In this document: positions 1 through 64,000 of the stretch, in pieces
How the letters are laid out: each line of letters starts with the position of its first letter
Position numbering within the stretch: position 1 is the stretch's first letter
IMG/VR virus record: IMGVR_UViG_3300024502_000010
Span: 1-64,000 of that record
Length of the DNA: 64,000 bases
Direction: 5' to 3' (one strand)
Made by a program: the position numbers and the translations under genes
Notes under the pieces: model-generated
What the model was told of the DNA's origin: nothing
What the model saw: the letters and a program-made list of their open reading frames with translations, nothing else
Database searches by the model: none

Positions 1-390
1 CAACACCACTATAGTTAATATCAGTACCATTGAGATTAGTTACTGTTCCAGTAGTACTGTTCAGTGTAGCAATAGTACCAACACCACTATAGTTAATATC
101 AGTACCATTGAGATTAGTTACTGTTCCTGTAGTGCTGTTTAGTGTAACAACAGTGCCAATACCAGTATAATTGATATTAGTTCCATTTAAGTTGGTTACA
201 GTACCAATACCACTGTAGTTAATATCAGTACCACTAAGATTAGTTACCGTTCCTTCGGTGCTGTTTAGAGTGGTAAAAGTACTAATACCAGTATAATTAA
301 TATCTGTTCCTGTTAGAGTTGTGATGAATCCAGTAGTACTGTTCAAAGTTGTAACAGTACCTACTCCGGTTACATTAAGATCTTGAGTGT
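1..390 (-). repeat. 78-bp (26-aa) degenerate tandem repeat in the tail fibre gene, block 1
   Basis: caacaccactatagttaatatcagtaccattgagattagttactgttcc recurs with period 78; peptide unit is about GVGTIATLNSTTGTVTNLNGTDINYS. Confidence 0.85.
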
Positions 391-3300
391 TTAGAGTACC
401 ATAAACAGTTGCACCAATTCCAGAGGTTTCAAATACTTTTAAATTGTCATAATAAAGTGAAATCGAACCATCCGCAGTAAAAGTAGCAAGAGTTTTATTT
501 CCCGTATCATCATAGAAAAGATGTGAGCTAGCTCTATGATAAGTGTTGGAAGCATCAATAAAGAGATTTCCAACTCCAATATCGCGAATAAAACTATTGC
601 CCCCATCGTGATAAATTCTTAAATCATTGCCGTCACCAAAGTAAACACTCTTGCCATCAGTAATTTTTACATCACCATGGAATGTGGAAACACCAGAAAC
701 ACTTAATTGTTTGGTGAATAATGTTGGTCCAGCAACTGTTGTAATACCAGCAAAAGTGGAGAGACCAGAAACATTGATATTAGTCGAATTTAAATTATCA
801 ATCGTAGAGTTTGTACTATTGAAAGTCGCAATAGTACCAATACCACTATAGTTGATATTAGTTCCATTGAGATTGGTTACTGTTCCTGCAGTACTATTCA
901 GTGTAACAACAGTGCCAATACCAGTATAATTGATATTAGTTCCATTTAAGTTGGTTACAGTACCAATACCACTATAGTTAATATCTGTTCCTATTAAAGT
1001 TGTAACAGAACCAGTAGTACTGTTTAAAGTTGCAATAGTACCAATACCAGTATAATTGATATCAATACCACCAAGATTGGTTATAGTACCAATACCAGTA
1101 TAATCAATATTTGTACCACTAAGGTTGGTTACTGTTCCTGTAGTGCTGTTTAAAGTCGCAATCGTACCAATACCAGCATAATTGGCATTTATACCACCAA
1201 GATTGGTTATAGTACCAATGCCATTATAATTTACATTCGTACCACTTAGGTTAGTTACGGTTCCAGTAGTACTATTAAGAGTTGCAATAGTACCAATACC
1301 ACTATAATTGATATTAGTTCCATTGAGATTGGTTACTGTTCCTGTAGTACTATTCAGTGTTGCAATAGTACCAATACCAGTATAATTAACATTTGTGCCA
1401 CTAAGGTTAGTTACTGCCCCTGTAGTACTATTAAGAGTTGCAATAGTACCAATGCCATTATAATTTACATTCGTACCACTTAGGTTAGTTACGGTCCCAG
1501 TAGTGCTATTCAGTGTAGTAATAGTACCAATACCACTGTAGTTAATATCAGTGCCGCTGAGATTAGTTACTGCTCCAGTAGTACTATTCAATGTTGCAAT
1601 AGTGCCAACACCAGTATAATTGATATTAGTTCCATTTAGGTTAACTACAGTACCGACACCGCTGTAGTTAATATCAGTACCACTAAGATCAGTTACTGTT
1701 CCAGTAGTACTATTAAGAGTTGCAATAGTACCAATACCACTATAATTGATATTAGTACCATTGAGGTTAGTTACCGTTCCGTTGGTACTATTCAGAGTGA
1801 CAATAGTACCAACACCACTGTAGTTAATATCAGTACCACTAAGATTAGTTACTGTTCCTGTGGTGCTGTTTAAAGTTATAATGGTGCTTATGCCAGAAGC
1901 ATTAATATTTCTTACGACTGCTAAATCACTTTCAGTGAATTGAACAGCACCTGCCGCTAATCTGGTTCCATATGGGAATTGTGTACTGCCAATACCTACA
2001 GCATAGTTTATCAACCAAGCATCAGTTCCGAGTCCAGCAAACTCACCTGCCTTGAACCACATAATTTTCTTATATGTGGCAGGATTTGTTTCGATACCAG
2101 CGATGAATAACTGAACTAATGGAGTTCCTTCTGTTGATGCGACTGCAACGCCACCATGATTTGCCGTATTATCATTTGAAACATCATTGCCAAGTGCATC
2201 AGTTCTAAATCCAAGAACAATGTCTGGGTCGAATACATTTAATGATTGTGAAAAGATTGCTGCAGATGTTCCCCCAATTGTAATATTACCCGTTACACTT
2301 AAATCGCGATTGACAAATAAATCTCGCGTAACTGTTACATCTTGTGGAGCAGTAAATTGATTTGGGATGCTTAATACTGGTGAAGAACTCTCTCCAGTTC
2401 CGCTGGTAACTGTAATTTGATTTGCAGTTCCGGAAATTGTTTGGACATAATCCCCAGTTGTATCAGTTCCTAATCCAACACTATTTGGTTGAATTGTTGC
2501 TGCTAATGATACATTGCCGGTTCCATCAAAACTAATTGCAGATGCAACAATATCTCCGGTAATTTCAAATGTTCTTGAGTTTTGAAGAGCAGTTGCTGTA
2601 GATGCATTACCTTGAAGAGATCCTGAAAATGTTGTAGCGGTAATTATTCCCGCATTAAAATTGCCAGACGAATCTCTTGCTACTATTGATGAAGAAGTGT
2701 TATCGCTTGTAGCATTAGAAGTTACCGTAAATGTTGTATTATTACTTTGATTAGCAGTAAAAGTTTGTGATCCAGACAACCCAATGCCAGATGTTTGTAG
2801 AGTAAGCGTTCCATCACCAACAATAATTGAACTGGTAGTTACTCCAGTAACTAAACCTTTTGCATTGACAGTGATGCTTGGAATTGAAGTTTGGGAACCA
2901 AAAGTTCCAACATTATTATTAACTGTTGCAAGAGTAGTTACAGTATTATCTGAAGTTACATCGCCAGTTAAATTTGGAATATTAGTTGTAGATGTTGCAG
3001 TTCCGCTAAAACTTGATGCCGTTACTACACCAACAACTGATACTCCACTACCAACATTTAAACTATTTGTAATATTAACTGATGGTGTGGTTGTTGAACC
3101 GAAATCAAGTGCCTTATGTCCGGATGTGTTATTGATTGTACCTACACCAATAGTTCCCTGAAATGCTACATTTCCAGTTCCGCTATAGATGTAGAATGAA
3201 TTAGTTCCATCCGCTGCTTGGATATATCCACTACTTGGGTGGAAAGATGATGCAGTTATGATTCCAGAATAATTTGCACTTGTACCGCTAAGGTTAGTTA

Positions 3301-4078
3301 CTGTTCCTGTAGTGCTGTTTAAAGTCGCAATAGTACCAATACCATTGTAATTGATATTAGTACCACTGATATTGGTTAAATTTGCTGTAGTGCCGTTTAA
3401 AGTTGTAATAGTACCAATACCAGTATAGTTGATATTTGTACCACTGAGATTAGTTACTGCCCCTGTAGTGCTATCCAGAGTAGTAACAGTACCAATACCA
3501 GAAACATATATTGAAGAAAAGGATGATGCTGCTCCAGCAACTGCTACTCCTTTAACTCCACTATAAACTGCTCCACTAATATAGATACTCTTCCCACTAA
3601 AATTGACTCCACTTGGAAGATTAGTTCCAATAAAGTTTAAAGTTCCAGATTGATAATCAAAGAACCATTCGTCATTATTACCAGAACCAGCAGCAATTAA
3701 TTGAGTTCCTGATGAAGCGGCAGTTGCTGCATTTCCTGAGGTATGAACATATACTTTTACAAGATAAGTAGAACCAATTTCGGGAGGAATCCAATCTGTT
3801 ATATTTGTCTTCCAAGTCCTATTTGTTGATGATGTAATATCAGCAATACATTCTACAGGTAATGATGTTGGATATAAAGTAACTACTGATGTGCTGCTGC
3901 CGGGAATTGTTCCCGGAATTAGATTTGATTGTGACCAAACATTATCCCCTCTTATTAGTAGAGGACTTGAAATAGATTCATTAACCGCATCTTTGATTGT
4001 CGAGACATCGGTTTTTGTTCTACCGTAACCAAGTTTTTTCCAGAGATAATCAATCTTCTGATCGTTTGAAATGGCCAT
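1..4078 (-). CDS. Tail fibre / long virion fibre protein, 3' end truncated by the window edge
   Basis: Absent from the ORF track, apparently because its stop lies outside the window. ATG at 4078 follows the TAA of the upstream gene and reads MAISNDQKIDYLWKKLGYGRTKTD. The body is rich in Thr/Gly/Asn/Ser fibre-type repeats. Confidence 0.75.
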   Translation of the reverse strand, partial: MAISNDQKIDYLWKKLGYGRTKTDVSTIKDAVNESISSPLLIRGDNVWSQSNLIPGTIPGSSTSVVTLYPTSLPVECIADITSSTNRTWKTNITDWIPPEIGSTYLVKVYVHTSGNAATAASSGTQLIAAGSGNNDEWFFDYQSGTLNFIGTNLPSGVNFSGKSIYISGAVYSGVKGVAVAGAASSFSSIYVSGIGTVTTLDSTTGAVTNLSGTNINYTGIGTITTLNGTTANLTNISGTNINYNGIGTIATLNSTTGTVTNLSGTSANYSGIITASSFHPSSGYIQAADGTNSFYIYSGTGNVAFQGTIGVGTINNTSGHKALDFGSTTTPSVNITNSLNVGSGVSVVGVVTASSFSGTATSTTNIPNLTGDVTSDNTVTTLATVNNNVGTFGSQTSIPSITVNAKGLVTGVTTSSIIVGDGTLTLQTSGIGLSGSQTFTANQSNNTTFTVTSNATSDNTSSSIVARDSSGNFNAGIITATTFSGSLQGNASTATALQNSRTFEITGDIVASAISFDGTGNVSLAATIQPNSVGLGTDTTGDYVQTISGTANQITVTSGTGESSSPVLSIPNQFTAPQDVTVTRDLFVNRDLSVTGNITIGGTSAAIFSQSLNVFDPDIVLGFRTDALGNDVSNDNTANHGGVAVASTEGTPLVQLFIAGIETNPATYKKIMWFKAGEFAGLGTDAWLINYAVGIGSTQFPYGTRLAAGAVQFTESDLAVVRNINASGISTIITLNSTTGTVTNLSGTDINYSGVGTIVTLNSTNGTVTNLNGTNINYSGIGTIATLNSTTGTVTDLSGTDINYSGVGTVVNLNGTNINYTGVGTIATLNSTTGAVTNLSGTDINYSGIGTITTLNSTTGTVTNLSGTNVNYNGIGTIATLNSTTGAVTNLSGTNVNYTGIGTIATLNSTTGTVTNLNGTNINYSGIGTIATLNSTTGTVTNLSGTNVNYNGIGTITNLGGINANYAGIGTIATLNSTTGTVTNLSGTNIDYTGIGTITNLGGIDINYTGIGTIATLNSTTGSVTTLIGTDINYSGIGTVTNLNGTNINYTGIGTVVTLNSTAGTVTNLNGTNINYSGIGTIATFNSTNSTIDNLNSTNINVSGLSTFAGITTVAGPTLFTKQLSVSGVSTFHGDVKITDGKSVYFGDGNDLRIYHDGGNSFIRDIGVGNLFIDASNTYHRASSHLFYDDTGNKTLATFTADGSISLYYDNLKVFETSGIGATVYGTLNTQDLNVTGVGTVTTLNSTTGFITTLTGTDINYTGISTFTTLNSTEGTVTNLSGTDINYSGIGTVTNLNGTNINYTGIGTVVTLNSTTGTVTNLNGTDINYSGVGTIATLNSTTGTVTNLNGTDINYSGV
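821..1895 (-). repeat. 78-bp (26-aa) degenerate tandem repeat, block 2
   Basis: More than ten consecutive copies of the same unit with synonymous and conservative variation. Confidence 0.85.
3281..3500 (-). repeat. 78-bp (26-aa) repeat, block 3
   Basis: Same TLNSTTGTVTNL.GT.INY.GIGT unit, about three copies. Confidence 0.75.
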
Positions 4079-4079
4079 T

Positions 4080-6698
4080 TTACGCAGCAGCTCCTATGCT
4101 AAGACTCGTTATAGATTGTCCAGATGTTAAAGCAATTCTTACGAGAACAACATTGCCAGTAGCATTACTCATATTTTCGCTACCTAAGGTCATAGTATAT
4201 CCACCACTTAAAGATGTTGAAGCAATAATTCTATCTCCATTAGTAACAGCACAACCATCAGAACCATTTCCACCAGATCCACTCCCCGGAACACCGGAAC
4301 CTGCATAAGCAGTGTCTGCTTTTAACCAACCATTTAATCCACTTGTAGTATCTATACTTGTTCCGGGTGCAGCAATCCAGAGACCCGAAATACCTGTAGA
4401 ACTTGTGATATTAATATCAAAGTTAGCAACAACTTTTCTTCTAAATGCAAAAGTGAAATACTGAGTTCCACTTCTTCCAGATGAAAAATCTGGACCAACT
4501 GGGAGATATCCAGTTGAGTAGTTCACTTGATTATGAGTGATGCTACCCAATCTCACAACCGCTTCTCTTGTTGCAGTAATTCCCGCAGGAGAAGAAGATT
4601 CTGAATATGGGTTGTTGGTGTAAAAATTAGTTACGCCACTATATGATGGAGTGTTTGTAGTAATTCCGGGACCAAAATCATATATTCTCTTACCATTGTC
4701 AGTGTAAGTTCCATCACCAAGTCCAGAAGGAACTGCTATAGAAATTTCGGAAATTCCAGATTGAGATGCAGTATGAACTTGAATGTTCGTTGAAATATCA
4801 CTTGTGTAACTACTGGTTCCATTTACATTCTTAGCACGAACTCTAACTCTATCAACAGTTCTTACGCTTGATGATGTGATTGGAACGGTCAAACTTGCAA
4901 TAGCATATGGTGAAGACACTCCAACATTAGCAATCGGTATCCCACCACTCAGCATACTTGAAGGACCATCAATCTGAGCATAAGTGTAATCAGTATCATT
5001 TGTAGCCGCACTTGAAGTTCCTTCTTGGTTTGTTCCAGTATCAACTTCAACAATATTAGATTGATTAGTATATGTCTGCCCAGTAAGGTTAGTAACTGTC
5101 AGTCCAGATAAAGTAAGAGATGGTGAACCAGTATTATAATAAGGAATACCAGAAACATATCGATAAGTGCCGGCAACATTTTCGGTAAGTGTTGCTGTAG
5201 AAATACTGACAACGGGTGTAGCGGTTATATCATCTTTCACAAACTGCACTGTATTAGTATTTCCAGTAGAACTATGAAGCAACTGCATACTATTCACACC
5301 AGTTGCTAAAGAAGAAACTAATTTAGAAACTTTTGCTTTGAATCCTTTATATAATCCTGGATAATATATGCTTGATGCGAAAGTAGTGGTAGAACCAGAA
5401 GAATTCAATAATTGATAATCACTCTCTTCAGTAATCACCAAACTCGTATAAGTTCCTGAATCATCTCCACTAGTTAATACTCGGGAACCATCTGAAGAAC
5501 CATTCACCTGTGCTGTAAGAGTTCCATTGTTTGCATCATATGCAAAAGAAGAAATTGCTGTTGCTTCAGCAGTTCCACTAGTTACGCGATTAACATCAGT
5601 ACCTGCTGTTAGTGTTGTACCTCCAGTATTATCAGTAAATCCAGAAACAAGTCTTGGACTAGTCCCGGTGCTAGTAACATTCGATAATGTTTTGCTGCTT
5701 AGTCCATCTGGTGCAGTTGGAGCATCATCATAAACTTTTAATAGTGATGTTCCAGTAGCAGGAATAACAGATGGGTTTGCTGTATTGTGTGCGTTTAAAG
5801 TTAGTGTAAGTGTATCTCTACTTGTAGAACTATTTGTACCTTGACTCCAAGTATGCTGAAGTCTAGCGGCAGAAGCATCAGCACCTCCATTAGCAGTATT
5901 AATTAGGATAGAATCATTAGTTGATCCATCTCCCCAGTTCATTGTATAATTAACTGTTGCGCCATTAGTATTTGTTGTATTATTATCTAAGTATAAAGAT
6001 TGCCCTTCTACAACATATAAATCATTACCTGAGAGAGCAGTACCTCCAGATGATGCTCTGTATAAATCAAAAGTAACAACTGGATCTGGTGTATAAACTG
6101 TAATATAATTACTCTTTGCCGCAGAATAACTACTCCCTGCTCCAATTCCGGAGTTATTTTTGGCGACCAAAGAGATTGAGAATAATCCTCCCGCAGGTTG
6201 GGTATATGTATGTGGAATAGAAGCAGAAGCGTAGTTAGAAGTTGTAGTTCCATCGCCCCAATCAACATCATACCTATTTGCGTTTCCGGAACTTGTAACT
6301 GATAAAGTAATTGATAAAGGAGAACCTCCAGTCACCACATTTGATGAAAAATCGACATTAGTAACTGCAGTGTTTCTAATAATATTAAATGCCAGTTCGT
6401 TTAAATCATCTATACTATTGACAATTTTTGTATTGGTTGTGAATGTATTCAATGCTCCTGATGATGTTAAACTTCCATCATCAGCAGAACCTAGAGTTAA
6501 ATATCCACCAGTCCCAGAAAATGATGATGCGGTAACAACACCTGTTATTAATACATCATCAATTACATGAAGTTTTGATGAAGCATTTGTTGTACCAATA
6601 CCAACCTTCCCAGTAACTTCTAATACCGTACTACTTTCGGTATATGATATGATACCAACCTTAAGATTTTTTTGTCTGTTACTGAGATATTTTGTCAT
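4080..6698 (-). CDS. Virion structural protein with PKD-like domains (872 aa)
   Basis: Two PKD-type signatures (YDVDWGDG...HTY and YTMNWGDG...HTW); N-terminal VGIGTT fibre motif; Ser/Thr-rich beta-strand content. Confidence 0.7.
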   Translation of the reverse strand: MTKYLSNRQKNLKVGIISYTESSTVLEVTGKVGIGTTNASSKLHVIDDVLITGVVTASSFSGTGGYLTLGSADDGSLTSSGALNTFTTNTKIVNSIDDLNELAFNIIRNTAVTNVDFSSNVVTGGSPLSITLSVTSSGNANRYDVDWGDGTTTSNYASASIPHTYTQPAGGLFSISLVAKNNSGIGAGSSYSAAKSNYITVYTPDPVVTFDLYRASSGGTALSGNDLYVVEGQSLYLDNNTTNTNGATVNYTMNWGDGSTNDSILINTANGGADASAARLQHTWSQGTNSSTSRDTLTLTLNAHNTANPSVIPATGTSLLKVYDDAPTAPDGLSSKTLSNVTSTGTSPRLVSGFTDNTGGTTLTAGTDVNRVTSGTAEATAISSFAYDANNGTLTAQVNGSSDGSRVLTSGDDSGTYTSLVITEESDYQLLNSSGSTTTFASSIYYPGLYKGFKAKVSKLVSSLATGVNSMQLLHSSTGNTNTVQFVKDDITATPVVSISTATLTENVAGTYRYVSGIPYYNTGSPSLTLSGLTVTNLTGQTYTNQSNIVEVDTGTNQEGTSSAATNDTDYTYAQIDGPSSMLSGGIPIANVGVSSPYAIASLTVPITSSSVRTVDRVRVRAKNVNGTSSYTSDISTNIQVHTASQSGISEISIAVPSGLGDGTYTDNGKRIYDFGPGITTNTPSYSGVTNFYTNNPYSESSSPAGITATREAVVRLGSITHNQVNYSTGYLPVGPDFSSGRSGTQYFTFAFRRKVVANFDINITSSTGISGLWIAAPGTSIDTTSGLNGWLKADTAYAGSGVPGSGSGGNGSDGCAVTNGDRIIASTSLSGGYTMTLGSENMSNATGNVVLVRIALTSGQSITSLSIGAAA

Positions 6699-6705
6699 TT
6701 TCGTA

Positions 6706-7035
6706 TTAGTTAAGAGTTTCTAAAATACTTGCAATGAATTTTAAATTAGTTGCATCACTTCCCGACAAAACTAATTTATCTCCACTCTCAAGAACCAATT
6801 TTCCTGAGAGAAGATTTGCAGTATCATTTCCCGAAATTGGATAATTTTTTACCAATTCAGTATCAGTAGAGCTTCTTCTATGAATAAATGTTATATCGTA
6901 GGGAGATGCTCCGATATTTGTGACTTGTGCCAAAAGAACAACGCCAGTATATCCGACTGGAGCAGTGTAAACTTCTACTGGACTTGTAGAAACTACTGAA
7001 GTTACTGTCTGAAATACATTAAGTGCTAATGCCAT
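6706..7035 (-). CDS. Small virion-associated hypothetical protein (109 aa)
   Basis: Tightly packed between fibre genes; all-beta-like sequence. Confidence 0.6.
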   Translation of the reverse strand: MALALNVFQTVTSVVSTSPVEVYTAPVGYTGVVLLAQVTNIGASPYDITFIHRRSSTDTELVKNYPISGNDTANLLSGKLVLESGDKLVLSGSDATNLKFIASILETLN

Positions 7036-7039
7036 GTTA

Positions 7040-10000
7040 TTATCCTCCTAATGCGAGTATGAATGGTGTCATTGTAGAAAATAAACTTCTTGTATAAGAT
7101 GCACCACTGATTGTTCCTGTTTGTTGATTAATAACAACTCCATCACCAATTCTAAAATTGCCAGATTGATCGGTAGTAGTATAAACAACCAATCCGCCAT
7201 TTCTAGAATCAGTTTCATTTTGTTGAATAGGAACACCACCATTTCTAGGAAGAGCTGTTGCAATGTCAACACCAGAACCAATATATTCTAGAGAATGACC
7301 AGAAGCTAAAACACGACTTTGTTTGAAGAAATTAACTTCACTGCCAACACCAACTACATAAGGAATTGTATCATTAACAGTAATAGTACAGATTCCACTT
7401 GAAATTGGAGTCGAACTCAATACTGCATAATATACAGGAGAAATAATTGCCGATCCTATGGCTGTATTTATTCCTGCATTTGGGGAGCTAAAAGTAACTT
7501 TTGGTGCAACAGTATATCCCCTACCTTCGGAAATAATATCAACTGAAGAAATTGATCCATTTGTAATTTGCACAGATGCAGTCGCTGGTATGCCCCAGTC
7601 AGACTCTGGTGGATCAATAGTTACTATTGCAGGTCCAGTATATCCACTACCTCCAGATGATATACCAATACCTTTTATTGTATAATATAATCTATCAAAA
7701 TAAATTACTTGACCATCGAATGGTCTTACAATACTGATATTTACTGTTCCTGTATTTGAAATATGAGCATGTGGAAGAGTAGAAACTCCAACATAAACAC
7801 TAAATGTGGTGCTTGCCATAGAAACCGCTGGCAAAGCGTTTGCTCCATTTATATTTCCTGCATTTAGGCGAGTTGTGATAATACCAACAAGATTGTCTAT
7901 GAATGACTGTACATCGGCACATGATGATGGACTTGTATTGATGCCTGTAAGAGGATCTGCAATGATTGATAAATCCTTATTTGTTAAATTATTAGTAATC
8001 GCAAGTTTCATTAATTCTCTTGCAGAAGTAAACCCAACAATTGTCTGAGGAACTTCTCCATCAACACCATGTGTTAAAATTGATCCATCTAATTTAAAAT
8101 ACGCTTTAGTAGCATCTAAAGTATTTTTACTTGTATAATCTCTAACATCAATCGATACTGCATCTACAATATATCCAATATCTCTTTTGCACTTATCTGG
8201 GCTTGGATTTGTGAAGTCAGTATATGCAACTCCTATGGCGTTATATGCCAAATCAACAATTTCTTGACGATTTGATTGAATCAAATTATATGCATCATAG
8301 TATCTACCGGGAGCAACAGAAACGGTATTGAATGTATACCCATTTCTTCCAGAAGGATATGTGACTATTCCGGGACCTGAAGGGCAATTAAATTCCAAAC
8401 CATGTAAAGATACTCCCATTCCAACTGAAAACTTATGGGGAATATTTGTAGTTGCAGTTAATATTCCAGTGGTATTATCATATCTTGCAGAAACTATACC
8501 TAAAATTGGAGAATTCAAATTAACTACGAATGTACTTGAATTTGCTGAAGATTGTTCAGTAACAATTCCAGTATAACTCTTACTACCTACACCATCAGCA
8601 ACAAGACCATAATTACCGAATGAAGCATTTGAGTTTGTTAAATCACATGCTCCACCAGATCCGCAATAGACAGCTATGTCATTGCATATAGTAAACAATG
8701 ATACCAACTGGGCATATCCACCATTAGTAATAGAAACTCCAATACCATTTTGATTGTATTGTGTAAAGGAATCTGTAACCATACTCTTAAATGGACCAAG
8801 AACATGGTTACCATCAATCTTCATTCCAATACTGTTGACAATAAAATTAGTACAGTTCCTAATATAAGGAGATTGGCTTGAAAAACCTATCTGGTTTGGA
8901 TTAAATGCAAATACTGCTTTTCCTTTATTTAAAGAACCAGTATATGAAATTTCAGTCACATAATTTCCTTCAGAAACATGGAATAAATCTTGGTCTGGAT
9001 TTAGTGGAGATACTGATACCTCTCTCAAACTATCTCCAGTAATTGAAACTTGTTTTTTAAGGACTAGTGGATTATTTTCTACATAATGTCCAGAAGTAAC
9101 CTTAATAACTGTTCCAGTTGTTGCTACTGTGAGAGCTGCTCCAATTGTTCTTTTTGCATCTCCGAGTTTGAGTCCTGTGTTTGTGTCGTTTCCATCTGAG
9201 GTTACATATAAAATACTTGTTACTTGAGTACCAAGAATTCCCGAAATACCCTGAGCACCTTGTATACCATGAGCTCCCTGAGCTCCTGCATTTCCAGATC
9301 TTCCCTGAGAACCTTGAGAACCTTGAATGCCTTGAGAACCTTGTATTCCAAATCCAGTATTTCCTTGAACGCCTTGAGTACCTTGGACACCTTGACCAGC
9401 AAATTCTCCGGGTAATCCTTGAGATCCTTGAATGCCAAATCCAATAATACCTTGAGATCCAATACTTCCCTGTACACCTTGTCCAGCAAATTGTCCGGAA
9501 ATTCCTTGTGGTCCTATAGGTCCAATAGAACCGATATCACCGACAGATCCTTGAATTCCTTGCCCCTCAAAACCTTGAATTCCTTGTGCTCCAATTTCAC
9601 CCTGAATACCTATTAACCCCTGAGAACCTTGAGTACCTTGCCCCGCAAATTCTCCGGGGATACCTTGAGAACCCTGAGAACCACTAAACCCAGCAGACCC
9701 CTGGGCTCCTTGGCCAGCAAATTCTCCGGGGATACCTTGAGAACCCTGAACACCTGTAGATCCAAGAATTCCTTGAGCACCCTGAGAACCCGATAATCCA
9801 GAAGAACCTTGAGCCCCCTGTCCAACAAATTCTCCAGATATTCCTTGAAGACCCTGAAGACCTCTTTCACCTCTAGCTCCTTGAGAACCTTCAAAACCTT
9901 GAGAACCTTGAAGACCCTGAATTCCTTGGTTTCCAGAAGAACCTTGAACTCCAGTTCCCACTCTACCTTGTGTTCCCTGAGTTCCTTGTCCAGCAAATTC

Positions 10001-12307
10001 TCCAGATATTCCTTGAAGACCTTGAAGACCTTGGGGACCTTGGAGACCTTGTGAACCTTGGGCACCTTGAGTTCCATCTAATCCTTGAATACCTTGAACA
10101 CCCTGAATGCCCTGAACTCCTTGTTCACCTCGGAGACCTTGTGTTCCTTGAGTTCCTTGTCCAGCAAATTCTCCGGATAATCCTTGGAGACCTTGGAGAC
10201 CCTGTAGACCCTGTAGACCTTGAATTCCACCTAAACCTTGAGCACCTTGGGCACCTTGGGCAACAAATTCTCCGGAGATACCCTGAGCTCCTTGCTCACC
10301 TTGTTCGCCCTGTTCACCAATAGATCCCTGAACTCCTTGTGATCCTGCAGGTCCCGGTGGACCTTCATTTCCAGGATCTCCTATATTACCTTGAACACCT
10401 TGAAATCCTTGAGAACCAACACTTCCCTGTACACCCTGTCCAGCAAATTGTCCAGATAATCCCTGAAGACCTTGAAGACCTTGAAGACCTTGAGTTCCTT
10501 GAACACCCTGAGACCCTTGAACACCTTGTCCAGCAAATTCTCCAGGTAATCCTTGAATACCTTGAGAACCTTGCGAACCATCGTATCCTTGAATTCCTAT
10601 TGCACCTTGAGTTCCTTGCCCAGCAAATTCTCCGGATAGTCCCTGAAGACCTTGAAGACCCACATCTCCCTGAGATCCCTGAGAACCTTGAGCACTTAAA
10701 CCACCCTGAATACCTTGGGCTCCTTGGAAACCTTGAGGACCAACTCCACCAAACCTACCTTGAGGACCTTGAGGACCTTGAGGACCATTTTCTCCTTGAA
10801 TACCTTGAATACCTTGAATACCTTGAATACCTTGAGGACCATCTGCCCCCTGAACACCTTGTCCAGCAAATTCTCCAGATAATCCTTGGAGACCTTGACT
10901 ACCTTGAGAACCACTAGTTCCTTGCAGACCTTGTATTCCTTGAGGACCAAAAATTCCCTGAAGACCTTGAGGACCTCTATCGCCAAAAGATCCCTGAATT
11001 CCTTGCAATCCAAATCCAGTATTACCTTGAACACCTTGAACACCTTGGGGTCCAAATCCTCTAATTCCTTGAGAACCTTGAGGTCCTTCGTCTCCCTGAA
11101 TACCTTGAGAACCCTGAGAACCTTGGGAACCTTGGGAACCAAGATCTCCTTTACTTCCCAATCTTCCTTGAACACCAATTAATCCCTGAGATCCTTGTGT
11201 TCCTATTGAACCTTGAGAACCTTGAGTACTTAATCCACCCTGAATACCCTGCGAACCTTGAAGTCCTTGTGTTCCTAATAATCCTTGAGAACCTTGAGCA
11301 CTCAATCCACCCTGAATACCCTGCGAACCCTGATAACCTAAAGAACCTTGAGCTCCTTGACCAGCAAATTCTCCAGATAGTCCTTGAAGACCTTGAGTTC
11401 CCGAAATTCCCTGAGAACCAGAACCCTGAATACCTTGTAAACCTTGAAAACCTATATCTCCCTGAATACCTTGAGATCCGAGATTACCTTGAACACCCAA
11501 ACTACCTTGAGTTCCAGTTCTTCCTTGAGAACCTTGGAAACCCTGAGAACCTAATAAACCCTGAAGACCCTGAGAACCTTGAAGACCCTGTAAACCTTGA
11601 ATACCTTGTTCTCCTTGAGTTCCTTGGGATCCTTGCTGACCTCGTAACCCTTGAATACCCTGAGAACCTAATAAACCCTGAAGACCCTGAAGACCCTGAA
11701 GACCCTGTAAACCTTGAAGACCCTGTAAACCTTGAACACCTTGAATTCCTTGGTCACCAAGTGGTCCCCTTAAACCTTGAGAACCTAAATTTCCTTGAGA
11801 ACCTTGTAAACCTTGAGTTCCTTGAAAACCATAATCACCTTGAATACCTTGGAGACCCTGTAATCCCTGAGATCCCTGAGACCCATTATTTCCTTGAGTA
11901 CCTCTTTGACCTTGAACACCTATAGAACCTTGTGTTCCTATATTACCCTGAATTCCCTGAATACCCTGGACGCCTTGTAGACCCTGCGCTCCATCAAATC
12001 CTTGTGGTCCAGATCTACCTTGTGTTCCTTGTAAACCTTGCGTTCCATTAGCACCTTGTACACCCTGTGCCCCATCAGACCCCTGTACTCCCTGAGCTCC
12101 ATCAGTGCCTTGTAGACCCTGAGAACCCTCAGTTCCTTGTACACCTTGTCCAGCAAATTCTCCAGATAATCCTTGAGAACCTTGAGAACCATCAAGTCCC
12201 TGAATCCCCTGAGAACCTTGAGTTCCTTGGGCTCCTTGGGCTGCGTAACCTTCCTGCGTTACAACGAAGTCTGAAGTATATCCTAAAGTGACATTATAAT
12301 CTGTCAT
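7040..12307 (-). CDS. Collagen-like (Gly-X-Gln) fibre protein with a C-terminal beta-helix-like domain (1755 aa)
   Basis: About 1000 aa of Gly-X-Y triplets with Y mostly Gln. These are followed by [14 protein letters not shown]...AKRTIGAAL, a typical start of a parallel beta-helix domain in cyanophage fibres. Confidence 0.85.
9230..12250 (-). repeat. Collagen Gly-X-Gln 9-bp/18-bp low-complexity repeat region
   Basis: Continuous accttgagaacc/ccttgaagacc-type repeats on the plus strand; these produce the many shadow ORFs in the track. Confidence 0.9.
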
Positions 12308-12317
12308 TTATATCTCC

Positions 12318-12653
12318 TTAAACTGACGCAGAGGGTGTCACAATTGCCATACCTTCAATGATTTTCTTTTTCTTTCCGGTGGAATTGTTAATAATGACAA
12401 CATCATAATAATGTCTTCCATCTTCTAAAGTTGAAGATACTGTACTTCCCATAGAAAGAATTACCTGTCCCCTTGAAGTAACAATTCCAACAGAAAAGGG
12501 CGTTGAAGTTCCTGAAGATGGAAACTTCTTTATTTTAGAGACTGAAGAAAAATTATTTAAATTAAGTGCTGATCCATCTGGATTTGTTACAGTGAAGACA
12601 CTTTCAAAATCTGTCCCTCTTTCAATTGTTATATTGACTGCTGGAACCGCCAT
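12318..12653 (-). CDS. Virion structural hypothetical protein (111 aa)
   Basis: MAVPAVNITIERGTDF...GRHYYDVVI; preceded by an ATAAATA late-promoter motif at about 12671-12681. Confidence 0.65.
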   Translation of the reverse strand: MAVPAVNITIERGTDFESVFTVTNPDGSALNLNNFSSVSKIKKFPSSGTSTPFSVGIVTSRGQVILSMGSTVSSTLEDGRHYYDVVIINNSTGKKKKIIEGMAIVTPSASV

Positions 12654-12677
12654 TTATAATTTTAGTATTTTATTTAT

Positions 12678-13115
12678 TTATTCTTCTTGATTCAGTTGAC
12701 TTTTCAATAACTTAGCTAAATCAGCTGTAGAACCAACAAAAAGTGCATTATTGACGGTTGTTGGGCTTTTAGATTGCTTTTGTTCCTCAATATCTTTCAA
12801 TTTCTTCTGCAAATCCATAAGTTTGTCAGTTGCATCTGCAACACTTTTTATCAATTGACCAGCAACTTCATAAGCCCTTGGCATTTCACTTTCTTGAGCA
12901 AGTTCTAAAATTCCATTTATTGCCTCTTGTCCCTTTTCTATTAAGGAATATAAATTTCCTCTTGTGTAATTGTAATCTTTTTTTATATCATCAAAATCCG
13001 AAGAAATTTTTTCAACTTTTTCTACAACAGAATCAACTTCTGTAGGAACTATATCTAAACTTCCACTATTTTCTAAATTGAAAGCATCATTCAGAGAATT
13101 AAATTTTTTATCCAT
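12678..13115 (-). CDS. g16: Terminase small subunit (T4 gp16-like)
   Basis: DYNYTRGNLYSLIEKGQEAINGILELAQESEMPRAYEVAGQLIK motif; lies directly after g15. Confidence 0.85.
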   Translation of the reverse strand: MDKKFNSLNDAFNLENSGSLDIVPTEVDSVVEKVEKISSDFDDIKKDYNYTRGNLYSLIEKGQEAINGILELAQESEMPRAYEVAGQLIKSVADATDKLMDLQKKLKDIEEQKQSKSPTTVNNALFVGSTADLAKLLKSQLNQEE

Positions 13116-13118
13116 AGT

Positions 13119-14120
13119 TTAAAAAGCACTTCCACTAAATCCAAAATCATCACCATCTTCAATCAAGAGATTATCTTGCTGAGTAATTGATTTAACTTCA
13201 GCACCGGAAAGATGAGATGTAATCTGAGTTTCATCTCTACCTCTTTCTACAGTTAAAACATTGCCAGAAACAAGTTTTACATAAACTTCTTCCCCCTCAA
13301 TATCCAAATAAGAATTCTTGACAATTGATGCTGCATTATTTACGGTAATTAGGGTATCTTCAGTATTAACATCCTTTGCTAAGTTGGTTAAAACAGTGCC
13401 AGTGTAATTTTTGATTGCTCTTGGTTGAGCGGAATATACAACTTCTCTTGTTGGAGAATTTGTAGTATCTCCTGTAATATAACTGATAGTAGTTTTCTTG
13501 ATAATGTCCTTCGTTGCAGAAGAAATAGGACCAAATAGATAAACCTTTGCAGTAAATCTTAATGTATAAATTAAAACTCTTCTTGTAGTAAAATCTCCTT
13601 CATAGTCATCCTGCATCGTAATATTTTCTAATACCACAGGAATATCTCTTTTTTCATTAATACTATCAACTAACTCCACTGTCATTGTGTAAGCTGGTTG
13701 GAAATATGGAAGAATTTGTTCAATAATTTGCAATGCATCATCATTTAATTTTGACATGATGCTTAATTCAAATTGCATATTATATGGAACAGGTAAATAT
13801 GCTTTTTTTGTTTCCTTAGTATCATTTACATCTTTTGCTGTAAATGTTTGAGTAGTTGTTGATTTTCTTGTTGGATCATATGTCAACCCAGTAAATTCAA
13901 AAGACATCCTTGGGAGTGTAATTTGAACTGGTTTATTTAAATTTGCAGATTGCTCTAATCGGGCAAGAAATTTTTGAGTAGGTCCATATGCCAGAGGAAC
14001 CTTAATAATACTTACAACATCATCTTCGGTGTTTTTATGCTTAATCTTTATATCATTAAACAATGAACCAAATGATATGACAGTTCTTCTTAAAATTTCG
14101 TTATAGAAATACTCAAACAT
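13119..14120 (-). CDS. g15: Tail sheath stabilizer / terminator (T4 gp15-like)
   Basis: YFYNEILRRTVISFGSLFNDI, VPLAYGP.QKFLARL and LPRMSFE motifs; g13-g14-g15-g16 synteny. Confidence 0.9.
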   Translation of the reverse strand: MFEYFYNEILRRTVISFGSLFNDIKIKHKNTEDDVVSIIKVPLAYGPTQKFLARLEQSANLNKPVQITLPRMSFEFTGLTYDPTRKSTTTQTFTAKDVNDTKETKKAYLPVPYNMQFELSIMSKLNDDALQIIEQILPYFQPAYTMTVELVDSINEKRDIPVVLENITMQDDYEGDFTTRRVLIYTLRFTAKVYLFGPISSATKDIIKKTTISYITGDTTNSPTREVVYSAQPRAIKNYTGTVLTNLAKDVNTEDTLITVNNAASIVKNSYLDIEGEEVYVKLVSGNVLTVERGRDETQITSHLSGAEVKSITQQDNLLIEDGDDFGFSGSAF

Positions 14121-14163
14121 GATAGAAACCTATTATAAAATAATTATTACTAATAACTAATAT

Positions 14164-15573
14164 TTATGGCATTCCAAATGGGTTTCTCTCACTAAAGTCA
14201 ATTATTAAATCAGATTCCAATTCAATTTCAGAATTTTGTGCATATCCATCATCAATTGGATACTGATCAATAAAACGCAATTCGTGATAAGATCCAGAAT
14301 CTTCTCCTGTCACCATTTCTCCCGCAACAAATTCTCCGTTAATATTTGATAATTCTAAAACATTAGTAACAGAATTCCAAGATTTTACTCTTCCTTTTGT
14401 GCCACTATCAGATCCAACAACTACTTCGTTAAAGATATAGTTTCCATAAGAGGATGTTGACGCTGCTCCAATTATTATGGTTGGGGAAACGGTATATCCC
14501 AATCCGGCGTTTGTAATTCTTATCGATGTGATTGTTCCCGCAGAACTTACGACAGCAGTTGCGGCTGCAGAAACTGAAGAAATTCCACTGAAAGAAATAG
14601 TCGGCGGTGATGTATAACCAGATCCCCCATTAGTTAGAGTTATAATACCAACAACACCATTTCCAATTGTAGCTGTTGCTGTAGCACCACCACCTTCTTC
14701 ACTAATAAATCTTACTCCCGGAGACTGTGTATATCCAAATCCAGAATTTATTAATTGTACACTTTGAACTGATTTTGAATTTGGATTTGTATTGTCATTG
14801 CAAACAACAATACCGCCAATCATAATAGCTGTTGCTATACCAGTTTTTCCTCCAATTGGTGCTGAAGATATTCCAACTTTTGGCGCTGTTAGATACCCAC
14901 CACCTCTATTTGTTACAGTTATGTATCTTATACCACCATTTACTATATGTGCTGTTGCTGTAGCAGTTACTGCAGACCCAACCATGGTAAGCTTTTGAAT
15001 AGAACCAATTGAAGCATTTTCTCCATCAATACCAGTACCACTTATATTATCATCTATTTCCGCAATACCTGTATCAATGACTTCATCTTCATATCTAAAG
15101 ATTTCGCACCTTAATTCATAAGTATAGTTTTTTTGTAATTGATAAAATGGTTTTTCATGCTCAACATATTTAATTTCAAATAATCTATCTCCCAAAGGTA
15201 AATAAATTAAATCACCTTCTTTCGGTCTTGATGCTAATTTAATTCCGGGTCTGGATTTTATTAGTGGATATATGTAATTTTCATATCTTTCTTTTGAAAT
15301 TGTAATTGTTAATTCATTTAGTGCCTGTATACCAAATTTTGAAAGTATAGTTGGATTATTGCCATATCCATCATAATTTTCAATATAAGCTTCTATAGGA
15401 AAAGCCTGATTGAAAAGAGACTCTATTACTTCTTTTATTATTGTTCTTTCTGTCACATACTTTCTAGGTATATAATAAACTTCAACTCCATACATTCTAA
15501 GTTGTTCATTTATTAAATCTTGTATAAGACCCTGCTCAGATTTTGATCCTTGAAGAAAAAATGGATTAAGCAT
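14164..15573 (-). CDS. g14: Neck protein (T4 gp14-like) with a Gly-rich beta-repeat insertion
   Basis: LNPFF...EQ.LIQDLINEQLRMYG, PKEGDLIYLP and FEIKYVEHE.PFYQL motifs. Confidence 0.85.
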   Translation of the reverse strand: MLNPFFLQGSKSEQGLIQDLINEQLRMYGVEVYYIPRKYVTERTIIKEVIESLFNQAFPIEAYIENYDGYGNNPTILSKFGIQALNELTITISKERYENYIYPLIKSRPGIKLASRPKEGDLIYLPLGDRLFEIKYVEHEKPFYQLQKNYTYELRCEIFRYEDEVIDTGIAEIDDNISGTGIDGENASIGSIQKLTMVGSAVTATATAHIVNGGIRYITVTNRGGGYLTAPKVGISSAPIGGKTGIATAIMIGGIVVCNDNTNPNSKSVQSVQLINSGFGYTQSPGVRFISEEGGGATATATIGNGVVGIITLTNGGSGYTSPPTISFSGISSVSAAATAVVSSAGTITSIRITNAGLGYTVSPTIIIGAASTSSYGNYIFNEVVVGSDSGTKGRVKSWNSVTNVLELSNINGEFVAGEMVTGEDSGSYHELRFIDQYPIDDGYAQNSEIELESDLIIDFSERNPFGMP

Positions 15574-15577
15574 GAGA

Positions 15578-16423
15578 TTAACCTATCATATCTAAAGGTG
15601 GCAACTCATATGTATTTGACATTTTTTCCATTAAAATATCTATTTCTCTTTGAGCATCATCATACATTTGTCTGCCATTCAACTCAACACCACCGGGAAG
15701 TTTAACTCCAGTGAATTTCATCATATTCTGACCCCATTGTTTTTTAATCAAGGAGGTTAGATATGGTTTAAGGAAAGAGTCATTCCAAACTCTAGAATAA
15801 TCATTTGGATCGAGAGTTGAATAGCAATCAATTACAAAATACTGCCCCTCACTTACTGAACCCCAATCAATATCCAAATATAATCTATCTTGCCTTTTAT
15901 TAAAACGAATTTGTTTCTGTGTATTCAAAAGAAAATCCAAATCTTCCAAATAAGTTTTGACCATAGCATAAGAAAGTAGTTCAGTGGTCCCCCAGTAGTA
16001 AACATCATTTAAGAATAATTGATATTTTACGCTGAACATACTGTGGGTAATTGTATTTGCCCCATCAAAAGTAAAGATTTTATTTACACCAATAATATTA
16101 GGGGGAACTTGGAGATAATTGCTATTTTCATAATAATTAAAAGTAGTTGTTGTGCCAGCAATATTTGTCGTGGCGCTAATAGTCGTTATGCCCACATTTC
16201 CGGAAAGACCTTTAGCTCTTCCTCTATCAATGTCGTTCTGAGTTACTTTATACTTATAAAATGTTGGATAGACTCCATCAAAATGTCTTTCTTGAAAAAA
16301 CTGGATGGCATCATCAACTAAATCTTCAATTTGTTCATCTGCAACATTTATTTCCAAAACTGGCGCACCCAGTTTTCTTTTACAATAATCTATTAGTTCT
16401 TGTCTAGTAGATGGTTGCGCCAT
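15578..16423 (-). CDS. g13: Neck protein (T4 gp13-like)
   Basis: RQELIDYCKRKLGAPVLEINVA.EQ and KKQWGQNMMKF.GV.LPGGV.LNG motifs. Confidence 0.9.
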   Translation of the reverse strand: MAQPSTRQELIDYCKRKLGAPVLEINVADEQIEDLVDDAIQFFQERHFDGVYPTFYKYKVTQNDIDRGRAKGLSGNVGITTISATTNIAGTTTTFNYYENSNYLQVPPNIIGVNKIFTFDGANTITHSMFSVKYQLFLNDVYYWGTTELLSYAMVKTYLEDLDFLLNTQKQIRFNKRQDRLYLDIDWGSVSEGQYFVIDCYSTLDPNDYSRVWNDSFLKPYLTSLIKKQWGQNMMKFTGVKLPGGVELNGRQMYDDAQREIDILMEKMSNTYELPPLDMIG

Positions 16424-16444
16424 TTATCTTCTCTTTTAAAATAT

Positions 16445-16624
16445 TTATGATTTGGTTGTTAAAAGTTGAGATACAACTTCTTGCTGCTTTAAGTATAATT
16501 TAAAATAGCATTTTGCAATGTTTTTTGCATCTTCTATATTAGATATATTATCTATTTCTGAGCAAACTTTAAAATATTCAAAGCTTTTACTAAGATTTTC
16601 AAGTTCTATATTATCTGGATTCAT
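16445..16624 (-). CDS. 59-aa helical protein resembling NblA (phycobilisome degradation adaptor); not in the ORF track
   Basis: Manual translation MNPDNIELENLSKSFEYFKVCSEIDNISNIEDAKNIAKCYFKLYLKQQEVVSQLLTTKS; its start overlaps the 3' end of the upstream gene. The NblA resemblance is by eye only. Confidence 0.45.
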   Translation of the reverse strand: MNPDNIELENLSKSFEYFKVCSEIDNISNIEDAKNIAKCYFKLYLKQQEVVSQLLTTKS

Positions 16625-16838
16625 TTATCAAACCTCTAAGTAGCATTTTAATTTCATCTAAATCATTTTTTATACTCGATACTTCATGCTCCAAACTGTT
16701 AATTTTTTTCTGTTCTTCATTTTTTACATTACGTCTAGACAGATACTGTTGATATTCTGACATATTAGCATTAATAATCGAATTTGTTTTTGGGTCCCTA
16801 AAAAGGTCGTTTTGACCTTCTACTTTTAAGTAATTCAT
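16611..16838 (-). CDS. Conserved cyanophage hypothetical protein with C-terminal coiled coil (75 aa)
   Basis: LKVEG..DL.RDPKTNSIIN motif and a heptad C-terminus; packed into the late operon. Confidence 0.7.
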   Translation of the reverse strand: MNYLKVEGQNDLFRDPKTNSIINANMSEYQQYLSRRNVKNEEQKKINSLEHEVSSIKNDLDEIKMLLRGLINESR

Positions 16839-16846
16839 AATTTTTT

Positions 16847-19800
16847 TTATGCAAGTGAAATAACTCTTAGATTTTTAACTCTCGGTGGATACACTTGACT
16901 CGTTGATGTCATTACTAACTTAATTCTATAGAATCTAAATGAAGGTAGTTGATCTGCAGTGAATGTATATTCTCTAAAATCAACATTTGCAGATTCAAAT
17001 GCCAATGCTAAGGATGGTTGGACAAAAACATCAGGTAATCCATCACTGTCTTCAAGATTAATTACTTGTTTTGTTGTAACATCAATGTTATTGTATCCTG
17101 GGAATGGTGTAAATATTGGAGTAAAATTAGAAGTCTCACTTATTGCATAGAAAGCACGAATATCACAATAAGAATTGATGTGAGCATCTAATAGAATTTT
17201 AATTGATGATGCAGGATTTTCTAATGTAATTTCCTTTGATAGATATTGGAATGCAGATGGATCAACACCAACAGTATTTACTCTATTATCAGTTGCATAA
17301 TTTCCGATAACTTTATTAACTCTGTTTGAAGTTAAAACGGCTGTCATTCTTTGGGTATCAATAACTGGAGAGACCTTTGGATCGGAGGTACTCAAATTAA
17401 ATCTAATATTCAATGATTTTTTGCCAGGTAAGTCAACAATATTTTGTGTTTCGTTAGTTTTGGAAGCAATAATTCTTGGACTATTAAAATAATGAGTTTT
17501 ATTAATCGGAATAGTTTCAAAACCTTGATCCACATATGCAATTTCATTGCCACTAATACTAGAACCACTTATTGTTCTTATTTCGGCATCCAAACTAGTT
17601 CCCTGTACAGTTGTATTCTGAATACTTGTAGTAATTAATTCATAAGGAATATTTTGTGATGCCTTTATGTTAAATCCTCCCGCATTTTTTGTATTATTGA
17701 AATAAAGTGCTGGGAAAGATTGACCGTTACTTCTATCTGTACCTTCTTGATTCGATCTAATTTTAATAGAATATGAATCAAAAGTTATTGGATCTTTTAC
17801 TGAAGCATTGCCCAGATAATGCTCAGTATTAATTCTTCTTAGAGACACTCCATTAAGTTCATATTTGTAAACTGGAGTTCCTGCCAAATATTCTATGCTT
17901 CCACCTGGATATGAATTCAATACATTTTGATATACTGGATCGATATATCCAAAAGAAGTAATTCCACGAAGAGCACCACTGCTAACAGAAGTGTATTCTA
18001 AAAGTTGATTATCTATCAATACATATCCTGGATTTGTTGATGCGACACCAACATTTTCAAAAGTTGTAAAATTAGATGGATCGTCAATAAAAATACTATC
18101 CCCAGTTTGATATGGTATTGATAATTTTGTTGGTGGTACATCACTTTCAACGCCTGAAATATTAACATAGTTATTTTTAAAATACATACCATGATTTTTG
18201 TGATTTACAGTGAAGTGAAGACCATCTGTTTCAACATTAATATCATTTATTTGAACATTTCCACCATTTGAGTAATTTAATGCACTAGTTATTCCTGCAC
18301 TATTAATATAACTGACAGTTTTTCCTACTCCAGCAACTTCAAAATTACCCTGAACATTATCTAAAATAAGTTCATTAGTACTTGCTATTGATACTATAGA
18401 GAATGTTGCATTTCTTCCTATCGAATTCCCTCCAATTGTAGAAATTCCTAAGATATCTCCGACTTTGTAACCATTTCCAGATTGACTTATGGTTGCTGCA
18501 ACAGCAACTCCGCTACTAATTGTCACATCAGCCTTAGCATTTCTCCCACTTCCGGTAATTGTAACTAAAGATACATCATTGAAAGTGAGTGATCCTGCTG
18601 ACGGAGTATATCCGATTCCAGAATTGATAACCTCTAGTTGTCCTGTAGCTATTCCTGCACTTCCTACATAATTTCCGGATGCATTTGTTCCACCTTGAAC
18701 AATTGTATTACCTAAAACTAAATTAGCATCTGTTAATGATGAAGAAAGAGAAACTCTTATCTTTCTGGAATTCATTGAAATTGAGTTTGGCATTAATGTT
18801 GGAATTTGGGAATTTCCTATGCTCAATTCTGGATTATAAAATTCTACTCTTCCTTCCGGAACAAATTCTGCCCTATAAAGAGAAAACTTAAGATCTTCCC
18901 ATTGGCTAGCTTCCCAAGTTGATGCATTTTGGGACTTGAATAGAGAACCAAGTGTTGGTTGAGTGGAAACTGCGGATTGAGTTAAAATATCAACCTCACC
19001 AACACCAACTCTTGAAATAAAGACATTATATTTTGAAGAAGATGAACCAACAACAAGAGCGTATTCGGCTGGTCCAGTCAAGTAAACTGGAGCTTTAAAA
19101 GTAAATGTTGTTGCAACACTACCATCATTAGAAGTTTTTACTTCGTCTGGGCTTAAGAATACTTCAGAAAATGGTAGAACTTCTCTTGTAGGATAACCAT
19201 TTTGCATGGTTCTAATCTGAACAAAAACTGGCGTCTCAGCATCTTCTTTTGTCTTAAAGAAGATATCACACTTAGTAATAAAGACTCCCCCACTCTCATT
19301 AACTAAGAATGATTGTGCAAGAGGATCCCACCAATAGCATCTGTATCCATAATTTGTTGTGGAAGTAACTTGAGTATCTACCAATTGGGGCCCAGTTGTT
19401 TTGGATACTGCCTCTTGTTTGGTTTGTTGCTTTTGCTCAATTCTACCATTTCTTGTTGAAATGATATTTTCTTGAACGGTTTCCAAAGTTCCACTTGAAG
19501 TAAATGCTTCTTCAGCTAATGTAGCTGCAGTAGCTGCATTGTTTAAATTATTATTAATTAATGTAAAAGTTTTATTGCCATTTTCAAATCTTGGATTTGC
19601 TGATACATTTGGGTTGGGTAGATAGAAACTACCAATAATCCATGTGTATACATCAGTAAGCAATCTGACATTAGTAATTCTTGCCTGAGCACCACTTGTT
19701 TTTCCAACCAGTGTCATACCACTTTCTACATATCCGGAGTACTGTCCTTGATACTGTGCAGAAAGAGAGAATGTATCAACATTCAAAACTGTAGAAGTTG

Positions 19801-22800
19801 AAGAATAAGTTGATGGTAGGGGCTGACTTGTATATGGATTTAATGGGAAAACTGAAGATGGTGCATCATATTGACCGTCTTTATGATTAGACTGTGCAAC
19901 TCTAAATGTAATACTTGCAGTACTATCTGCTATAACTGTTGGACTTATACCAGTTTTAATAACAGTACCAACAACATCCTCTCCGACTTGGAAGACGCCG
20001 CTTATCATATTAATTTCAAGGAGTTTAGGTACACAATATTTTGTTACATCAATTCCATCGAAGAAAGCATATAGTTGTGTTAATGGTTTTAAGTTCTTAG
20101 AAACAAACTGAATGTTTCTAGACCTCATGTATTGAATAAGATTTCTACTTACTACCTTATCACCTATAGACTGTCTATCAAATTCCTCAACAACGAAGGT
20201 TGTTGTACCGGTGCTGCTCTTAACACCAGTTTCTTTTACTTCTCTATATTTGTCTTGAGTGACTGTAGTTGTTTGGCTATACCATCCACGATTATGCCAT
20301 CCGTAGTATCCCCAGTATCCGTAGTATCCCCAGTATCCATAATAATAACCATAAGGATAACCATACCAATAATACCCATAGTGTCCATAGTTTTGTGTTG
20401 TCTTACTGCTGGTTTGTACTGTTTCAATAACTTCCTTTCCAGTCCATGTTGTTTCCCATGCGCTCCAAACAGTGGGAGAATATCCAGTCTGAGGGTCTAC
20501 ATTAAACTGCTCTGCAGCAAGAGCCATAGTTTGGGCATAATTTCCTTCAACATTAATTGTTTTTGCATCTAAACGAACAGTATCGACCCAAGTATCGGAT
20601 GCTGGTGTTAATTCTGTAGTTCCTTGCCAAAAACTAATTACGAATGGAGTTACATTTTCAGTTCTTGTTGCAAATGGTTGTTTGAAATATTCAACCTCAG
20701 AATAATTTAGAGTAATTAAATCACTATTTTTTATGATATTAGAACCCTCTGGTTGCTCAACAGAATAATCGATAGAAGGATTTAATCCTTCTACGGGACC
20801 TTGAACCAAATCAATTGCAGTTGTGTAATGTCTTGGTCTTAGTTCTTTATTTTTTATATCAATACTATTTTGATATGGGAATCCACTTTCTTGTGATTGT
20901 AGAGTGCTAAAATTATCTACAAAAAATCCTGATTTAAAACGATCCAATCCTTCAGAATCTGCAACAAATAAATTCGCCGTGCTTGTTTCTAGCATTGAAA
21001 GCGCGGTGTAATACTCAAGATTCTTAATACGATTCTCAAGTTGTTTAATATCAACCATTCTATATCTTTTGTGCTCAAGAAGTTGAACAGTTGATTGCGA
21101 AACCGCAAATAGATATGGAGAATGTGTTACTGTTGCAATTTCTAATGAATCATCGACTGTAATTGGTTTTTCTGGTTTTTCTGAAGGAACTCCATACTGT
21201 ATTTGGAAAGTCCCATCTTTTCTTAAATATACTCTATCAATTCTTCCCAAGTAATAAGAGAATGATGTTATAATTTCTTCATCTGATGCTAAAATATTAG
21301 CAGAAGAATTTCCTGCAGCATTAAATACTCTTCCGTAGAATTCAAGAGGAGACCTTGAGTTTTGTGATACTGTATAATTAGACACTCTAGGTCTAATGTC
21401 AATCATATCACAATTTCTTATGGAGTTTGTTGTTTGGATATCTTTAACATAATCAAATCCACTATAGGATTCTATAGTTGTAATATCTCCAATATCAGAC
21501 TCTTGATGGTAACCACTAGAGTAATAAACTTTTATTTTATATACGGGTTCAGATGCCGAAGAATTCCTTGAAATATATCCATATCCATAGAAAGAACCAT
21601 TTTGCCCATTATCAAACTTATAACTTGAAGAGATATTCGAACTTGGAGAATCTATAGTTGTAATAACAGCTTGTATATTTGATTCTCTAAAAATTATTGG
21701 TTCCCCTTCTTTGAAATTAGTTTCATTTTCTGGTACAAATGTTATCTCAGAATCGGTCAATCTTTCGGTATATAAACCTATTGCACCACTAATTTGACCA
21801 ACAAATTGTTCGCCAATGATTAAATCTGTTGTTTTTGTTGTTGGTCCATTAATTGATGATAAAGTTGCCCTAGGTGCAGTTGGATCGCTGGTATCCTTGG
21901 ATTCATAAACAGCAATAACATTTAATACATCGGGAACATTTAATGATATTACATCATCTTGAACTCTTGTTCCATATGGATAATTTCCATAAATCAATCC
22001 ATCATTTAAAGTTGTAGTTCCTGTTCCAGAAGCTGCGTTCCTTGATTTATCTACAATATATACACCAACTCTATTTTTTAACTTATTTTTTGATTTTGGC
22101 TTTATTTTTCTGAGAGTTGTGACTAAAGTTGCTGCCGAATTTGTTCCCAAATTATAAATTTGAAGTTCTTTTGAACCATTTATAAAATCGAATTTATCTT
22201 CTGTTAAAACTTCAAAGGTTCCATCCTCTCTGACAAGAGTATAACGCTCTTCATCAAATGGTAGAAATGTCTCATTTTCTCCAGCAGCAACTGTGGATGA
22301 TAACTGATTTGATACTATGTTTACATCATATACCTTTCTTATTGTTAATGTTGTTTCTGATAAATTTATTGATGCAACATTTGGTCTTGGTAATACCGTA
22401 AATAAAGTATCATCGCTAGATCTTGAAAGTTTAGCTCCAAGTACTTTAAGATCAACTACTTCTAGTGTTGAATTTGGTAGTTTTCCTTCATTAGTTCCAA
22501 AAACAGTAGTAACTCCAGTTACTGATATTGAAGTTTTTCCTACACTAACTACACTTGCATAAACTGGATATGGAGAACTAAAATTACTAAATTCTACTAA
22601 ATTTCCTGGTTTAACTACTTTTCCTGGGAAATTTGGATTTGTGCTTATTATTGTACTAATTCCTAGTACATTTGCCGTACTTATAGTTGCTATACCAATA
22701 TTATAGTATGGGGATTGGATAACATTAGCATTGAAAGTTTTAGCAGTTCCTACTGTTCCTCTTATAGATTCAACATCGGAAATTGAATATGATGTTACTG

Positions 22801-24418
22801 CTATAGCTGTTCTTGTCTCCTCTATTCCATCAATTATAAGTGATTCATTGGGTATAAAATCACCATTCTTTTGATAAAGTACAATTGACCTACTATTATT
22901 AACAGAATCTTTTAGAAAAGCTGTTGCTCCGCTATTTGCCCCTGTAATAAAATTGGGAGTTGAAAGTGTAATCGGTTGGTTTAGGGTAATTTCTGTTGTT
23001 GTCTGTACATCATATAGTGATATTGTCCATTGATTTAAATTTGGATTTAGGCTGTCATATGAGCCAGATTCTAATTTAAAATCATAGACTCTAGCTACAC
23101 CAATTTCTTTTCCGGCAGCATCTGTAGATGCAGTCCCAATTCTACTATCTCTTAGACTTACAATATAAGTATTCCCAATTCCTACTATTGGAGAACCATA
23201 AACTCTATTCAGCGAAAGAGTTGATCCGGTATTATAATTAACAGCAATATTTTCTAAAGTTTTTGTATCTCTTGGTTTAGGAACATCTAAAAATGTTGTT
23301 GAAATAGTCTCAACTTCATATCCCTTGACAAAAGCTTTACCTGGAGAAATTTGATATAAAGCTAAACTTTCTGACGGAATTGATCCCCCATAAGTAAACT
23401 GACCTGCATTAAATATTCCACCATTTCCAAGATTGTCATTCAAAGATTCTTTAACACTTAAATCAAAAGGAGTTACATAATAGTCACCAGATTCTGCATA
23501 AGTTCTTCTTGCAAGTTCATCTGCAATTAATGAATATTCCTTGGTTACCCTGTTGGTTTTTAAGATACCATTTTCGATTGAAGCTAGTTCTACGAAATTA
23601 TTGTCGGAATAATCGTTTAAAGATTTTTTGAATAAAGATACTGTTATTTTTAATCTATCAGCTCCGGGAGAAGAGTAATTATTATAACCTTGAGAATTAT
23701 CATTTAGAGATTCATCTACATCTGAGGTAACAATTTCTTCATTAATATACAAACCAACTCTATAACTTGGAGTGTTTGTATATTGATCTAATATTAATGT
23801 CTCAGTATTAACTGTGATAAAATGACCACGAATAAAGTATACTCCTTCACTAATTGAAAATGAAGATCCCACAGAGCTAGCTCCGCTAGAAACCGTTGAT
23901 GCAAAAGGAGATCCTTCAGAAATTGTACTGTTTGACAGTAATCCAGATTGTATCGTTGTAGTTGTTATTAAATTTTCCCCATCTAAAAATTCTGTAGTAG
24001 AATTATTAATTAAACTTGATGAGATATAATTTACATATAATGTTGTATTTCCCCTTTCAGATTGAGTTGAAGGTAAAACCTTATCAATTGTTGCTGTTAT
24101 ACCAGAAGTCTCTCCAATAATTTTTGTTCCAACTAATTGATCTATATAAGCTTCTACGGGAACTCCAAGAAAAGAATTGTTTAGTCGGACAGCATAATAA
24201 GACTGATTATAAGAAATATTTCCCGGTATTACTTTTGCACCTTCTTTAAAAAAATGTTGTCCAAATTTTTCAATTTGATTTTGTAAAGTTGATTGTAGAG
24301 TTGTTAACTCTCTAGCTTGAACAGGATACCCTGGCTTAAAAAGAACTTTATAATAATCTTTATTTGCATCAAAATCATCAAAATATGGTGCAACATTGAG
24401 ATTTGTTTCTTGTGACAT
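16847..24418 (-). CDS. Large virion/baseplate-associated protein, VrlC/DUF4815-like (2523 aa)
   Basis: N-terminus TNLNVAPYFDDFD..KDYYKVLFKPGYPVQARELTTLQ; later IKQLE.RIKNLEYYT.LS.LE, DRFKSGFFVDNF and DPLAQSF motifs. Confidence 0.8.
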   Translation of the reverse strand: MSQETNLNVAPYFDDFDANKDYYKVLFKPGYPVQARELTTLQSTLQNQIEKFGQHFFKEGAKVIPGNISYNQSYYAVRLNNSFLGVPVEAYIDQLVGTKIIGETSGITATIDKVLPSTQSERGNTTLYVNYISSSLINNSTTEFLDGENLITTTTIQSGLLSNSTISEGSPFASTVSSGASSVGSSFSISEGVYFIRGHFITVNTETLILDQYTNTPSYRVGLYINEEIVTSDVDESLNDNSQGYNNYSSPGADRLKITVSLFKKSLNDYSDNNFVELASIENGILKTNRVTKEYSLIADELARRTYAESGDYYVTPFDLSVKESLNDNLGNGGIFNAGQFTYGGSIPSESLALYQISPGKAFVKGYEVETISTTFLDVPKPRDTKTLENIAVNYNTGSTLSLNRVYGSPIVGIGNTYIVSLRDSRIGTASTDAAGKEIGVARVYDFKLESGSYDSLNPNLNQWTISLYDVQTTTEITLNQPITLSTPNFITGANSGATAFLKDSVNNSRSIVLYQKNGDFIPNESLIIDGIEETRTAIAVTSYSISDVESIRGTVGTAKTFNANVIQSPYYNIGIATISTANVLGISTIISTNPNFPGKVVKPGNLVEFSNFSSPYPVYASVVSVGKTSISVTGVTTVFGTNEGKLPNSTLEVVDLKVLGAKLSRSSDDTLFTVLPRPNVASINLSETTLTIRKVYDVNIVSNQLSSTVAAGENETFLPFDEERYTLVREDGTFEVLTEDKFDFINGSKELQIYNLGTNSAATLVTTLRKIKPKSKNKLKNRVGVYIVDKSRNAASGTGTTTLNDGLIYGNYPYGTRVQDDVISLNVPDVLNVIAVYESKDTSDPTAPRATLSSINGPTTKTTDLIIGEQFVGQISGAIGLYTERLTDSEITFVPENETNFKEGEPIIFRESNIQAVITTIDSPSSNISSSYKFDNGQNGSFYGYGYISRNSSASEPVYKIKVYYSSGYHQESDIGDITTIESYSGFDYVKDIQTTNSIRNCDMIDIRPRVSNYTVSQNSRSPLEFYGRVFNAAGNSSANILASDEEIITSFSYYLGRIDRVYLRKDGTFQIQYGVPSEKPEKPITVDDSLEIATVTHSPYLFAVSQSTVQLLEHKRYRMVDIKQLENRIKNLEYYTALSMLETSTANLFVADSEGLDRFKSGFFVDNFSTLQSQESGFPYQNSIDIKNKELRPRHYTTAIDLVQGPVEGLNPSIDYSVEQPEGSNIIKNSDLITLNYSEVEYFKQPFATRTENVTPFVISFWQGTTELTPASDTWVDTVRLDAKTINVEGNYAQTMALAAEQFNVDPQTGYSPTVWSAWETTWTGKEVIETVQTSSKTTQNYGHYGYYWYGYPYGYYYGYWGYYGYWGYYGWHNRGWYSQTTTVTQDKYREVKETGVKSSTGTTTFVVEEFDRQSIGDKVVSRNLIQYMRSRNIQFVSKNLKPLTQLYAFFDGIDVTKYCVPKLLEINMISGVFQVGEDVVGTVIKTGISPTVIADSTASITFRVAQSNHKDGQYDAPSSVFPLNPYTSQPLPSTYSSTSTVLNVDTFSLSAQYQGQYSGYVESGMTLVGKTSGAQARITNVRLLTDVYTWIIGSFYLPNPNVSANPRFENGNKTFTLINNNLNNAATAATLAEEAFTSSGTLETVQENIISTRNGRIEQKQQTKQEAVSKTTGPQLVDTQVTSTTNYGYRCYWWDPLAQSFLVNESGGVFITKCDIFFKTKEDAETPVFVQIRTMQNGYPTREVLPFSEVFLSPDEVKTSNDGSVATTFTFKAPVYLTGPAEYALVVGSSSSKYNVFISRVGVGEVDILTQSAVSTQPTLGSLFKSQNASTWEASQWEDLKFSLYRAEFVPEGRVEFYNPELSIGNSQIPTLMPNSISMNSRKIRVSLSSSLTDANLVLGNTIVQGGTNASGNYVGSAGIATGQLEVINSGIGYTPSAGSLTFNDVSLVTITGSGRNAKADVTISSGVAVAATISQSGNGYKVGDILGISTIGGNSIGRNATFSIVSIASTNELILDNVQGNFEVAGVGKTVSYINSAGITSALNYSNGGNVQINDINVETDGLHFTVNHKNHGMYFKNNYVNISGVESDVPPTKLSIPYQTGDSIFIDDPSNFTTFENVGVASTNPGYVLIDNQLLEYTSVSSGALRGITSFGYIDPVYQNVLNSYPGGSIEYLAGTPVYKYELNGVSLRRINTEHYLGNASVKDPITFDSYSIKIRSNQEGTDRSNGQSFPALYFNNTKNAGGFNIKASQNIPYELITTSIQNTTVQGTSLDAEIRTISGSSISGNEIAYVDQGFETIPINKTHYFNSPRIIASKTNETQNIVDLPGKKSLNIRFNLSTSDPKVSPVIDTQRMTAVLTSNRVNKVIGNYATDNRVNTVGVDPSAFQYLSKEITLENPASSIKILLDAHINSYCDIRAFYAISETSNFTPIFTPFPGYNNIDVTTKQVINLEDSDGLPDVFVQPSLALAFESANVDFREYTFTADQLPSFRFYRIKLVMTSTSQVYPPRVKNLRVISLA

Positions 24419-24424
24419 AATTCT

Positions 24425-25993
24425 TTAAAACTGCAAAATGACCTTAATATCTTCTTTTTGATTTAATGAACGGGTAATTGCTGGTCTGTTATCAACATAT
24501 ATTATATTTCCCGAATATTTTTTGACTTCAGGATTAGATAAACCGTTCGCAAAAGACTGTCCAAGGTAGTATGTCCTATTATTTATTACTGTAGATATAC
24601 CAGAAAAAGTTGAATCTATACTTAAAGTATTTCCACTATTTCCAGTAACTGTTAGACCACCTCCAACAAGAGGAGAACTGGTAAACCTTGTCAATTCGTA
24701 CCCAAAGTTGGGATATTCTTGAGTTTCGCCATTTGTATTGAATCCGGAAAGAGTTCTATCTTGCCAATATTTAAGAACACCGGTGGTTTGATCATAACTT
24801 ACTACTCTACCGATAGCAGTTACACCATTCCCTACAGTTTGCTTAATAAAAGAATCTTGTGAGAAAATTGCAGAACTATACCCTATTCCCGCTAGTTTTA
24901 ATGCATAAACTCCACTGGCTTTATTCGTACTTAATATCTCAGATGAAGCAAATGATTCCGGATTTGCTACTATTCCAACTCTAGCAATTTGATTTCCTGT
25001 AATAAAGTCTGGATTTTGGAAATCATTTTCTATTCTAGAATATAGGAGCACATTATACGCACCAAGTTCTTTGTAAATATCGTATCCATGTCCTCCCTTT
25101 GGAGAAATAATAACATCAAATTTTGGATTTATTACTCCTTCAGGAACATTTCCTCCCCTTAAATCAACATTTGCATAGGTATATCCGGATCCTTGACTGG
25201 AAACAACAACAGATCTTACTTTCTGGTCATTATCAATCGTTATTGTGCATTCTGCCCCCTGACCATCGCCTTTAATCGGAACTCTTGTGTATGTTTTATT
25301 TGCTGTTCCGACACCAACACCTCTGTTGTCCAAACTACTTGGATTTATGATAACCGTTTTTATAGATCCATCTACAGCATTATCTCTAACTAAAGAGTTG
25401 TCTGAGCTAGTGGACCAATCTTTAGGTACTGGAATAAAATCTGTAGATTCAAATTTTATAATATCACTTGGCTTTATTGTATACAAATATTTCCAAACAT
25501 ATCCATCTCCACTTGTTCCTGCAGATCTAGGCTCTAAATCTGTAAATCTAGGCTCATCTAATGAAGGTTTCCCTGAGGGGTTTTCTGGATCAGTACCATT
25601 CTGAAGACAAATGTATACTCTATAATCACTATTCATTACATAATATGAAGCGGCATATAAACTAGTAGATCCAGAAACTGAAGCAGTATTAGATCTACTA
25701 TAATCATGTCTATAATAATCATATGATATTCCCGAAGACCATACTCTTTTAGGAATAACATGAGAAACGTCAGTGGAGAGTATCTTCTTTAGAGATACGA
25801 TAGTATCCCAGTAACTATTTTCCTCATTGAAATTATCCTTTGGTGATGGTGGATTATAGTCCCAATCACTTTGGACTTCATATGGGTTTGGTAGTCCGAG
25901 GAATATGTAATATGAATTATTTGAAGATGTTACTCCGGCAACAAAATTTTTGGCATTGAGTATTCTAATTTGATCAGTTATAATTGCTGCCAT
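24425..25993 (-). CDS. g8: Baseplate wedge subunit (T4 gp8-like)
   Basis: AIITDQIRILNAKNF, YRVYICLQNG, GDGYVWKYLYTI and YSGNIIYVDNR motifs; follows g7. Confidence 0.85.
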   Translation of the reverse strand: MAAIITDQIRILNAKNFVAGVTSSNNSYYIFLGLPNPYEVQSDWDYNPPSPKDNFNEENSYWDTIVSLKKILSTDVSHVIPKRVWSSGISYDYYRHDYSRSNTASVSGSTSLYAASYYVMNSDYRVYICLQNGTDPENPSGKPSLDEPRFTDLEPRSAGTSGDGYVWKYLYTIKPSDIIKFESTDFIPVPKDWSTSSDNSLVRDNAVDGSIKTVIINPSSLDNRGVGVGTANKTYTRVPIKGDGQGAECTITIDNDQKVRSVVVSSQGSGYTYANVDLRGGNVPEGVINPKFDVIISPKGGHGYDIYKELGAYNVLLYSRIENDFQNPDFITGNQIARVGIVANPESFASSEILSTNKASGVYALKLAGIGYSSAIFSQDSFIKQTVGNGVTAIGRVVSYDQTTGVLKYWQDRTLSGFNTNGETQEYPNFGYELTRFTSSPLVGGGLTVTGNSGNTLSIDSTFSGISTVINNRTYYLGQSFANGLSNPEVKKYSGNIIYVDNRPAITRSLNQKEDIKVILQF

Positions 25994-26029
25994 TTTTTAG
26001 AAATTTTTTATTTTATTTATGGTAGATTC

Positions 26030-29000
26030 CTATGGATTTTTATATTGAGAATACTTTAATGGATTTTTTCTTTTTAAAATAGTTCCAGTAGAGATGCCCG
26101 AATATCCATTTAATGTATATGCATTAAATGCACTTTCCTTTTGTCTGTAATCTAGAATAACTCTTCCCCAACTAAAATCTCCATAATAATCACTAATTCC
26201 AATTCCAGATAGTCCGTTTAAGTTGTCCACACTCACAGTAACTCTTGCAATGTATGTTGTTCCCACTCCGATTATAGAAGATTGCTCTATTGAAACATCA
26301 ACTGCCTTATAAACACCATCCAAAAATGTAGTTGCTATTCCGACAATATTTGAACTCTCATCCAATGATGTAAGTCCATTTCCAATATTTGAATTTGAAA
26401 CTACGAAATAATAATCAGTTTTTATTTGACTCACGGTTGTAAGTCCTGTTATTTTGCTGTTTCTCAATGGTGAGTTTATTGGAATCATAAAATCAAATAT
26501 TATTCCAGTTGAAGCAACTCCGACAGAAGTAGTCGCAATTCCAGTTATTACTCCAAAATCTCCTCCATATGATAAAACTTTAGTAGATTCTATTTTAATA
26601 ATTGGTGGTTCTATCAATACTAATGGTGGATTTTCTTGAGAATATCCTGTAGTAACTCCAGTTACAATGATAGAAGTCACTATTCCAGAACTAATATAAG
26701 AAACACAAGTAGTAGTTGTGGAAGCAATTCCTACCGGACTTTGAACAACTACTGATGGTGCTTCAGTGTACCCAAATCCACCGTCAGTAATAACAATTGA
26801 AGAAACAGTTCCTGCTGACGATACAACTGCAGTAGCAGTAGCTGAAGCAACTTGATCTTGGGAAATCAAGTAAATATCTTTTTGAAATTCTAAGGAAGAT
26901 ACATTTTCATTTATTGGATTGAAAAATGGTCTACAATTGTCAACAAAAATAAGAGTGGATCCAACACCAACTGAACTTATGATATTTGCCGATGGATGTA
27001 TCAAAGGCTCATATAGAATTCTATCCTTTCCAATTTGCTTTTGATTAATTATTTTGTCCTTGGTTTGTTTATACCAAGATATCGGTCTGTTTAGATTTTC
27101 GATATTAGTGTTACCTGGACCAAAATAAGGATTAGTTTCTATTAAATCAACAGTTTTAATGTCTAAAACTGTTCTTCTATCCTCAAGTAAGAATGGGTTT
27201 TGTCCGGCAGAATAATCATACTCAAGTCTGACCTCATCTCCCATTTTAACTGTTTCTATTATGTTCCTAAAAGGAACATCTATTTCCCCACTTCCCTTAT
27301 AGAAAAGAATTTTACAAACATCATCTTCTTTAGGGGGCTCAACAAATCTAATTACACTTCCACCATCAAATATATAAGATTTCTGTGGAACTTGAAGAAT
27401 ATTATTTAAAAATACCAATAAGTTATCTCTTATATTGATAAGAGATCCTTTACCTGCTAAAATTGAAATCGATTGTCCTTGATATATTAATGGGAAAACA
27501 GTTCTTTCTCCTGTAAAAAGTATATCAATAGAATCTAATAACTGCAATTCTCCAATAGACCAAGCAGTAAATTTATCAGTAAAAGTTCTTTGAACTTCTA
27601 TTTGAAACTCTTCAAATTGCGATCCTTGTACTGTTGGTATTCCAACTATTGAATTAGTTGAAACTGTTAAGATATCTCCAGATTTGTATCCATAACCCAG
27701 ATTCTTTATCTCAAAATCAACTACACTTGATCCCTGACCAACAACAATATCAATCGTTGCTTGTGTACCAACACCAGAAGAAGATGGACTATAAACTAAA
27801 GGTAAATCTGAGTATGAAAGTGGAGAATCAAAAATAACAAAGGGGGGATTTGAACGAGTATATCCAATTCCCGGATTAGTAATTGCAACACTAACAATGT
27901 TTCCTTTACTTACTGCAGCTGTTCCAATAAATTGAATGCTTCTAGAATTTAAAGAAGATGTTGAAACCCCTACTCTAACCTGAACATCTCTAGTTCCAAA
28001 GGAATTTTGAATTTTTTGTCTATATCCAGACCCACTGTTTCCTATACTAATTGCTTGGATAGTTCCTGCATCCGAAACAATTGCTGTTCCTCCAGCGGAA
28101 ACTAATGGTTGATATCCAAATCCTGATGTTGAACCGACAGAAACTATAATACCACCCGCAGGCAATCCAGATGTATTAATATCAGAAGCCAATGAAGTTC
28201 CTGCTCCAATAAATCTTATAGAAGTAAATCCAACATTTTCTTCTTCTAAGACATAAGAAGCAATATCGCCAGGTTCTTGGAAAATATCATTAATTATAAC
28301 TATAGCATTTTCTACAGAAACTCCAGAAACATTCTCTGCATTCGATGTTAAACTAAATGTATTTTTTTTGCCGTCAAACTGATTTGAAATATCATCGTAA
28401 AGATAATTTTTATAGTATGTGTCTTGATTTGAACCTGTTGCACCAGACCTCATAAAAATTCTTCCGTAGAAAGTGGAATTGGTTTGTATATTTTCCCAAT
28501 CCCTTTCATCTGGTGGATTTGTTGGTGTTCCTATTGGAACTCTTCCGTATGGAGCTTCAACGAAATGAATTTGATTTTGTACAATATTATAATTCCCAGT
28601 TACTTTAACAACTTTTGTTAAAGATTCATGTTCTTCTACTTTGGTGCCCAACCAAGGTCTATTTACTCTTACTGCGTTTGTTGACCCAACACCAACAGAC
28701 TCGACCCTCATAACCTCATCATCAATCCTTAATAAATCTCCACTAAAAATATTTGTAGTATTGTGGACATATAAAACATCTTCAGATATAAGATTCTTGG
28801 TAGAAAGAATTGTTGTAGTTGCTGTGGCAACTAGTGGAGACTGAATAAGATTGTCTAGAGTAATTAATCCTTTAGAATTTTGATTTGCTGCAGTGAAAGT
28901 ATGATTGGTTCCAATACCAAGAGAAGTTAAATTTAATATTTCAGGTATAAATTTAAGTGCGCTACTAGCACTCTTCGCCAATCTAATTCTATTTTGGTCT

Positions 29001-32000
29001 AACTTAATTGCATAAACTGTAGAAGGTAACCTGTCAGTAGTACCTATTCCCACTCCAAAATCTGTGGTTGTAATTCCTATTGGTTGGTTTATCTCACCAA
29101 GAGTTCCTGAAGAATAAGTTAATTTTTCTCCAGTAACGAAGAAATGATTTTTGATATAAATTAAATCTCTATCTATATCAACAATTGCAGGAGAACTTCC
29201 ATCAAAATATCTTTCAAAAATTGGTTCTCCTTGATGATTTAAATCAAATGTTCTCTTAACATCAACTGCAGCTCCGAGATAAACTGCAGATTGGTTAGTT
29301 ATTGTAGAATCATTGAAGTTCAATGGTTTACTAGCATCTCTATAATCTCTCATTGCATTTGAATAAACTTTTACCTCTGCGTTTATATTTGCAATGGGAG
29401 TGAATAAAAGTTGAGTAGAATTTGGAGTTTTATTAGAAGTTATAGTTCCAATTCCTGTTTCATTTGCTGCTTGCAAAATAGCAAATTCGCTGATATAAGA
29501 ATTATCTGAATCGTTAATTACAATAACCTCAGATATTTGATGAATATTATTTGTAGTATCTGAAATTTGAACAATAAAATATGCCCCGTTATGTAAACTC
29601 GAATATTCTGAAATTACATTTGCTGTTGGGGTTGGGGATGATGCAATAGATGTTGATCTCCCTTCAATTGTAGAATGTCTTAGATAGTAGGTTCCTATGC
29701 CAGATGATTCAGTATTTGCAATAGAAATTTGAATAGAGTTGATAGTAACAGCTATTCCGGGAGTTGCAATAAAATCGACATTTATTTTTGAATTTGCAAG
29801 ATATGCATCAAACTCTCCCAAAGATAATAATGGATTGTTGTCTGAAGAATTTGTTACCAACTGTCCATAATTAATAAATTCAATATTTGTCCCATTGTGA
29901 ATAGCAGTAATTTCTTCAAATTGGCGCTGCCCATTATCTGCAGAAATTTCTATTATTGCCTTCACTGAAGTAAATGTTGTTCCTATTCCAATTACGCTTG
30001 TTGTTCCAGAAGAAACTTGATTGACTTTTGAATCTATATAAACAACATTACCAAAACTTGTACTTGCAATACCAACAAAAGCATCTTTTATATTATAAGA
30101 TAAGACTGATACATCATAATCATTCCAAAGCGATCTATTTGGATAGAAAAGAAGAGAACCTTGATTATCTTCTTTCTTAAAATCAAATGAACCCAAATCA
30201 TAGACGCTTTCTACTCTACCATATTGATTTAAATATGCATCTTTTTCATCATAAACAACAGAAACAAGCATTAATTGCCTCTGCCCAACATATCTTCTAT
30301 CTTTTACAAAAGTTATATACTTCTGTGATTGAATTTGATTAGTATCAATAGTGTCCAGAACGACATATCTAGAGAATCTTGGTAAATTATAGAAAGAACC
30401 ACTAAAATCATCAATTGACAATACTCTGTTATTCAGTGACTCATAATAATCCGTAAGAACTCTGCTGGAAAAATAAATTTGATCTGAAAATGGATAAGAG
30501 TCATCAATAAGTACGTTTTCTCTAGCCAAATCAAAGTCATAAAAACAATTTAAATCAGCAACTCCGACAATATCTGTAAAAGTATCGACATAGCTTATTG
30601 GACTAATATTAATCTGATTATTCTTAACTTCATCTAAAGAGGGTTCGCATTGATAATCGCCAAATTTTCTAAATCCTAATGTATGATTTAATGATCCAAC
30701 TGCGTCTTCCCAGGTATCATATGGAACTTTAGATTTTAATGAATATGAAAAATTCTGATAGTAGAAACTATCTTGAATTCTTTGTAAGTTATTGCTTAAA
30801 AATCCTATTTGAGTTTCCCAACCATCTTCAACCTTAGAATATGGTGCCAAATTAATAAACGCATCTCCAGAAATAACTGAAGAAATTAATCCTTGTGTTT
30901 TTGAGGTATCCCCTTGTATAATTTTACCAGATTCTATTCTTTCTCTTGAAGAAATTCTTAGTTGATTTACTTGAGAATTCCACCCCTCAACTTCACCGAC
31001 AGTTTTAGCATCCCCCAAATATCTTATCTTTTCATCTTTTAGATAATTATTCTTCTTAAAAATTGTTTTAAATTTAGGAAAATATTTCTCAGGAATAATT
31101 CTGGCGGAAGAATTTGTGGAATTGTATACACCTGGAGTTTCTCCAGGTTGTAAAACATTATTCATCGTATAAGTTACAATTCCAATTCCTCCAAGATTCT
31201 CAGAAACTGCAGTAATTGTGAAAAGTTTATAATTATAATTCTTAGAATTGAATCCTCTACCCGTAGAATTAATACCCACACTGACATTTTCTACCATAAT
31301 TTTATCATTAACAGCAAATGGGAAACTATCTGCTGTACTGAATCCTACTGATAAAGTGGCAGTAACACTATTTTTTGTTAAATCATAGACCAATGAAGAT
31401 ATTCCAACTCCATTTGAATTTTGTGTTGGAATTATAATTGGTTCAACATTATTAATACCATAAGTATTTTTTAAAATAGTAACAAAACTATCACCAAAAG
31501 AATATTCTAAATCAACTTCAGGAACTATATTTTTTGTAACTCCATCTAAAACTACTAATTTTGGTGGATGATTATATCCGTTACCCAAAGAAAGTATTTG
31601 TATTGATTCAAATGATGATAATAATTCAATTTTAGCAATTTGTGGTAAAGATAAATTTGGTTTTAAAGTAAAATCTGATGGATAATTAAATCCAATATCA
31701 TTTATTTTTATTTTTTTAATTTTACCAATATTTTTACTATTGTAATCTAATATTGCTCCAGATCCAATTCCAGATGAAATTTTGGAAAATTTTGGAAGAT
31801 TATAATAATTTTGACCATTTGATACAACTTCAACTTCCGAGATAGATCCCTTTGTATTTTTGGAAGTGGTTTGATAATTTATAATTGCTTGAGTTTTATC
31901 GTAAAAATTAGATTCTGGTTTTTTTCTTAAGCTGTAAGTAAAAGTTGTTCCTGAAGTTGAAACAATAGAATATTTTCCATTATAAAGACTATCTTCAATA

Positions 32001-35000
32001 CTAATTTCATTATGGGAAGAAACTGAAGAATCTATTGAAATCTCGGATTTAACACTTGGTAAGTTGAAAGCAGTAATAGGGTCTAGTCTGTAGTAAAGTT
32101 TATTAGGAATATCATCAGTTATAGTTAATGAAATTCTCGCATTTGAACTTATTCCAACTGTACCAACTCTTTTTATATTGAAGAAATTACTATTTTTAGA
32201 CGATTCAAATAGTTCTTCAAATGAAGAATTAGTATAAAAATTAAAATTAAACGCTGGAAACTTAGTTTGGGAAGAATTTGTATATGATAAAGATGAATCT
32301 GATACATCAAAAAATACTGTGCTATTCTTATATAATTTTATTGGAGGATTTACCAAAGATAAAGTTCCACCGAATTGTGAGGACAATCCAACGACGACAG
32401 GATCGTATTGAATAGAATTATAATAATTATCGGACAACTTTATAGTATCCTTATCAATGACAATAACATAATAATCTTTTTCATTTTTCAATACTTTAGA
32501 AGGAGAAGTTTGGATTACTTGTTGACCAGTGGTAAATCCATGGTTTTCAATGGTTATAGAATTAGTTAAAGTGTTAACACCAACTGGAGAAAATGATTTT
32601 GGATTAATTACTAATTTTCTATTATAATCACTATATGCTACTACGAATGATGTTGATATTGAAGGATTAACATCAACAAAAACAATGTCTCCATCAGACA
32701 ATCCATGAGTTGTTGCTGTAGAAACAATCGTTTTATTCTTTGAAATATTCCCCCTCAATGAATTGTAATTAGTTTTAAAACTATGATAAGTACCGCTTCC
32801 AAAAGAAGTAAAGTAAAGAATACTCTGATTTCTTTGTGTTGATGCAATACCAACAATAGTTCCTGTTGAACCAATTCCAACTTTTACTGTAGAAATTCCT
32901 ATAAAATTCGGAGATACATTTGTTGCATAAATTAAGGATCCATCCGCAAGATTTGCTCCAATTCCTTCACCATTTGTGGAAATTGCAATAGGATCTCCTC
33001 CATTTGAGTCATAAATCAACTGATCGCCAGTTTCTAATTTATGATCTGGGAGGTAAATTAATCTACTTGGAACCGTAACATAACTAACTCCTGCTCCCGG
33101 ATTTGAAATAAAAATAGTAGTTCCTATTCCCACCGCTGTTCCGACACCAATAGATTCCCTAGGATTAAAATATATTTGTCTATTTGATGAATAATTAAAA
33201 GGATTAGTCAGTCTATCACTTATTACCAATCTTCTTGAATTTTCATATAAAATATCAGAATAACTGTGAGACGAACCAACAGTGTTATTGACTGCCCTAA
33301 GGATTTTTAATCTCGATGAATTTTTATCTACATTTAAAACTTTAACCTTTTCTGTTCCTATCGTGAAAATGTCATTTTCACGAATATTTGATAAGTTTCC
33401 TCCAACAGAAATAAAGGTTACTATACCTGTTGCTCCAGTTGTACCAAGACCAACTGTATTAATTAAAGAAAGAGTGTTTTTCCTTGGAACTTCTGCAGAA
33501 TACAATTCGTTGAATATTGTCAAAGAAGTGGTGAGACCTGAAATAGTGACAATATCACCGGTATTAAATTCATGCGGATTCTCTGCTAAAATATTAAAAC
33601 TATTCACCCTCCCAGAATCTGGATATATTTCTACATTATAAGAAACAATGTTATCAACGCTAATAGTTTCTACTTCCTTTCCTTTTAGTTTAGAAACTCT
33701 TGCAGAAAATCCATATCCTCTAGTATCTGTTTCATCAGAAACTAATAAATCATTTATACTATAGTTATTACCTCCAGTCAATATACCAACTGTTTGTATA
33801 TTTCCGGGAGATGCATACTTTATAGTAGATGTTTGATTTAGTCTATTTGGAAGATCTAAGTACTTGTAGTAAGATTTTTCTCCAAGTAAGTTATAATTTT
33901 TTGTATACCTAATCCAATCAGTTTTGTTTAAGTCAATATCATCTTGATTTGAAGAGGCTTTAAAATTGAATTCATTTGGACGTGACTTGAAAGTATTTCC
34001 AATAAGATATGGAAATACGGGTATCCTGTAATTTCGAAATGGACTTGAAGATGTTCTGGTAGTTGTCGCTGCTATTGTGCAAAAATAAGCGTATACTCCA
34101 TTGGGAAATTCTGGAGTAACACAAAATCTACCATTATGCTCATCCAAAACACTATCATCTTGATTTAGTCGAGTATAATATTTGTAATCTTCTACAAAAA
34201 ACCCTAATGGGTATATTTTTTCAGATGGTCTATCACTTGATACTGGTGCAAGTTTATACCCAGATTTCATCTGTGTTATTGAACCGCCACCGGAAGCGTC
34301 CTTTTTAGCGTATCCATATGGACCATAGATTGGATTCCCATCATATGCCCAACCAATTATCGGAGAATGTTTAGTCGAAGATACTTCACTTCCTCCTACT
34401 CTACTTAAATCAAAATTTCCATAAGATGGTCTTCCTGTAGGATCTACAGAATATATTGATTCTCTAAGTTTTCTTGGTGCATATAAATGAGAGTACTGAA
34501 GACCACCTTTAGTGTATGAATTATAAAATACGAATCCATCATCTGGAGTTGTATTGCTAAAATTCCTACTCACTAAATTTATATTCCATGATTTTAATTT
34601 TGATTTAAATGTTGCCCCAGAACCAGAATCTTGGACTGTAATAAAAGTATTTTTTTGAGAATATCCAATTCCTCCATTTATTATTTTTACTTGTTTAATT
34701 TGACCATTTTCAACAATTGGCACCAAAACAGCGCCTAATCCATCTCCAGATATGTTGATAGTTGGTGCATTATTATAATCATAACCAGAATTATTAACTA
34801 AAACTTCTACTATTCTTCCATTATTGATAATTGGTACTATTTCTGAACTTTTTCCTTGTCTTAAAATCAAAAGTGGTTCTCTGAGGTAATTCAATACTTC
34901 AGGTGTTCCATATGATCTTCCTCCATTTTGTAAATGGAAAGATGTTATTTCTCCCCTAAAAACTGGTTGAATTTTTGCCGCAAAATCCACACCGGCAGAT

Positions 35001-38000
35001 GTTGAAACCCCAATTTCTCCCACAACTTCAACAGAAATTGGTTGATAGTTAAAGTAGTGTACTCCAGTTCCTCTAGAGGTTAAATCTACATATTGATTTG
35101 TTGTATAATAAAAATCTTGATTGGATGAACTTACCCCAACAATTGATAGCTTAAAATTATTGTCGTCGATCTTAGTCAAATAATAATCAGAGTTTTTAGT
35201 TAATCCACCTATTGCTGTTCCACTGCTAGTATATCTGACTATTTCTCCAGAATTAAAATCGTGTTCATTTATATTAATACTATTAGTTGATGTATTAATC
35301 CCCGAAGGTGAGGTAGTTCTTATTTTATTTTGATATCCAAATCCTGGGTTTAGAACATTAATGGTAGAAATAACTTGTTTTTTATTGATGCATTTGAATG
35401 AATGATTACCTATACCATATGTGGTTAAAGAAACGGTATTAATCCCAACAAGAGCATCTTCGGCACTATTATGGATTGTTAAAGTCTTTAAGTCAACAAC
35501 GCGGGCATAATACTCCGCATTTGTCGAAATTCCACCAACTCCTTTTTGATTATTTGTATAATATGTTATTTTTTCTGCATTTCTAAATTTATGATAAGTA
35601 GAAAAACCAATGGAGTTGTTAATTATATTAACTTCATTAAACTTTTGCTCAGAATTGAAAAATACTTCATGATCTATAAATTTAGTTGATACATCTGCTA
35701 CAGCTCCAACTCCATTTCCCCCAGTAATTCTTATTGTTGGTTTTGAAACATAATCAAAACCGGGATCTAATAATCTAATTTCAAATAAACCACCAGAAAC
35801 GGCGCAATATCCAGTAGCACCAATTCCAATAGAATCAGTTATATCTAAAACAGGAGGACTAATAACATCATATTCAGAACCTCCTGAAGAAACATCAATA
35901 CTTTCTACGGGTCCATAATAAATTATATCTTTAGATTTATAATTTAATATTTCTGTTCCGTTAATAAGAATTCCGGTAGGTCCGGGAAAAGTTTCATAAT
36001 TCTTCCCATCATTATATGGTAAAGAAATTTCTCTAAGTAATTTTTGTGATATTAATGATTTTGATTTGAATTGTTGGAGAATAATTTTATCAGATGCTAC
36101 ATTTATGTTTTCTTCTGTTTTTAAGAATTTGGAATTCTGAATATCTGAACTACTTTTGGCAAATTGTACATTATTTGCATCTACTCTTTTTATATAATAA
36201 ACTCCACTATCAAATAATGATCTTGGAATATCACTAGTTTCTCCCGAAGATTCGTAGTAAATACAATCTCCCGTATAGAATCCATGATCTTTTTGATTTG
36301 TTATCCTAAAAGTATCTCCGGCAGGAAAAGTACCACTAATATATAAAGATCTATCAGAAGCATTGAGAGACTGTCCATTATAAAATGGTAATGATGGAGA
36401 CGCAACTAAAGTTTTTTCTTTTATTTTGTAAATATTTTGAACATTTGCATTTTGATTTGATAGTTCGTTGTATAGAGTATGTCTAACTTTAGTCAGTACT
36501 TTCTCTATAGTATATTTGAAATTTGTCGGAACAGCAATATTACTTCCAATATAAACCTCAGTATCTGAAACAACTCCAATAATGGACAATACAGTTTTAG
36601 AACCATTATTTGAAATTAAATTAACCGAGTCTCCAGTTGCAAAATTGTGTTTATCGCTTGTTTTTACACTATAAATTTTTGATGAAGAATTGAATACGGA
36701 TATTTCTTTAACTTCGTATGTAGTTTGGATGTTAAAAATCCAACTATTTGAAATTGGATCTATAGAATCAGCACCTAAAGTTCTAATTATTGCATTATCA
36801 CCCGAAATTTGATAATAAACTGCTTCATCATCAACAAGAGACACCTCATTTAGTACCGAATTAATTCTAACTTTTATAGTCTCATTACTATCCGATTGAC
36901 TTGAGGATCCGTATGCAAATACATTTAAAGAAATATCAGAAGCATCGAATATTTTTTTAGTTATATTTACACATCCAAAAAACTGAGTCAGACTTTTTGA
37001 TGCATATGAAACTACGCCTGTTGTACCATCTTCATAAGTTACAAATAAATCACCACTAGAGGGGAATCCAACTGTAGAATCTACATCAATTGTTGATACA
37101 TCTGGATTTACGTCACCTATTATTCTTGTCTTGGGATGTATGGAAAAGTTTCCATATAGTGCTCCACTTACACCAATATCTCTATTATACCCACCATCAA
37201 ATCCCAATCTATAATACTCTTTTCCTTCCGTAGAATAAATTTTTTCTACATCAGATATTGAAGCATAACATTTGGTTATATCGCCATACTCATCTTGAAA
37301 TAAAGTAGAGTTTCTTAAATTATATGGGTCTCCTTCTATAGATTCTACAACTAAAGCATTGATGACATTAAATCCAGCATTTGATGGTCTAATTAGACTA
37401 TTTTGTGGTTTTACAATATCAACATCTTCTCCATATAAAACTTTAAATAGAATCTTATATGAAATATCTGTTCCCTTTGAGGAATAAAAATCCTTTGATT
37501 GTTTTAGAAATAGATATTGGTCTAAATTACTATATAATTCCCTCCCTTCAAATCCGGGAATTAATTGATACTTTATCTTTTTTAAAAACTCTTTTAAAAA
37601 TAACGAACTTAAATTAGTTATTTTTGAACCAGATAAATGCTCTTTAGATTCTGTTGATTCGAATACGAGTTGATCAGATAAATCCGATAGAGAATTAGTT
37701 CTACTTGTGCTTATTCCAACATTTGAGTAAGAAGAAATTCCACTAAAACCTCTGATACAATTAACAAAAGAATTTGAAGTTTTATATTCGTAGGTTATAA
37801 TTTCATCATCAATTTTAATCAAACCATAGGAATCTGGAAAACCAATAGTTCCAGATTCTGAGGAGACCGTAATAACATCATCATCAAATGAAATATCATT
37901 TGAAAGAATCGCAAAGTCTGTATTGCTCTTAATTTCATCTAATTTAATATATTGATCAATATTTTGTATCAAATCATAAGGAGCTCCAGTAAATTCCTGA

Positions 38001-38110
38001 GAAAGATAATATTGTTTTAAAAATTCAGCAACTAAAGGAAATTCTTCCCTTACATAAGAAGGTAGCTGTCTTTCTAAAATGGTATTAAATTTTACTCTTT
38101 TCTTTGTCAT
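26030..38110 (-). CDS. g7: Baseplate wedge initiator (T4 gp7-like), 4026 aa
   Basis: QLPSYVREEFP...FLKQYY, FYSSKGT..SYKILFK, HSPIIGWAYDGNPIYGPYG and IQDSFYYQNFSYSLKS motifs; lies between g6 and g8. Confidence 0.75.
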   Translation of the reverse strand: MTKKRVKFNTILERQLPSYVREEFPLVAEFLKQYYLSQEFTGAPYDLIQNIDQYIKLDEIKSNTDFAILSNDISFDDDVITVSSESGTIGFPDSYGLIKIDDEIITYEYKTSNSFVNCIRGFSGISSYSNVGISTSRTNSLSDLSDQLVFESTESKEHLSGSKITNLSSLFLKEFLKKIKYQLIPGFEGRELYSNLDQYLFLKQSKDFYSSKGTDISYKILFKVLYGEDVDIVKPQNSLIRPSNAGFNVINALVVESIEGDPYNLRNSTLFQDEYGDITKCYASISDVEKIYSTEGKEYYRLGFDGGYNRDIGVSGALYGNFSIHPKTRIIGDVNPDVSTIDVDSTVGFPSSGDLFVTYEDGTTGVVSYASKSLTQFFGCVNITKKIFDASDISLNVFAYGSSSQSDSNETIKVRINSVLNEVSLVDDEAVYYQISGDNAIIRTLGADSIDPISNSWIFNIQTTYEVKEISVFNSSSKIYSVKTSDKHNFATGDSVNLISNNGSKTVLSIIGVVSDTEVYIGSNIAVPTNFKYTIEKVLTKVRHTLYNELSNQNANVQNIYKIKEKTLVASPSLPFYNGQSLNASDRSLYISGTFPAGDTFRITNQKDHGFYTGDCIYYESSGETSDIPRSLFDSGVYYIKRVDANNVQFAKSSSDIQNSKFLKTEENINVASDKIILQQFKSKSLISQKLLREISLPYNDGKNYETFPGPTGILINGTEILNYKSKDIIYYGPVESIDVSSGGSEYDVISPPVLDITDSIGIGATGYCAVSGGLFEIRLLDPGFDYVSKPTIRITGGNGVGAVADVSTKFIDHEVFFNSEQKFNEVNIINNSIGFSTYHKFRNAEKITYYTNNQKGVGGISTNAEYYARVVDLKTLTIHNSAEDALVGINTVSLTTYGIGNHSFKCINKKQVISTINVLNPGFGYQNKIRTTSPSGINTSTNSININEHDFNSGEIVRYTSSGTAIGGLTKNSDYYLTKIDDNNFKLSIVGVSSSNQDFYYTTNQYVDLTSRGTGVHYFNYQPISVEVVGEIGVSTSAGVDFAAKIQPVFRGEITSFHLQNGGRSYGTPEVLNYLREPLLILRQGKSSEIVPIINNGRIVEVLVNNSGYDYNNAPTINISGDGLGAVLVPIVENGQIKQVKIINGGIGYSQKNTFITVQDSGSGATFKSKLKSWNINLVSRNFSNTTPDDGFVFYNSYTKGGLQYSHLYAPRKLRESIYSVDPTGRPSYGNFDLSRVGGSEVSSTKHSPIIGWAYDGNPIYGPYGYAKKDASGGGSITQMKSGYKLAPVSSDRPSEKIYPLGFFVEDYKYYTRLNQDDSVLDEHNGRFCVTPEFPNGVYAYFCTIAATTTRTSSSPFRNYRIPVFPYLIGNTFKSRPNEFNFKASSNQDDIDLNKTDWIRYTKNYNLLGEKSYYKYLDLPNRLNQTSTIKYASPGNIQTVGILTGGNNYSINDLLVSDETDTRGYGFSARVSKLKGKEVETISVDNIVSYNVEIYPDSGRVNSFNILAENPHEFNTGDIVTISGLTTSLTIFNELYSAEVPRKNTLSLINTVGLGTTGATGIVTFISVGGNLSNIRENDIFTIGTEKVKVLNVDKNSSRLKILRAVNNTVGSSHSYSDILYENSRRLVISDRLTNPFNYSSNRQIYFNPRESIGVGTAVGIGTTIFISNPGAGVSYVTVPSRLIYLPDHKLETGDQLIYDSNGGDPIAISTNGEGIGANLADGSLIYATNVSPNFIGISTVKVGIGSTGTIVGIASTQRNQSILYFTSFGSGTYHSFKTNYNSLRGNISKNKTIVSTATTHGLSDGDIVFVDVNPSISTSFVVAYSDYNRKLVINPKSFSPVGVNTLTNSITIENHGFTTGQQVIQTSPSKVLKNEKDYYVIVIDKDTIKLSDNYYNSIQYDPVVVGLSSQFGGTLSLVNPPIKLYKNSTVFFDVSDSSLSYTNSSQTKFPAFNFNFYTNSSFEELFESSKNSNFFNIKRVGTVGISSNARISLTITDDIPNKLYYRLDPITAFNLPSVKSEISIDSSVSSHNEISIEDSLYNGKYSIVSTSGTTFTYSLRKKPESNFYDKTQAIINYQTTSKNTKGSISEVEVVSNGQNYYNLPKFSKISSGIGSGAILDYNSKNIGKIKKIKINDIGFNYPSDFTLKPNLSLPQIAKIELLSSFESIQILSLGNGYNHPPKLVVLDGVTKNIVPEVDLEYSFGDSFVTILKNTYGINNVEPIIIPTQNSNGVGISSLVYDLTKNSVTATLSVGFSTADSFPFAVNDKIMVENVSVGINSTGRGFNSKNYNYKLFTITAVSENLGGIGIVTYTMNNVLQPGETPGVYNSTNSSARIIPEKYFPKFKTIFKKNNYLKDEKIRYLGDAKTVGEVEGWNSQVNQLRISSRERIESGKIIQGDTSKTQGLISSVISGDAFINLAPYSKVEDGWETQIGFLSNNLQRIQDSFYYQNFSYSLKSKVPYDTWEDAVGSLNHTLGFRKFGDYQCEPSLDEVKNNQINISPISYVDTFTDIVGVADLNCFYDFDLARENVLIDDSYPFSDQIYFSSRVLTDYYESLNNRVLSIDDFSGSFYNLPRFSRYVVLDTIDTNQIQSQKYITFVKDRRYVGQRQLMLVSVVYDEKDAYLNQYGRVESVYDLGSFDFKKEDNQGSLLFYPNRSLWNDYDVSVLSYNIKDAFVGIASTSFGNVVYIDSKVNQVSSGTTSVIGIGTTFTSVKAIIEISADNGQRQFEEITAIHNGTNIEFINYGQLVTNSSDNNPLLSLGEFDAYLANSKINVDFIATPGIAVTINSIQISIANTESSGIGTYYLRHSTIEGRSTSIASSPTPTANVISEYSSLHNGAYFIVQISDTTNNIHQISEVIVINDSDNSYISEFAILQAANETGIGTITSNKTPNSTQLLFTPIANINAEVKVYSNAMRDYRDASKPLNFNDSTITNQSAVYLGAAVDVKRTFDLNHQGEPIFERYFDGSSPAIVDIDRDLIYIKNHFFVTGEKLTYSSGTLGEINQPIGITTTDFGVGIGTTDRLPSTVYAIKLDQNRIRLAKSASSALKFIPEILNLTSLGIGTNHTFTAANQNSKGLITLDNLIQSPLVATATTTILSTKNLISEDVLYVHNTTNIFSGDLLRIDDEVMRVESVGVGSTNAVRVNRPWLGTKVEEHESLTKVVKVTGNYNIVQNQIHFVEAPYGRVPIGTPTNPPDERDWENIQTNSTFYGRIFMRSGATGSNQDTYYKNYLYDDISNQFDGKKNTFSLTSNAENVSGVSVENAIVIINDIFQEPGDIASYVLEEENVGFTSIRFIGAGTSLASDINTSGLPAGGIIVSVGSTSGFGYQPLVSAGGTAIVSDAGTIQAISIGNSGSGYRQKIQNSFGTRDVQVRVGVSTSSLNSRSIQFIGTAAVSKGNIVSVAITNPGIGYTRSNPPFVIFDSPLSYSDLPLVYSPSSSGVGTQATIDIVVGQGSSVVDFEIKNLGYGYKSGDILTVSTNSIVGIPTVQGSQFEEFQIEVQRTFTDKFTAWSIGELQLLDSIDILFTGERTVFPLIYQGQSISILAGKGSLINIRDNLLVFLNNILQVPQKSYIFDGGSVIRFVEPPKEDDVCKILFYKGSGEIDVPFRNIIETVKMGDEVRLEYDYSAGQNPFLLEDRRTVLDIKTVDLIETNPYFGPGNTNIENLNRPISWYKQTKDKIINQKQIGKDRILYEPLIHPSANIISSVGVGSTLIFVDNCRPFFNPINENVSSLEFQKDIYLISQDQVASATATAVVSSAGTVSSIVITDGGFGYTEAPSVVVQSPVGIASTTTTCVSYISSGIVTSIIVTGVTTGYSQENPPLVLIEPPIIKIESTKVLSYGGDFGVITGIATTSVGVASTGIIFDFMIPINSPLRNSKITGLTTVSQIKTDYYFVVSNSNIGNGLTSLDESSNIVGIATTFLDGVYKAVDVSIEQSSIIGVGTTYIARVTVSVDNLNGLSGIGISDYYGDFSWGRVILDYRQKESAFNAYTLNGYSGISTGTILKRKNPLKYSQYKNP

Positions 38111-38111
38111 T

Positions 38112-40043
38112 TTATTGTCTTACTAAATTCCCGTTACTGTAGCTTGAAGTTACTATGTAATTTGATGCAGATGGATCAAGTCCTGATGATATTTGATCAG
38201 TAATCATTTCAAATATACTGTTATTAATATCTAGCTGCAAATATAAATCCTGTAATCCGATAACATCATTTGATTTTGGAATAGTTGAAATTTCAATGAT
38301 TGATTGTCCATCTTTTACTTTATCGGTAGATAAAACATTTATTGGATTGAGTGTAATTATTCCTTTGACATAATCAATTCTACCAACATTTCTTCTTACT
38401 ATAGTTGCATCATTGGAATTAACACTTGGTACAGTAAAAAGGAACATGCTTCCAGTATTTCCATTAGTATCTGGGATGTCCGATAAGTAAACAGAACCTT
38501 GTATTCCGGAAATAGTAAATGCTGTAGATTTCACATTGTATCCATTCATACTCTTAATATGGAATGCATTGCCGAATCCAATCTGATATTCTGCTATAGA
38601 ATTTAAGACTACTCTTAAATCCCTTCTCATTTGAATCTTAGTGATGTTTGATGTTATTGCTGGATGACTATCATCTATTATCTTAAGAAATTTACTGTAT
38701 TTAAATCTTGCTCCATACTTATTCAATTCGGTTGATTCTGCATATTTATTGGTATTTGACTGAACAATACTCGAAACATAATCAGATCCTTGTGCGGAAT
38801 TTGTATTATAATAAATTTTAGAATCTACCTCAATATAGAGATACTTAAGATCTAAAATTTCAGGAACAATTCCTGCCACTGCGTATTTCTTTAAATCTCT
38901 TTTAATATTTTCTTTTATTAAATTGGGAATAAAATCTCCAGTCCTTGGTTTAATACTTATGAAAACTTTTCCATATTGGGGAGGAATCAACTCTTCTCCA
39001 CCAAAAACTGATATTGATTCCGTTTCTGGATAAATCTTTGAAGGTATTAATGATTCATAATCACTAGCAGTCAACGCTCTATTCTGGGAAGCATATATTC
39101 TTGTTGAATATTTTTTAATAGATTCTACAGTTTCTATGTTTTCTCCACCAGAAGAAATTAACCCAGTTGCCAACAAAGAAATTCCTGAGTTTACTGTATA
39201 CTCTACAGAATTTCTGGTATATGTTAATCTTCCGGAAAAAGCAAATTGATTTACTCCATTTCCACTATCACCATTTGATACAATATAATTAACTTCTATA
39301 AAATTATCATTCTCAAGTTTTTTGCCATATAAAATACCATCACCAAAAAGCAATTCATATCTTTCGTCTTCAATTTCTTGGATATAATAGACAGTAGAAT
39401 CCTTATCTACATCAAAGACACTATTTTGTAAAGAATAATTGACCAAAGAGGTTGAATTCTGGTCATCTTTTACTGATACTGAGATTAAAGAAGTATCTAC
39501 GCCAGGATTGGGTAATATAAATCTTTGATTTGGATTTCTCGAAGAATAAGTAAAAGATGTTGTTAGCAGTACACCCTCATATATTTTTAAATCATTAAAT
39601 GTTGCTACTTTATTAATTACTGGTACAGTCACATCATCTAATATTGAAAAAACAAATGATTGATTTCCAAAAGAACTTGATGATGTTGCTACAATTCCTT
39701 TTTTTAGAGTTATTGATGCTGGAACAGGAGTGATATTTGAGGTATCAATAAAAAAGCTTACCGTAGCTCTTGCTGCTTTTCTTGACCTAGGAACATATCC
39801 AATATTCCTAGCGAGGGCAACAACATTCTCTCTAAGAGTAGCACTATCAATAAAAACCTCATTCGCAACCATGTTTGCGTTATATGAGGTAATATATGTG
39901 TTATATGCTAAAACATCAAGTATAGACGATAAATTAGATCCCTCAAAATCATAGTCGGTGAAATTTGAGTTTGCTTTTAAATAGTCTCTTAAAGAAGCTT
40001 TTATCTGGTTAAAATCCAGATTTGAAAAATTTGTTAATGGCAT
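38112..40043 (-). CDS. g6: Baseplate wedge subunit (T4 gp6-like)
   Basis: LDFNQIK.SL.DYL...FTDYDFEGSNLS.ILDVLAYNT, SATLRENVV and QNRALTASDY motifs. Confidence 0.9.
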   Translation of the reverse strand: MPLTNFSNLDFNQIKASLRDYLKANSNFTDYDFEGSNLSSILDVLAYNTYITSYNANMVANEVFIDSATLRENVVALARNIGYVPRSRKAARATVSFFIDTSNITPVPASITLKKGIVATSSSSFGNQSFVFSILDDVTVPVINKVATFNDLKIYEGVLLTTSFTYSSRNPNQRFILPNPGVDTSLISVSVKDDQNSTSLVNYSLQNSVFDVDKDSTVYYIQEIEDERYELLFGDGILYGKKLENDNFIEVNYIVSNGDSGNGVNQFAFSGRLTYTRNSVEYTVNSGISLLATGLISSGGENIETVESIKKYSTRIYASQNRALTASDYESLIPSKIYPETESISVFGGEELIPPQYGKVFISIKPRTGDFIPNLIKENIKRDLKKYAVAGIVPEILDLKYLYIEVDSKIYYNTNSAQGSDYVSSIVQSNTNKYAESTELNKYGARFKYSKFLKIIDDSHPAITSNITKIQMRRDLRVVLNSIAEYQIGFGNAFHIKSMNGYNVKSTAFTISGIQGSVYLSDIPDTNGNTGSMFLFTVPSVNSNDATIVRRNVGRIDYVKGIITLNPINVLSTDKVKDGQSIIEISTIPKSNDVIGLQDLYLQLDINNSIFEMITDQISSGLDPSASNYIVTSSYSNGNLVRQ

Positions 40044-40445
40044 TTACCTAATAGGTTGCAAAACAAACTGTAACTGTTGAGGTGTAACATCAATACCGAC
40101 AATTCTATAAGAAATTAATACGTCAAATGAATTGTTATCATAATCTGGAATTACGACCACTTGATTTAAAGAAACTCTTGGTTCATAGTTTGAAATAGAA
40201 TACTCTATTTCATCCTTAATGTTTTCAGCTGTCAGTTGATCTAGGTTTTCAAAGAGAGAGCGATTAATTTTGGAACCAAAACCTTCATTAAAAAATTTTT
40301 CACCAGGGTAAGTAAAGACAATATTTCGAATGGAACGAGCAATCGCATTTGCATTGTTAATAGCAATCAAGTCATTAGTCAGAGGATTGCTCTGAAATGA
40401 CATACTAATGTCTTTAAATCCTTTACTTACCCTTTCTAAAGGCAT
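40044..40445 (-). CDS. g25: Baseplate wedge / sheath initiator (T4 gp25-like)
   Basis: FKDISMSF..NP.TNDL...NANAI.RSIRNIV.T..GEKFF and YEPRV motifs. Confidence 0.88.
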   Translation of the reverse strand: MPLERVSKGFKDISMSFQSNPLTNDLIAINNANAIARSIRNIVFTYPGEKFFNEGFGSKINRSLFENLDQLTAENIKDEIEYSISNYEPRVSLNQVVVIPDYDNNSFDVLISYRIVGIDVTPQQLQFVLQPIR

Positions 40446-40470
40446 TTTAGTTATAATTCTATCTTATTTA

Positions 40471-40632
40471 TTACCGATTTTTTGATTCATAAAGAGGTTC
40501 TGTTCCATATTCCCAATCATCATAGTCTTCATCATTGCGAATTTTTGAATGAATTTCATTTTGGTGGAAAAAATCGTGTTTTTTGGGATTCATATCGTCG
40601 TTTGCGATTTCCCTCAGCATTTTTTGGTCCAT
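40471..40632 (-). CDS. Small acidic hypothetical protein (not in track)
   Basis: Manual translation MDQKMLREIANDDMNPKKHDFFHQNEIHSKIRNDEDYDDWEYGTEPLYESKNR; fills the intergenic gap. Confidence 0.55.
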   Translation of the reverse strand: MDQKMLREIANDDMNPKKHDFFHQNEIHSKIRNDEDYDDWEYGTEPLYESKNR

Positions 40633-40644
40633 TTTTGCTCCTGA

Positions 40645-41283
40645 TTAGTTAAAATCAGAACTTTTTACGGGGTTGCTATCCCGGGTGTCGATGTAAAACC
40701 CTTCTCTTAGATAGTCTTCGTCTTTAACAAAGGTAAAATCTTCTATTTTTTGTATTTTTTCTCCTTTCCAAACGGGAATTGCAACTGAATTGCCATAACG
40801 AAAGTCTGGATTGCGTCTAAAATGAACTTCAATCAGTTTATTGCCAATAAATTCACAGTTAATCCACTCATAATTACCTTTTAAGTTGTTTAGAATCAAA
40901 GGAAATTCAATATCTTTGTCAATTTTAGTCCATTTCTTCCATTTATACAATGACTTATTATCATATCTATCACCTAAGACAACCAATTATGCTTTTCTAT
41001 CTCTGAAATCTACACTAATATGTTCTCCTTGAAATATCTCACACCAAAATTCTGCTGGGTGAAGATGATCTGTAGAATTATCAATCCACTCTATACGAGA
41101 AAATCGTCCCATACCGAGTAAATTAATACTTGGTCGGACGATATAGTAGTCTGGAGATGGTACAGATGCGCCTACAGGACCACATAGGTGCCCCAGAGAG
41201 CGTGCTAGAAACAGTTTATTATATACCCACAGATCTTCCTTGTGAATTGAGTTCCATTCATCTATTGGATCTGAGTAGTACAT
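40645..41283 (-). pseudogene. One gene of about 212 codons interrupted by a single in-frame TAA (40987-40989)
   Basis: Track ORFs 40987..41283 and 40645..40986 share a frame and abut. The second begins at TTG right after the stop, and the joined reading DFRDRKA*LVVLGDR is continuous. Confidence 0.65.
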
Positions 41284-41489
41284 GAAGAAAATCCGATTGG
41301 ATTATTTCTATGAAGAGTATAGTTCTTCTGAATACGAATATCAGAGTTTTTAAAAGTCCAACATTCCCCATTACTATCTAGAAAAACTACCCATTCAAGA
41401 TCGTGTTCTTGAGAACGGTCAATTACAAAAAAAGCCCAACCATTACCCCAAAAGGTAATGGTTGGGATTTGTGGATTTAATTGAAGCAT
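41262..41489 (-). CDS. Conserved phage hypothetical protein (75 aa) containing a perfect 13-bp hairpin
   Basis: MLQLNPQIP...EHDLEWVVFLD..GECWTF; inverted repeat at 41435-41466. Confidence 0.7.
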   Translation of the reverse strand: MLQLNPQIPTITFWGNGWAFFVIDRSQEHDLEWVVFLDSNGECWTFKNSDIRIQKNYTLHRNNPIGFSSCTTQIQ

Positions 41490-41630
41490 TTACTTCCCTT
41501 GACCACGATACCTTTTCTTACGTCCATTGCGAGAGGTTGCACTGAGAAGTGTTCGAGCAGAACGTCCTTGACGAGTCTTTTTAGGTGCTCCTGGTTCAAA
41601 TACGGTTTTATTACTTCCACCTTTAGCCAT
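41490..41630 (-). CDS. Small basic protein (46 aa, not in track)
   Basis: MAKGGSNKTVFEPGAPKKTRQGRSARTLLSATSRNGRKKRYRGQGK; GGAGG SD upstream; its stop lies next to the start of the following gene. Confidence 0.7.
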   Translation of the reverse strand: MAKGGSNKTVFEPGAPKKTRQGRSARTLLSATSRNGRKKRYRGQGK

Positions 41631-41778
41631 TGTTAATTTCCTCCAGTTCAATTAAATTAGGATCAATATCATCACCCGAGTAAAAACGCTCAGATAAGTC
41701 TTGAAGAACCTCAAGACATTCATCTGTAGTGAGGTTCATATAAATTTTACGTCCTTTATAAAGTACGTGATAGTTCAT
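41623..41778 (-). CDS. Small hypothetical protein (51 aa, not in track)
   Basis: MNYHVLYKGRKIYMNLTTDECLEVLQDLSERFYSGDDIDPNLIELEEINNG; TAATG overlap with the upstream gene. Confidence 0.65.
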   Translation of the reverse strand: MNYHVLYKGRKIYMNLTTDECLEVLQDLSERFYSGDDIDPNLIELEEINNG

Positions 41779-42545
41779 TAGATAATGCGAGTTTTTTCAT
41801 GTCCAACTCTAATGCGAGGATCGCACCAGATATCAAACCCCGCATCCTTGGCATCAAGACAGAATGAAACATCTTCGCCACACATATCTTGAACATTACC
41901 AGACTCAAAGACTTGCATCTTCGGAGCAAACCAAGGATACTCAAGATTCTCAAAGACTCCATTCTTAATCATAACCCATCCAAAACCTGTGTAATCTACA
42001 GTGAATGGCTTACGACGCTTGCTGATTGATTCCACAGTTTCGTGGTTCATTACACCACCATTCTTACGGAAATCATCTTCTTCTAACCAGTGTGCGACAG
42101 AAGTTGTGTGACCATCTTCTGTTGCGTACCAACCTGCAACAACTTCTTTCTCTTCTCCTTCAGCAGAAAGAGCTAAATCACAAAGCTGCCAGAACTTGTT
42201 AGAATCAAAAACAATATCATTATCAATCCAGAGCTGATAATCATATTGAAGTTTTCCATCCCAAGGTTTTTGGTTTGGTCCACGGAGAACATTTGCTCCA
42301 AGACACTTGCATCGTGCAAAGTTAACCATTGATGAATAATCTTGAGAAATTTGAATACTCATTCCATTTTGTACAATATCAAAACAAAGTTGTACAAATG
42401 CTTTCAAAAAGATATAAGAGCATCCTCGTCCAGGAAGACAGAATACAATACTCTTACCCTTCATCCTTTCTTTAATCGCATCGTAGTCCCATTCTTCAGT
42501 GGACTTCTTTGGTGCTACAGTTTTAACAGTGAATCCTTTTGCCAT
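41778..42545 (-). CDS. Putative glycosyltransferase (GT-A fold-like), 255 aa
   Basis: IVFCLPG, VNFARCKCLG, DYQLWIDNDIVF (DxD), YTGFGWVMIK, GEDVSFC and RVGHEK are GT2-like motifs. Confidence 0.7.
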   Translation of the reverse strand: MAKGFTVKTVAPKKSTEEWDYDAIKERMKGKSIVFCLPGRGCSYIFLKAFVQLCFDIVQNGMSIQISQDYSSMVNFARCKCLGANVLRGPNQKPWDGKLQYDYQLWIDNDIVFDSNKFWQLCDLALSAEGEEKEVVAGWYATEDGHTTSVAHWLEEDDFRKNGGVMNHETVESISKRRKPFTVDYTGFGWVMIKNGVFENLEYPWFAPKMQVFESGNVQDMCGEDVSFCLDAKDAGFDIWCDPRIRVGHEKTRII

Positions 42546-42569
42546 AAGTTAAAATAACCTTCAACATCA

Positions 42570-42599
42570 ATTTTAACAGTCTATATATGCTTTTGTCAA
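42570..42599 (-). promoter_or_regulatory. Sigma70-like promoter for the glycosyltransferase operon
   Basis: Minus strand TTGACA-18-TAAAAT with an extended -10 TG. Confidence 0.65.
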
Positions 42600-42787
42600 T
42601 GAGAGGAGTTCAAAATAATTTCCTTATTTACAATAAGTTCCTCATAGGATAAATCCTCTGCATTGTAATCAGTTTTCATAATTTCCACCATATTCTTCAG
42701 AGTATTCCAAGTGGTCGAGAACTCATCTTCTTTAATAGAGTGGAATAAACACTTATCCCCTGCGTATATGTGGTATATTTTTTCCAT
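42596..42787 (-). CDS. Hypothetical protein (63 aa)
   Basis: KIYHIYA.DKCLFHSIKEDEF; same strand as its neighbours. Confidence 0.6.
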   Translation of the reverse strand: MEKIYHIYAGDKCLFHSIKEDEFSTTWNTLKNMVEIMKTDYNAEDLSYEELIVNKEIILNSSH

Positions 42788-43264
42788 TTTTTATTAAACT
42801 TTTTCCGGAAAATTTTTTAGTAAAAACTTATTTTACTAACGCATTATATATCAATACAACAAAAACCCCCAGGGGGATTAATACAATTCTACCCATTGTT
42901 TTTGGATATCTGATTATCCAACCTGCGAGTATCACTCTCCAAAAATTCCAATATGGTGTTCTCCTTCTCATTTTTTCTTCTTTCGCTTTCTCGCAGCATT
43001 CTTTTGAGCACAAGTTCTTGCTGCACCTTTTGATTTATTTTTATTGGGGCGACTCTTACCGTTCTTGTGAATCCATCCAAACACTTAGAAATACCTCCGG
43101 AAAATTTTTATGAGATTGATATTTATCGGTCGATTTGTCACCTCTGTAGGTTAGGGTAGTTTGCTTTTTTTAATAAGGGGGGGGGGCATCGGCGGGCTTA
43201 TAACAACGCCGCGCGGCGCTATAACAAATCGGCGGCAATTAACTGCCGATAAGCATCACTGCCA

Positions 43265-43293
43265 ATCATAACATAAACGCCCCTCAGTGTCAA
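43265..43293 (-). promoter_or_regulatory. Strong sigma70-like promoter
   Basis: Minus strand TTGACA-17-TATGAT with TG extension, pointing into about 180 nt of non-coding GC-rich sequence. Confidence 0.65.
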
Positions 43294-43342
43294 CATCGCT
43301 CACGCTCTGTCTAACAACCAAGGGGCATACAGTTACTAACAA

Positions 43343-43513
43343 TCAGAAGGCAATCTCTTCCAGAGTAGGAATACCCAGTGCCGACTCAAGTTGCGGCGAC
43401 TCGATATAATCGAAACCAGCAACATTATCAGCAACGATTGCATCCAGAATGGACAGAATTTCGCTGCCGTTGTTACCTTGTGCCAGCAGAGAAAGAAGAA
43501 CTTGCTTGGACAT
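43343..43513 (-). CDS. Small hypothetical protein (56 aa, not in track)
   Basis: MSKQVLLSLLAQGNNGSEILSILDAIVADNVAGFDYIESPQLESALGIPTLEEIAF. Confidence 0.6.
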   Translation of the reverse strand: MSKQVLLSLLAQGNNGSEILSILDAIVADNVAGFDYIESPQLESALGIPTLEEIAF

Positions 43514-43599
43514 AATGAAGAAGAAAAGTGTAAATCAGTGTGTGTTGAGTAAGTGTCTTTATAGGGCGCATCTTATTCCCCCCTTGTTGTTACTTAAGG

Positions 43600-43857
43600 T
43601 CAGAAATCGAACACGTCAGAGTTAATCTCAAGGATGTTAATCTTGGGGTCTTTGAATGATACTCCGTCAGGCGTTTTTAGGGAATTGAAAGAACACGCTT
43701 CCAGAGCATCTACGAAGTCTTCATAGTTACCTACCTCACGGGCAAGACTATAGAAACCCTCATCATTTTGAATCCAGAGAGCAACATTCCAGGTCTCATA
43801 ATTCGTCCAACCGTTATACTCAGTATCGGTCAGATTTGCTTGGAAAGTAACAGTCAT
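43600..43857 (-). CDS. Conserved early hypothetical protein (NGWTNYETW family)
   Basis: YNGWTNYETWNVALWIQNDEGFY motif. Confidence 0.7.
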   Translation of the reverse strand: MTVTFQANLTDTEYNGWTNYETWNVALWIQNDEGFYSLAREVGNYEDFVDALEACSFNSLKTPDGVSFKDPKINILEINSDVFDF

Positions 43858-43891
43858 TGTGTGTGTTGTGAGTGTTAATTAAGAGACGAAA

Positions 43892-44095
43892 TCAGGCAGA
43901 AGGCATAACACCAGCGAGCATCAGATTGAGGTTCGTTTCGTTATGCTCTGCTTCGATTTCTGTGATGTGCTCAATGTTATCAATCACCTGAACATTGTGC
44001 AGACGCTCATACCAGGCGTCGAACAGTTCCCAACTCTGAGCGGCACAAAGTTGGAAGGCATTCTCGATAGCGGTGTTCAGTTCGATTTGAGTCAC
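43892..44095 (-). CDS. Early hypothetical protein (67 aa)
   Basis: GTG start downstream of repeat copy 1. Confidence 0.55.
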   Translation of the reverse strand: MTQIELNTAIENAFQLCAAQSWELFDAWYERLHNVQVIDNIEHITEIEAEHNETNLNLMLAGVMPSA

Positions 44096-44149
44096 TTAGT
44101 GGTTTGTGGTTGTCCTTACACTATAGGTACACTTTAGAGGATCCAAGTT

Positions 44150-44296
44150 TCAGTTACCCAGACGGTCTTCGATATCACTTAAGACGCGCAATATCACCTC
44201 ACGACTATCCTCACCGTTCTCCTCTAACTGTTGCATAACCTCTTGCAGTTGAGGTAGAATATCAGTGGTTATTTGGGCGACTCGTATAATCCTCAT
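44150..44296 (-). CDS. Small hypothetical protein (48 aa, not in track)
   Basis: MRIIRVAQITTDILPQLQEVMQQLEENGEDSREVILRVLSDIEDRLGN; its stop lies 1 nt from repeat copy 1. Confidence 0.5.
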   Translation of the reverse strand: MRIIRVAQITTDILPQLQEVMQQLEENGEDSREVILRVLSDIEDRLGN

Positions 44297-44410
44297 GTCG
44301 CCCAAATGTTTATATTTTAGTGTTCTCATTTTGTTAACATAAAGACCCGATTATTTATGCTTTATGTTAACAAAATAAAAACGCCTTATATGGTATAAAT
44401 TGATACCAAA

Positions 44411-44584
44411 TTACCATCGGTCAGGTGTACTTAGGTCCTCAACATAAGCATCACACTTCTCTGCAGGTTCCAACTTGAATAACTTCTCCCAATCAATCTG
44501 GTGTGGGTCGAAGTCACCGAACACTGATAGATCCAGAGTAATCCTATAACGCTGCTTCTGTGCCTGCTGATATGCAACTGACAT
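44411..44584 (-). CDS. Hypothetical protein (57 aa; start likely 44584, not 44773)
   Basis: MSVAYQQAQKQRYRITLDLSVFGDFDPHQIDWEKLF; GGAG SD and a promoter lie immediately upstream. Confidence 0.65.
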   Translation of the reverse strand: MSVAYQQAQKQRYRITLDLSVFGDFDPHQIDWEKLFKLEPAEKCDAYVEDLSTPDRW

Positions 44585-44611
44585 AAGTTCGCTCCTGTGT
44601 GTTATGAAACT

Positions 44612-44640
44612 ACTATAAGATGCTGGGCGGTTTTTGTCAA
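44612..44640 (-). promoter_or_regulatory. Sigma70-like promoter
   Basis: Minus strand TTGACA-17-TATAGT. Confidence 0.7.
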
Positions 44641-44713
44641 TGGTCTGGGGGTATTTATCAGGGGTCGGTGGATTTATGCGGGGGGATTGTGGGGATTTGA
44701 GAACGCGGGGGTA

Positions 44714-44743
44714 TTGACATTTTGGGGGCGAGTGTGATAGAAT
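44714..44743 (+). promoter_or_regulatory. Divergent sigma70-like promoter
   Basis: TTGACA-18-TAGAAT with extended -10 TG, pointing at the TTTTCCACA cluster. Confidence 0.6.
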
Positions 44744-44788
44744 GACCTGTAAGATAACGACCCCCAGAGACATTTAAATGACTATAAG

Positions 44789-44852
44789 TTTTCCACAATT
44801 CTAACAGTTTTTCCACACATTTATTATACTTTTTCCACAACATTGTGGAAAA
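44789..44852. promoter_or_regulatory. Cluster of four DnaA-box-like 9-mers (TTTTCCACA)
   Basis: Direct copies at 44789, 44809 and 44831; inverted copy TGTGGAAAA at 44844; AT-rich context. Confidence 0.6.
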
Positions 44853-44912
44853 CTAATATCATTATTTCAGCACTTAAATATAAATAACGCAAGTACATTT
44901 TTCATCAATTCA

Positions 44913-45926
44913 GTGGCATACATCTACTCAATCACCAACCTTGAGAATAGCAAACTCTATGTGGGAAAGACTACACAACCCAACCCATATGATAGATGGA
45001 AGCAACACCTACAGAACGCAAGAAGTAAGGATAATTTAGCAGAGAACAATTCATCTCACTCTATGCCTATTGTTCGTGCCATATGTAAGTACGGAGCAGA
45101 TAACTTTAAGTTTAGAGTATTGGAAGAATGTAGCGATGATAATGTTAATGAACGTGAAACCTTTTGGATAAACAAACTTGATACTTGTGGTAAGAATGGA
45201 TATAACATTACATTAGGTGGTGATGGTGTAAAGAAACCAAAAAAGTATTGGGCAAATCATCCACATTCCAAAGCAGTGAGTTGTTATACATTAGAAGGTG
45301 AATGGGTTAGAGACTATGAGAGTGTAGGAATTGCTGCTGATAGTTGTGGAAATAAAAAGGGAAAAACTGGGATAATTGCTTGCATTAAAGGTGTGACATT
45401 TCAAGCACTTGGATATAGATGGGCTTGGAAAGGTGAAACACCTAAAGTAATAGAAAAGAGAGTAAATGTTCGTGGTGCTGTATATGGAATCAATCCAACA
45501 TTAGGGCGTAAAAAGATGTGGAAATCAATGGCAGATGCGGCAGAAGAAATACAAGGAAATCGTACAAATAATCACGCTATTCATCACTCACTTAACAGTC
45601 CCGACAATAGCAAATTACAGGTAAAAGGTTGGTATTTCTTTAGATCAAAACCAACAGATTGGACACCAGCAACAAAAACAAATTCAATAGAACACTATAA
45701 AAAAATTGCTGCAATTAGCAACGAAAAAAGAAAGAAACCTGTCTATGGTGTAAGTATTAAAACCAACGAAATCGTAGAATTTGGTAGTATGAGTGAGGCG
45801 TCATTCTTTATCAAAGGTGATGGTAATTATAGTGGCGTTGCTAATATCAAAAACAACATTCAACGTATAAACAATGGGCAAACTTGGTGCAATGCTTATG
45901 GTTATAGATGGTACGAAAAAGCATAA
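44913..45926 (+). mobile_element. Free-standing GIY-YIG homing endonuclease with NUMOD1-like DNA-binding repeats (337 aa)
   Basis: AYIYSITN...KLYVGKT...RWKQH, E.E.FWI and NGYN motifs; repeated V.G/C....G....F.S..EA modules; TATAAATA late promoter at 44879-44886; antisense to its neighbours. Confidence 0.9.
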
Positions 45927-45949
45927 AAAAAGACCCCTGATGTGGGGTC
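45925..45949 (-). terminator. Intrinsic terminator ending the minus-strand early transcript
   Basis: GACCCC-acatca-GGGGTC stem followed by T7 on the minus strand. Confidence 0.75.
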
Positions 45950-45960
45950 ACTGTGTATCA

Positions 45961-46254
45961 TCAATCAAGTGCTAATCTGTACCTTGCATAATCCTCTGCA
46001 TCACTACGTTTGCGGAATCGTGCTTCTTCTCCTTCAAATCGTAAAGGTAAGTATCGGTATTTCTTTCCTTCCTTGGTGATAACGATTCGGGAGAATAGGT
46101 GAAGTGAGTAACTACCTTCTTCAGTATATTCATCCTCTTTCTTTACTATGAAAGGGAGAACTTGTTGATTGTTGAATGACTGTTTGGAGAGTAACATTGG
46201 AAGATTAGTTGTTAATGAGTTCAGCAGGACTTCCGCATGATTTGTAGAACTCAA
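45961..46254 (-). CDS. Early hypothetical protein
   Basis: ORF track; the true start is probably the internal Met of MLLSKQSF. Confidence 0.6.
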   Translation of the reverse strand: MSSTNHAEVLLNSLTTNLPMLLSKQSFNNQQVLPFIVKKEDEYTEEGSYSLHLFSRIVITKEGKKYRYLPLRFEGEEARFRKRSDAEDYARYRLALD

Positions 46255-46510
46255 TCATACGATTTGCTTCATCTAGTGTAGAGAATGTTTGCGTTCTCCA
46301 CTGTTGTTGATACGGTGTAAAGTAGCGAATCGTGAACATTTTGTTTGATTCAGTTAGAGTGAGCATCTTTTGGTAATAGTTGTCTGCTTCTACTTCACAC
46401 TTATGAGATTCAGTTGCATCTTCAATCTCGTATTGTTTCATACTCAGAGAGTGAATCACGTTGTCCAGAAGATTAGTCAGTGCCTCAATCTTTTGTTCGT
46501 TAGTCATCAT
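46205..46510 (-). CDS. Early hypothetical protein, possibly two fused small genes
   Basis: MTNEQKIEALTNLL... then an internal MFTIRYFTPY... preceded by a leader-like CAAACAAA. Confidence 0.55.
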   Translation of the reverse strand: MMTNEQKIEALTNLLDNVIHSLSMKQYEIEDATESHKCEVEADNYYQKMLTLTESNKMFTIRYFTPYQQQWRTQTFSTLDEANRMIEFYKSCGSPAELINN

Positions 46511-46667
46511 TAGTGCGGTTCCTTTTACTCTGTTGGTGGTTTCTCCAAGTCAGGAAATCGTGGAGTGCTTTTTGATATTCTTCTTCCGAGAAGTATGTAC
46601 GGAGACCAATCGTATATGGGAAGGTACGGATTGTGGGTAATGCCTCAATCTTTTGTTCGTTAGTCAT
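46500..46667 (-). CDS. 55-aa hypothetical protein sharing its first nine codons with the next gene (not in track)
   Basis: MTNEQKIEALPTIRTFPYTIGLRTYFSEEEYQKALHDFLTWRNHQQSKRNRTNDD. Confidence 0.5.
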   Translation of the reverse strand: MTNEQKIEALPTIRTFPYTIGLRTYFSEEEYQKALHDFLTWRNHQQSKRNRTNDD

Positions 46668-46984
46668 CAGTTAAGCACCATACCTTCAGTGAAAGGAACT
46701 TTGTTGCCGTTATCAATCACAAACCATTCAAAGTCACGTTGAAAGATACGAGCATCATTTCCATGAACTTTCAGAATAGCATTGAGACGTGATTTGGTGG
46801 TTACAGTTCTATAACCACAGGTGTAAAGTTCAAGGAAGGTATCACCAATCGTTGCAATATGATTGCCGTGAAGATACACATAAGAGGCATCTCTTTCGGG
46901 CGAATAGAGAACTTCAGTGTTGTCATTTTTCCAGTCTTTGCAATCAATGATTGCTTTATTCATTTGGAGTTCAATCTTTCGCAT
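46667..46984 (-). CDS. Conserved early hypothetical protein (105 aa)
   Basis: MRKIE.QMN.AI, VYLHGNHIA and T.TTKSRLNAIL motifs; downstream of repeat copy 2. Confidence 0.75.
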   Translation of the reverse strand: MRKIELQMNKAIIDCKDWKNDNTEVLYSPERDASYVYLHGNHIATIGDTFLELYTCGYRTVTTKSRLNAILKVHGNDARIFQRDFEWFVIDNGNKVPFTEGMVLN

Positions 46985-47037
46985 GGTTGGAAGTTGTGGT
47001 TATACTATAGGTACACTTTAGAGGATCCAAGTTGCAA

Positions 47038-47241
47038 TCAAGCAACGATTGCAGACTCTACATTCACCTCACGGGTTTCCAGTAGAGCATAATCGTAGTT
47101 TGCTTCCAGATGCTTCAGGTAAGCATCTGCAGCGGAGAAGCAATCAAACAAGCGGAGAGATTTGAAGTCTTCACCTTCATAATCCAAACCGCCAATCACA
47201 GCGTAGACTTTAGACATTTGGGACATTTGGGAAGTGCTCAT
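47038..47241 (-). CDS. Early hypothetical protein; single gene between repeat copies 2 and 3
   Basis: KVYAVIGG.DYEGEDF.SLRLFDC. Confidence 0.65.
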   Translation of the reverse strand: MSTSQMSQMSKVYAVIGGLDYEGEDFKSLRLFDCFSAADAYLKHLEANYDYALLETREVNVESAIVA

Positions 47242-47534
47242 ACTATAGGTACACTTTAGAGGATCCAAGTTAGTATCACACTTCAATCAAAGGTCCAGAT
47301 ACATCACAAAACTCACACAAATAATAATCAATACTCACATTGATTTCCTCTGCAAGTTGTGAGAATTGTGCAAATTGTTCTTCGGAAAGAATGTAGAAAT
47401 CAGTCTCAATCATGGGGTGCAATAATGTCAGCAACAGTGTGTAATGTGGTGGCAGTGATGTTACGAACTCCTGGTGATAGGATACTCGCAACGATAAAGA
47501 TTAACAGAATTGTTTTCACTTTCTGTCGTCTCAT

Positions 47535-47765
47535 TCAGTCAAAGCGGGAAGATACATCACGACCAGGATTCTCAAGATGTGCTACACTCTCAGCAACACC
47601 TTCAGCAGTTAATGCAAACTGAACTTTTTTGCCTTCGTGATAGATGTCAAAGACAGATTGCACATAAGGAGTCAAATTGCCTTCAGAATCCCATGCGTTT
47701 CGTGTGTGTGAAGTCTTGACGATTTCGTAGACTTTAGAGGTGAGAGGTGAAGTGTAAGTGCTCAT
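47535..47765 (-). CDS. Early hypothetical protein
   Basis: MSTYTSPLTSKVYEIV...; the only ATG is the one directly after the repeat. Confidence 0.6.
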   Translation of the reverse strand: MSTYTSPLTSKVYEIVKTSHTRNAWDSEGNLTPYVQSVFDIYHEGKKVQFALTAEGVAESVAHLENPGRDVSSRFD

Positions 47766-47810
47766 ACTATAGGTACACTTTAGAGGATCCAAGTTAGTGA
47801 CTCTTACGAA

Positions 47811-47993
47811 TCACAAACCGTTGATATAATCAGCAACTGCTTGCTTATATTCTTCTTCAGTCTCAAAGATGCGACCGTGAATGTTACGCGGATAAGTAGG
47901 GTTCAATTCACCTACTGCAGCAACAGCGTAACAATCTTGGGCATCATATCCCATTTCAATGAGATTTTGAACGTAAGGATTGTAGTGTGTCAT
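47811..47993 (-). CDS. Early hypothetical protein (60 aa)
   Basis: MTHYNPYVQNLIEMGYD...YPRNIHGRIF. Confidence 0.65.
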   Translation of the reverse strand: MTHYNPYVQNLIEMGYDAQDCYAVAAVGELNPTYPRNIHGRIFETEEEYKQAVADYINGL

Positions 47994-48241
47994 TGTGATT
48001 TAGTGGTAAAACAGTGAGTGTGAATCAGTTGCCGAAGAAAGCGTCGAACTCATCAGCAACATAATCAATCAGTTCGTCAGTTGCATCAAGGTCAAAGACA
48101 TTGCAAACGAAATCTACACAATCATTCAAATCTGTGTGATTGTTGCACATGAACTCCAGAAGTGCAGGAGTGATGTCGGTTTGGAAGTCGAAAGAGGTGT
48201 TAGTCATACTATAGGTACACTTTAGAGGATCCAAGTTGCTA

Positions 48242-48832
48242 TCAGAAAAGATTGCGACCGAATGAACCACACAAATAAAATGCCATTCCTTTATCCTTAA
48301 GCGTCACACCTGCGAAACGGAGAGGAACATAGCGACCGTTAGTTTTAGATGCTTTGGTGCGAATCTGCAGCAATCCGTTAGGTCCAGTGATTGTATTCAG
48401 TTCGCTTTCAATATCAAATGCACGGCGAATCTGCTCACAAATGAACTCATAATCCTCACGCAGTTCCTGATAGTGTTCGGGATGAGTTTCCTCATTCAGT
48501 ACAACAGAACCTACATAATCGTTCTCACGGGTGAATCCAACATATACAGTTTGCTTCAGTTTCTGTCCAACCTTACTATCATCAAAAGACACAGAATCTT
48601 CAATGATTTCAGATAGACAATGCTTCAACTGTGTGGCAGCAATAGATTCACCAACTGTAAAAGTCTTAATCTCTCCATCCTCCAAATCTTTGAGGTCAGA
48701 AGAGTTAGGAACTCCAAGGACAATTTCTAACAGTTGCCCGCGAGCACCTTTGTTCTTGCCAGGTTTATCAAATGCACTGAAATCAGTTACATTCAGTTTG
48801 GCAGATACCTGCAAAGTGGTAAGTTTGGACAT
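48242..48832 (-). CDS. MutH/Sau3AI-like PD-(D/E)xK endonuclease (196 aa)
   Basis: NKGARGQLLEIVLGVPNSSDLKDLEDGEIKT resembles the MutH KG..G.LLE..LG.......D.....ELKT core; C-terminal LLQIRTKAS and AFYL motifs; flanked by repeat copies 5 and 6. Confidence 0.7.
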   Translation of the reverse strand: MSKLTTLQVSAKLNVTDFSAFDKPGKNKGARGQLLEIVLGVPNSSDLKDLEDGEIKTFTVGESIAATQLKHCLSEIIEDSVSFDDSKVGQKLKQTVYVGFTRENDYVGSVVLNEETHPEHYQELREDYEFICEQIRRAFDIESELNTITGPNGLLQIRTKASKTNGRYVPLRFAGVTLKDKGMAFYLCGSFGRNLF

Positions 48833-48883
48833 TGTGGAATTGCGGTGATACTATAGGTACACTTTAGAGGATCCAAGTTGCTA

Positions 48884-49138
48884 TCAACTTTCTTGTGTTA
48901 CACTTTCCACCAAATCGTTCACATAATCCTCATCATAGAGTCGTGAAATCTCTTCGATTAACTCTTCTGGAAGTGAGCAAGTTTCGCGGAGATTCTCTTC
49001 AATCGTATCGCTTGCAAATTGTACCAAACTGTCGAGGTCCATACCATCAACAATCGACTCAATGTAGAGTGCAAGCAGTTTATCGTATTGGTCTTGAGTA
49101 AGTGTCATTTTGTTTGTGAAGTTAGGGAGGGAAATCAT
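48884..49138 (-). CDS. Early acidic hypothetical protein
   Basis: Y.ESIVDGMDLDSLVQFA; packed in an operon. Confidence 0.6.
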   Translation of the reverse strand: MISLPNFTNKMTLTQDQYDKLLALYIESIVDGMDLDSLVQFASDTIEENLRETCSLPEELIEEISRLYDEDYVNDLVESVTQES

Positions 49139-49377
49139 TTCAAGATGTGGCGATAATCAATGGATTTGATACACCAACCGTAGGCAGTTGTAATCTCTTC
49201 TACTAAATCTTCTTCATCATCTGCCTCCCAGATTTGACCGATTGTTGCTTGAGTGGCATAATCAAACTCCAAGAATCCATCACATTCTGCATCGTGTTCT
49301 GGAGATTGATTCTCGCCACAATACGGACATTCATCATCAAAATCAAAAGCGATTTCAGTAACTTGGAATTGCATCAT
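49135..49377 (-). CDS. Early hypothetical protein with a CxxC..H..C motif
   Basis: QFQVTEIAFDF, CPYCG and DLVEEIT..YGWCIKSIDYR motifs. Confidence 0.65.
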   Translation of the reverse strand: MMQFQVTEIAFDFDDECPYCGENQSPEHDAECDGFLEFDYATQATIGQIWEADDEEDLVEEITTAYGWCIKSIDYRHILK

Positions 49378-49514
49378 TTGCAGTAGTTAGGGTCAATTTG
49401 GCAGAACTGATCTGCTTGGCGTTCTTGATACTCATTCACCGTCGCATAAGCAGGAATTGCAACTTTAAAACCAAGTGCAATAGTAGCAATCAGGAAAGCA
49501 ATTCGCATTACTAA

Positions 49515-49685
49515 TCAGTCAACGACAGAGTAACAGGCAACCCAGGAAGGAATCCCAGAAAGTGATAGCGAACCGTTGCGGGCATCGCAATAGTCTTGGG
49601 CGTCATCTTCAGTGTAGAAAGGTCCAATATACTCGGGAGAATCCAGAGCATCGGATACGAAACGGACGGTGAAAGTGTTGCTCAT
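49515..49685 (-). CDS. Early hypothetical protein
   Basis: MSNTFTVRF...SPEYIGPF; starts at the ATG adjacent to repeat copy 7. Confidence 0.6.
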   Translation of the reverse strand: MSNTFTVRFVSDALDSPEYIGPFYTEDDAQDYCDARNGSLSLSGIPSWVACYSVVD

Positions 49686-49719
49686 ACTATAGGTACACTT
49701 TAGAGGATCCAAGTTAGAA

Positions 49720-49863
49720 TCAACGAAAACTTACATTGACCGCAACAACTTTTGCGTGAGGATTTCGTGCCAGTGCAGTCTCACGGGCATCTTTTGGGTT
49801 GGTTGCTTGCACTTCTTCTTTGAAGACTTTGCCACCAACGTAGAGTTCAACGATGTACTTCAT
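49720..49863 (-). CDS. Small conserved protein (47 aa, not in track)
   Basis: MKYIVELYVGGKVFKEEVQATNPKDARETALARNPHAKVVAVNVSFR. Confidence 0.7.
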   Translation of the reverse strand: MKYIVELYVGGKVFKEEVQATNPKDARETALARNPHAKVVAVNVSFR

Positions 49864-49901
49864 GTGTTTGTTTGTATTTTAGAAAAAATTGAGGATTTCC
49901 C

Positions 49902-49990
49902 TGCAGTGAATGACCTATGACACCGCTGCAGTAGAATTGAAGAAAAAACAGGTTTTTGCTTCAGTGGTGGACTGGGTTCTCAGTGAGACA
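49902..49990. repeat. Duplicated intergenic hairpin element, copy A
   Basis: tgcagtg(a/g)atgacctatgacaccgctgcagtagaattgaagaaaaa is shared with 56087-56176. Confidence 0.85.
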
Positions 49991-50355
49991 CAAGTGAGAA
50001 TCACAGGGTTTGCCACTCTTGTGCCTCTTTCAAGTTAGAGTTAAAGAATTTTTGGAAGATAGAATCGATCACAGGATACCATTCTTCGTTTGCACTAGGA
50101 TACCCACATTCTCGTGCTTGATTGAGAAACTTAAGAATACAACTTTCCTCATTAGGAGTAAAATTAACGCGATTGAAAGTGTAACCGTCAGTCATCAATC
50201 ATCTCCAAAGTTGTTGACAAGAAAATCCTCAAGTTCGCAAAGTTCCACCTCATCTAAGGAGTCAATGTAGTTACGCAAAGTATCTTCTAAGACACCATTA
50301 TTCTTTTTGCAAGTTTCATACAGAAACTCAAAAAGTTGTGTTTTGTTAGTCATAA

Positions 50356-50625
50356 TCAGTTAGCGTAGATGGACATTTGCTTACGGTCACGGATTGAATC
50401 ATCAATCACCTCACCAATCTGTTCGTAAATGTAGTCGGAACCGCCTACATCAGCGAGCACATCTTGAGTGAAAAGAGAAGAAAAATACTTCTCTTGATTG
50501 TCCTCACCATCAAACTCAACGACATCGTGTTGAGTGAATACAAACGCAGCACAGGGAGCGTTCTCACCTTGACTCTCAATCATTTGGTTGATAGAGTCAC
50601 GAAGTTCAGAAAGAGTGCGGTACAT
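50356..50625 (-). CDS. Early hypothetical protein (89 aa)
   Basis: MYRTLSELRDSINQMIESQGENAPCAAFVFT..DV. Confidence 0.65.
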   Translation of the reverse strand: MYRTLSELRDSINQMIESQGENAPCAAFVFTQHDVVEFDGEDNQEKYFSSLFTQDVLADVGGSDYIYEQIGEVIDDSIRDRKQMSIYAN

Positions 50626-51078
50626 AATTAAACAGGGGTAACTTCAACAGAGCGGATAAGATTTGTGCGGTCTTGTGCTAGGTAATCATCAGCGATTTTA
50701 CCACAAGATGAACGAGACTTGATGAACCTTTCTTCATAGTAAGTCTCTGCACTGTTGGGGACTTTATACTCAATCAAGAGTCGATAGTTGTTCATAATCA
50801 GTACAGAAGAGAGAAAGAACCACAGAACTTACGAACCCACTGGAGAGTATCATAATGACTGCGAGGATTAGACATTACCATGCTCTTGTTAGTTACAGGA
50901 TTGAGAGCAATAGCAACATATTTGTGGTCACATTCTTGATACTCAGGGGTGATTTGTTGAATGAACATTTGCATCACCTTACCTTCTTTCCAGTTGGTGA
51001 CATAGTGAAAGACTTGATCCATTTCAGTGGTTGTGCTCATACTATAGGTACACTTTAGAGGATCCAAGTAAGAATCAC

Positions 51079-51333
51079 TCACCACTTTCCTTGTTGAATG
51101 AGAATCTTTTTGATTTCAGTATAAATGAAGTGACGAAGTTTAGAGTCGGTAGTGTTATCAAAAGCATAATAGAGACGATTCAAGTATTCATTCTGTGTCG
51201 CACCTATGTTACCATTACCACCGATGTCATTGAGTGTAGAACCTCCCTTAGATTTGGGTTTTCCGAAGTTGCCTGTAATGTTTCCTTGTGTGCGAAGTTT
51301 GGGGCGAATCTTTGAAAGGTTAGAGTAAGTCAT
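51079..51333 (-). CDS. Early hypothetical protein (84 aa)
   Basis: SKIRPKLRTQG.ITGNFG..K.K.GS.LND motif. Confidence 0.65.
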   Translation of the reverse strand: MTYSNLSKIRPKLRTQGNITGNFGKPKSKGGSTLNDIGGNGNIGATQNEYLNRLYYAFDNTTDSKLRHFIYTEIKKILIQQGKW

Positions 51334-51587
51334 CGTGCTACAATGTCAAGAGTTTCCAACAGCATCATAGAAAGTTCCATCTGGTTCTCATCATCAACCA
51401 CAGGAATGTTTGTCTCTACAAACTCACTAATCAGTTGGGCAAAGAGTTCAGTTGTGCGCTCATCTGCGAATAGAGCAGTGGCAAGTTCGTTCTTGAACCC
51501 ATCACGCAAAAGTTTGAGAGACTTTGTGACAGTCATTTCTTTGATTTGTTCATCATAAGTCATTTCAGTGTCAGGGATTGTGCTCAT
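51330..51587 (-). CDS. Early hypothetical protein (85 aa)
   Basis: Four-base overlaps with the genes on both sides. Confidence 0.65.
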   Translation of the reverse strand: MSTIPDTEMTYDEQIKEMTVTKSLKLLRDGFKNELATALFADERTTELFAQLISEFVETNIPVVDDENQMELSMMLLETLDIVAR

Positions 51588-51808
51588 TCTTCATTTCCAT
51601 CAAAAATCGAATCTTCCCAACCATCAAGGTAAGGTTGTTCATCCTCCTCATAAGGGAACATTTCGTCATACTCTTCGTCAGTCAGAGTAAGATACTGAAC
51701 ATTAGCATTTTTGTGCTCTTCAGCATACACTAACTGATAGTGAGCGAAAGAAGAAGGGTCTGAACTAGCGTATTCTAGCAAACCATCAACAAAACAAAGG
51801 TAGTTCAT
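51584..51808 (-). CDS. Early hypothetical protein (74 aa)
   Basis: MNYLCFVDGLLEYAS...FAHYQLVYAEEH. Confidence 0.65.
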   Translation of the reverse strand: MNYLCFVDGLLEYASSDPSSFAHYQLVYAEEHKNANVQYLTLTDEEYDEMFPYEEDEQPYLDGWEDSIFDGNEE

Positions 51809-51843
51809 TTTGCGTACAGATAGGTTATAAATAATAACACAGT

Positions 51844-52332
51844 ATGCAGGTATTAAAGATGAAAGAACACCCAGAACATAAAGGTTATTTTATCACAGAA
51901 AACGGTGAAGTTTGGTCATACTGGCGCAATCGTGGAAGAGATGGGTGGGGAGTAGTATTGGATAAAGAACCAAAAAAAAGAAGATTTAATAATCATTGCA
52001 AGGGATACTTGACTGTTTGGATTAAAACGGAAGAAGGACAGAAGTTAAAAAAAGTTCATCGTTTGGTCGCAGAAACTTACATTCCAAATCCAAATAATCT
52101 CCCTCAAGTTAATCACATTGATGGCGTAAAAACAAACAACAATGTCAGTAATCTTGAGTGGTGCAGTAATCAAAAAAACACGGAGTTGGCATTAGCAAAA
52201 GTTCATCGGTTAGTAACACCAACTGGAGAAATAGTAGAAGTTTTTAATCTTGGAAAGTTTTGTAGAGAACATAAAATTGATAGGGGAGACCTTTATAAAG
52301 GGAAAAAGTCCAAAGGTTACTATTTGCAATAA
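51844..52332 (+). mobile_element. Free-standing HNH homing endonuclease (NUMOD4-like N-terminus plus HNH)
   Basis: Y.ITENGEVWS, GYLTV, VHRLVAETYIPNPNNLPQVNHIDGVKTNNNVSNLEWCS motifs; TATAAATA late promoter at 51826-51833; antisense to neighbours. Confidence 0.92.
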
Positions 52333-52764
52333 TCACCTTTTGTAAAGATATCCGGACGACCAATCTGCGTTCTCAAACAACCATTCACGGTCCTTAATTA
52401 ACAAGAGATTGTATCGCTCACCCTTTGCAGGACTACGCCACGACGCTGACTTGAAAACGCCTCCATTTTGCTTGTCGATAAAACAGTGAACCGATCTCGA
52501 TCCACCACCATTCACCAGAATGACTTTGTGATACTTTTTGCCAGTCTCAACAGTATAATCAATGTCACACTTGCCAGACTTGAGTTCATCAATCTTGCGC
52601 TGATGATACTCTTGATTATCAGCATCATTCACGAACTTTTGGTGACCGCGAATAGAATACTGACGATAGTTGTCTTTCAGTGCTTCAATCAGCAGCAGAG
52701 TGTTCTTATACACATTCTCTGCAATAGTTTGTTGTGCTTGTGCTTGCATCGTAGGAGTGCTCAT
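52333..52764 (-). CDS. Conserved early hypothetical protein
   Basis: GKKYHKV...SVHCFIDK..G.V.KSASW..PAKG.RYNL motif; start after repeat copy 9. Confidence 0.7.
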   Translation of the reverse strand: MSTPTMQAQAQQTIAENVYKNTLLLIEALKDNYRQYSIRGHQKFVNDADNQEYHQRKIDELKSGKCDIDYTVETGKKYHKVILVNGGGSRSVHCFIDKQNGGVFKSASWRSPAKGERYNLLLIKDREWLFENADWSSGYLYKR

Positions 52765-52792
52765 ACTATAGGTACACTTTCGAGGATCCAAG

Positions 52793-53710
52793 TTACCAAC
52801 TCTTTGCGATTGTGAAGTTGGCATGAGAGAATACCTCACGATCAACTACTTTGTAAGACCCAAACTTGTTATGAATGACATAACCCTCGTGGAAACCTGC
52901 AACATCCCAGAGGAAACATTCAATGTCATCCTCTTCATGAATGAACAGGAACAAATCATCCTTGATAGACTTCACCAACTTCCACAATCTGATGAGGTTG
53001 ATGTCACAATCGCATTTTTCTGCAATTTCATCCTCACGGATGGTGCGTTGCTCTCGGATGCAAGCGTTAATCTCTTTTTTGATTTGTGATGCTTTCTTGT
53101 CGCTCACAAACTCACACAGAGTGCTCATTTGTTTAGCAAAGTTACACACATCCTCCAAATCTTCACGATAAGGATTCAGCGACACAGCAGGTTGCACAAA
53201 CAAACATTTCTTTGTGCTTGCAAACTTGCTAGTGATAGGATGTGCTACCATTTCAGGCAGACGCTCACCAGTGTAGTAAGTATGTGGAGCAACGATAATC
53301 TCTTGACGCACAACTTCAGGAAAACGATAGGTAATCGTGTTGGGCGTGAATGTATCCAACCCTTTACCGAAACCAATCCAATCTCCCTGATACACATTGT
53401 TAGTGCGAGGAAGATAATCCAGACAGAAGATGAGGATTTGTGCTACCCTTGGTTGTCCACCAAAATGAGTAAAGATGTCATCTTCGTTATAGCAAAGGCG
53501 AATCTTTTGCTTGTTAAATGCTGCTTTGGTGCAGACAAAAAACTTACCATTCTCAGGATTAGTGCCCCAAACAATAGCAGGAGCACCATCCATCTTGACG
53601 CTGATAAAACTATCAACCTCAGAGAACCAATCAAGAACAGATAGATTACCCGTCAGGATTTCATCTTCAGGGTGCTCAAGGTGCTTATTTTGCATTGGTT
53701 GCTTACTCAT
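52793..53710 (-). CDS. Conserved protein with a KxDG ligase-type motif (possible nucleotidyltransferase)
   Basis: NKHLEHPED, SVKMDGAPAIVWG..P..GKFFV.TK and HEGYV...K.VDR..FS..NF motifs; exactly fills the interval between repeat copies 9 and 10. Confidence 0.6.
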   Translation of the reverse strand: MSKQPMQNKHLEHPEDEILTGNLSVLDWFSEVDSFISVKMDGAPAIVWGTNPENGKFFVCTKAAFNKQKIRLCYNEDDIFTHFGGQPRVAQILIFCLDYLPRTNNVYQGDWIGFGKGLDTFTPNTITYRFPEVVRQEIIVAPHTYYTGERLPEMVAHPITSKFASTKKCLFVQPAVSLNPYREDLEDVCNFAKQMSTLCEFVSDKKASQIKKEINACIREQRTIREDEIAEKCDCDINLIRLWKLVKSIKDDLFLFIHEEDDIECFLWDVAGFHEGYVIHNKFGSYKVVDREVFSHANFTIAKSW

Positions 53711-53980
53711 ACTATAGGTACACTTTCGAGGATCCAAGTTTCAATCAATCAAACTTGCATCAGTTTAGCAAGACGATTGCGAATATCAAAGAGTTCCATT
53801 TCATCCATATCTACATCATCAAGACCTACGGGAGCAAACGCTTCAAGATCTACAGTGCCATTTTGCATAATGGGAGAATAATATAACTCATCTCCATCTT
53901 CTTGCGACAGAGTATAGACGCAACCGTGACCAGGAACAGTGAGGAAAATCATTGAAGTTTTACGAACAAAGGTACAATAA

Positions 53981-54010
53981 AGGAGCACTTGCTAAATTGC
54001 AAGTGCTCCT
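53981..54010. terminator. Perfect 12-bp hairpin downstream of 54021..54308 (terminator or processing site)
   Basis: AGGAGCACTTGC-taaatt-GCAAGTGCTCCT; the U-tract is weak. Confidence 0.5.
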
Positions 54011-54020
54011 GTGTCAGTTT

Positions 54021-54263
54021 TTATACTGCCACACGACGGGCAGATATTTGTTGTTCAATAAAGTTCAATACTTGCTTCACATAAGGCGAAACAGTTTGAG
54101 TGAACTTCACCACATCTTCACGAAGTTTGTTGACTTCATACTGATGGATTTGCCAGCGAACCTGAATGTCTTGGAAGTATTGTTCACGAGTAATCAGTAC
54201 CTGTGGGACGGACACTTCGGGAGCAACAGAGACATTAGCAGTTTGCTTGCGAGCGCGAGGCAT
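54021..54263 (-). CDS. Early hypothetical protein
   Basis: MPRARKQTANV...LITREQYFQDIQVRWQIHQYE. Confidence 0.65.
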   Translation of the reverse strand: MPRARKQTANVSVAPEVSVPQVLITREQYFQDIQVRWQIHQYEVNKLREDVVKFTQTVSPYVKQVLNFIEQQISARRVAV

Positions 54264-54310
54264 AGGGTAAATGCGTCTTACACTATAGGTACACTTTAGA
54301 GGATCCAAGT

Positions 54311-54490
54311 TTAATTCACTGGAAGTTTTGCCATTGACTTACCTTTTTTGTGGTCTGTGATATACTTTCGCGCAGAACTTTCGGTCCTACAAACTTTCTC
54401 AAGTTGCTGACCATTGTGAATGATAAGATACTGATTCCCAAACGGAATTGCAGCATATGTATCCTTGAACATTGTAAATCCTTCTTTCAT
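54311..54490 (-). CDS. Small hypothetical protein (59 aa, not in track)
   Basis: MKEGFTMFKDTYAAIPFGNQYLIIHNGQQLEKVCRTESSARKYITDHKKGKSMAKLPVN. Confidence 0.65.
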   Translation of the reverse strand: MKEGFTMFKDTYAAIPFGNQYLIIHNGQQLEKVCRTESSARKYITDHKKGKSMAKLPVN

Positions 54491-54492
54491 CG

Positions 54493-55356
54493 TTACATAA
54501 ACTTGGTAAGACCAACAGTTTCACTAACTCTCTTTTCAATCAATTTACCATACTCCTCGTGAAGTTCGCATCCAACATAATTCCTTCCCAAAGATTTGGC
54601 AACAGCAGCAGTAGTCCCACTACCCATAAATGGGTCAAGAATAGTGTCACCTTCACGAGAACCAGCAATAATACAAGGTTCAATAAGTTCTGGAGGATAA
54701 ACTGCAAAGTGAGAACCTTTGTATGGTTTAGTTGTTACTTCCCATACACTACGTTTCCGTTTTAATTCCTTGCCATCTACAGTGGGTTCTTTAATCGAAT
54801 CAACATCAAAATAATAGTTCTTGCTCTTAGATAAGAGGAAGATATATTCGTGAGATTTGGTACATCGATCTTTCATACTTTCGGGCATTGGATTTGGTTT
54901 GCTCCAAATAATATCCTGTCGTAGATACCAACCATCTGCACGCAAAGCAAATGCTAGCATCCAAGGAATACCAATCAAATCTTTATCCTTTAGACCCTCA
55001 AGTTTATTTCCTCTTCTAGGATTTCGTATTTGTGGCAAATCTTGGTTGTTAGATGCCACAGATTGCTTAGGTAGTGTCTGACCTTTACCAGAACGATAGT
55101 TGTAATAAGAATCACCAATGTTAACCCACAATGTGCCATCATCTGTAAGAACATCACGCACACCGCGAAACACCTCTACCAGTTGGGAGATAAACTCTTC
55201 AGGCGACTCTTCTAAACCAATTTGATTATCTTCGTTACCGTAATCACGCAGACCGTAGTATGGTGGAGAGGTCACACACATTTGTGCTTTTACACCAGCG
55301 TCTACAAAATGTTTAAGAGTTGAGCGGCAGTCACCATAAAGAATAACATCCTTCAT
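54493..55356 (-). CDS. DNA methyltransferase, N4-C/N6-A beta class (287 aa)
   Basis: VTSPPY catalytic motif near the N-terminus; HFAVYPPEL and ILDPFMGSGTT SAM-binding motif near the C-terminus. Confidence 0.92.
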   Translation of the reverse strand: MKDVILYGDCRSTLKHFVDAGVKAQMCVTSPPYYGLRDYGNEDNQIGLEESPEEFISQLVEVFRGVRDVLTDDGTLWVNIGDSYYNYRSGKGQTLPKQSVASNNQDLPQIRNPRRGNKLEGLKDKDLIGIPWMLAFALRADGWYLRQDIIWSKPNPMPESMKDRCTKSHEYIFLLSKSKNYYFDVDSIKEPTVDGKELKRKRSVWEVTTKPYKGSHFAVYPPELIEPCIIAGSREGDTILDPFMGSGTTAAVAKSLGRNYVGCELHEEYGKLIEKRVSETVGLTKFM

Positions 55357-56048
55357 TCAAGAACCTCTTTTACAAACAATTTATCCATATTTGAGTGATT
55401 TATACGAAAGCAAGTGCCACGATTGCGAACACCCTTACCAGTGCCAACATTATACTGGGTTCTCAGTCGTAAGTCAATAGAAATTACATCATCTTCGATT
55501 GCCTTACGAAACAGATTTTTATCAATAGAAATGTAGACATACGCTTCATTGTAGTGAAAATACTCTATACCATTACGAACTTCAACATCGGCAAATACTT
55601 TAACACAAGATGGAAATTTGTGAGCAAACTGTTTAATAAGTGAATCCCAATCCCACCTAACAATCTCCAGTTCTTCGTGCTTTATGGAAACATATTCATC
55701 ATCAGTATGAATCCAAAATCCTCTGTTGTTTTTGGTTCTTGTCACAGTAGATTGTCCAGACAATTCCCCAATGTGTTTTGTGTGAGGAAATCCAAAAGTT
55801 TCTAGGAACTTTAATTGAGGTATCTGCCATTCACCTTCCTTTGTAAAGAGAGTTTGTTTTCCACCAGCACCTTTCCTTGCTGCTTTCAACTCTTTTCCAT
55901 CAATATCTGGACCAGAGATACAATTCTCAGTCAAACCAAGTTCTTGTTCAAAAGTATGACCAACTCCAGTATCACCTTTGCGATGAGACTTTATGAAACC
56001 TTTTGCTTTAATTCGGTTGTAAGCAGGAACGAACTCAACGAAATCCAT
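55353..56048 (-). CDS. MvaI/BcnI-family restriction endonuclease-like protein (231 aa)
   Basis: RKGDTGVGHTFEQELGLTEN..SGPDI.G.ELKA, TLFTKE and RNRGTCFRI motifs; ATGA overlap with the methyltransferase. Confidence 0.8.
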   Translation of the reverse strand: MDFVEFVPAYNRIKAKGFIKSHRKGDTGVGHTFEQELGLTENCISGPDIDGKELKAARKGAGGKQTLFTKEGEWQIPQLKFLETFGFPHTKHIGELSGQSTVTRTKNNRGFWIHTDDEYVSIKHEELEIVRWDWDSLIKQFAHKFPSCVKVFADVEVRNGIEYFHYNEAYVYISIDKNLFRKAIEDDVISIDLRLRTQYNVGTGKGVRNRGTCFRINHSNMDKLFVKEVLE

Positions 56049-56086
56049 GGTAAAATCTATACTTTAGTAAAAATCAGGAATTTGGT

Positions 56087-56176
56087 TGCAGTGGATGACC
56101 TATGACACCGCTGCAGTAGAATTGAAGAAAAATCAGGTTTTGACCCCTGACTGTGACTGGGTTCTTAGGCGAGACT
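56087..56176. repeat. Duplicated intergenic hairpin element, copy B
   Basis: See copy A at 49902. Confidence 0.85.
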
Positions 56177-57363
56177 CACCGCCGCACTACACTATCAACC
56201 ATCTCACCCTTCTCAAACACAGCATCAACAACTCGCTGGAGTGCTCGCTCTGTAGATACTCCAACTTTGGAATATACAGGCACCACACAGAGACCGAAGA
56301 CCTTTTCTTTGCCGCCAAGGCGAAGAACCCGACCAATAGTTTGGGTCATTTCAATCACATCCATATTGCGAAGAAAGACGACCGCCTCTAGTTCGCTGAC
56401 ATTAATTCCTTCGCTCAAAATAGAGCGATGGAAGCAAACAAACTTCTTGTTAGGGTCACGACCCCAAGAATTGAGCGTGTCAAAGAATACTTCACGATTG
56501 ACTTTCTTACCATCAATAATCGCTCCAGTTTTTGAGGTGATGTAGAGGTAAGAATAACCACGCTGATTTAGTTGGGAAGCACAGTCAGTATGAGACATCA
56601 GGTTGATAAGTTGCTTCGCAGACTTAACACATACCAGGATTTTCTTGCAATCAATATCCTCCAGAGTGTCCATCAGATTGCTACTGTCACATTCAGCAGT
56701 TACCTGCTTTGGTGCAAGTACATCAAACTTCTTCGCTACAATCTTAGGAGCAATAATGTATCCTCCATCAACAAGTTCAGGAGCAGAAACGCGGCAAATA
56801 ATATCTCCATAGACATCACGATCGTTCATTCCAGGTTTAGAAGGAGTGAGCGAAGTCTTCCTGGTAGCAGTGAAGAAGTAGCAGCGGCGTGCATTAGCAG
56901 CAAAGTGCTCAGTTGCAGGGAAAAAGTGACGCTGAACAGAATTATGTGCCTCGTCAAAGTAAATGGTATCCACATCAACTTCTGCCACTTGAAGACGCGA
57001 CAGAGAGTTGTAGGTGGTTACAATCAGGCGATGATTGTCGGCATTAGCATCAACCCAGTTGCGAATCTCTTGAGGGCGAGTAGAAGACTCGTGATGAGTT
57101 TCGCCACTGTGAACATGGAAAACAGCAGCGTTAGTGATAAACTCCAGGAACTCCGAAGACAGTTGCTCTGCCAGAAGAATACGCGGAGCAACAACAACAA
57201 TGGTCTGGGGAGTTTGTGACTGCAACTCACGCAGACAATCATAGATCATCTTCAGAGTCTTGCCACCACCAGTAGGAACAATGACTTGACCTTTATCATG
57301 CTGTTGCATAGCAGCAACTCCGCGTTCTTGGTGAGGACGAAGATTGATCAGATGAGGAATCAT
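56176..57363 (-). CDS. Superfamily 2 helicase (ResIII/DEAD-like, 395 aa)
   Basis: LRPHQ, PTGGGKT (Walker A), DEAH, TAT and ILSEGINV...MTQTIGRVLR motifs. Confidence 0.88.
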   Translation of the reverse strand: MIPHLINLRPHQERGVAAMQQHDKGQVIVPTGGGKTLKMIYDCLRELQSQTPQTIVVVAPRILLAEQLSSEFLEFITNAAVFHVHSGETHHESSTRPQEIRNWVDANADNHRLIVTTYNSLSRLQVAEVDVDTIYFDEAHNSVQRHFFPATEHFAANARRCYFFTATRKTSLTPSKPGMNDRDVYGDIICRVSAPELVDGGYIIAPKIVAKKFDVLAPKQVTAECDSSNLMDTLEDIDCKKILVCVKSAKQLINLMSHTDCASQLNQRGYSYLYITSKTGAIIDGKKVNREVFFDTLNSWGRDPNKKFVCFHRSILSEGINVSELEAVVFLRNMDVIEMTQTIGRVLRLGGKEKVFGLCVVPVYSKVGVSTERALQRVVDAVFEKGEMVDSVVRR

Positions 57364-57453
57364 TACGAATTACAGAGTTTCAGGTGGTTTGGTATCTAAA
57401 AGACATTATAGCACCCTTCCTGACGCTTGGAAAGGGTGCTGGCGGACAGTTAA

Positions 57454-57609
57454 TCAACCGCCAAACATTTCATCAAACAACCAATCACCAGAACGCTCTT
57501 TTTCTTCCCAGACTTTGTTAGCGTTTGCTTCAATCATTGCTCGCTCAATTTTCATGTCGATAGGAGAAACAGTGCTGAACCAGTTACCGTTGCGGTCTTG
57601 CCAGAGCAT
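57454..57609 (-). CDS. Small hypothetical protein (51 aa, not in track)
   Basis: MLWQDRNGNWFSTVSPIDMKIERAMIEANANKVWEEKERSGDWLFDEMFGG; downstream of repeat copy 12. Confidence 0.65.
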   Translation of the reverse strand: MLWQDRNGNWFSTVSPIDMKIERAMIEANANKVWEEKERSGDWLFDEMFGG

Positions 57610-57668
57610 AATGTTGTTTCGTTTGAGTGCTTATACTATAGGGACACTTTAGAGGATCCAAGTAAGTA

Positions 57669-58277
57669 TCAGCGAGAAGTGTATCGGTGTTGGAGGTCTT
57701 TCTCACTCTTAATGTTTTTACCTCTTTCTCTTTCTCCTGCAATTACAAGATCGCGGAGTTTCTGTTCTCCCTTTCTTGTAACATGCAATCTTTCTTGTCT
57801 GCTTAGACCAGATGCTTTTTGTGGTTTGTATCCAGGAGCGGGTTCTGCTGTTGCTTTCTTCTTAGAAAGAAGTTTAGTTGCTGCTTTTACTACTTCTTTT
57901 GCTTTTGGTTTTTCTGCTGCTGGTGCTGGTGATTCTCCACCTTTCTTAGCAGCAATTCTTGCCTGTGCTGCTTTTCTTCTTTCCTCTTTTGCTGCTGCCA
58001 GTTGTCTTTCTCTAGCAGATCCACGCTCTTGTTCTGGTTGTTGAATTTGTGAACCCTTTGGTTTTCCAATATCCTTGCGTGGTTTGTATTCTTTTGCTGG
58101 TTCCATTTTACCACCGCCAACTGCTTTCATACGGCGTTTTTCAGGAGTTGTCTTTTTGCGTTCAGCACCAATACGACCGCCAGGTCTTGCTTTTCTGATT
58201 GTTGCTTGGAATCCAAGTGCTTTTGACTTGTCATCAACTTCTTCGCAAATAGACATAAACTCCTGAAAGGTTTTCAT
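57669..58277 (-). CDS. Lys/Arg-rich protein with a T4 capsid-targeting-like N-terminus (202 aa)
   Basis: MKTFQEFMSICEE; CTAAATA late-promoter-like site at 58302-58308. Confidence 0.6.
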   Translation of the reverse strand: MKTFQEFMSICEEVDDKSKALGFQATIRKARPGGRIGAERKKTTPEKRRMKAVGGGKMEPAKEYKPRKDIGKPKGSQIQQPEQERGSARERQLAAAKEERRKAAQARIAAKKGGESPAPAAEKPKAKEVVKAATKLLSKKKATAEPAPGYKPQKASGLSRQERLHVTRKGEQKLRDLVIAGERERGKNIKSEKDLQHRYTSR

Positions 58278-58304
58278 TGTTATCTAAACACTACTTTTTA
58301 GTAT

Positions 58305-58505
58305 TTAGAACTCTACTTCCTTTGCTTTATATGAACCCTTGAATACTCGTCCTTCAGTATAGAATTGCTTTACACGTTCGCGGCGAGTAGCAAGAAGCAA
58401 ATCATATTCTTCTTGTTGCTGCTTAGTAAAGATAAAATCTTGACGACGCCAAGCATCTTTCAGTTCTTGAATGTGAGGGAGCACGTTGGGGATGTGTTCA
58501 GTCAT
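58305..58505 (-). CDS. Hypothetical protein (66 aa)
   Basis: VLPHIQELKDAWRRQDF.FTKQQQEEYDLLL..RRERV. Confidence 0.65.
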   Translation of the reverse strand: MTEHIPNVLPHIQELKDAWRRQDFIFTKQQQEEYDLLLATRRERVKQFYTEGRVFKGSYKAKEVEF

Positions 58506-58752
58506 TTGAGAATAATAAAGGAAAAGTGTTCTGTGTGGGTGATTTGGTGGACAGTTTAGAAACTGTCAGTAATCATAGTTGGAGTTAAGATACTCATTAA
58601 GATTGAAGTCGTTAGATTCTTCAATGAGTTCAGTTAGATCTTTTTCAATAAAATCAAATCCATTAGATTCTTCAATTTGAATGTCATCGAAGCAGTCCAT
58701 AATTTGTTTCATGCTTACATTATAGGTACACTTTAGAGGATCCAAGTAAAAA

Positions 58753-59001
58753 TCAATCAATTTTTTTAACAGATTTTGCTAACTTTTTCAGTCTCTTTGT
58801 TACTTCTTTTCCGCCACTACGCTTTACAATTAACTTATTAACTTCTTTCTTTGTTGGTTTCCCTTCTGGACCTTCATATCTTTGAAGAGTATAAGTTTGC
58901 ACACCAGTATCACTCCTCTTGTAAGTTCCAGGAACTGCTTGAGGTGGAGTGTCTGGTCTTTTTGCTTCGCAGATTTCGTAGAACTCTCTAAATGTTAGCA
59001 T
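58753..59001 (-). CDS. Basic protein with a CTS-like N-terminus (82 aa)
   Basis: MLTFREFYEICEAK; co-transcribed with 59003..59647. Confidence 0.55.
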   Translation of the reverse strand: MLTFREFYEICEAKRPDTPPQAVPGTYKRSDTGVQTYTLQRYEGPEGKPTKKEVNKLIVKRSGGKEVTKRLKKLAKSVKKID

Positions 59002-59002
59002 T

Positions 59003-59647
59003 TTATCCTAATTCTCCCATTGCTTTTTGCTTACGAAGTTTCTTAGGATTCTTCGTCTTATCTGCAGAGTAGTTATTATCATCCTCATTATCAGGATCTA
59101 CAGCACTACGATGTCTCGTGCGTCTTTCTTCATCATCCATATTTGCACGACTTCTCTTTGCTTCATCTGGAGAATATCTTCTACCACTGTTATACCATTC
59201 CTTACCTACATGACCTCTCTTCTCAGCATCAGCAGAAGCAGATCTCCTCTTATTCTTCTGACGATTTGCCTTGAAGTCCTTCATAGTCATTCCTTCAGCA
59301 ATCATAATACTCTCTCTCCACTCTTCACTCATATTCCCCATAATTGCCGTTGCTGCTTGTTCAGTATCAGCATATCCTTCATCAAGAAGGTGCGAAAGAA
59401 TGATGTCGTATAGGTCATAATCCTCAACATATTGTGAACGATATTTGCCACCTGTTTTTTTATGAGTATCTTCAAGTTCTGCTGCTCTTGCGTCAGCATA
59501 CTTTCTACTCTTTACTGGTTTACCAATCTTCTTCTCTTTCTTTCCATCAGGAGAACCCATTACTTGATATGGCATCTCATCAAGTTGCTGGTTTTCAACA
59601 ACTTCCATATATGCTTCTTGAAGATTGCGAATGTCTTGAGCGTCCAT
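59003..59647 (-). CDS. Charged late protein with the DLYDIILSHLLDEGYA domain (214 aa)
   Basis: MDAQDIRNLQEAYMEV...LDE; ATAAATA late promoter at 59668-59674. Confidence 0.65.
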   Translation of the reverse strand: MDAQDIRNLQEAYMEVVENQQLDEMPYQVMGSPDGKKEKKIGKPVKSRKYADARAAELEDTHKKTGGKYRSQYVEDYDLYDIILSHLLDEGYADTEQAATAIMGNMSEEWRESIMIAEGMTMKDFKANRQKNKRRSASADAEKRGHVGKEWYNSGRRYSPDEAKRSRANMDDEERRTRHRSAVDPDNEDDNNYSADKTKNPKKLRKQKAMGELG

Positions 59648-59905
59648 CTTATGAATAACTTTTTAGTTATTTATTGTTACTCAAACTCAAGGGGTTTATT
59701 TGCAACTCTCATAGGTGGAGTTTGATATTCTGGCATACTAGAAGTTTCAACAAATACTTCTATCTTAGTCTCATCATTCCAATGTCGAATTGCATTAGCG
59801 ATAATGAAGCAGTTGGTAATAAAAATGCTCAAAAACATCAAAAGGCGGATAAGTGCTACCTTATCCGCTTCTTTATCACATTTACTTGCTTTTTCTCCAA
59901 GTGCC

Positions 59906-60169
59906 TTAGCAAGCAATCGCCAGACAGTTCTGTTCTTCTTCATATCTTGATTTTCTTGATTTAACATACTTTAAATGTTTCCAATCTTCTTTATAACAAA
60001 CAACAAGCAATCTTTCATTTGCGTGAATGGGGCAGGCGTGATAGTTTACTTGGTCTTTAGGACGAACAACATACTCAATCGTAACATATTCGTCATCCCT
60101 AAAATAAACCCAACCTTCAACACCTTTTGTCCATTCAACATAATCATTGACTTGTGGTTTGTATGTCAT
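59906..60169 (-). CDS. Conserved hypothetical protein (87 aa)
   Basis: Y.PQVNDYV.W...VEGWVYF.DDEY.TIE motif. Confidence 0.65.
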   Translation of the reverse strand: MTYKPQVNDYVEWTKGVEGWVYFRDDEYVTIEYVVRPKDQVNYHACPIHANERLLVVCYKEDWKHLKYVKSRKSRYEEEQNCLAIAC

Positions 60170-60603
60170 ACAAAGAACGCATCCAATGGAGACTGCTTGA
60201 TAGGCATTGCTGAATAGTTTCGCGTGTCGTTGATATTTACACGAGCACCAACTGTCTTACTATTGATTGGGGCAAAGTATTCTCTGGTCTTGGATTTGTA
60301 GAATCCCCAGATTGTCCTTGTGGGAGCACCATTATTGTAATCAAACTTACGATTGCAATACAACCATATAGCAATAACTCCACGCTTGAACTCTTCGAAC
60401 TCATAATAATAATTTTCGGGTGCTTTATGCGGAAACTCAGCAATCATAGAACTTGTCACGCGACATATACTCAATTTGTTTCTGCAGTTGTGAGATTTCG
60501 TGTTCTTGTTCTGCAATTTTACTTTGCAGTTGTTCAATACGTTCTTGGTACTGTTTCTTCAAATCAAACACCATTTTATTGGTGTGAGTAACGTGGTGAG
60601 TCA

Positions 60604-60846
60604 TCAGGTTGTAAAAGATTCAACTACTGCAGATTCTACATCCTCAGCAAGCGCATAAGTCCTCGCGCTTAACACATTTTCACGAAGAGTAGTATAGTGT
60701 TGCTCATAAAAATTGTCAGAATCTTCTGCAGAAATCAAATCAAAACATTCATTGTCGTTTTCCGCAATCACATTCCAAAGTCCACCGTATTCACTGGACG
60801 GAAAAGGAATGTAGTGGTCAACGATGTAAAGAAACTTTTGTGCCAT
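60604..60846 (-). CDS. Conserved hypothetical protein (80 aa)
   Basis: LYIVDHYIPFPSSEYGGLWNVIA. Confidence 0.7.
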   Translation of the reverse strand: MAQKFLYIVDHYIPFPSSEYGGLWNVIAENDNECFDLISAEDSDNFYEQHYTTLRENVLSARTYALAEDVESAVVESFTT

Positions 60847-61381
60847 TTGTCTTTGTAAATTACCTCTTAAGTTTAAGATTAGTTGTCGTTATTGTCAATG
60901 TCGGAAGCAACTATAAAAGAAACTCCTACAGTCAAAAGAATACCGATTCCCATACCAAGAATAAAAGTCATTAGTAAAACTCAGCGAGATAGTAGTCAAC
61001 AGTTACCTCAAGTTTCGCTGCTTCACGCTCAACTTCTTTCCAGAACTCTTCTGCTACTTTGTCCATTTCTGCTTGTTTAATAAGGTCACGGAGTCGTTTG
61101 GGGATCATTTGGATTTCTCCTTAAGTTTTGCTTCTTCGCGTGAATACATTACCTTTAAGTAATATAGCATAATGGAGGATACAAATGCAACCAGTGCTGC
61201 GTAGATTGCTACACCGAGTACAATACTCATCTGATTTCTATAGAGGGTGGTTTCTTGAGATTCTCTATTGCCTTAGAGCGATAGTAAGCATCATACATTT
61301 TGTCATCACGCTGGATTAGAAAGACATTCCAACCAAGAATAACTGCAAAACCAATCAATCCAACAACAATGTACTTTTTGT

Positions 61382-61789
61382 TCATTTGCTCATTTGAAGA
61401 GTAGGAACAGGCATACCACCTTCGGTGGGAACATAGATGGTCACATTACCTTTGTTAGATCCTTCTTCAAGACCAGTAATGTAAAGATACTGAAGATACT
61501 CACGGTTGTCCTTCAGACTATCACCAATGATTTGGTTTGCCTTAGCAACACCAGTAGCACGGATGATTTCAGCATCAGCAAGTTGTTGAGCACTATCTTT
61601 CTTTGCTTGTGCTTCAAGAACTGCTACCTGACGAGTGTATTCTGCTTTTTGCAACTCTGCTTTACCAGCAAGAGATTGCTGCCACACATTATATTGTGGA
61701 CCACCAATAAAGATGAGACCACCAATCACAACCACACCGACAGCAATAGCAGCAACAGCAGGGTCAATAAATCCGTTTTGTTGTTTCAT
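61382..61789 (-). CDS. Membrane-anchored coiled-coil protein, SPFH/prohibitin C-terminus-like (135 aa)
   Basis: N-terminal hydrophobic helix, A/E/K-rich heptads (IRATGVAKANQIIGDSL) and YL.YLY.....IYVPTE. Confidence 0.65.
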   Translation of the reverse strand: MKQQNGFIDPAVAAIAVGVVVIGGLIFIGGPQYNVWQQSLAGKAELQKAEYTRQVAVLEAQAKKDSAQQLADAEIIRATGVAKANQIIGDSLKDNREYLQYLYITGLEEGSNKGNVTIYVPTEGGMPVPTLQMSK

Positions 61790-61806
61790 AATAATTTACC
61801 TAAGAA

Positions 61807-62220
61807 TTAAACAGCAAGCGCAGCAGAGGGGATTTCAATCACTTCAGGAAGTTTTTGTTCATAACAATTCATATTGTAGCACACCCATTCACCGTTGCGG
61901 AAGACATAGGCATACTCTTCACCATTAGCAGGCAGAAGATACTCACACAAATCAGCATCAAGACGAGGAGGACAATCATCGTTACGATAAGAATAATAGT
62001 TGGGTCCATAAACACCCTTCACTGCACTATCATTCCAGCGGTCATCAGTCCAGCAGCAAGACATATCACCACCATCAATCAAGTCAGCAACTTTCTGACG
62101 AGTGTTGTAATGAGTGTTCAGGATACGACCCAACCATTCAGGATAACCATCCCAGTGGTGATACACAGAGAGAATAGAACCATTCTTAAGTTCAAGACCG
62201 ATTCGTGCTCGGGTGGACAT
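61807..62220 (-). CDS. Conserved early hypothetical protein
   Basis: MSTRARIG...SVYHHWDGYPEWLG..L..HY motif. Confidence 0.75.
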   Translation of the reverse strand: MSTRARIGLELKNGSILSVYHHWDGYPEWLGRILNTHYNTRQKVADLIDGGDMSCCWTDDRWNDSAVKGVYGPNYYSYRNDDCPPRLDADLCEYLLPANGEEYAYVFRNGEWVCYNMNCYEQKLPEVIEIPSAALAV

Positions 62221-62266
62221 TTCAAGTTTGTTGCTTACATTATAGGTACACTTTAGAGGATCCAAG

Positions 62267-63118
62267 TTAGTAAACTGCTATGAGTTCACTTGCTTTTTTC
62301 CTACTGCCGCCTTTTGCAGCAATCGTTCTAGTTACTTGAATTTGATAGATTGTAGCATTTTTGTAGAGTTCTCTTGTAATAGGAACATCGTGATTTGATA
62401 CAATCACTTTGATACCTTTAGATGAAAGAGATTCTGCAAGTTGTGCTAACTGAACTTGTTGGTCAGAAGTAAATCCATCAGTCGCATAACTTGTGAAATT
62501 TGCAGTATTTGATGCAGGAACATACGGTGGGTCAAAGTAGACAACATCACCTGCTTCCAAATCCTCATACAGAGATGAATCTTCAAAAGAAAGTGATGTG
62601 AACCTCACCAATTGTTTGGATAAGAAATACATCCTGAAGTTCATCATTTCCTCTCTGGGAAAGTAAGCACTTTGTATTTCTTTCTCCCCAGTATCCTTAT
62701 TTACAACTTCTCTACCATAAGGAACATTAAACATTCCTTTGCTATTATATCTTGATAGTCCATTAAAACAGTGCTTATTCAAATAAATGAATAACCTTGC
62801 TCTCTCTGTAGTATCTGTTGCTTGATTGAAGTGCTCTCGCAACTCCAAATATACTTCTCTTGTATTATTCTCTGGCGTGAATAGTTCTTCGCAGTATTGA
62901 ATGAAACTATCATCATTTGGATTTACCAAATTCTGATAGATTGCTACCAAATCCTTATTCACATCGTTGAGGATATATTGCTGTGCTGGTGTATTCAAAG
63001 CAACAGCAAGACTACCACCAAAGGGTTCACAATAACGCTTTGGATAACCAATATGGGGAATAAGATGGGGCAGAACTCTTGTTTTATTGCCAGCCCATTT
63101 AAGAAAAGTTTTGTTCAT
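62267..63118 (-). CDS. dam: Dam-like DNA adenine methyltransferase (283 aa)
   Basis: FLKWAG.K, EPFGGS, FNGL.RYN..G.FNVPYG and YFDPPY motifs closely follow the E. coli/T4 Dam family. Confidence 0.9.
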   Translation of the reverse strand: MNKTFLKWAGNKTRVLPHLIPHIGYPKRYCEPFGGSLAVALNTPAQQYILNDVNKDLVAIYQNLVNPNDDSFIQYCEELFTPENNTREVYLELREHFNQATDTTERARLFIYLNKHCFNGLSRYNSKGMFNVPYGREVVNKDTGEKEIQSAYFPREEMMNFRMYFLSKQLVRFTSLSFEDSSLYEDLEAGDVVYFDPPYVPASNTANFTSYATDGFTSDQQVQLAQLAESLSSKGIKVIVSNHDVPITRELYKNATIYQIQVTRTIAAKGGSRKKASELIAVY

Positions 63119-63124
63119 TGGATA

Positions 63125-63152
63125 AGTATAGCATAAAAAAGAGGGTTGTCAA
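63125..63152 (-). promoter_or_regulatory. Sigma70-like promoter of dam
   Basis: Minus strand TTGACA-16-TATACT. Confidence 0.65.
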
Positions 63153-63164
63153 CCCCCCAGAAAC

Positions 63165-63356
63165 TCAACCACCCTTTTCTCTCAAACTTCGCACAAGATA
63201 CTCAGTAAATTGCTCCATCTTCTCAGGAACTACAGCAGCAGGGCGTTGATTGATTACATTTTTAAGTGCAGTCATTTCATTAAACTCTTCGTCTGTAAGT
63301 TTTTTATTTCCCTTTGAAGGAAGAGTCATAAGTTTTGCTCCCGTGATTATGTCCAT
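63165..63356 (-). CDS. Hypothetical protein (63 aa)
   Basis: LTDEEFNEM.ALK..I...PAAV.PEKME.FTEYLV.SL. Confidence 0.6.
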   Translation of the reverse strand: MDIITGAKLMTLPSKGNKKLTDEEFNEMTALKNVINQRPAAVVPEKMEQFTEYLVRSLREKGG

Positions 63357-63422
63357 ATCCTAACACTATTTAAGGGGGTTGTGTGGTTTCTTAATATTCT
63401 CTTTGGGATTGTTTAACAGTTC

Positions 63423-63647
63423 TTAATCGTTGAAGAAAGAACCAAAACTACCACGACTTCCTGGTTTTCTATCTTCCAACATATCCATCAGTTCTTCGAT
63501 TTTTTTGCAGTTTTCCATATCAAGAAGAACTTGTGACAGTTGTTTTACAACTAATGGTTTTTCTGATGTAGATGCAACACGAATAGCAGCACGAAGATGT
63601 GATTCTGCTTCCAAGATATGATCTAAAGTTTGTTTACTTAGTGCCAT
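63423..63647 (-). CDS. Conserved hypothetical protein (74 aa)
   Basis: MALSKQTLDHILEAESHLRAAI..A...EKPLV. Confidence 0.7.
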   Translation of the reverse strand: MALSKQTLDHILEAESHLRAAIRVASTSEKPLVVKQLSQVLLDMENCKKIEELMDMLEDRKPGSRGSFGSFFND

Positions 63648-64000
63648 TTAATCGGTCCTCGCATTTAGTGTAAAAAGTCCCTTCAACATAACAGGACTTA
63701 CCAGCTTCGTAGTATCTTACCACAGATGGTTTGGGTTGGTCAAGAGCACAATATCCTTGATTAGATAATGCACTTTCGGCACATAACATTAAAGCAGCGG
63801 GTGCAAGAAGTTTGATTGTATACATCAACACTCATCCATTCCAAGTGGTTTAGTTACTTTACGCAACTCAAAACTACCGTCCCCACGGTCAATCCACTCC
63901 ACAGTATCACCTTCCTTCAGATTTGCTGCTTCTAATAAATCATCAGGGAAACTGATAAAATATTCTGTCTCATCAGTATCAGTATCTTTACATTCTTCAA

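What the first reader, a model, noticed from the sequence alone, without database searches (positions are those of the whole stretch)
16445..16624. Unannotated 59-aa NblA-like gene inside the late structural operon
Seen: a short ORF below the track's length cut-off, overlapping the upstream gene's end. By eye, IEL...F.......I.NIS..EDAK.....Y.......V.QLL parallels cyanobacterial NblA (IEL....F.......V.NMS..QAK....LY.........ELL). Established: NblA targets phycobiliproteins to Clp degradation, and viral nblA genes are known. Inference: a divergent late-expressed NblA that could strip host antennae.
Basis: partly seen in the sequence, partly recalled or inferred. Interest (0 to 1): 0.6.

Follow-up and report, generated by a model that had tools for sequence, protein, structure and literature searches.

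The report
Divergent NblA-like gene in cyanophage
The 59-codon ORF is a real, conserved cyanophage gene whose product is a divergent relative of NblA, the adaptor that sends cyanobacterial light-harvesting antennae to the Clp protease, but relatives in other cyanomyoviruses were already called nblA in print, so it is a new member of a known kind.

Summary
The ORF is real. It lies on the minus strand at 16445-16624 and encodes 59 aa. AGAGG sits 8 nt before the ATG. The start lies 14 nt inside the upstream gene's end. pN is 0.11 against pS 0.75. It belongs to a family of 729 protein clusters. Plain HMM tests against NblA all fail: Pfam PF04485 finds nothing, and family profiles do not hit the NblA chains in the PDB. 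Three deeper tests agree on NblA. (1) Profile-profile comparison: the phage family matches small multi-copy ORFs of picocyanobacteria (98.7%, E 2.6e-16). Those match canonical NblA (95.4%, E 1.7e-8). The phage family matches canonical NblA directly at 52% (E 1.4e-4, full length, z 8.5 against shuffles). (2) An AlphaFold model (pLDDT 90.8) compared with 48,161 PDB chains ranks the NblA crystal structures 1st, 2nd and 7th (1OJH: Z 6.3, 1.5 A over 52/52). (3) A homodimer prediction passes (0.51 against 0.00). It is not new as a kind: homologues in S-TIM5 and S-SCSM1 were already published as putative nblA. Late expression is inferred from position only, and function is untested. The phage is an uncultured T4-like cyanomyovirus from riverine samples.

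The parts
16445..16624 (-). 59-codon ORF (with stop) encoding the NblA-like protein P0001
   Evidence: Searches give the ORF and its translation. It matches phrog_27081 at E 7.3e-26. It is the only copy in the 204,829-bp viral record. pN 0.11 against pS 0.75.
16633..16637 (-). Shine-Dalgarno-like AGAGG, 8 nt upstream of the ATG at 16624
   Evidence: Read directly from the minus-strand sequence.
16550..16594 (-). Codons 11-25: predicted helix 1. Corresponds to NblA helix 1 and holds the retained Phe15.
   Evidence: AF2 model m05e6c5fe79c1, pLDDT 90.8; hhalign register.
16454..16537 (-). Codons 30-57: predicted long helix 2. Core of the predicted symmetric dimer interface (residues 30, 33, 37, 40, 44).
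16611..16838 (-). Context: upstream 75-aa virion structural protein gene, whose end overlaps the ORF start by 14 nt
   Evidence: phrog_473, E 8.7e-25. Same neighbour in S-SM2, Bellamy and uncultured relatives.
15578..16423 (-). Context: downstream gp13 neck protein (head-tail adaptor Ad2), starting 21 nt after the ORF stop
   Evidence: phrog_211, E 7.5e-49. 72% identical to gp13 of SynMITS9220M01 and 70% to S-SM2.
16847..24418 (-). Context: 2523-aa VrlC-like/DUF4815 structural protein at the head of the same gene string
   Evidence: The homologous gene is annotated VrlC in S-SM2 and carries DUF4815 in relatives.

Best explanation
The ORF encodes a divergent NblA. It is a 59-residue helix-loop-helix protein that pairs into a symmetric homodimer. 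It is of the type that picocyanobacteria (Synechococcus, Cyanobium, low-light Prochlorococcus) carry in one to several copies, and it was captured by a clade of T4-like cyanomyoviruses. By analogy with characterised NblAs, the dimer would bridge phycobiliproteins and the ClpC chaperone. The host ClpC-ClpP3/R protease would then dismantle the antenna during infection and release amino acids for virion synthesis. In this phage clade the gene is fixed between a small virion-protein gene and gp13, with an overlapping start and no room for its own promoter. It is therefore most likely made together with the late neck and virion genes. Shown here: that it is a coding gene, its homology chain, the predicted fold match and the predicted dimer. 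Inferred: the binding partners, phycobilisome degradation and the timing.
For: Real gene. Host counterparts: the family profile finds small ORFs in 147 of 201 picocyanobacterial genomes, 1-6 per genome, against 5 weak hits in 121 genomes across the wider phylum. This matches the published multi-copy, sequence-divergent nblA genes of marine Synechococcus (PMC12695635). Profile-profile comparisons: phage family vs picocyanobacterial ORFs 98.7%, E 2.6e-16. Picocyanobacterial vs canonical NblA 92-95.4%, E 6.6e-7 to 1.7e-8. Phage family vs a diverse canonical NblA alignment 52%, E 1.4e-4, 56 colinear columns. Controls: 150-200 column shuffles reach at most 16.7-19.5, against observed scores of 27.2 and 44.5; reversed canonical profiles give 9-13. 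One of 17 picocyanobacterial ORFs hits PF04485 directly at E 2.4e-4. Structure: model pLDDT 90.8. NblA chains 1ojh_A (Z 6.3, rmsd 1.5 A, 52/52), 2q8v_A (Z 5.9) and 3cs5_A (Z 4.9, rmsd 1.3 A, 48/48) rank 1, 2 and 7 of 48,161, and only 5 chains reach Z 5. Dimer: ipSAE 0.51 against best control 0.00. That mark was reached by 20 of 30 proteins solved as pairs of one chain and 1 of 23 solved as single chains. Runs agree in at least 77% of contacts and partner pLDDT is at least 70; the counts hold only roughly because my own alignment was used. A natural tandem fusion of two units also exists (P0204). Other workers reached the same call by HHpred for homologues that are 50-52% identical (PMC9602691; 10.1101/494369). 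A T7-like cyanophage NblA has been shown to direct phycobilisome degradation (PMC12695635).
Against: Pfam PF04485 finds nothing in the ORF at E<=10. It finds nothing in six frames of the whole viral record, in five phage homologues, or in any of 85 diverse family members at E<=1. HMM profiles of the family do not hit the NblA chains in the PDB. Foldseek finds nothing, and a poorer model (pLDDT 72) did not bring NblA into the top 50. All structural Z scores are below 8, which for helical hairpins can reflect a common arrangement. With the narrower canonical alignment the direct link had only 14.8% probability, and one reversed-profile control reached a score of 19.6. In the canonical LSLEQQF motif only the Leu and the Phe are kept (Glu and Gln become Ser12 and Lys13). 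At the C-terminus the Leu is kept (Leu54), but the Lys that aligns with Nostoc Lys53 is Thr56. No binding, degradation or expression-timing data exist for this subfamily. Metatranscriptome contigs cover the gene only as 8-28 kb pieces, which do not prove transcription.
Confidence: 0.72

Rival explanations
1. It is an NblA-derived protein whose job has shifted. It may direct ClpC to substrates other than phycobiliproteins. Alternatively it may pair with the host's own NblA paralogues as a heterodimer that boosts, redirects or blocks them.
For: The Glu-Gln of the canonical N-terminal motif and the C-terminal Lys are not kept. Hosts carry 1-6 paralogues with which it could pair. NblA1/NblA2 heterodimers are known in Synechocystis (cited in PMC7966870). 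The T7-like phage NblA also leads to cleavage of many non-phycobilisome proteins, and nblA occurs in Prochlorococcus that lack phycobilisomes (PMC12695635). Some relatives are fused to an unknown domain, phrog_3426.
Against: All 23 cultured-phage records that carry the family infect phycobilisome-bearing Synechococcus. The homodimer prediction passes on its own. Nothing here points to a specific alternative substrate.
Confidence: 0.18
2. It is a small structural or assembly factor of the neck and virion module (for example a chaperone or scaffold), and its resemblance to NblA is only the common helical-hairpin shape.
For: In 75 of the 80 closest viral contigs it lies between a virion-protein gene and gp13, with translational overlap. 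HMM-level tests for NblA fail.
Against: In S-TIM5, S-SKS1, S-B05, S-SCSM1 and S-SCSM2R the same family lies at unrelated, non-equivalent places. It also occurs in multiple copies in host chromosomes, which a virion part would not. The profile links to NblA exceed all controls. All three NblA structures rank in the top 7 of 48,161 chains.
Confidence: 0.07
3. It is not a gene: a chance open frame in AT-rich DNA (36% G+C) between two real genes.
For: Many spurious ORFs of 30-70 codons are listed in the same region.
Against: phrog_27081 at E 7.3e-26. 729 clusters with invariant positions. pN/pS is about 0.15 with saturated synonymous sites. An SD-like site lies at the right distance. Synteny is conserved.
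Confidence: 0.01

Closest known systems
Putative NblA of cyanomyoviruses: S-SCSM1 ORF237 (QFG06501.1), S-SCSM2R_118, S-TIM5 gp189 and homologues in S-SM2, Bellamy and S-SKS1 (phrog_27081)
   Same: Same family: 39-58% identity over more than 80% of the length, same length and same conserved core. In S-SM2 and Bellamy the genome slot is also the same (VrlC, 75-aa gene, this ORF, gp13). These were predicted to be nblA by HHpred or profile work (PMC9602691; 10.1101/494369).
   Different: This copy is from an uncultured riverine phage. It has no near-identical cultured relative and belongs to a sub-clade 67-93% identical to it that is abundant in IMG/VR. None of these homologues has been tested experimentally.
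Picocyanobacterial NblA paralogues (marine and freshwater Synechococcus/Cyanobium; low-light Prochlorococcus)
   Same: This is the closest cellular kin: hhalign 98.7%, E 2.6e-16. They share the F-E-x-E-[KR]...R-x-I-D...D-[VI]-x-x-L...A-K core and a loop that hhalign aligns to canonical NblA with a one-residue gap. The literature describes them as divergent in sequence while preserving the dimeric NblA architecture.
   Different: The host copies are chromosomal and number 1-6 per genome. The phage copy has its own conserved C-terminal K-L-Y-L-K-Q-Q-E motif.
Canonical NblA (Pfam PF04485; Nostoc PCC 7120 1OJH, T. vulcanus 2Q8V, S. elongatus 3CS5)
   Same: Similar size; helix-loop-helix fold superposable at 1.3-1.5 A over the whole chain; predicted dimer; colinear profile alignment over 56 columns.
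   Different: About 14% identity. It is not detected by the Pfam HMM. The hhalign alignment places extra residues before helix 1 and in the loop. The Glu-Gln of LSLEQQF and the C-terminal Lys are not kept.
NblA of T7-like cyanophages (S-TIP37; PMC12695635)
   Same: A phage-borne NblA in phages of picocyanobacteria. It is the only marine viral NblA with shown function: pigment loss, shorter latent period and phycobilisome cleavage.
   Different: According to that paper, the T7-like NblAs resemble canonical NblA more than the host paralogues do, lie next to the exonuclease gene and are expressed with DNA-replication genes. The present family is host-type and sits in the virion and neck gene string.
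NblA of freshwater myoviruses Ma-LMM01 and MaMV-DC
   Same: A myovirus-borne nblA.
   Different: It is canonical: PF04485 at E 1.1e-13. It lies between the nrdA and nrdB region genes and was recently acquired from Microcystis-like hosts.

Membership tests
NblA in the broad sense (including the divergent picocyanobacterial and cyanophage NblAs of Nadel et al. 2019/2025) | Single-domain protein of about 55-65 residues | tested here: met
   59 aa. Family members are mostly 54-64 aa.
NblA in the broad sense | Helix-loop-helix fold like the NblA crystal structures | tested here: met
   Model pLDDT 90.8 with helices 11-25 and 30-57. 1ojh_A Z 6.3, rmsd 1.5 A over 52/52; 2q8v_A Z 5.9; 3cs5_A Z 4.9, rmsd 1.3 A over 48/48. 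These rank 1, 2 and 7 of 48,161 chains. Caveats: the structure is a prediction, all Z are below 8, and Foldseek found nothing.
NblA in the broad sense | Functional unit is a dimer (four-helix bundle) | tested here: met
   In silico only. Score 0.51 against best control 0.00; runs agree in at least 77% of contacts; partner pLDDT at least 70. The mark was reached by 20/30 proteins solved as pairs of one chain and 1/23 solved as single chains; the counts are rough because my own alignment was used. A natural two-unit tandem fusion, P0204, exists. The geometry was not compared with the 1OJH dimer.
NblA in the broad sense | Detectable homology to canonical NblA at profile level | tested here: met
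   Direct comparison: 52%, E 1.4e-4, score 27.2, against a shuffle maximum of 16.7 (z 8.5). Through the picocyanobacterial ORFs: 98.7%, then 95.4% (z 17.8).
NblA in the broad sense | Occurs in phycobilisome-bearing cyanobacteria or their phages | tested here: met
   All 23 phage records infect Synechococcus. Host-type copies occur in 147 of 201 picocyanobacterial genomes. The record carries psbA and psbD.
NblA in the broad sense | Conserved motif residues (N-terminal L-S-L-E-Q-Q-F; C-terminal Leu and Lys) | tested here: inconclusive
   The register keeps Leu8, Phe15 and Leu54. Glu/Gln become Ser12/Lys13, and the Lys position is Thr56. That Leu51 and Lys53 of the Nostoc protein matter for binding is recalled from Bienert et al. 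2006 and was not re-read here.
NblA in the broad sense | Binds phycobiliproteins and ClpC and triggers phycobilisome degradation | not testable with these tools
   Needs expression, pull-down and spectroscopy.
Pfam PF04485 (NblA as currently modelled) | Score at or above the gathering threshold (25 bits) against the PF04485 HMM | tested here: not met
   No hit at E<=10 for the ORF. None in six frames of the record. 0 of 85 family members at E<=1. Positive control: Ma-LMM01 NblA at E 1.1e-13. The ORF is therefore not filed under PF04485 as such. Nadel et al. also report that marine cyanophage NblAs score poorly against this model.
phrog_27081 (phage protein family, function unknown) | Full-length HMM match | tested here: met
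   E 7.3e-26, residues 1-54 on profile positions 1-54 of 59.

The most novel reading that the evidence does not exclude
This clade of T4-like cyanophages has fixed a host-type (picocyanobacterial) NblA inside the neck and virion gene string. It would then be made late, together with the structural proteins. That would make it an acquisition separate from the NblA of T7-like cyanophages, with different timing (that one is expressed with replication genes). It might work by pairing with the host's own NblA paralogues, or on a different substrate set.
Probability: 0.3. Interest if true: 0.5.

Novelty: new member of a known kind. Interest (0 to 1): 0.3.

Why it matters
Viral NblA has recently been shown to cut oceanic cyanobacterial light harvesting and to speed infection, but only for T7-like podoviruses. 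T4-like cyanomyoviruses are at least as abundant. This work shows that a whole clade of them, here from river water, carries a host-type NblA that standard annotation (Pfam) misses. It occurs in hundreds of metagenomic variants and is fixed in the virion gene string. If it is active, antenna liquidation by phages is broader in lineage, habitat (fresh and estuarine water) and timing than the tested case shows. The practical lesson is that PF04485 under-detects this branch. The alignments built here (phage family, picocyanobacterial ORFs) would recover it.

Tried and rejected
Approaches that gave nothing or were uninformative:
- Pfam hmmscan of the ORF, five phage homologues and 85 family members: no NblA hit.
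- Six-frame PF04485 scan of the whole viral record: nothing.
- phmmer and hmmsearch of the protein and of two family profiles against PDB sequences: only chance hits, no NblA.
- Foldseek against the PDB with both models: nothing.
- VIA-align with the first, poorer model (pLDDT 72): only generic hairpins in the top 50, NblA not among them. The result changed only with the deeper alignment.
- Language-model look-alikes: the nearest named cluster is NblA, but at 0.76, which is a lead only.
- The search for related loci with a Ma-LMM01-type NblA alignment in genome contigs: no relatives. I reached host genomes through the record's psbA instead.
- Promoter and terminator scan: promoter-like sites occur at chance frequency, so nothing can be said about timing. 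The T4 late motif TATAAATA occurs only twice in the window, neither copy near the ORF, and fewer than chance expects.
- Metatranscriptomes: 14 RNA libraries hold the stretch, but as 8-28 kb contigs identical to the window. This cannot show transcription, strand or level.
- cpeT and bilin-reductase genes: not found in the record.
- phrog_3426, the fusion partner seen in two relatives: not found in this record.
- The idea that the ~134-aa representatives are fusions with the upstream 75-aa gene was rejected. One is a tandem duplication; two are fusions to phrog_3426.

The large representative search was used because the family scans left the protein open.

Full report
THE OBSERVATION. The ORF exists as described, on the minus strand: ATG at 16624, TAA at 16447-16445, 59 codons. 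On that strand AGAGG lies 8 nt before the ATG. The ATG lies 14 nt inside the end of the upstream 75-aa gene (16611-16838), and the stop is 21 nt before the start of gp13. All neighbours run the same way: a 2523-aa VrlC-like protein, the 75-aa virion protein (phrog_473), this ORF, then gp13, gp14, gp15 and the small terminase subunit. This is the virion and neck gene string of a T4-like cyanomyovirus.

IS IT A GENE? Yes.
- It matches phrog_27081 end to end (E 7.3e-26).
- The word search finds 729 protein clusters, and the exhaustive profile search finds 165 representatives at 50% clustering.
- The N-terminus (M1, P3, I6, L8) is invariant among close relatives, which fixes the start codon.
- Against a relative that is 78% identical in protein, non-synonymous sites differ at 0.11 while synonymous sites are saturated at 0.75. 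The pattern is the same kind as in the flanking gp13.
- It is the only copy in the 204,829-bp viral record.

THE PHAGE. No cultured phage is close at the DNA level. By gp13, the nearest are SynMITS9220M01 (72%), S-SM2 (70%), S-SKS1, Bellamy and S-SCSM1, which are the same cyanomyoviruses that carry this small gene. The record also has psbA and psbD. The DNA occurs in riverine metagenomes, so the host is probably a fresh- or estuarine-water picocyanobacterium.

SIMPLE TESTS FOR NblA FAIL.
- Pfam's NblA model (PF04485) finds nothing in the ORF even at E<=10.
- It finds nothing in six frames of the whole record, in five cultured-phage homologues, or in any of 85 diverse family members.
- The same model scores the Ma-LMM01 NblA at E 1.1e-13, which serves as the positive control.
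- HMMs of the family do not reach the NblA chains in the PDB, and Foldseek is blank.
If the work had stopped here, the claim would have looked refuted.

HOST COUNTERPARTS. I reached cyanobacterial genomes through the record's psbA. The family profile (A2) finds small ORFs in 147 of 201 genomes of the picocyanobacterial family, one to six per genome, with per-genome E-values down to 1e-9. Across a sample of the wider phylum it gives only 5 weak hits in 121 genomes, most of them with internal stops. The literature describes exactly this: several sequence-divergent nblA genes per marine Synechococcus genome, one in low-light Prochlorococcus, and a predicted dimeric architecture that is preserved (PMC12695635). 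The Synechococcus genomes G001 and G002 have no PF04485 match at E<=0.01, although A2 finds six ORFs in G001. Pfam therefore misses the host branch as well. One of 17 such ORFs does reach PF04485, at E 2.4e-4.

PROFILE-PROFILE TESTS WITH CONTROLS. I built canonical NblA alignments from PF04485 hits in 40 of 121 cyanobacterial genomes.
- Phage family vs picocyanobacterial ORFs: 98.7%, E 2.6e-16.
- Picocyanobacterial ORFs vs canonical NblA: 92%, rising to 95.4%, E 1.7e-8, with the more diverse canonical set.
- Phage family vs canonical NblA directly: 14.8% with the narrow set, and 52%, E 1.4e-4, colinear over 56 columns, with the diverse set.
- Controls: 150 column shuffles of the canonical alignment reach at most 16.7 against an observed 27.2 (z 8.5), and at most 15.8 against an observed 44.5 (z 17.8). 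Reversed profiles give 10-13.
- One earlier reversed-profile control reached 19.6. For that reason I rely on the chain and on the improved direct score, not on the first direct score.

STRUCTURE. With only close relatives in the alignment the model was mediocre (pLDDT 72), and an exhaustive structural search returned only generic hairpins. With the 85-sequence alignment the model is confident (pLDDT 90.8; helices 11-25 and 30-57). Against 48,161 PDB representatives only five chains reach Z 5. The NblA structures rank 1st (1OJH: Z 6.3, rmsd 1.5 A, 52 of 52 residues), 2nd (2Q8V: Z 5.9) and 7th (3CS5: Z 4.9, rmsd 1.3 A, 48 of 48). The absolute Z values are modest, as they must be for about 50 residues. 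The evidence is that all three NblA entries sit at the top. The alignment used for folding contained no canonical NblA.

DIMER. A two-copy prediction passes: score 0.51 against 0.00 for the best of three controls. That mark was reached by 20 of 30 proteins solved as pairs of one chain and 1 of 23 solved as single chains. The runs agree in at least 77% of contacts and the partner pLDDT is at least 70. The counts hold only roughly because my own alignment was used. The interface is symmetric and centred on helix 2. One natural relative is a tandem fusion of two units in one chain, which fits a dimeric working unit.

WHERE THE GENE SITS. In S-SM2, Bellamy and uncultured relatives the slot is the same as here. 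In the 80 closest IMG/VR contigs, 75 show the order 75-aa gene, this ORF, gp13; the ORF and gp13 are directly adjacent in 51 contigs and separated by one gene in 25. In S-TIM5, S-SKS1, S-B05, S-SCSM1 and S-SCSM2R the family lies in other, unrelated places. A gene that moves between slots and also lives in host chromosomes is an acquired host gene, not a virion part. Within this clade, however, it is fixed in the late gene string.

MECHANISM. Characterised NblAs are helix-loop-helix dimers of about 60 aa. They bind phycobiliproteins and ClpC and so deliver the antenna to the Clp protease (PMC7966870). A T7-like cyanophage NblA causes pigment loss, phycobilisome cleavage and a shorter latent period (PMC12695635). 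I propose the same mode of action here, with production alongside the structural genes. The binding partners, the degradation and the timing are all inferences. Promoter scans are uninformative, and the metatranscriptome contigs cannot show transcription. The partial loss of canonical motif residues leaves room for a changed substrate range or for pairing with host paralogues.

NOVELTY. Nadel et al. predicted nblA in S-TIM5 (10.1101/494369; as summarised in PMC9602691). The S-SCSM1 paper (PMC9602691) predicted ORF237 and seven myovirus homologues to be distant NblAs by HHpred and placed them with the picocyanobacterial genes. Two GenBank records carry the name. This ORF is 50-52% identical to those proteins. 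It is therefore a new member of a known kind. What this work adds is independent, controlled support for the family's assignment, the riverine habitat, and the quantified fixation of the gene in the neck operon.

Noticed in passing
window 54493-56048 (minus strand): An N4/N6 DNA methylase (PF01555, E 4e-57) and an MvaI/BcnI-family restriction endonuclease (PF15515, E 7e-39) are adjacent, with a 4-nt overlap. This looks like a complete type II restriction-modification pair inside a cyanomyovirus.
   Followed up: no
window 62267-63118 (minus) and 44913-45926 (plus): A Dam-like D12 adenine methyltransferase, and a GIY-YIG homing-type endonuclease on the strand opposite to its neighbours. One of the two TATAAATA motifs in the window lies just upstream of the endonuclease, at 44879.
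   Followed up: no
window 7040-12307 and 26030-38110 (minus strand): A 1755-aa protein made largely of collagen-like G-x-Q triplet repeats, and a 4026-aa giant ORF, both in the structural region.
   Followed up: no
proteins P0204, P0225, P0246 (relatives): P0204 is a tandem fusion of two NblA-like units. P0225 and P0246 fuse the unit, in opposite orders, to the same ~70-aa domain of unknown function (phrog_3426, E 2.7e-10 and 1.2e-8). This may be a functional partner, or the result of merged gene calls. The domain is not found in this viral record.
   Followed up: partly
window 15000-18000: Fourteen riverine metatranscriptome libraries hold this stretch at 100% of the sampled words. Four were laid, and each covers the stretch with one 8-28 kb contig identical to the window. 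This means either DNA carry-over or very heavy phage transcription in those samples; the data cannot tell which.
   Followed up: partly
genomes G001 and G002 (Synechococcus; loci L024, L042) and in general: Pfam PF04485 misses the picocyanobacterial NblA paralogues: 0 hits at E<=0.01 where the phage-family profile finds up to six ORFs per genome. Standard annotation therefore under-counts nblA in these hosts as well as in their phages.
   Followed up: partly
locus L005 3001-3165 (S-SKS1) and locus L008 3001-3156 (S-B05): In S-SKS1 the annotated CDS over the homologue is 137 aa (locus 2764-3177), and in S-B05 it is 67 aa (2992-3195). Both are longer than the conserved 54-59-aa unit, so the start codons in those records may be called too far upstream.
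   Followed up: no

What the first reader, a model, noticed from the sequence alone, without database searches (positions are those of the whole stretch)
44121..62267. Fourteen near-identical 28-bp elements partition the early region into gene cassettes
Seen: 14 co-oriented copies with at most one mismatch, none noticed in the structural 43 kb. Each lies within about 0-20 nt of the upstream stop, and nine have TGAT exactly 4 nt before ACTTGG. Each ends in TATA(G/A)T just before the next gene. Several intervals hold exactly one gene (47038, the MutH-like gene, the KxDG gene). There is no canonical -35 at 17 bp; instead there is an ACTT-N10-AAGT dyad and GGATCC. Established: repeated early-promoter stem-loop cassettes (PeSLs) mediate modular shuffling in some T4-type phages. 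Inference: a cyanophage system where one element is both a factor-dependent promoter and a recombination boundary for gene gain, loss and amplification.
Basis: partly seen in the sequence, partly recalled or inferred. Interest (0 to 1): 0.85.

Follow-up and report, generated by a model that had tools for sequence, protein, structure and literature searches.

The report
Repeated early-promoter cassette element in a cyanophage
Fourteen almost identical 29-base signals sit between the small early genes of a T4-like cyanophage; they are most likely its early promoters, belong to a widespread two-part promoter family in such phages, and sometimes act as cut-and-paste points for whole gene cassettes.

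Summary
There are 14 co-oriented copies with 0-1 mismatch, all on the minus strand between 44.1 and 62.3 kb, and none elsewhere in the window. The matching 205-kb contig also holds exactly 14.

The window is a T4-like cyanomyovirus. The copies lie in the small-gene region upstream of the gp25/gp6/gp7 baseplate genes.

The element belongs to a large family. It occurs in isolates S-SM2 and SynMITS9220M01 and in at least 120 metagenomic viral stretches. The family shares an invariant core, CTAAAG(T/C)GTNCCTATAGT followed by RTRAGCA. Upstream of the core sits an 11-nt 'specifier' that is uniform within a genome and different between lineages.

GGATCC and the ACTT/AAGT dyad belong to this lineage's specifier only. 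There is no stem-loop and no -35 hexamer, so this is not a PeSL in the strict sense.

The best reading is a -35-less, probably factor-assisted early promoter. Its copies are also substrates for homologous recombination. Clean cassette gains or losses with breakpoints inside the element exist, but about three quarters of indel breakpoints lie elsewhere.

One conflict is unresolved. In 39% of family copies the start codon directly abuts TATAGT, which a normal -10 geometry would leave out of the transcript. No transcription start data exist.

The parts
62239..62267 (-). Copy E1 (TATAAT variant). It overlaps the stop of the D12 (Dam-like) methylase gene and heads a cassette of about 12 small genes (62220 to 58753).
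58719..58747 (-). Copy E2 (TATAAT variant). It heads 3 genes (58712 to 57669).
57635..57663 (-). Copy E3 (C at position 21). It heads the helicase, the MvaI/BcnI-like nuclease, the N4/N6 methylase and a 59-aa gene.
54282..54310 (-). Copy E4. It heads two small genes. This cassette is absent in L162 and replaced in L171 and in contig A.
53711..53739 (-). Copy E5 (G at position 13). An ATG abuts TATAGT and a second in-frame ATG lies at +15. It heads the single DUF6267 gene.
52765..52793 (-). Copy E6 (G at position 13). It overlaps the stop of the DUF6267 gene. An ATG abuts TATAGT and a second ATG lies at +15. It heads the DUF7717 gene and three small genes.
51041..51069 (-). Copy E7. An ATG abuts TATAGT and a second ATG lies at +18. 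It heads six small genes.
49686..49714 (-). Copy E8. The abutting ATG is the only possible start: the S-CAM7 homologue aligns from residue 4. It heads four small genes. The cassette is replaced in L160.
48850..48878 (-). Copy E9. It heads the single MutH-like 196-aa gene. Element plus gene are absent in L172, with the breakpoint inside the element.
48208..48236 (-). Copy E10. The abutting ATG is the only nearby start. It heads two small genes.
47766..47794 (-). Copy E11. The abutting ATG is the only possible start: S-CBWM1 and S-TIM5 homologues align from residue 3-4. It heads three small genes.
47242..47270 (-). Copy E12. An ATG abuts TATAGT and in-frame ATGs lie at +15 and +24. It heads a single 67-aa gene.
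47004..47032 (-). Copy E13. It heads four small genes that end at a terminator-like hairpin (45949-45932).
44120..44148 (-). Copy E14, the last copy. It heads small genes that run towards the baseplate module.

Best explanation
Each copy is an early-class promoter of a T4-like cyanophage, and the array drives minus-strand transcription of cassettes of 1-12 small genes. The element is this lineage's version of a two-part promoter family found in many cyanomyoviruses. Read 5' to 3', a copy has an A/T-rich stretch that usually holds the upstream gene's stop codon. Next comes an 11-nt genome-specific 'specifier' (here ACTTGGATCCT) that occupies the place of a -35 hexamer. Then follow an invariant core CTAAAG(T/C)GT-N-CC, a -10-like TATAGT, and RTRAGC-A. 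Host RNA polymerase most likely uses TATAGT as the -10 and starts about 7 nt downstream at the conserved A, giving 9-14-nt leaders. The core, and probably a factor that reads the specifier, would replace the -35 contact. Because the copies are 40-45-bp near-identical direct repeats in a recombination-proficient phage, they are also passive substrates for homologous recombination. That recombination keeps them uniform within a genome and now and then deletes, inserts or swaps a whole cassette.

Shown here: the anatomy, the family, the conservation, and cassette indels with breakpoints in the element. Inferred: promoter activity, early timing, the start site and the factor.
For: Genome context: the window encodes gp6, a gp7-like 4026-aa protein, gp8, gp13, gp14 and gp15.

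Position: all 14 copies share the orientation of the genes, lie in gene junctions, and are confined to the small-gene region upstream of the baseplate module. The complete S-SM2 genome shows the same layout, with 12 copies, all on the plus strand, all between 42.7 and 58.5 kb. SynMITS9220M01 carries at least 12 copies in the same region.

The logo of 164 unique copies shows an invariant core, RTRAGCA downstream, an A/T-rich stretch upstream and no -35.

-10 hexamer: TATAGT is kept in every near-intact copy. The alternative hexamer TAAAGY has C at its last position in most S-SM2 copies.

Local comparison: the S-PM2 orthologue of gene 61807-62220 has an ordinary promoter whose -10 lies 19 nt from the ATG; copy E1 has its -10 at 18 nt.

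Selection: orthologous copies are 90.6% identical, against 58-67% for their coding flanks.

Specifier: mean 0.75 mismatches per 11 nt within a locus, against 6.2 between loci.

Recombination: L172, L162 and L170 show cassette indels whose alignments overlap by 41, 29 and 46 nt, about the repeat length. L160, L171 and contig A show cassette replacements bounded by copies on both sides. Neighbouring copies share private variants: E1 and E2 both have TATAAT, E5 and E6 both have G13.

Wider pattern: canonical TTGACA-type promoters occur elsewhere in the region (63152-63125 and 44640-44612). This fits the reported cyanophage pattern of a novel early element plus host-like middle promoters (Doron et al. 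2016, ISME J 10:1437). I recalled that from the abstract; the paper was not held.
Against: No transcription start or expression data exist for this phage or for any relative that carries the element.

In 62 of 160 unique family copies, and 7 of 14 here, the triplet right after TATAGT is ATG, and 59 of those 62 open an ORF of at least 40 codons. In 23 copies it is the only possible start. Homologues confirm those N-termini. A start site 7 nt after TATAGT would leave that AUG out of the promoter's own transcript. Such genes could then be translated only from read-through transcripts.

Start codons sit either at 0 or at 14 nt and beyond after TATAGT, with almost none between. That pattern looks like a choice between leaderless and leadered translation, and so hints at a 5' end near the end of TATAGT.

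The conserved 'spacer' and the absent -35 have no precedent in ordinary sigma-70 promoters.

Recombination at the element is not the main route of gene flux: only 31 of 114 breakpoints are near a copy.
Confidence: 0.55

Rival explanations
1. The element is a promoter, but transcription starts inside it, at or next to the G of TATAG. In this reading TATAGT is a melting and start region rather than a sigma-70 -10. Genes whose ATG abuts TATAGT would then be made from nearly leaderless mRNAs with a 0-2-nt leader, and the others from 17-22-nt leaders. Recognition would need something other than standard sigma-70 contacts, for example a phage-delivered or phage-modified specificity factor that reads the specifier plus the core.
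For: The start-codon distance is bimodal: 0 nt in 62 copies, 14 nt or more in the rest, and almost nothing from 1 to 13.
ATG at position 0 is in frame in 36 of 37 copies that also have a downstream start. Copies with a non-ATG triplet there are in frame in 22 of 48.
GTG at that position is strongly depleted: 5 observed against about 30 expected from the column frequencies.
The first copy of the S-SM2 array is fused to its ATG and follows a late structural gene, while the SynMITS9220M01 orthologue starts 15 nt further downstream.
The long, contiguous, near-invariant recognition sequence with a lineage-specific part resembles promoters of phage-specific polymerases. By eye the core also resembles the SP6 promoter around CTATAG.
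Against: The complete S-SM2 genome is annotated with gp55 and gp33 only and has no RNA polymerase.
No hexamer upstream fits a -10 for such a start site; TAAAGY has C at its last position in S-SM2.
The sequence constraint RTR allows ATG only at position 0. Selection on read-through transcripts can therefore explain part of the start-codon pattern.
TATAGT keeps the invariant A2 and T6 typical of a -10.
Confidence: 0.25
2. The element acts mainly at the RNA level within long early transcripts. It would be a conserved translation-initiation or processing site placed between cistrons. The core and specifier would be read by an RNA-binding protein, a nuclease or a small RNA, and the start codon would sit at 0 or at about +18.
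For: The element always lies between a stop and a start codon, and the start codon is often part of it.
The triplet after TATAGT is clearly visible to ribosomes, as the frame bias shows.
Degenerate copies in S-SM2 keep the specifier and AAAG(T/C)GT while TATAGT decays.
Against: There is no conserved secondary structure and no Rfam match.
The A/T-rich upstream stretch, the TATAGT hexamer and a purine at +7 form a promoter-like layout.
An 18-kb region would otherwise depend on the single canonical promoter seen upstream of the array, at 63152.
Syntenic regions of Syn9 and S-CAM7 carry repeated elements with clear -10 boxes.
Confidence: 0.1
3. The element is a dedicated site for a site-specific recombinase, an integron-like cassette system, and any promoter activity is secondary.
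For: Cassette indels occur with breakpoints inside the element.
The specifier is genome-specific, as recombinase sites often are.
Against: No integrase or recombinase gene was found in the region. The only mobile-type genes are a GIY-YIG and an HNH endonuclease on the opposite strand.
The element has no dyad symmetry or spacer architecture typical of recombinase sites.
Most indel breakpoints lie elsewhere.
Near-identical strain-level contigs show no cassette variation.
Confidence: 0.04

Closest known systems
PeSLs (promoter-early stem-loops) of T4-type phages RB49/phi1, T4/PST and KVP40/nt-1 (Arbiol et al. 2010, PMC2839356; Comeau et al. 2014, PMC4122927)
   Same: Both are repeated, conserved, co-oriented regulatory elements between small genes of hyperplastic regions in T4-like phages. 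In both, recombination between copies removes or adds element-plus-gene cassettes.
   Different: PeSLs combine a terminator-like stem-loop with a sigma-70 promoter (-35, N17, -10) and a Shine-Dalgarno site. This element has no stem-loop, no -35 and no Shine-Dalgarno. It has an invariant 'spacer' core, a genome-specific 11-nt module and often a fused start codon. Mini-circles have not been tested.
Early-gene regulatory element of T4-like cyanophages Syn9 and P-TIM40 (Doron et al. 2016, ISME J 10:1437; recalled from the abstract, paper not held)
   Same: Both are non-host-like repeated elements upstream of small genes in the syntenic region before the baseplate genes, while host-like promoters occur elsewhere. 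The recognising factor is unknown in both.
   Different: The repeated element I find in the Syn9 early region is a GGTGGCACA box about 29 nt upstream of TATTCTATAAGAGTC. S-CAM7 has AACTGGCACA, a stem-loop and TGCTACAAT. Neither contains the CTAAAGTGT..CTATAGT core: Syn9 has no match with up to 4 mismatches in the 72 kb examined. I could not check whether the published motif covers the family described here.
T4 early promoters
   Same: Both are many strong, unusually uniform promoters with an A/T-rich upstream stretch, used at time zero by unmodified or virion-modified host polymerase.
   Different: T4 early promoters keep good -35 and -10 hexamers. Here the -35 position holds lineage-specific sequence.
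T4 middle promoters (MotA box with AsiA, 'sigma appropriation') and promoters of phage-specific polymerases (T7, T3, SP6)
   Same: In these systems a specific sequence replaces the -35 contact, or a long contiguous recognition sequence has a part that co-varies with the phage lineage.
   Different: These cyanophages are reported to lack motA and asiA (PMC5780444). No phage RNA polymerase is annotated in S-SM2. The resemblance is one of logic only.

Membership tests
PeSL (promoter-early stem-loop) | Stem-loop / terminator-like hairpin directly upstream of the promoter | tested here: not met
   Three of four copies with flanks fold no better than shuffles (z -0.06 to +0.62). The one low-energy fold (z -2.5) uses copy-specific flanks. 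No terminator-like site adjoins any copy.
PeSL (promoter-early stem-loop) | Sigma-70-type promoter with -35 and -10 hexamers 17 bp apart | tested here: not met
   The -10-like TATAGT is present. The hexamer 17 bp upstream is ACTTGG (0 of 6 matches to TTGACA). None of the 14 copies is called by the consensus scan. The family logo shows no -35.
PeSL (promoter-early stem-loop) | Clustered in hyperplastic regions between small variable ORFs | tested here: met
   All 14 copies lie in the 18-kb small-gene region. Gene content varies strongly among relatives.
PeSL (promoter-early stem-loop) | Indels between relatives with crossover inside the element | tested here: met
   L172, L162 and L170 show such indels; the L172 junction was inspected base by base. 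These are a minority of all indels: 31 of 114 breakpoints lie near a copy.
PeSL (promoter-early stem-loop) | Excised mini-circles during infection | not testable with these tools
   This needs inverse PCR or long reads from infected cultures.
Bacterial sigma-70 (group 1) promoter | -10 hexamer with A at position 2 and T at position 6, and a purine start about 7 nt downstream | tested here: met
   TATAGT or TATAAT is present in all 14 copies. Column +7 is A in 111 and G in 29 of 164 family copies.
Bacterial sigma-70 (group 1) promoter | The start codon of the served gene lies downstream of the start site | tested here: inconclusive
   Met in 7 of 14 copies. In the other 7 an ATG abuts TATAGT, and in 3 of these it is the only nearby start.
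Promoter of a phage-encoded single-subunit RNA polymerase (T7-like) | A cognate polymerase gene in the genome | tested here: not met
   No RNA polymerase is annotated in the complete S-SM2 genome, which carries the same family. None was seen among the large ORFs of the window. This rests on annotation; no exhaustive profile search was made.
Cyanomyovirus CTAAAGYGT..CTATAGT element family (defined here) | Invariant core plus RTRAGCA, co-oriented with the genes, in the region upstream of gp25/gp6, with a genome-uniform specifier | tested here: met
Integron-like site-specific cassette system | Recombinase gene and structured recombination sites | tested here: not met
   No recombinase domain was found in the region, and the element has no conserved structure.

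The most novel reading that the evidence does not exclude
The family is a two-part promoter read by a so far unknown, lineage-specific factor that is delivered with the DNA or made first. The factor would recognise the 11-nt specifier in place of a -35 contact and co-evolve with it. Initiation would occur at the end of TATAGT, so that about 40% of early genes are expressed from leaderless mRNAs. That would be a new mode of host-polymerase capture, or a new polymerase specificity, in the most abundant group of marine phages. It would also act as a built-in barrier or passport for moving early-gene cassettes between phage lineages.
Probability: 0.15. Interest if true: 0.85.

Novelty: new variant of a known kind. 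Interest (0 to 1): 0.58.

Why it matters
T4-like cyanophages are among the most abundant viruses in the sea, and how they start their infection programme is unsettled. They are reported to lack the T4 MotA/AsiA system. As I recall the one study that mapped transcript starts, their early genes use a non-host-like element whose reader is unknown.

This finding supplies a sharply defined, very widespread element with a clear anatomy: an invariant core, a genome-specific module at the -35 position, and frequent fusion to the start codon. Two cultured phages, S-SM2 and SynMITS9220M01, carry it. That makes the question 'who reads the early promoter, and where does transcription start?' directly testable.

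It also gives concrete examples in cyanophages of promoter copies acting as crossover points for whole gene cassettes. One such cassette carries a MutH-like nuclease. At the same time the data show that most gene turnover in this region does not need the element.

Tried and rejected
(1) TAAAGT (positions 13-18) as the real -10, which would put the start site before the fused ATG. Rejected because most S-SM2 copies have C at the last hexamer position and the first position varies among relatives.

(2) TTGATA or TTGGAT as -35 hexamers. Both give only 15-bp spacers, and neither is conserved in the family.

(3) A stem-loop or PeSL architecture. No stable or shared fold was found.

(4) A phage single-subunit RNA polymerase. 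None is annotated in S-SM2.

(5) A known RNA family or tRNA in the region. None was found.

(6) A GATC or Dam-methylation link through GGATCC. GATC is not depleted: 145 sites observed against about 212 expected, and 34 of them in the region. GGATCC is also absent from sister lineages.

(7) Amplification. No paralogous proteins occur within the region.

(8) An apparent 9.6-kb deletion junction in L178. This was an artefact of my own summary line; the contig is collinear with the window.

(9) Text search of the literature for the motif letters returned only unrelated primer sequences. The papers most likely to describe cyanophage early motifs were not held.

(10) DNA-binding domains among 47 small ORFs. 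None was recognised.

(11) Megablast of the region against isolated phages gave only short 80-86% patches, so no close cultured relative of this lineage exists in that collection.

Full report
OBSERVATION. A search with the 29-mer ACTTGGATCCTCTAAAGTGTACCTATAGT, allowing 3 mismatches, returns exactly 14 sites. All are on the minus strand. Nine are perfect and five have one mismatch; none is expected by chance (repeat family D9). A scan allowing up to 7 mismatches finds nothing else in the 64 kb. The public contig identical to the window, 204,829 bp long, also has 14 exact hits. The array is therefore confined to one 18-kb region of a roughly 200-kb genome.

- Nine copies have TGAT 4 nt upstream.
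- Every copy lies 0-17 nt after a stop codon.
- Every copy ends in TATAGT or TATAAT.

Conservation continues downstream as RTRAGCA. In 7 of the 14 copies the triplet after TATAGT is ATG.

CONTEXT. The large minus-strand ORFs are T4-type baseplate and neck proteins: gp6, a 4026-aa gp7-like wedge protein, gp8, gp13, gp14 and gp15. Short patches of 80-86% DNA identity are to Synechococcus and Prochlorococcus myoviruses. The window is therefore a T4-like cyanomyovirus.

The array lies in the small-gene region that runs, in the same direction, into the baseplate module. The same layout is seen in Syn9, S-SM2 and SynMITS9220M01. Besides about 47 small ORFs of unknown function, the cassettes carry:
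- a helicase,
- an MvaI/BcnI-like nuclease with an N4/N6 methylase,
- DUF6267 and DUF7717 proteins,
- a weak MutH relative.

A D12 (Dam-like) methylase gene ends at the first copy.

THE ELEMENT IS ONE VERSION OF A LARGE FAMILY. Exact scans of viral contigs found divergent relatives (66-81% DNA identity) that carry the same 29-mer. Among cultured phages, SynMITS9220M01 has at least 12 copies and S-SM2 has 12. In the complete S-SM2 genome all 12 are on the gene strand between 42.7 and 58.5 kb.

The logo of 164 unique copies shows:
- an invariant core from CC-T-CTAAAG(T/C)GT to CTATAGT,
- RTRAGCA downstream, with a purine at +7 in 85% of copies,
- an A/T-rich stretch upstream,
- no -35 hexamer.

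The 11 nt just upstream of the core differ completely between lineages. Examples are ACTTGGATCCT here, GTTACTCACCT in SynMITS9220M01, AGGGGGGTCGC in S-SM2, and GTTAGTAACCT, CACTGAGGCCT and GAGCCGGCCCT in other contigs. Within a genome they are nearly uniform: 0.75 mismatches within a locus against 6.2 between loci. I call this part the specifier.

Several contig lineages with only 58-67% identity in the flanks keep the same specifier, and their orthologous copies are 90.6% identical. The specifier is therefore under selection and is not merely homogenised.

WHAT IT IS NOT. Three of four copies fold no better than shuffled sequence, and the fourth pairs only through its own flanks. No terminator-like site adjoins a copy, and none of the 14 passes a sigma-70 consensus scan. 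PeSLs are defined as a stem-loop plus a sigma-70 promoter plus a Shine-Dalgarno site. Two defining features fail, so this is not a PeSL in the strict sense, although it behaves like one in part. No Rfam family and no tRNA matches.

PROMOTER MODEL AND ITS PROBLEM. Several features fit a promoter without a -35:
- TATAGT keeps the A2 and T6 typical of a -10 hexamer in all lineages.
- A conserved A lies 7 nt downstream.
- An A/T-rich stretch lies where a proximal UP element would be.
- The specifier then occupies about -36 to -25 and the core about -24 to -13.
- The S-PM2 orthologue of the first cassette gene has an ordinary promoter whose -10 lies at the same distance from its ATG.

Canonical TTGACA-type promoters exist at 63152-63125 and 44640-44612. 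From memory of its abstract, Doron et al. 2016 reported that Syn9 and P-TIM40 use a novel element for early genes and host-like promoters for middle genes. The paper was not available. My own reading of Syn9 and S-CAM7 shows repeated but different elements in the syntenic region.

The problem is start-codon geometry. Over 160 unique family copies, the triplet after TATAGT is ATG in 62, and 59 of these open ORFs of at least 40 codons. Otherwise the start lies 14 nt or more downstream, most often 15-20, with almost nothing between 1 and 13.

Among copies that have a downstream start at 12-24 nt, ATG at position 0 is in frame in 36 of 37 cases. Copies with another triplet there are in frame in 22 of 48. 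In 23 copies the fused ATG is the only start. Homologues in S-CAM7, S-CBWM1 and S-TIM5 and orthologues in relatives confirm those N-termini.

A start site at +7 would omit this AUG, so such genes would depend on read-through from upstream copies. No terminator-like site adjoins any copy, although a few lie inside cassettes (54010-53981, 59868-59845 and 45949-45932), so read-through is possible.

Alternatively, transcription starts at the end of TATAGT and these mRNAs are nearly leaderless. That would explain the bimodal spacing. It needs recognition other than a sigma-70 -10, because TAAAGY fails as a -10 in S-SM2 and no phage polymerase is annotated there. I rate the +7 model about 0.55 and the internal-start model about 0.25.

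RECOMBINATION. A metagenome scan added 50 loci. Chaining their alignments to the window gave 57 distinct indels or replacements. Of 114 breakpoints, 31 lie within 20 nt of a copy. That is five times the share of bases near a copy but close to the share of gene junctions that carry one, about a quarter. Alignment ends are also biased towards conserved elements.

Clean element-mediated events do exist:
- L172 has the upstream flank of E9, one element, and the downstream flank of E10. It lacks exactly one element plus the MutH-like gene, and the two alignments overlap by the 41 nt shared by both copies.
- L162 lacks the cassette between E4 and E5 (overlap 29 nt).
- L170 has about 2.5 kb extra between two copies at the E1 site.
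- L160, L171 and contig A have replaced cassettes bounded by copies on both sides.

Neighbouring copies share private variants. By contrast, the restriction-modification pair, the 214-aa gene and many small genes come and go inside cassettes without any copy at the junction. Strain-level contigs at 99.7-100% identity show no cassette variation, and there are no paralogues in the region. The copies therefore act as occasional crossover sites, as expected for 40-45-bp repeats in a T4-like phage. They are not the main engine of gene flux, and no amplification is seen.

VERDICT. It is not a PeSL, its palindrome and dyad are incidental, and it is a member of a widespread family. It is best filed as a new variant of phage early-promoter cassettes. 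Its notable features are the invariant core, the genome-specific specifier and the fused start codons. All functional statements await 5'-end mapping, which is feasible in two cultured phages.

Noticed in passing
window 49875-49956 and 56060-56141: A second conserved non-coding element of about 85-120 nt occurs in two copies (87% identical) in intergenic gaps. One copy lies between the helicase and the restriction nuclease gene. Homologues at 72-84% identity occur in many related contigs but not in contig A or L012. On the gene strand it contains terminator-like and PstI-site hairpins. One variant contig (L013) diverges from the window right next to it.
   Followed up: partly
window 54493-56048 (minus strand): The phage carries a type II restriction-modification pair: an N6_N4 methylase (E 4e-57) and an MvaI/BcnI-family nuclease (E 7e-39). 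The pair is absent from contig A, L146, L162 and L184, and is replaced by a 177-aa ORF in L012. The site CCSGG is absent from 44.0-62.4 kb, although 26 copies occur in the rest of the window.
   Followed up: partly
window 48242-48832 and 62267-63118 (minus strand): A distant MutH-like nuclease (below the family cut-off) and a D12 (Dam-like) adenine methylase lie in the same region, and every early element of this lineage contains GATC within GGATCC. A functional link is possible but untested. GATC is not depleted overall.
   Followed up: partly
window 44913-45926 (+) and 51844-52332 (+): Two opposite-strand endonuclease genes sit inside the array: a GIY-YIG homing-type gene, and an ORF that is probably the HNH_3 hit. 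Both are missing from the nearest relatives (L021 and contig A), as expected for mobile insertions.
   Followed up: partly
window 63158-63125 (minus strand): A G-rich hairpin with a T-run overlaps a near-consensus TTGACA-16-TATACT promoter just upstream of the Dam-like methylase gene. This true PeSL-like arrangement lies next to the array. A second consensus promoter lies at 44640-44612.
   Followed up: no
L026 (S-CAM7 58-61 kb); L029/L030 (Syn9 43-52 kb): Other cultured cyanomyoviruses have their own repeated intergenic elements in the syntenic region. S-CAM7 has AACTGGCACA, a GC stem-loop, TGCTACAAT and a conserved leader before nearly every small gene. Syn9 has GGTGGCACA about 29 nt upstream of TATTCTATAAGAGTC.
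   Followed up: partly
L013 positions 1-4567 (contig IMGVR_UViG_3300024507_000369): This contig is 99.7% identical to the window down to 50001. It then continues with diverged second copies (58-93% protein identity) of genes from cassettes E6 and E8, in another order and without any element. It is either a recombinant phage or an assembly chimera.
   Followed up: partly
window 7040-12307 (minus strand): A 1755-aa ORF is built largely of 9-nt-periodic collagen-like repeats (families D1, D2, D4 and D5). A second set of 78/126-nt repeats lies at 1-1900 and 3100-3500, probably in fibre genes.
   Followed up: no
family-wide, specifier region: Several lineage-specific specifiers contain 6-bp palindromes directly before the core: GGATCC, GCCGGC and AGGCCT. 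Others are G-runs. The enrichment is marginal and unexplained.
   Followed up: no

What the first reader, a model, noticed from the sequence alone, without database searches (positions are those of the whole stretch)
44612..44890. Candidate origin: divergent promoters plus four cyanobacterial-type DnaA boxes
Seen: back-to-back sigma70 promoters, a G-rich stretch, three direct TTTTCCACA at 20- and 22-bp spacing, one inverted copy and AT-rich flanks. Established: TTTTCCACA fits the DnaA consensus TTWTNCACA and is the typical cyanobacterial oriC box, while T4 origins use promoter-primed R-loops without DnaA. Inference: a hybrid origin recruiting host DnaA, or a decoy or DnaA-regulated promoter.
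Basis: partly seen in the sequence, partly recalled or inferred. Interest (0 to 1): 0.7.

Follow-up and report, generated by a model that had tools for sequence, protein, structure and literature searches.

The report
DnaA-box array in cyanophage control element
A T4-like cyanophage carries a tight, evolutionarily conserved array of perfect host DnaA-binding boxes just after its only backward-facing strong promoter, which marks a candidate host-assisted replication origin or control switch that can now be tested in cultured relatives.

Summary
Four perfect TTTTCCACA boxes lie at 44789-44852. They are 4 of only 6 copies in the 204.8-kb genome. They sit between divergent sigma70-type promoters and a GIY-YIG homing-endonuclease gene.

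The boxes are not chance:
- The same slot holds 1-3 direct boxes, sometimes with an inverted copy, in 23 of 65 close relatives and in isolates S-SM2 and S-SCSM1.
- More distant cyanomyoviruses, including Syn9, S-RIM8, S-PM2 and P-TIM68, carry 2-8 boxes in comparable noncoding regions.
- Same-strand spacing is 11-12 or 20-22 bp, and the flanks read (A)G-box-G(G), as in cyanobacterial chromosomal arrays.
- Exact copies outnumber one-mismatch copies 4:1.
- Boxes also occur upstream of the promoter, so they act as DNA sites rather than as an RNA motif.

The phage encodes no DnaA. The promoters beside the box clusters are the only strong ones that point against the genome's uniform gene direction.

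An origin function is not shown. GC skew is uninformative. The conserved AT-rich T-tract block that follows the boxes in relatives has been replaced here by the endonuclease gene. Other cassettes fill the slot in most relatives. A complete genome of the same phage (284 kb) has a second, intact element.

Best reading (0.4): an accessory host-DnaA cassette of a transcription-primed, T4-type origin. The main rival is DnaA-gated transcription.

The parts
44411..44587 (-). Small conserved gene (58 aa, phrog_12516) that is the first gene of the leftward unit. I used it as the anchor to find relatives.
   Evidence: ORF and ribosome-binding site read; PHROG match 6.8e-22; 446 relatives in IMG/VR; homologues in S-SM2, Bellamy, SynMITS9220M01, P-TIM68, S-SCSM1 and S-SRM01.
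44612..44640 (-). Leftward sigma70-type promoter: -35 TTGACA at 44640-44635, 17-nt spacer, -10 TATAGT at 44617-44612.
   Evidence: 11/12 match; conserved in S-SM2, Bellamy and SynMITS9220M01.
44641..44713 (.). G-rich spacer between the divergent promoters, with repeated GGGG-n-ATT(T) units. Relatives read GGGGGGATTGTGGGGATTTTGTGAC. No binder is assigned.
   Evidence: family D1; conserved across 64 related loci.
44714..44743 (+). Rightward promoter (P_right): -35 TTGACA at 44714-44719 and an extended -10, TG-a-TAGAAT, at 44735-44743. The predicted start site is near 44750. It is the only TTGACA plus extended -10 promoter in the genome that points against the gene direction.
   Evidence: 11/12, TG present. 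A P_right match was found in 64 of 65 loci, in two sequence variants. It is 1 of 8 such promoters in G000 and the only one on the + strand. In two metatranscriptome runs the contigs break over the promoter region, and one resumes at 44771 (weak, no strand information).
44750..44788 (+). Conserved leader (TAAGATAAC; relatives have TAAGATCACAAG) plus one copy of a roughly 31-33-nt module (..CCCAGAGACATTTAAATGACTATAAG). Relatives carry this module in 1-6 tandem copies.
   Evidence: alignment A1.
44789..44797 (+). DnaA-type box 1, TTTTCCACA.
44809..44817 (+). DnaA-type box 2, TTTTCCACA, 20 bp after box 1.
44831..44839 (+). DnaA-type box 3, TTTTCCACA, 22 bp after box 2.
44844..44852 (-). DnaA-type box 4, inverted. 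It is convergent with box 3 across a 4-nt gap (10-nt perfect palindrome 44831-44852). With its flanks it also pairs with box 1 (17-nt inverted repeat, 44783-44799 with 44842-44858).
   Evidence: I2, I14; folds. The same convergent pair with a 4-5-nt gap occurs in L035, L037, P-TIM68 and S-PM2.
44879..44886 (+). TATAAATA, the T4 late-promoter consensus, 27 nt before the endonuclease start codon. It belongs to the inserted cassette.
   Evidence: Sequence. The same upstream stretch is present only in endonuclease-bearing relatives (L021 in alignment A1). The late-promoter consensus itself is from my own knowledge of T4.
44913..45926 (+). Free-standing GIY-YIG homing-endonuclease gene (337 aa, GTG start). 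It is inserted where relatives carry a conserved phased T-tract AT-rich block.
   Evidence: Pfam PF01541 2.1e-14; PHROG homing endonuclease 6.7e-25. Absent from S-SM2, Bellamy and SynMITS9220M01. In 14 of 65 loci a GIY-YIG gene fills this slot and my scan found no T-tract block.
45932..45949 (-). Intrinsic terminator of the right-hand minus-strand operon. It forms the conserved right border of the element.
   Evidence: equivalent hairpins in relatives.

Best explanation
The four TTTTCCACA boxes are double-stranded binding sites for the host initiator DnaA. They form one of several interchangeable cassettes inside a conserved noncoding control element of cyanomyoviruses.

The element has this layout: leftward early promoter, G-rich spacer, a strong rightward promoter facing against all genes, a conserved leader with tandem modules, the cassette, a phased T-tract AT-rich block, and a terminator.

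Most likely the element is a T4-type, transcription-primed replication origin (promoter plus unwinding element, as in T4 oriF, oriG and oriE). Host DnaA would be an accessory factor that does one of two things:
- It helps open or mark the DNA so the phage's own gp59-like loader and gp41-like helicase can enter.
- It binds the box hairpin on the strand displaced by the transcript, as at an ABC-primosome A site.

In this genome copy, a homing-endonuclease gene has replaced the AT-rich block. The promoter therefore now reads through the boxes into that gene. The complete genome of the same phage keeps a second, intact element.

Shown: the anatomy, the conservation, the DNA-level grammar and the absence of a phage DnaA. 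Inferred: DnaA binding, and all replication steps.
For: 1. Box identity. TTTTCCACA is the cyanobacterial DnaA box, bound by DnaA in vitro in Cyanothece and reported as the DnaA box of Synechococcus PCC 7942 and Anabaena oriC (PMC4674748).
2. Clustering. 4 of the 6 genomic copies lie within 64 bp.
3. Conservation.
   - 23 of 65 close relatives have 1-4 boxes in the same slot.
   - S-SM2 and S-SCSM1 have them too.
   - More than 116 IMG/VR contigs carry box pairs. 41 of the 80 I inspected are cyanomyovirus relatives matching window 38-47 kb, with up to 8 boxes.
   - Syn9, S-RIM8, S-PM2 and P-TIM68 have convergent pairs or triplets.
4. DNA-level grammar.
   - Same-strand spacing is 11-12 bp (18 cases) or 20-22 bp (67 cases).
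   - Flanks read A-G|box|G-G. Cyanobacterial chromosomal arrays show the same spacing and the same G at -1 and +1.
   - There are 213 exact copies against 55 one-mismatch copies, and the CACA core varies least.
5. Boxes also lie upstream of the promoter. This holds in L101, L136, L153 and in the second element of the complete genome G003, so they are not simply an RNA motif.
6. No phage DnaA. Neither the DnaA AAA+ domain nor its DNA-binding domain is found in the phage. A gp59-like loader and a gp41-like helicase are present.
7. Promoter orientation. The promoters beside the box clusters are the only strong TTGACA plus extended -10 promoters oriented against the genes: 1 of 8 in G000 and 2 of 12 in G003, the latter two beside its two clusters. 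No ORF follows them in endonuclease-free relatives.
8. Linked AT-rich block. A conserved AT-rich block of phased T tracts follows the cassette in relatives and in element B. It abuts the boxes in S-PM2 even though it is inverted there.
9. T4 precedent. A minimal origin is a promoter plus an AT-rich unwinding element, and oriE uses an early promoter plus direct repeats (PMC3016281). [quoted passage not shown]
Against: - There is no binding or replication data of any kind. The complex prediction was not folded.
- GC skew is monotonic and shows nothing at either element.
- In the window the candidate unwinding block is gone, so this copy lacks a defining origin part.
- Cassettes b and c, or none, replace the boxes in 42 of 65 close relatives. 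P-TIM68 and S-B05 lack the long intergenic region at this position. DnaA boxes therefore cannot be essential to the element.
- T4-type phages are not known to need DnaA (own knowledge).
- The transcript across the T-tract block would be U-rich, which does not favour a stable R-loop (inference).
- By my reading, DnaA-trio grammar in the correct orientation is absent (and the sequence).
- The cyanobacterial arrays used for comparison could not be confirmed as oriC. No neighbour I scanned at the 4 loci checked was dnaA or dnaN.
Confidence: 0.4

Rival explanations
1. DnaA-gated transcription without a replication role. DnaA bound to the boxes at +40 to +100, or upstream in the other element, acts as a roadblock or activator for the backward-facing promoter. 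This would tune a noncoding early transcript, and here the homing-endonuclease mRNA, to the host's DnaA status.
For: The boxes lie directly downstream of the predicted start site in the window and in most close relatives, and upstream of it in element B and the L136-type loci. The promoter is strongly conserved while the transcribed cassette is exchangeable. DnaA is an established transcription factor (abstracts of PMC11317965 and PMC4447404). In the window, the only thing downstream is the endonuclease gene.
Against: No function is known for the transcript. It has no Rfam match, and relatives have no ORF there. This reading does not explain the conserved T-tract block or why the promoter must face against all genes.
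Confidence: 0.25
2. DnaA sink or modulator, like datA or DARS. The amplified phage genome titrates or remodels host DnaA to shut down or redirect host initiation. The link to the promoter would be incidental.
For: The boxes are perfect consensus copies in tight arrays of 4 to 9 per genome. DnaA titration by high-affinity chromosomal boxes is described (abstract of PMC12371093). T5-like phages keep 8 DnaA boxes in a noncoding region judged unrelated to replication (bioRxiv 10.1101/866236).
Against: A sink needs no fixed position. Here the boxes keep a precise slot next to a specific promoter and AT block across distant lineages. Many relatives do without them.
Confidence: 0.1
3. RNA-level element. 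The rightward transcript is a modular early noncoding RNA, and the repeated UUUUCCACA units and terminal hairpin act as RNA, for example as a protein or sRNA sponge or as a stability hairpin.
For: A hairpin at the end of the cassette recurs in every lineage. In L030, L049 and L025 the last box sits in its loop, and the arm sequences differ between lineages. Fold z-scores are -1.8 to -3.6. The region is present in riverine metatranscriptome assemblies.
Against: Boxes also occur upstream of the promoter and in both orientations. The 11- and 21-bp helical spacing, and the flanks shared with chromosomal arrays, point to duplex DNA recognition. The hairpin arms are themselves degenerate box copies, so the apparent covariation is not independent evidence. 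There is no Rfam family.
Confidence: 0.08
4. The boxes bind some other protein, either a phage-encoded factor or another host factor, and the match to the DnaA box is coincidental. Cassettes b and c would bind that protein's variants.
For: Three mutually exclusive cassettes share one design, direct repeats about 21-23 bp apart followed by an inverted copy. This is what allelic specificity variants of one binder would look like. Many neighbouring small genes have no known function.
Against: The 9-mer is identical to the host DnaA box. Its one-mismatch variants include TTATCCACA and position-5 changes that the DnaA consensus allows. Its flanks and spacing match cyanobacterial arrays. Cassette types recombine freely with both promoter variants. 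I did not test whether any phage gene co-varies with cassette type.
Confidence: 0.12

Closest known systems
DnaA-box arrays of cyanobacterial oriC (TTTTCCACA; Synechococcus PCC 7942, Anabaena, Cyanothece)
   Same: Identical 9-mer, multiple copies in both orientations, 11- and 20-22-bp spacing, and G at -1 and +1.
   Different: This array is on a lytic T4-like phage, embedded after or before a strong promoter. It has no dnaA or dnaN neighbour, no skew switch, and no correctly placed DnaA-trios or unwinding element in this copy.
Phage T4 origins oriF/oriG (promoter plus AT-rich unwinding element, R-loop primed) and oriE (early promoter plus 12-nt direct repeats)
   Same: The element combines a promoter, direct repeats and an AT-rich block, and it lies in a region otherwise transcribed the other way. 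It uses an early-type sigma70 promoter, as at oriE.
   Different: T4 origins have no DnaA boxes and, for oriF and oriG, use MotA middle promoters. No R-loop or initiation data exist here. In the window the AT block is replaced by a gene.
T5-like phages: 8 DnaA boxes in the noncoding injection-stop region of the terminal repeat
   Same: A conserved, precisely arranged DnaA-box cluster sits among repeats and palindromes in the noncoding DNA of a lytic phage.
   Different: The T5 boxes are paired at 3-bp gaps inside large inverted repeats, lie in the first-step-transfer DNA and are thought unrelated to replication. T5 is a different phage family with a different box variant (TTATCCACA).
A site of pBR322/R6K (ABC primosome): an ssDNA hairpin with a DnaA box in its stem
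   Same: Boxes 3 and 4 form a perfect hairpin whose stem is a DnaA box, downstream of a promoter. If an R-loop displaced this strand, DnaA could bind the hairpin.
   Different: The A site loads host DnaB-DnaC, whereas this phage has its own helicase and loader. Nothing shows that the strand is ever single-stranded.
Lambda pR-DnaA transcriptional activation of ori-lambda, and P1 oriR DnaA boxes (own knowledge, not checked in papers here)
   Same: In both, host DnaA boxes near a phage promoter or origin act as accessory elements rather than as the primary initiator site.
   Different: Those are temperate phages with their own initiators (O/P and RepA) and iterons. No such initiator or iteron-binding gene is identified here.
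E. coli datA/DARS DnaA-modulating loci (own knowledge; titration paper PMC12371093 seen)
   Same: A small cluster of high-affinity boxes lies outside a chromosomal origin.
   Different: No IHF site or DnaA-ATP cycling function can be assessed here, and the tight positional link to a promoter is not a datA or DARS feature.

Membership tests
DnaA-box array (DnaA-binding DNA) | Several matches to TTWTNCACA or to the species-type box TTTTCCACA | tested here: met
   Four perfect copies at 44789-44852. Box definition from PMC4674748.
DnaA-box array (DnaA-binding DNA) | Clustering beyond chance | tested here: met
   4 of 6 genomic copies lie within 64 bp. Shuffles give 1.64 per 64 kb.
DnaA-box array (DnaA-binding DNA) | The motif is conserved while the flanks and spacers diverge, with helical phasing as in chromosomal arrays | tested here: met
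   213 exact against 55 one-mismatch copies in 60 non-redundant cyanophage segments. Spacing is 11-12 and 20-22 bp. Flanks are shared with 21 cyanobacterial loci. The segments were chosen for holding at least one exact box, which inflates the exact count somewhat.
DnaA-box array (DnaA-binding DNA) | DnaA binds the site | not testable with these tools
   The complex-prediction job with four copies of DnaA domain IV plus the 76-bp duplex was not folded.
Bacterial-type oriC / basal unwinding system | AT-rich unwinding element next to the boxes | tested here: not met
   In the window, the conserved T-tract block seen in relatives is replaced by the GIY-YIG gene (alignment A1). It is present in relatives and in element B of G003.
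Bacterial-type oriC / basal unwinding system | At least 3 DnaA-trios (NAN) within 0-16 nt of a box, on the correct side | tested here: inconclusive
   Rule taken from PMC8287927. TAA TAT CAT TAT at 44854-44865 lies 3' of TGTGGAAAA. By my reading of E. coli R1 (own knowledge) that is the wrong side.
Bacterial-type oriC / basal unwinding system | Strand-composition switch at the site | tested here: not met
   Cumulative GC skew of the complete 284-kb genome is monotonic. Within the window there is only a local blip caused by the + strand gene.
T4 oriF/oriG-type R-loop origin | Promoter directed into the origin | tested here: met
   TTGACA plus extended -10 at 44714-44743, conserved in relatives, and the only strong promoter facing against the genes.
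T4 oriF/oriG-type R-loop origin | AT-rich downstream unwinding element within about 100 bp | tested here: inconclusive
   The window keeps about 60 bp of AT-rich DNA (44853-44912) but has lost the conserved block. Relatives have the block 20-30 bp after the cassette.
T4 oriF/oriG-type R-loop origin | Persistent R-loop, and replication starting there | not testable with these tools
   Only unstranded metatranscriptome contigs could be laid on the region.
Iteron-type plasmid or P1 oriR origin | Iterons with an adjacent initiator (Rep) gene | tested here: not met
   Neighbouring ORFs have no Rep, DnaA or HTH-initiator family match. The direct repeats present are the boxes themselves and the 33-nt modules.
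Known structured noncoding RNA | Match to an Rfam model | tested here: not met
   Nothing relevant at E<=10 in the window region (only a chance-level 13-bit hit at 44077-44096, outside the element), and nothing at E<=1 in six related loci.

The most novel reading that the evidence does not exclude
Cyanomyoviruses may carry a transcription-primed origin whose firing is gated by a swappable cassette of host-factor sites. The DnaA-box cassette would couple the start of phage DNA replication to the host's DnaA status, which in cyanobacteria follows light, redox state and the cell cycle (own knowledge). Cassettes b and c would plug the same origin into other host signals, and homing endonucleases would compete for the same slot.
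Probability: 0.2. Interest if true: 0.85.

Novelty: new variant of a known kind. Interest (0 to 1): 0.6.

Why it matters
Where and how T4-like cyanophages start replication is unknown. Only a skew-based prediction of a single theta origin for Syn9 is cited in the literature I could read (PMC2984593).

This analysis finds a conserved, modular noncoding element. It combines perfect host-initiator boxes, the only backward-facing strong promoters in the genome and a conserved AT-rich block. That gives a concrete and testable origin or regulatory candidate, and it is present in cultured phages: Syn9, S-PM2, S-RIM8, S-SM2 and S-SCSM1.

If DnaA is used, it would be a direct molecular link between host physiology and phage replication in globally abundant phages, and the first DnaA-assisted origin in the T4 group. 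I found no paper in the searchable library that links cyanophages and DnaA boxes. Subscription literature could not be checked.

Tried and rejected
- Chance cluster: rejected.
- Known RNA family: no Rfam match in the window or in six relatives.
- GC-skew test of the origin idea: uninformative, because nearly all genes lie on one strand and the skew is monotonic over the complete 284-kb genome.
- Metatranscriptome support: 24 riverine RNA runs hold the region, but they are kept only as unstranded contigs with flat depth. The only hint is that contigs break over the promoter region in the two lower-depth runs.
- Structure prediction of DnaA domain IV on the box DNA: the job was not folded, so it gives no evidence.
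- A phage-encoded DnaA or DnaA-like DNA-binding domain: none found.
- Confirming that the cyanobacterial comparison arrays are oriC: at 4 loci, no flanking ORF I scanned was dnaA or dnaN, so I call them only chromosomal arrays.
- A third element in G003, suggested by a T-block-like hit at 31.7 kb: on inspection it is not an element.
- Weigele 2007 (the Syn9 origin prediction) and the Syn9 transcriptome paper: not held in the library.
- The boxes as part of the endonuclease cassette: rejected, because endonuclease-free relatives also have boxes.
- The element as an insulator between early and late transcription units: considered weak, because the leftward early promoter restarts transcription in the same direction immediately.

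Full report
**What the window is.** The window is the first 64 kb of a 204,829-bp IMG/VR virus record. The nearest isolates are T4-like cyanomyoviruses (Kyanoviridae): S-SM2, Bellamy and SynMITS9220M01, at only about 70-75% DNA identity over short pieces. A 284,050-bp record rated complete (G003) is 99.94% identical to the first 174.6 kb of this genome. I treat G003 as the complete genome of the same phage. Almost all genes lie on one strand, which is the minus strand of the window.

**The observation.**
- TTTTCCACA occurs at 44789, 44809 and 44831 on the + strand and at 44844 on the - strand, and nowhere else in the window.
- The genome has six copies in all, and the relaxed DnaA consensus gives no second cluster.
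- The two flanking promoters are the best sigma70 matches in the neighbourhood.
- Boxes 3 and 4 form a perfect 10-nt palindrome. Boxes 1 and 4 with their flanks form a 17-nt inverted repeat.

**What surrounds the boxes.**
- To the left is a 58-aa gene of unknown function (phrog_12516), driven by the leftward promoter.
- To the right, a 337-aa GIY-YIG homing-endonuclease gene (Pfam 2e-14) starts at 44913. A TATAAATA motif precedes it at 44879-44886.
- That gene ends 5 nt before the terminator of the next minus-strand operon.
- S-SM2, Bellamy and SynMITS9220M01 have no plus-strand gene here. They do keep the whole intergenic region, including the rightward promoter and its leader.
- In most phages of this group, therefore, the rightward promoter drives a noncoding transcript against the direction of every gene.

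**Comparative anatomy.** I used the small gene as an anchor and fetched 80 of 446 IMG/VR relatives. Sixty-four of them had enough upstream DNA to analyse. They share one layout, in this order:
1. A leftward promoter.
2. A G-rich spacer (GGGGGGATTGTGGGGATTTTGTGAC).
3. A rightward TTGACA plus extended -10 promoter, in two sequence variants.
4. A leader, TAAGATCACAAG.
5. One to six tandem modules of about 33 nt.
6. A cassette.
7. A conserved block of phased T tracts (…ACATTTTTTAATACATTTTTAAT…).
8. The terminator.

**The cassette slot.** The cassette is one of several mutually exclusive kinds among the 65 loci (64 relatives plus the window):

| Cassette | Content | Loci (of 65) |
|---|---|---|
| a | 1-3 direct DnaA boxes, sometimes with an inverted or degenerate inverted copy | 23 |
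| b | An AT-rich unit rich in GATA/TATC | 22 |
| c | ATTCTCAATAA twice direct plus one inverted | 9 |
| other or none | – | 11 |

- Both promoter variants combine with every cassette type, so the parts are shuffled by recombination.
- In 14 loci, including the window, a GIY-YIG gene occupies the place of the T-tract block.
- The slot holds several different endonuclease genes, so it is a homing hot spot.

**Wider distribution.**
Of the 80 I inspected, 41 have tblastx matches to the window genome, nearly all within window 38-47 kb.
- Some of these (L101, L136, L153) have 7-8 boxes in one intergenic region. Three to five direct boxes plus one inverted lie upstream of the same kind of promoter, and one or two direct plus one inverted lie downstream.
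- G003 has a second, paralogous element at 29.3 kb that is missing from the shorter record. It has four direct and one inverted box, then a TTGACA-17-TATACT promoter in the same anti-gene orientation, three 21-nt repeats and the T-tract block.
- Among isolates:
  - S-SM2 and S-SCSM1 have boxes at the orthologous site.
  - Syn9 and S-RIM8 have a convergent pair about 90 nt after a similar promoter and leader, in the small-gene region upstream of the baseplate wedge gene.
  - P-TIM68 has a convergent pair elsewhere in its genome.
  - S-PM2 has three boxes abutting the AT block, which is inverted there.
  - Bellamy, S-B05 and P-SSM2 have no cluster.

**DNA site or RNA motif?**
- In 60 non-redundant cyanophage segments, neighbouring same-strand boxes are 11-12 bp apart (18 cases) or 20-22 bp apart (67 cases). 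That is one or two helical turns.
- The flanks favour A-G before the box and G-G after it.
- Twenty-one cyanobacterial chromosomal loci found with the same pattern show the same spacing classes and the same G at -1 and +1. I could not confirm that these loci are oriC.
- Exact copies outnumber one-mismatch copies 213 to 55, even though 27 one-mismatch sequences exist for each exact one. The CACA core varies least.
- Boxes occur on both sides of the promoter and in both orientations.
- Together this points to recognition of duplex DNA by the protein that recognises the chromosomal arrays, which is DnaA (PMC4674748).
- The phage encodes neither DnaA domain. It does encode a gp59-like loader and a gp41-like helicase.
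- The RNA reading is not excluded. Each cassette ends in an inverted repeat, and the transcript folds somewhat better than shuffles. However, the arms of that repeat are themselves box-like.

**A striking association.** The only TTGACA plus extended -10 promoters that face against the genes are those beside the box clusters. That is 1 of 8 in the window's genome, and 2 of 12 in the complete genome, the latter two beside its two clusters.

**Mechanism.**
- A promoter followed by an AT-rich unwinding element is the minimal T4 origin (oriF, oriG). oriE uses an early promoter and direct repeats (PMC3016281).
- The constant parts of the cyanophage element fit that scheme. The cassettes look like accessory sites for host factors.
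- DnaA could help melt or mark the DNA for the phage helicase loader. Alternatively it could bind the box hairpin on a displaced strand, as at the ABC-primosome A site (PMC6127211).
- I rate this origin reading at 0.4.

Against the origin reading:
- There are no functional data.
- GC skew is uninformative.
- The boxes are dispensable among relatives.
- DnaA-trio grammar is not met.
- The unwinding block is lost in the window copy.

In this genome the practical consequence is that the promoter reads through four DnaA boxes into the endonuclease gene. The intact element B may carry whatever function the element has.

Rival readings:
- DnaA-gated transcription: 0.25.
- Another binding protein: 0.12.
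- A DnaA sink, comparable to the eight DnaA boxes of T5-like phages: 0.1.
- An RNA-level element: 0.08.

**Novelty.** DnaA boxes in phage or plasmid control regions are known: T5, and P1, lambda and pBR322 from my own knowledge. I found no paper in the searchable library that links cyanophages and DnaA boxes. T4-type origins are described without them. I therefore file this as a new variant of a known kind. It is well conserved and directly testable in cultured phage-host pairs.

Noticed in passing
window 44140-62259, minus strand (14 sites, e.g. 44140, 47024, 47262, 47786, 48228, 48870, 49706, 51061, 52785, 53731, 54302, 57655, 58739, 62259): There are fourteen copies of an almost invariant 30-nt element, AACTTGGATCCTCTAAAGTGTACCTATAGT. 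Each lies just upstream of a small minus-strand ORF. It has a -10-like TATAGT but no TTGACA, so it looks like a phage-specific early or middle promoter cassette with an unknown upstream recognition box.
   Followed up: partly
window 44879-45926, and loci L021, L027-L029, L038, L057, L063, L078, L081, L048, L082: The position after the cassette is a homing hot spot. Different GIY-YIG genes, or another ORF, occupy it in 14 or more of 65 relatives, and where a GIY-YIG gene is present my scan found no T-tract block. The window's copy carries its own TATAAATA late-promoter motif.
   Followed up: partly
loci L014, L040, L043, L058 and others (cassette b); L033, L067, L073, L079 and S-SRM01 L093:1040-1075 (cassette c): Two other cassettes replace the DnaA boxes in the same slot and are mutually exclusive with them. 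Cassette b contains Fur-box-like hexamers (ATCATTATC, GATAAT). Cassette c has the 11-mer ATTCTCAATAA twice direct plus once inverted. Their binding proteins are unknown, and the Fur resemblance is only a lead.
   Followed up: partly
G003:C1:29080-29440 (locus L330), absent from the window's 204.8-kb record: The complete 284-kb genome of the same phage has a second, paralogous element. It has 4 direct plus 1 inverted DnaA box upstream of an anti-gene-direction promoter, three 21-nt repeats and the intact T-tract block.
   Followed up: yes
L147:3940-4165 and L166 (IMG/VR contigs, uncultured cyanomyovirus relatives): Eight DnaA boxes are interleaved with many copies of an ATAACGAA(G/C)T repeat. 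This is an iteron-plus-DnaA-box arrangement reminiscent of plasmid origins.
   Followed up: no
S-PM2 NC_006820 19177-19333 (locus L354): The record annotates tRNA-Asn and tRNA-Leu over the three DnaA boxes and the AT block. By eye the sequence there does not look like a tRNA, so the coordinates may be offset.
   Followed up: no
window 44641-44713 and the same place in relatives: A conserved G-rich repeat (GGGGATT units about 11 nt apart) lies between the two divergent promoters. Part of it is complementary to the leader (44644-44659 with 44753-44768, 88%). It remains unexplained.
   Followed up: no
L137 (29% GC) and L115 (58% GC), IMG/VR contigs unrelated to the window: Non-cyanophage viral contigs also carry 5-6 tandem TTTTCCACA boxes, so DnaA-box arrays on viral contigs are not confined to cyanophages. 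Some of these contigs may be prophage or host-origin fragments.
   Followed up: no
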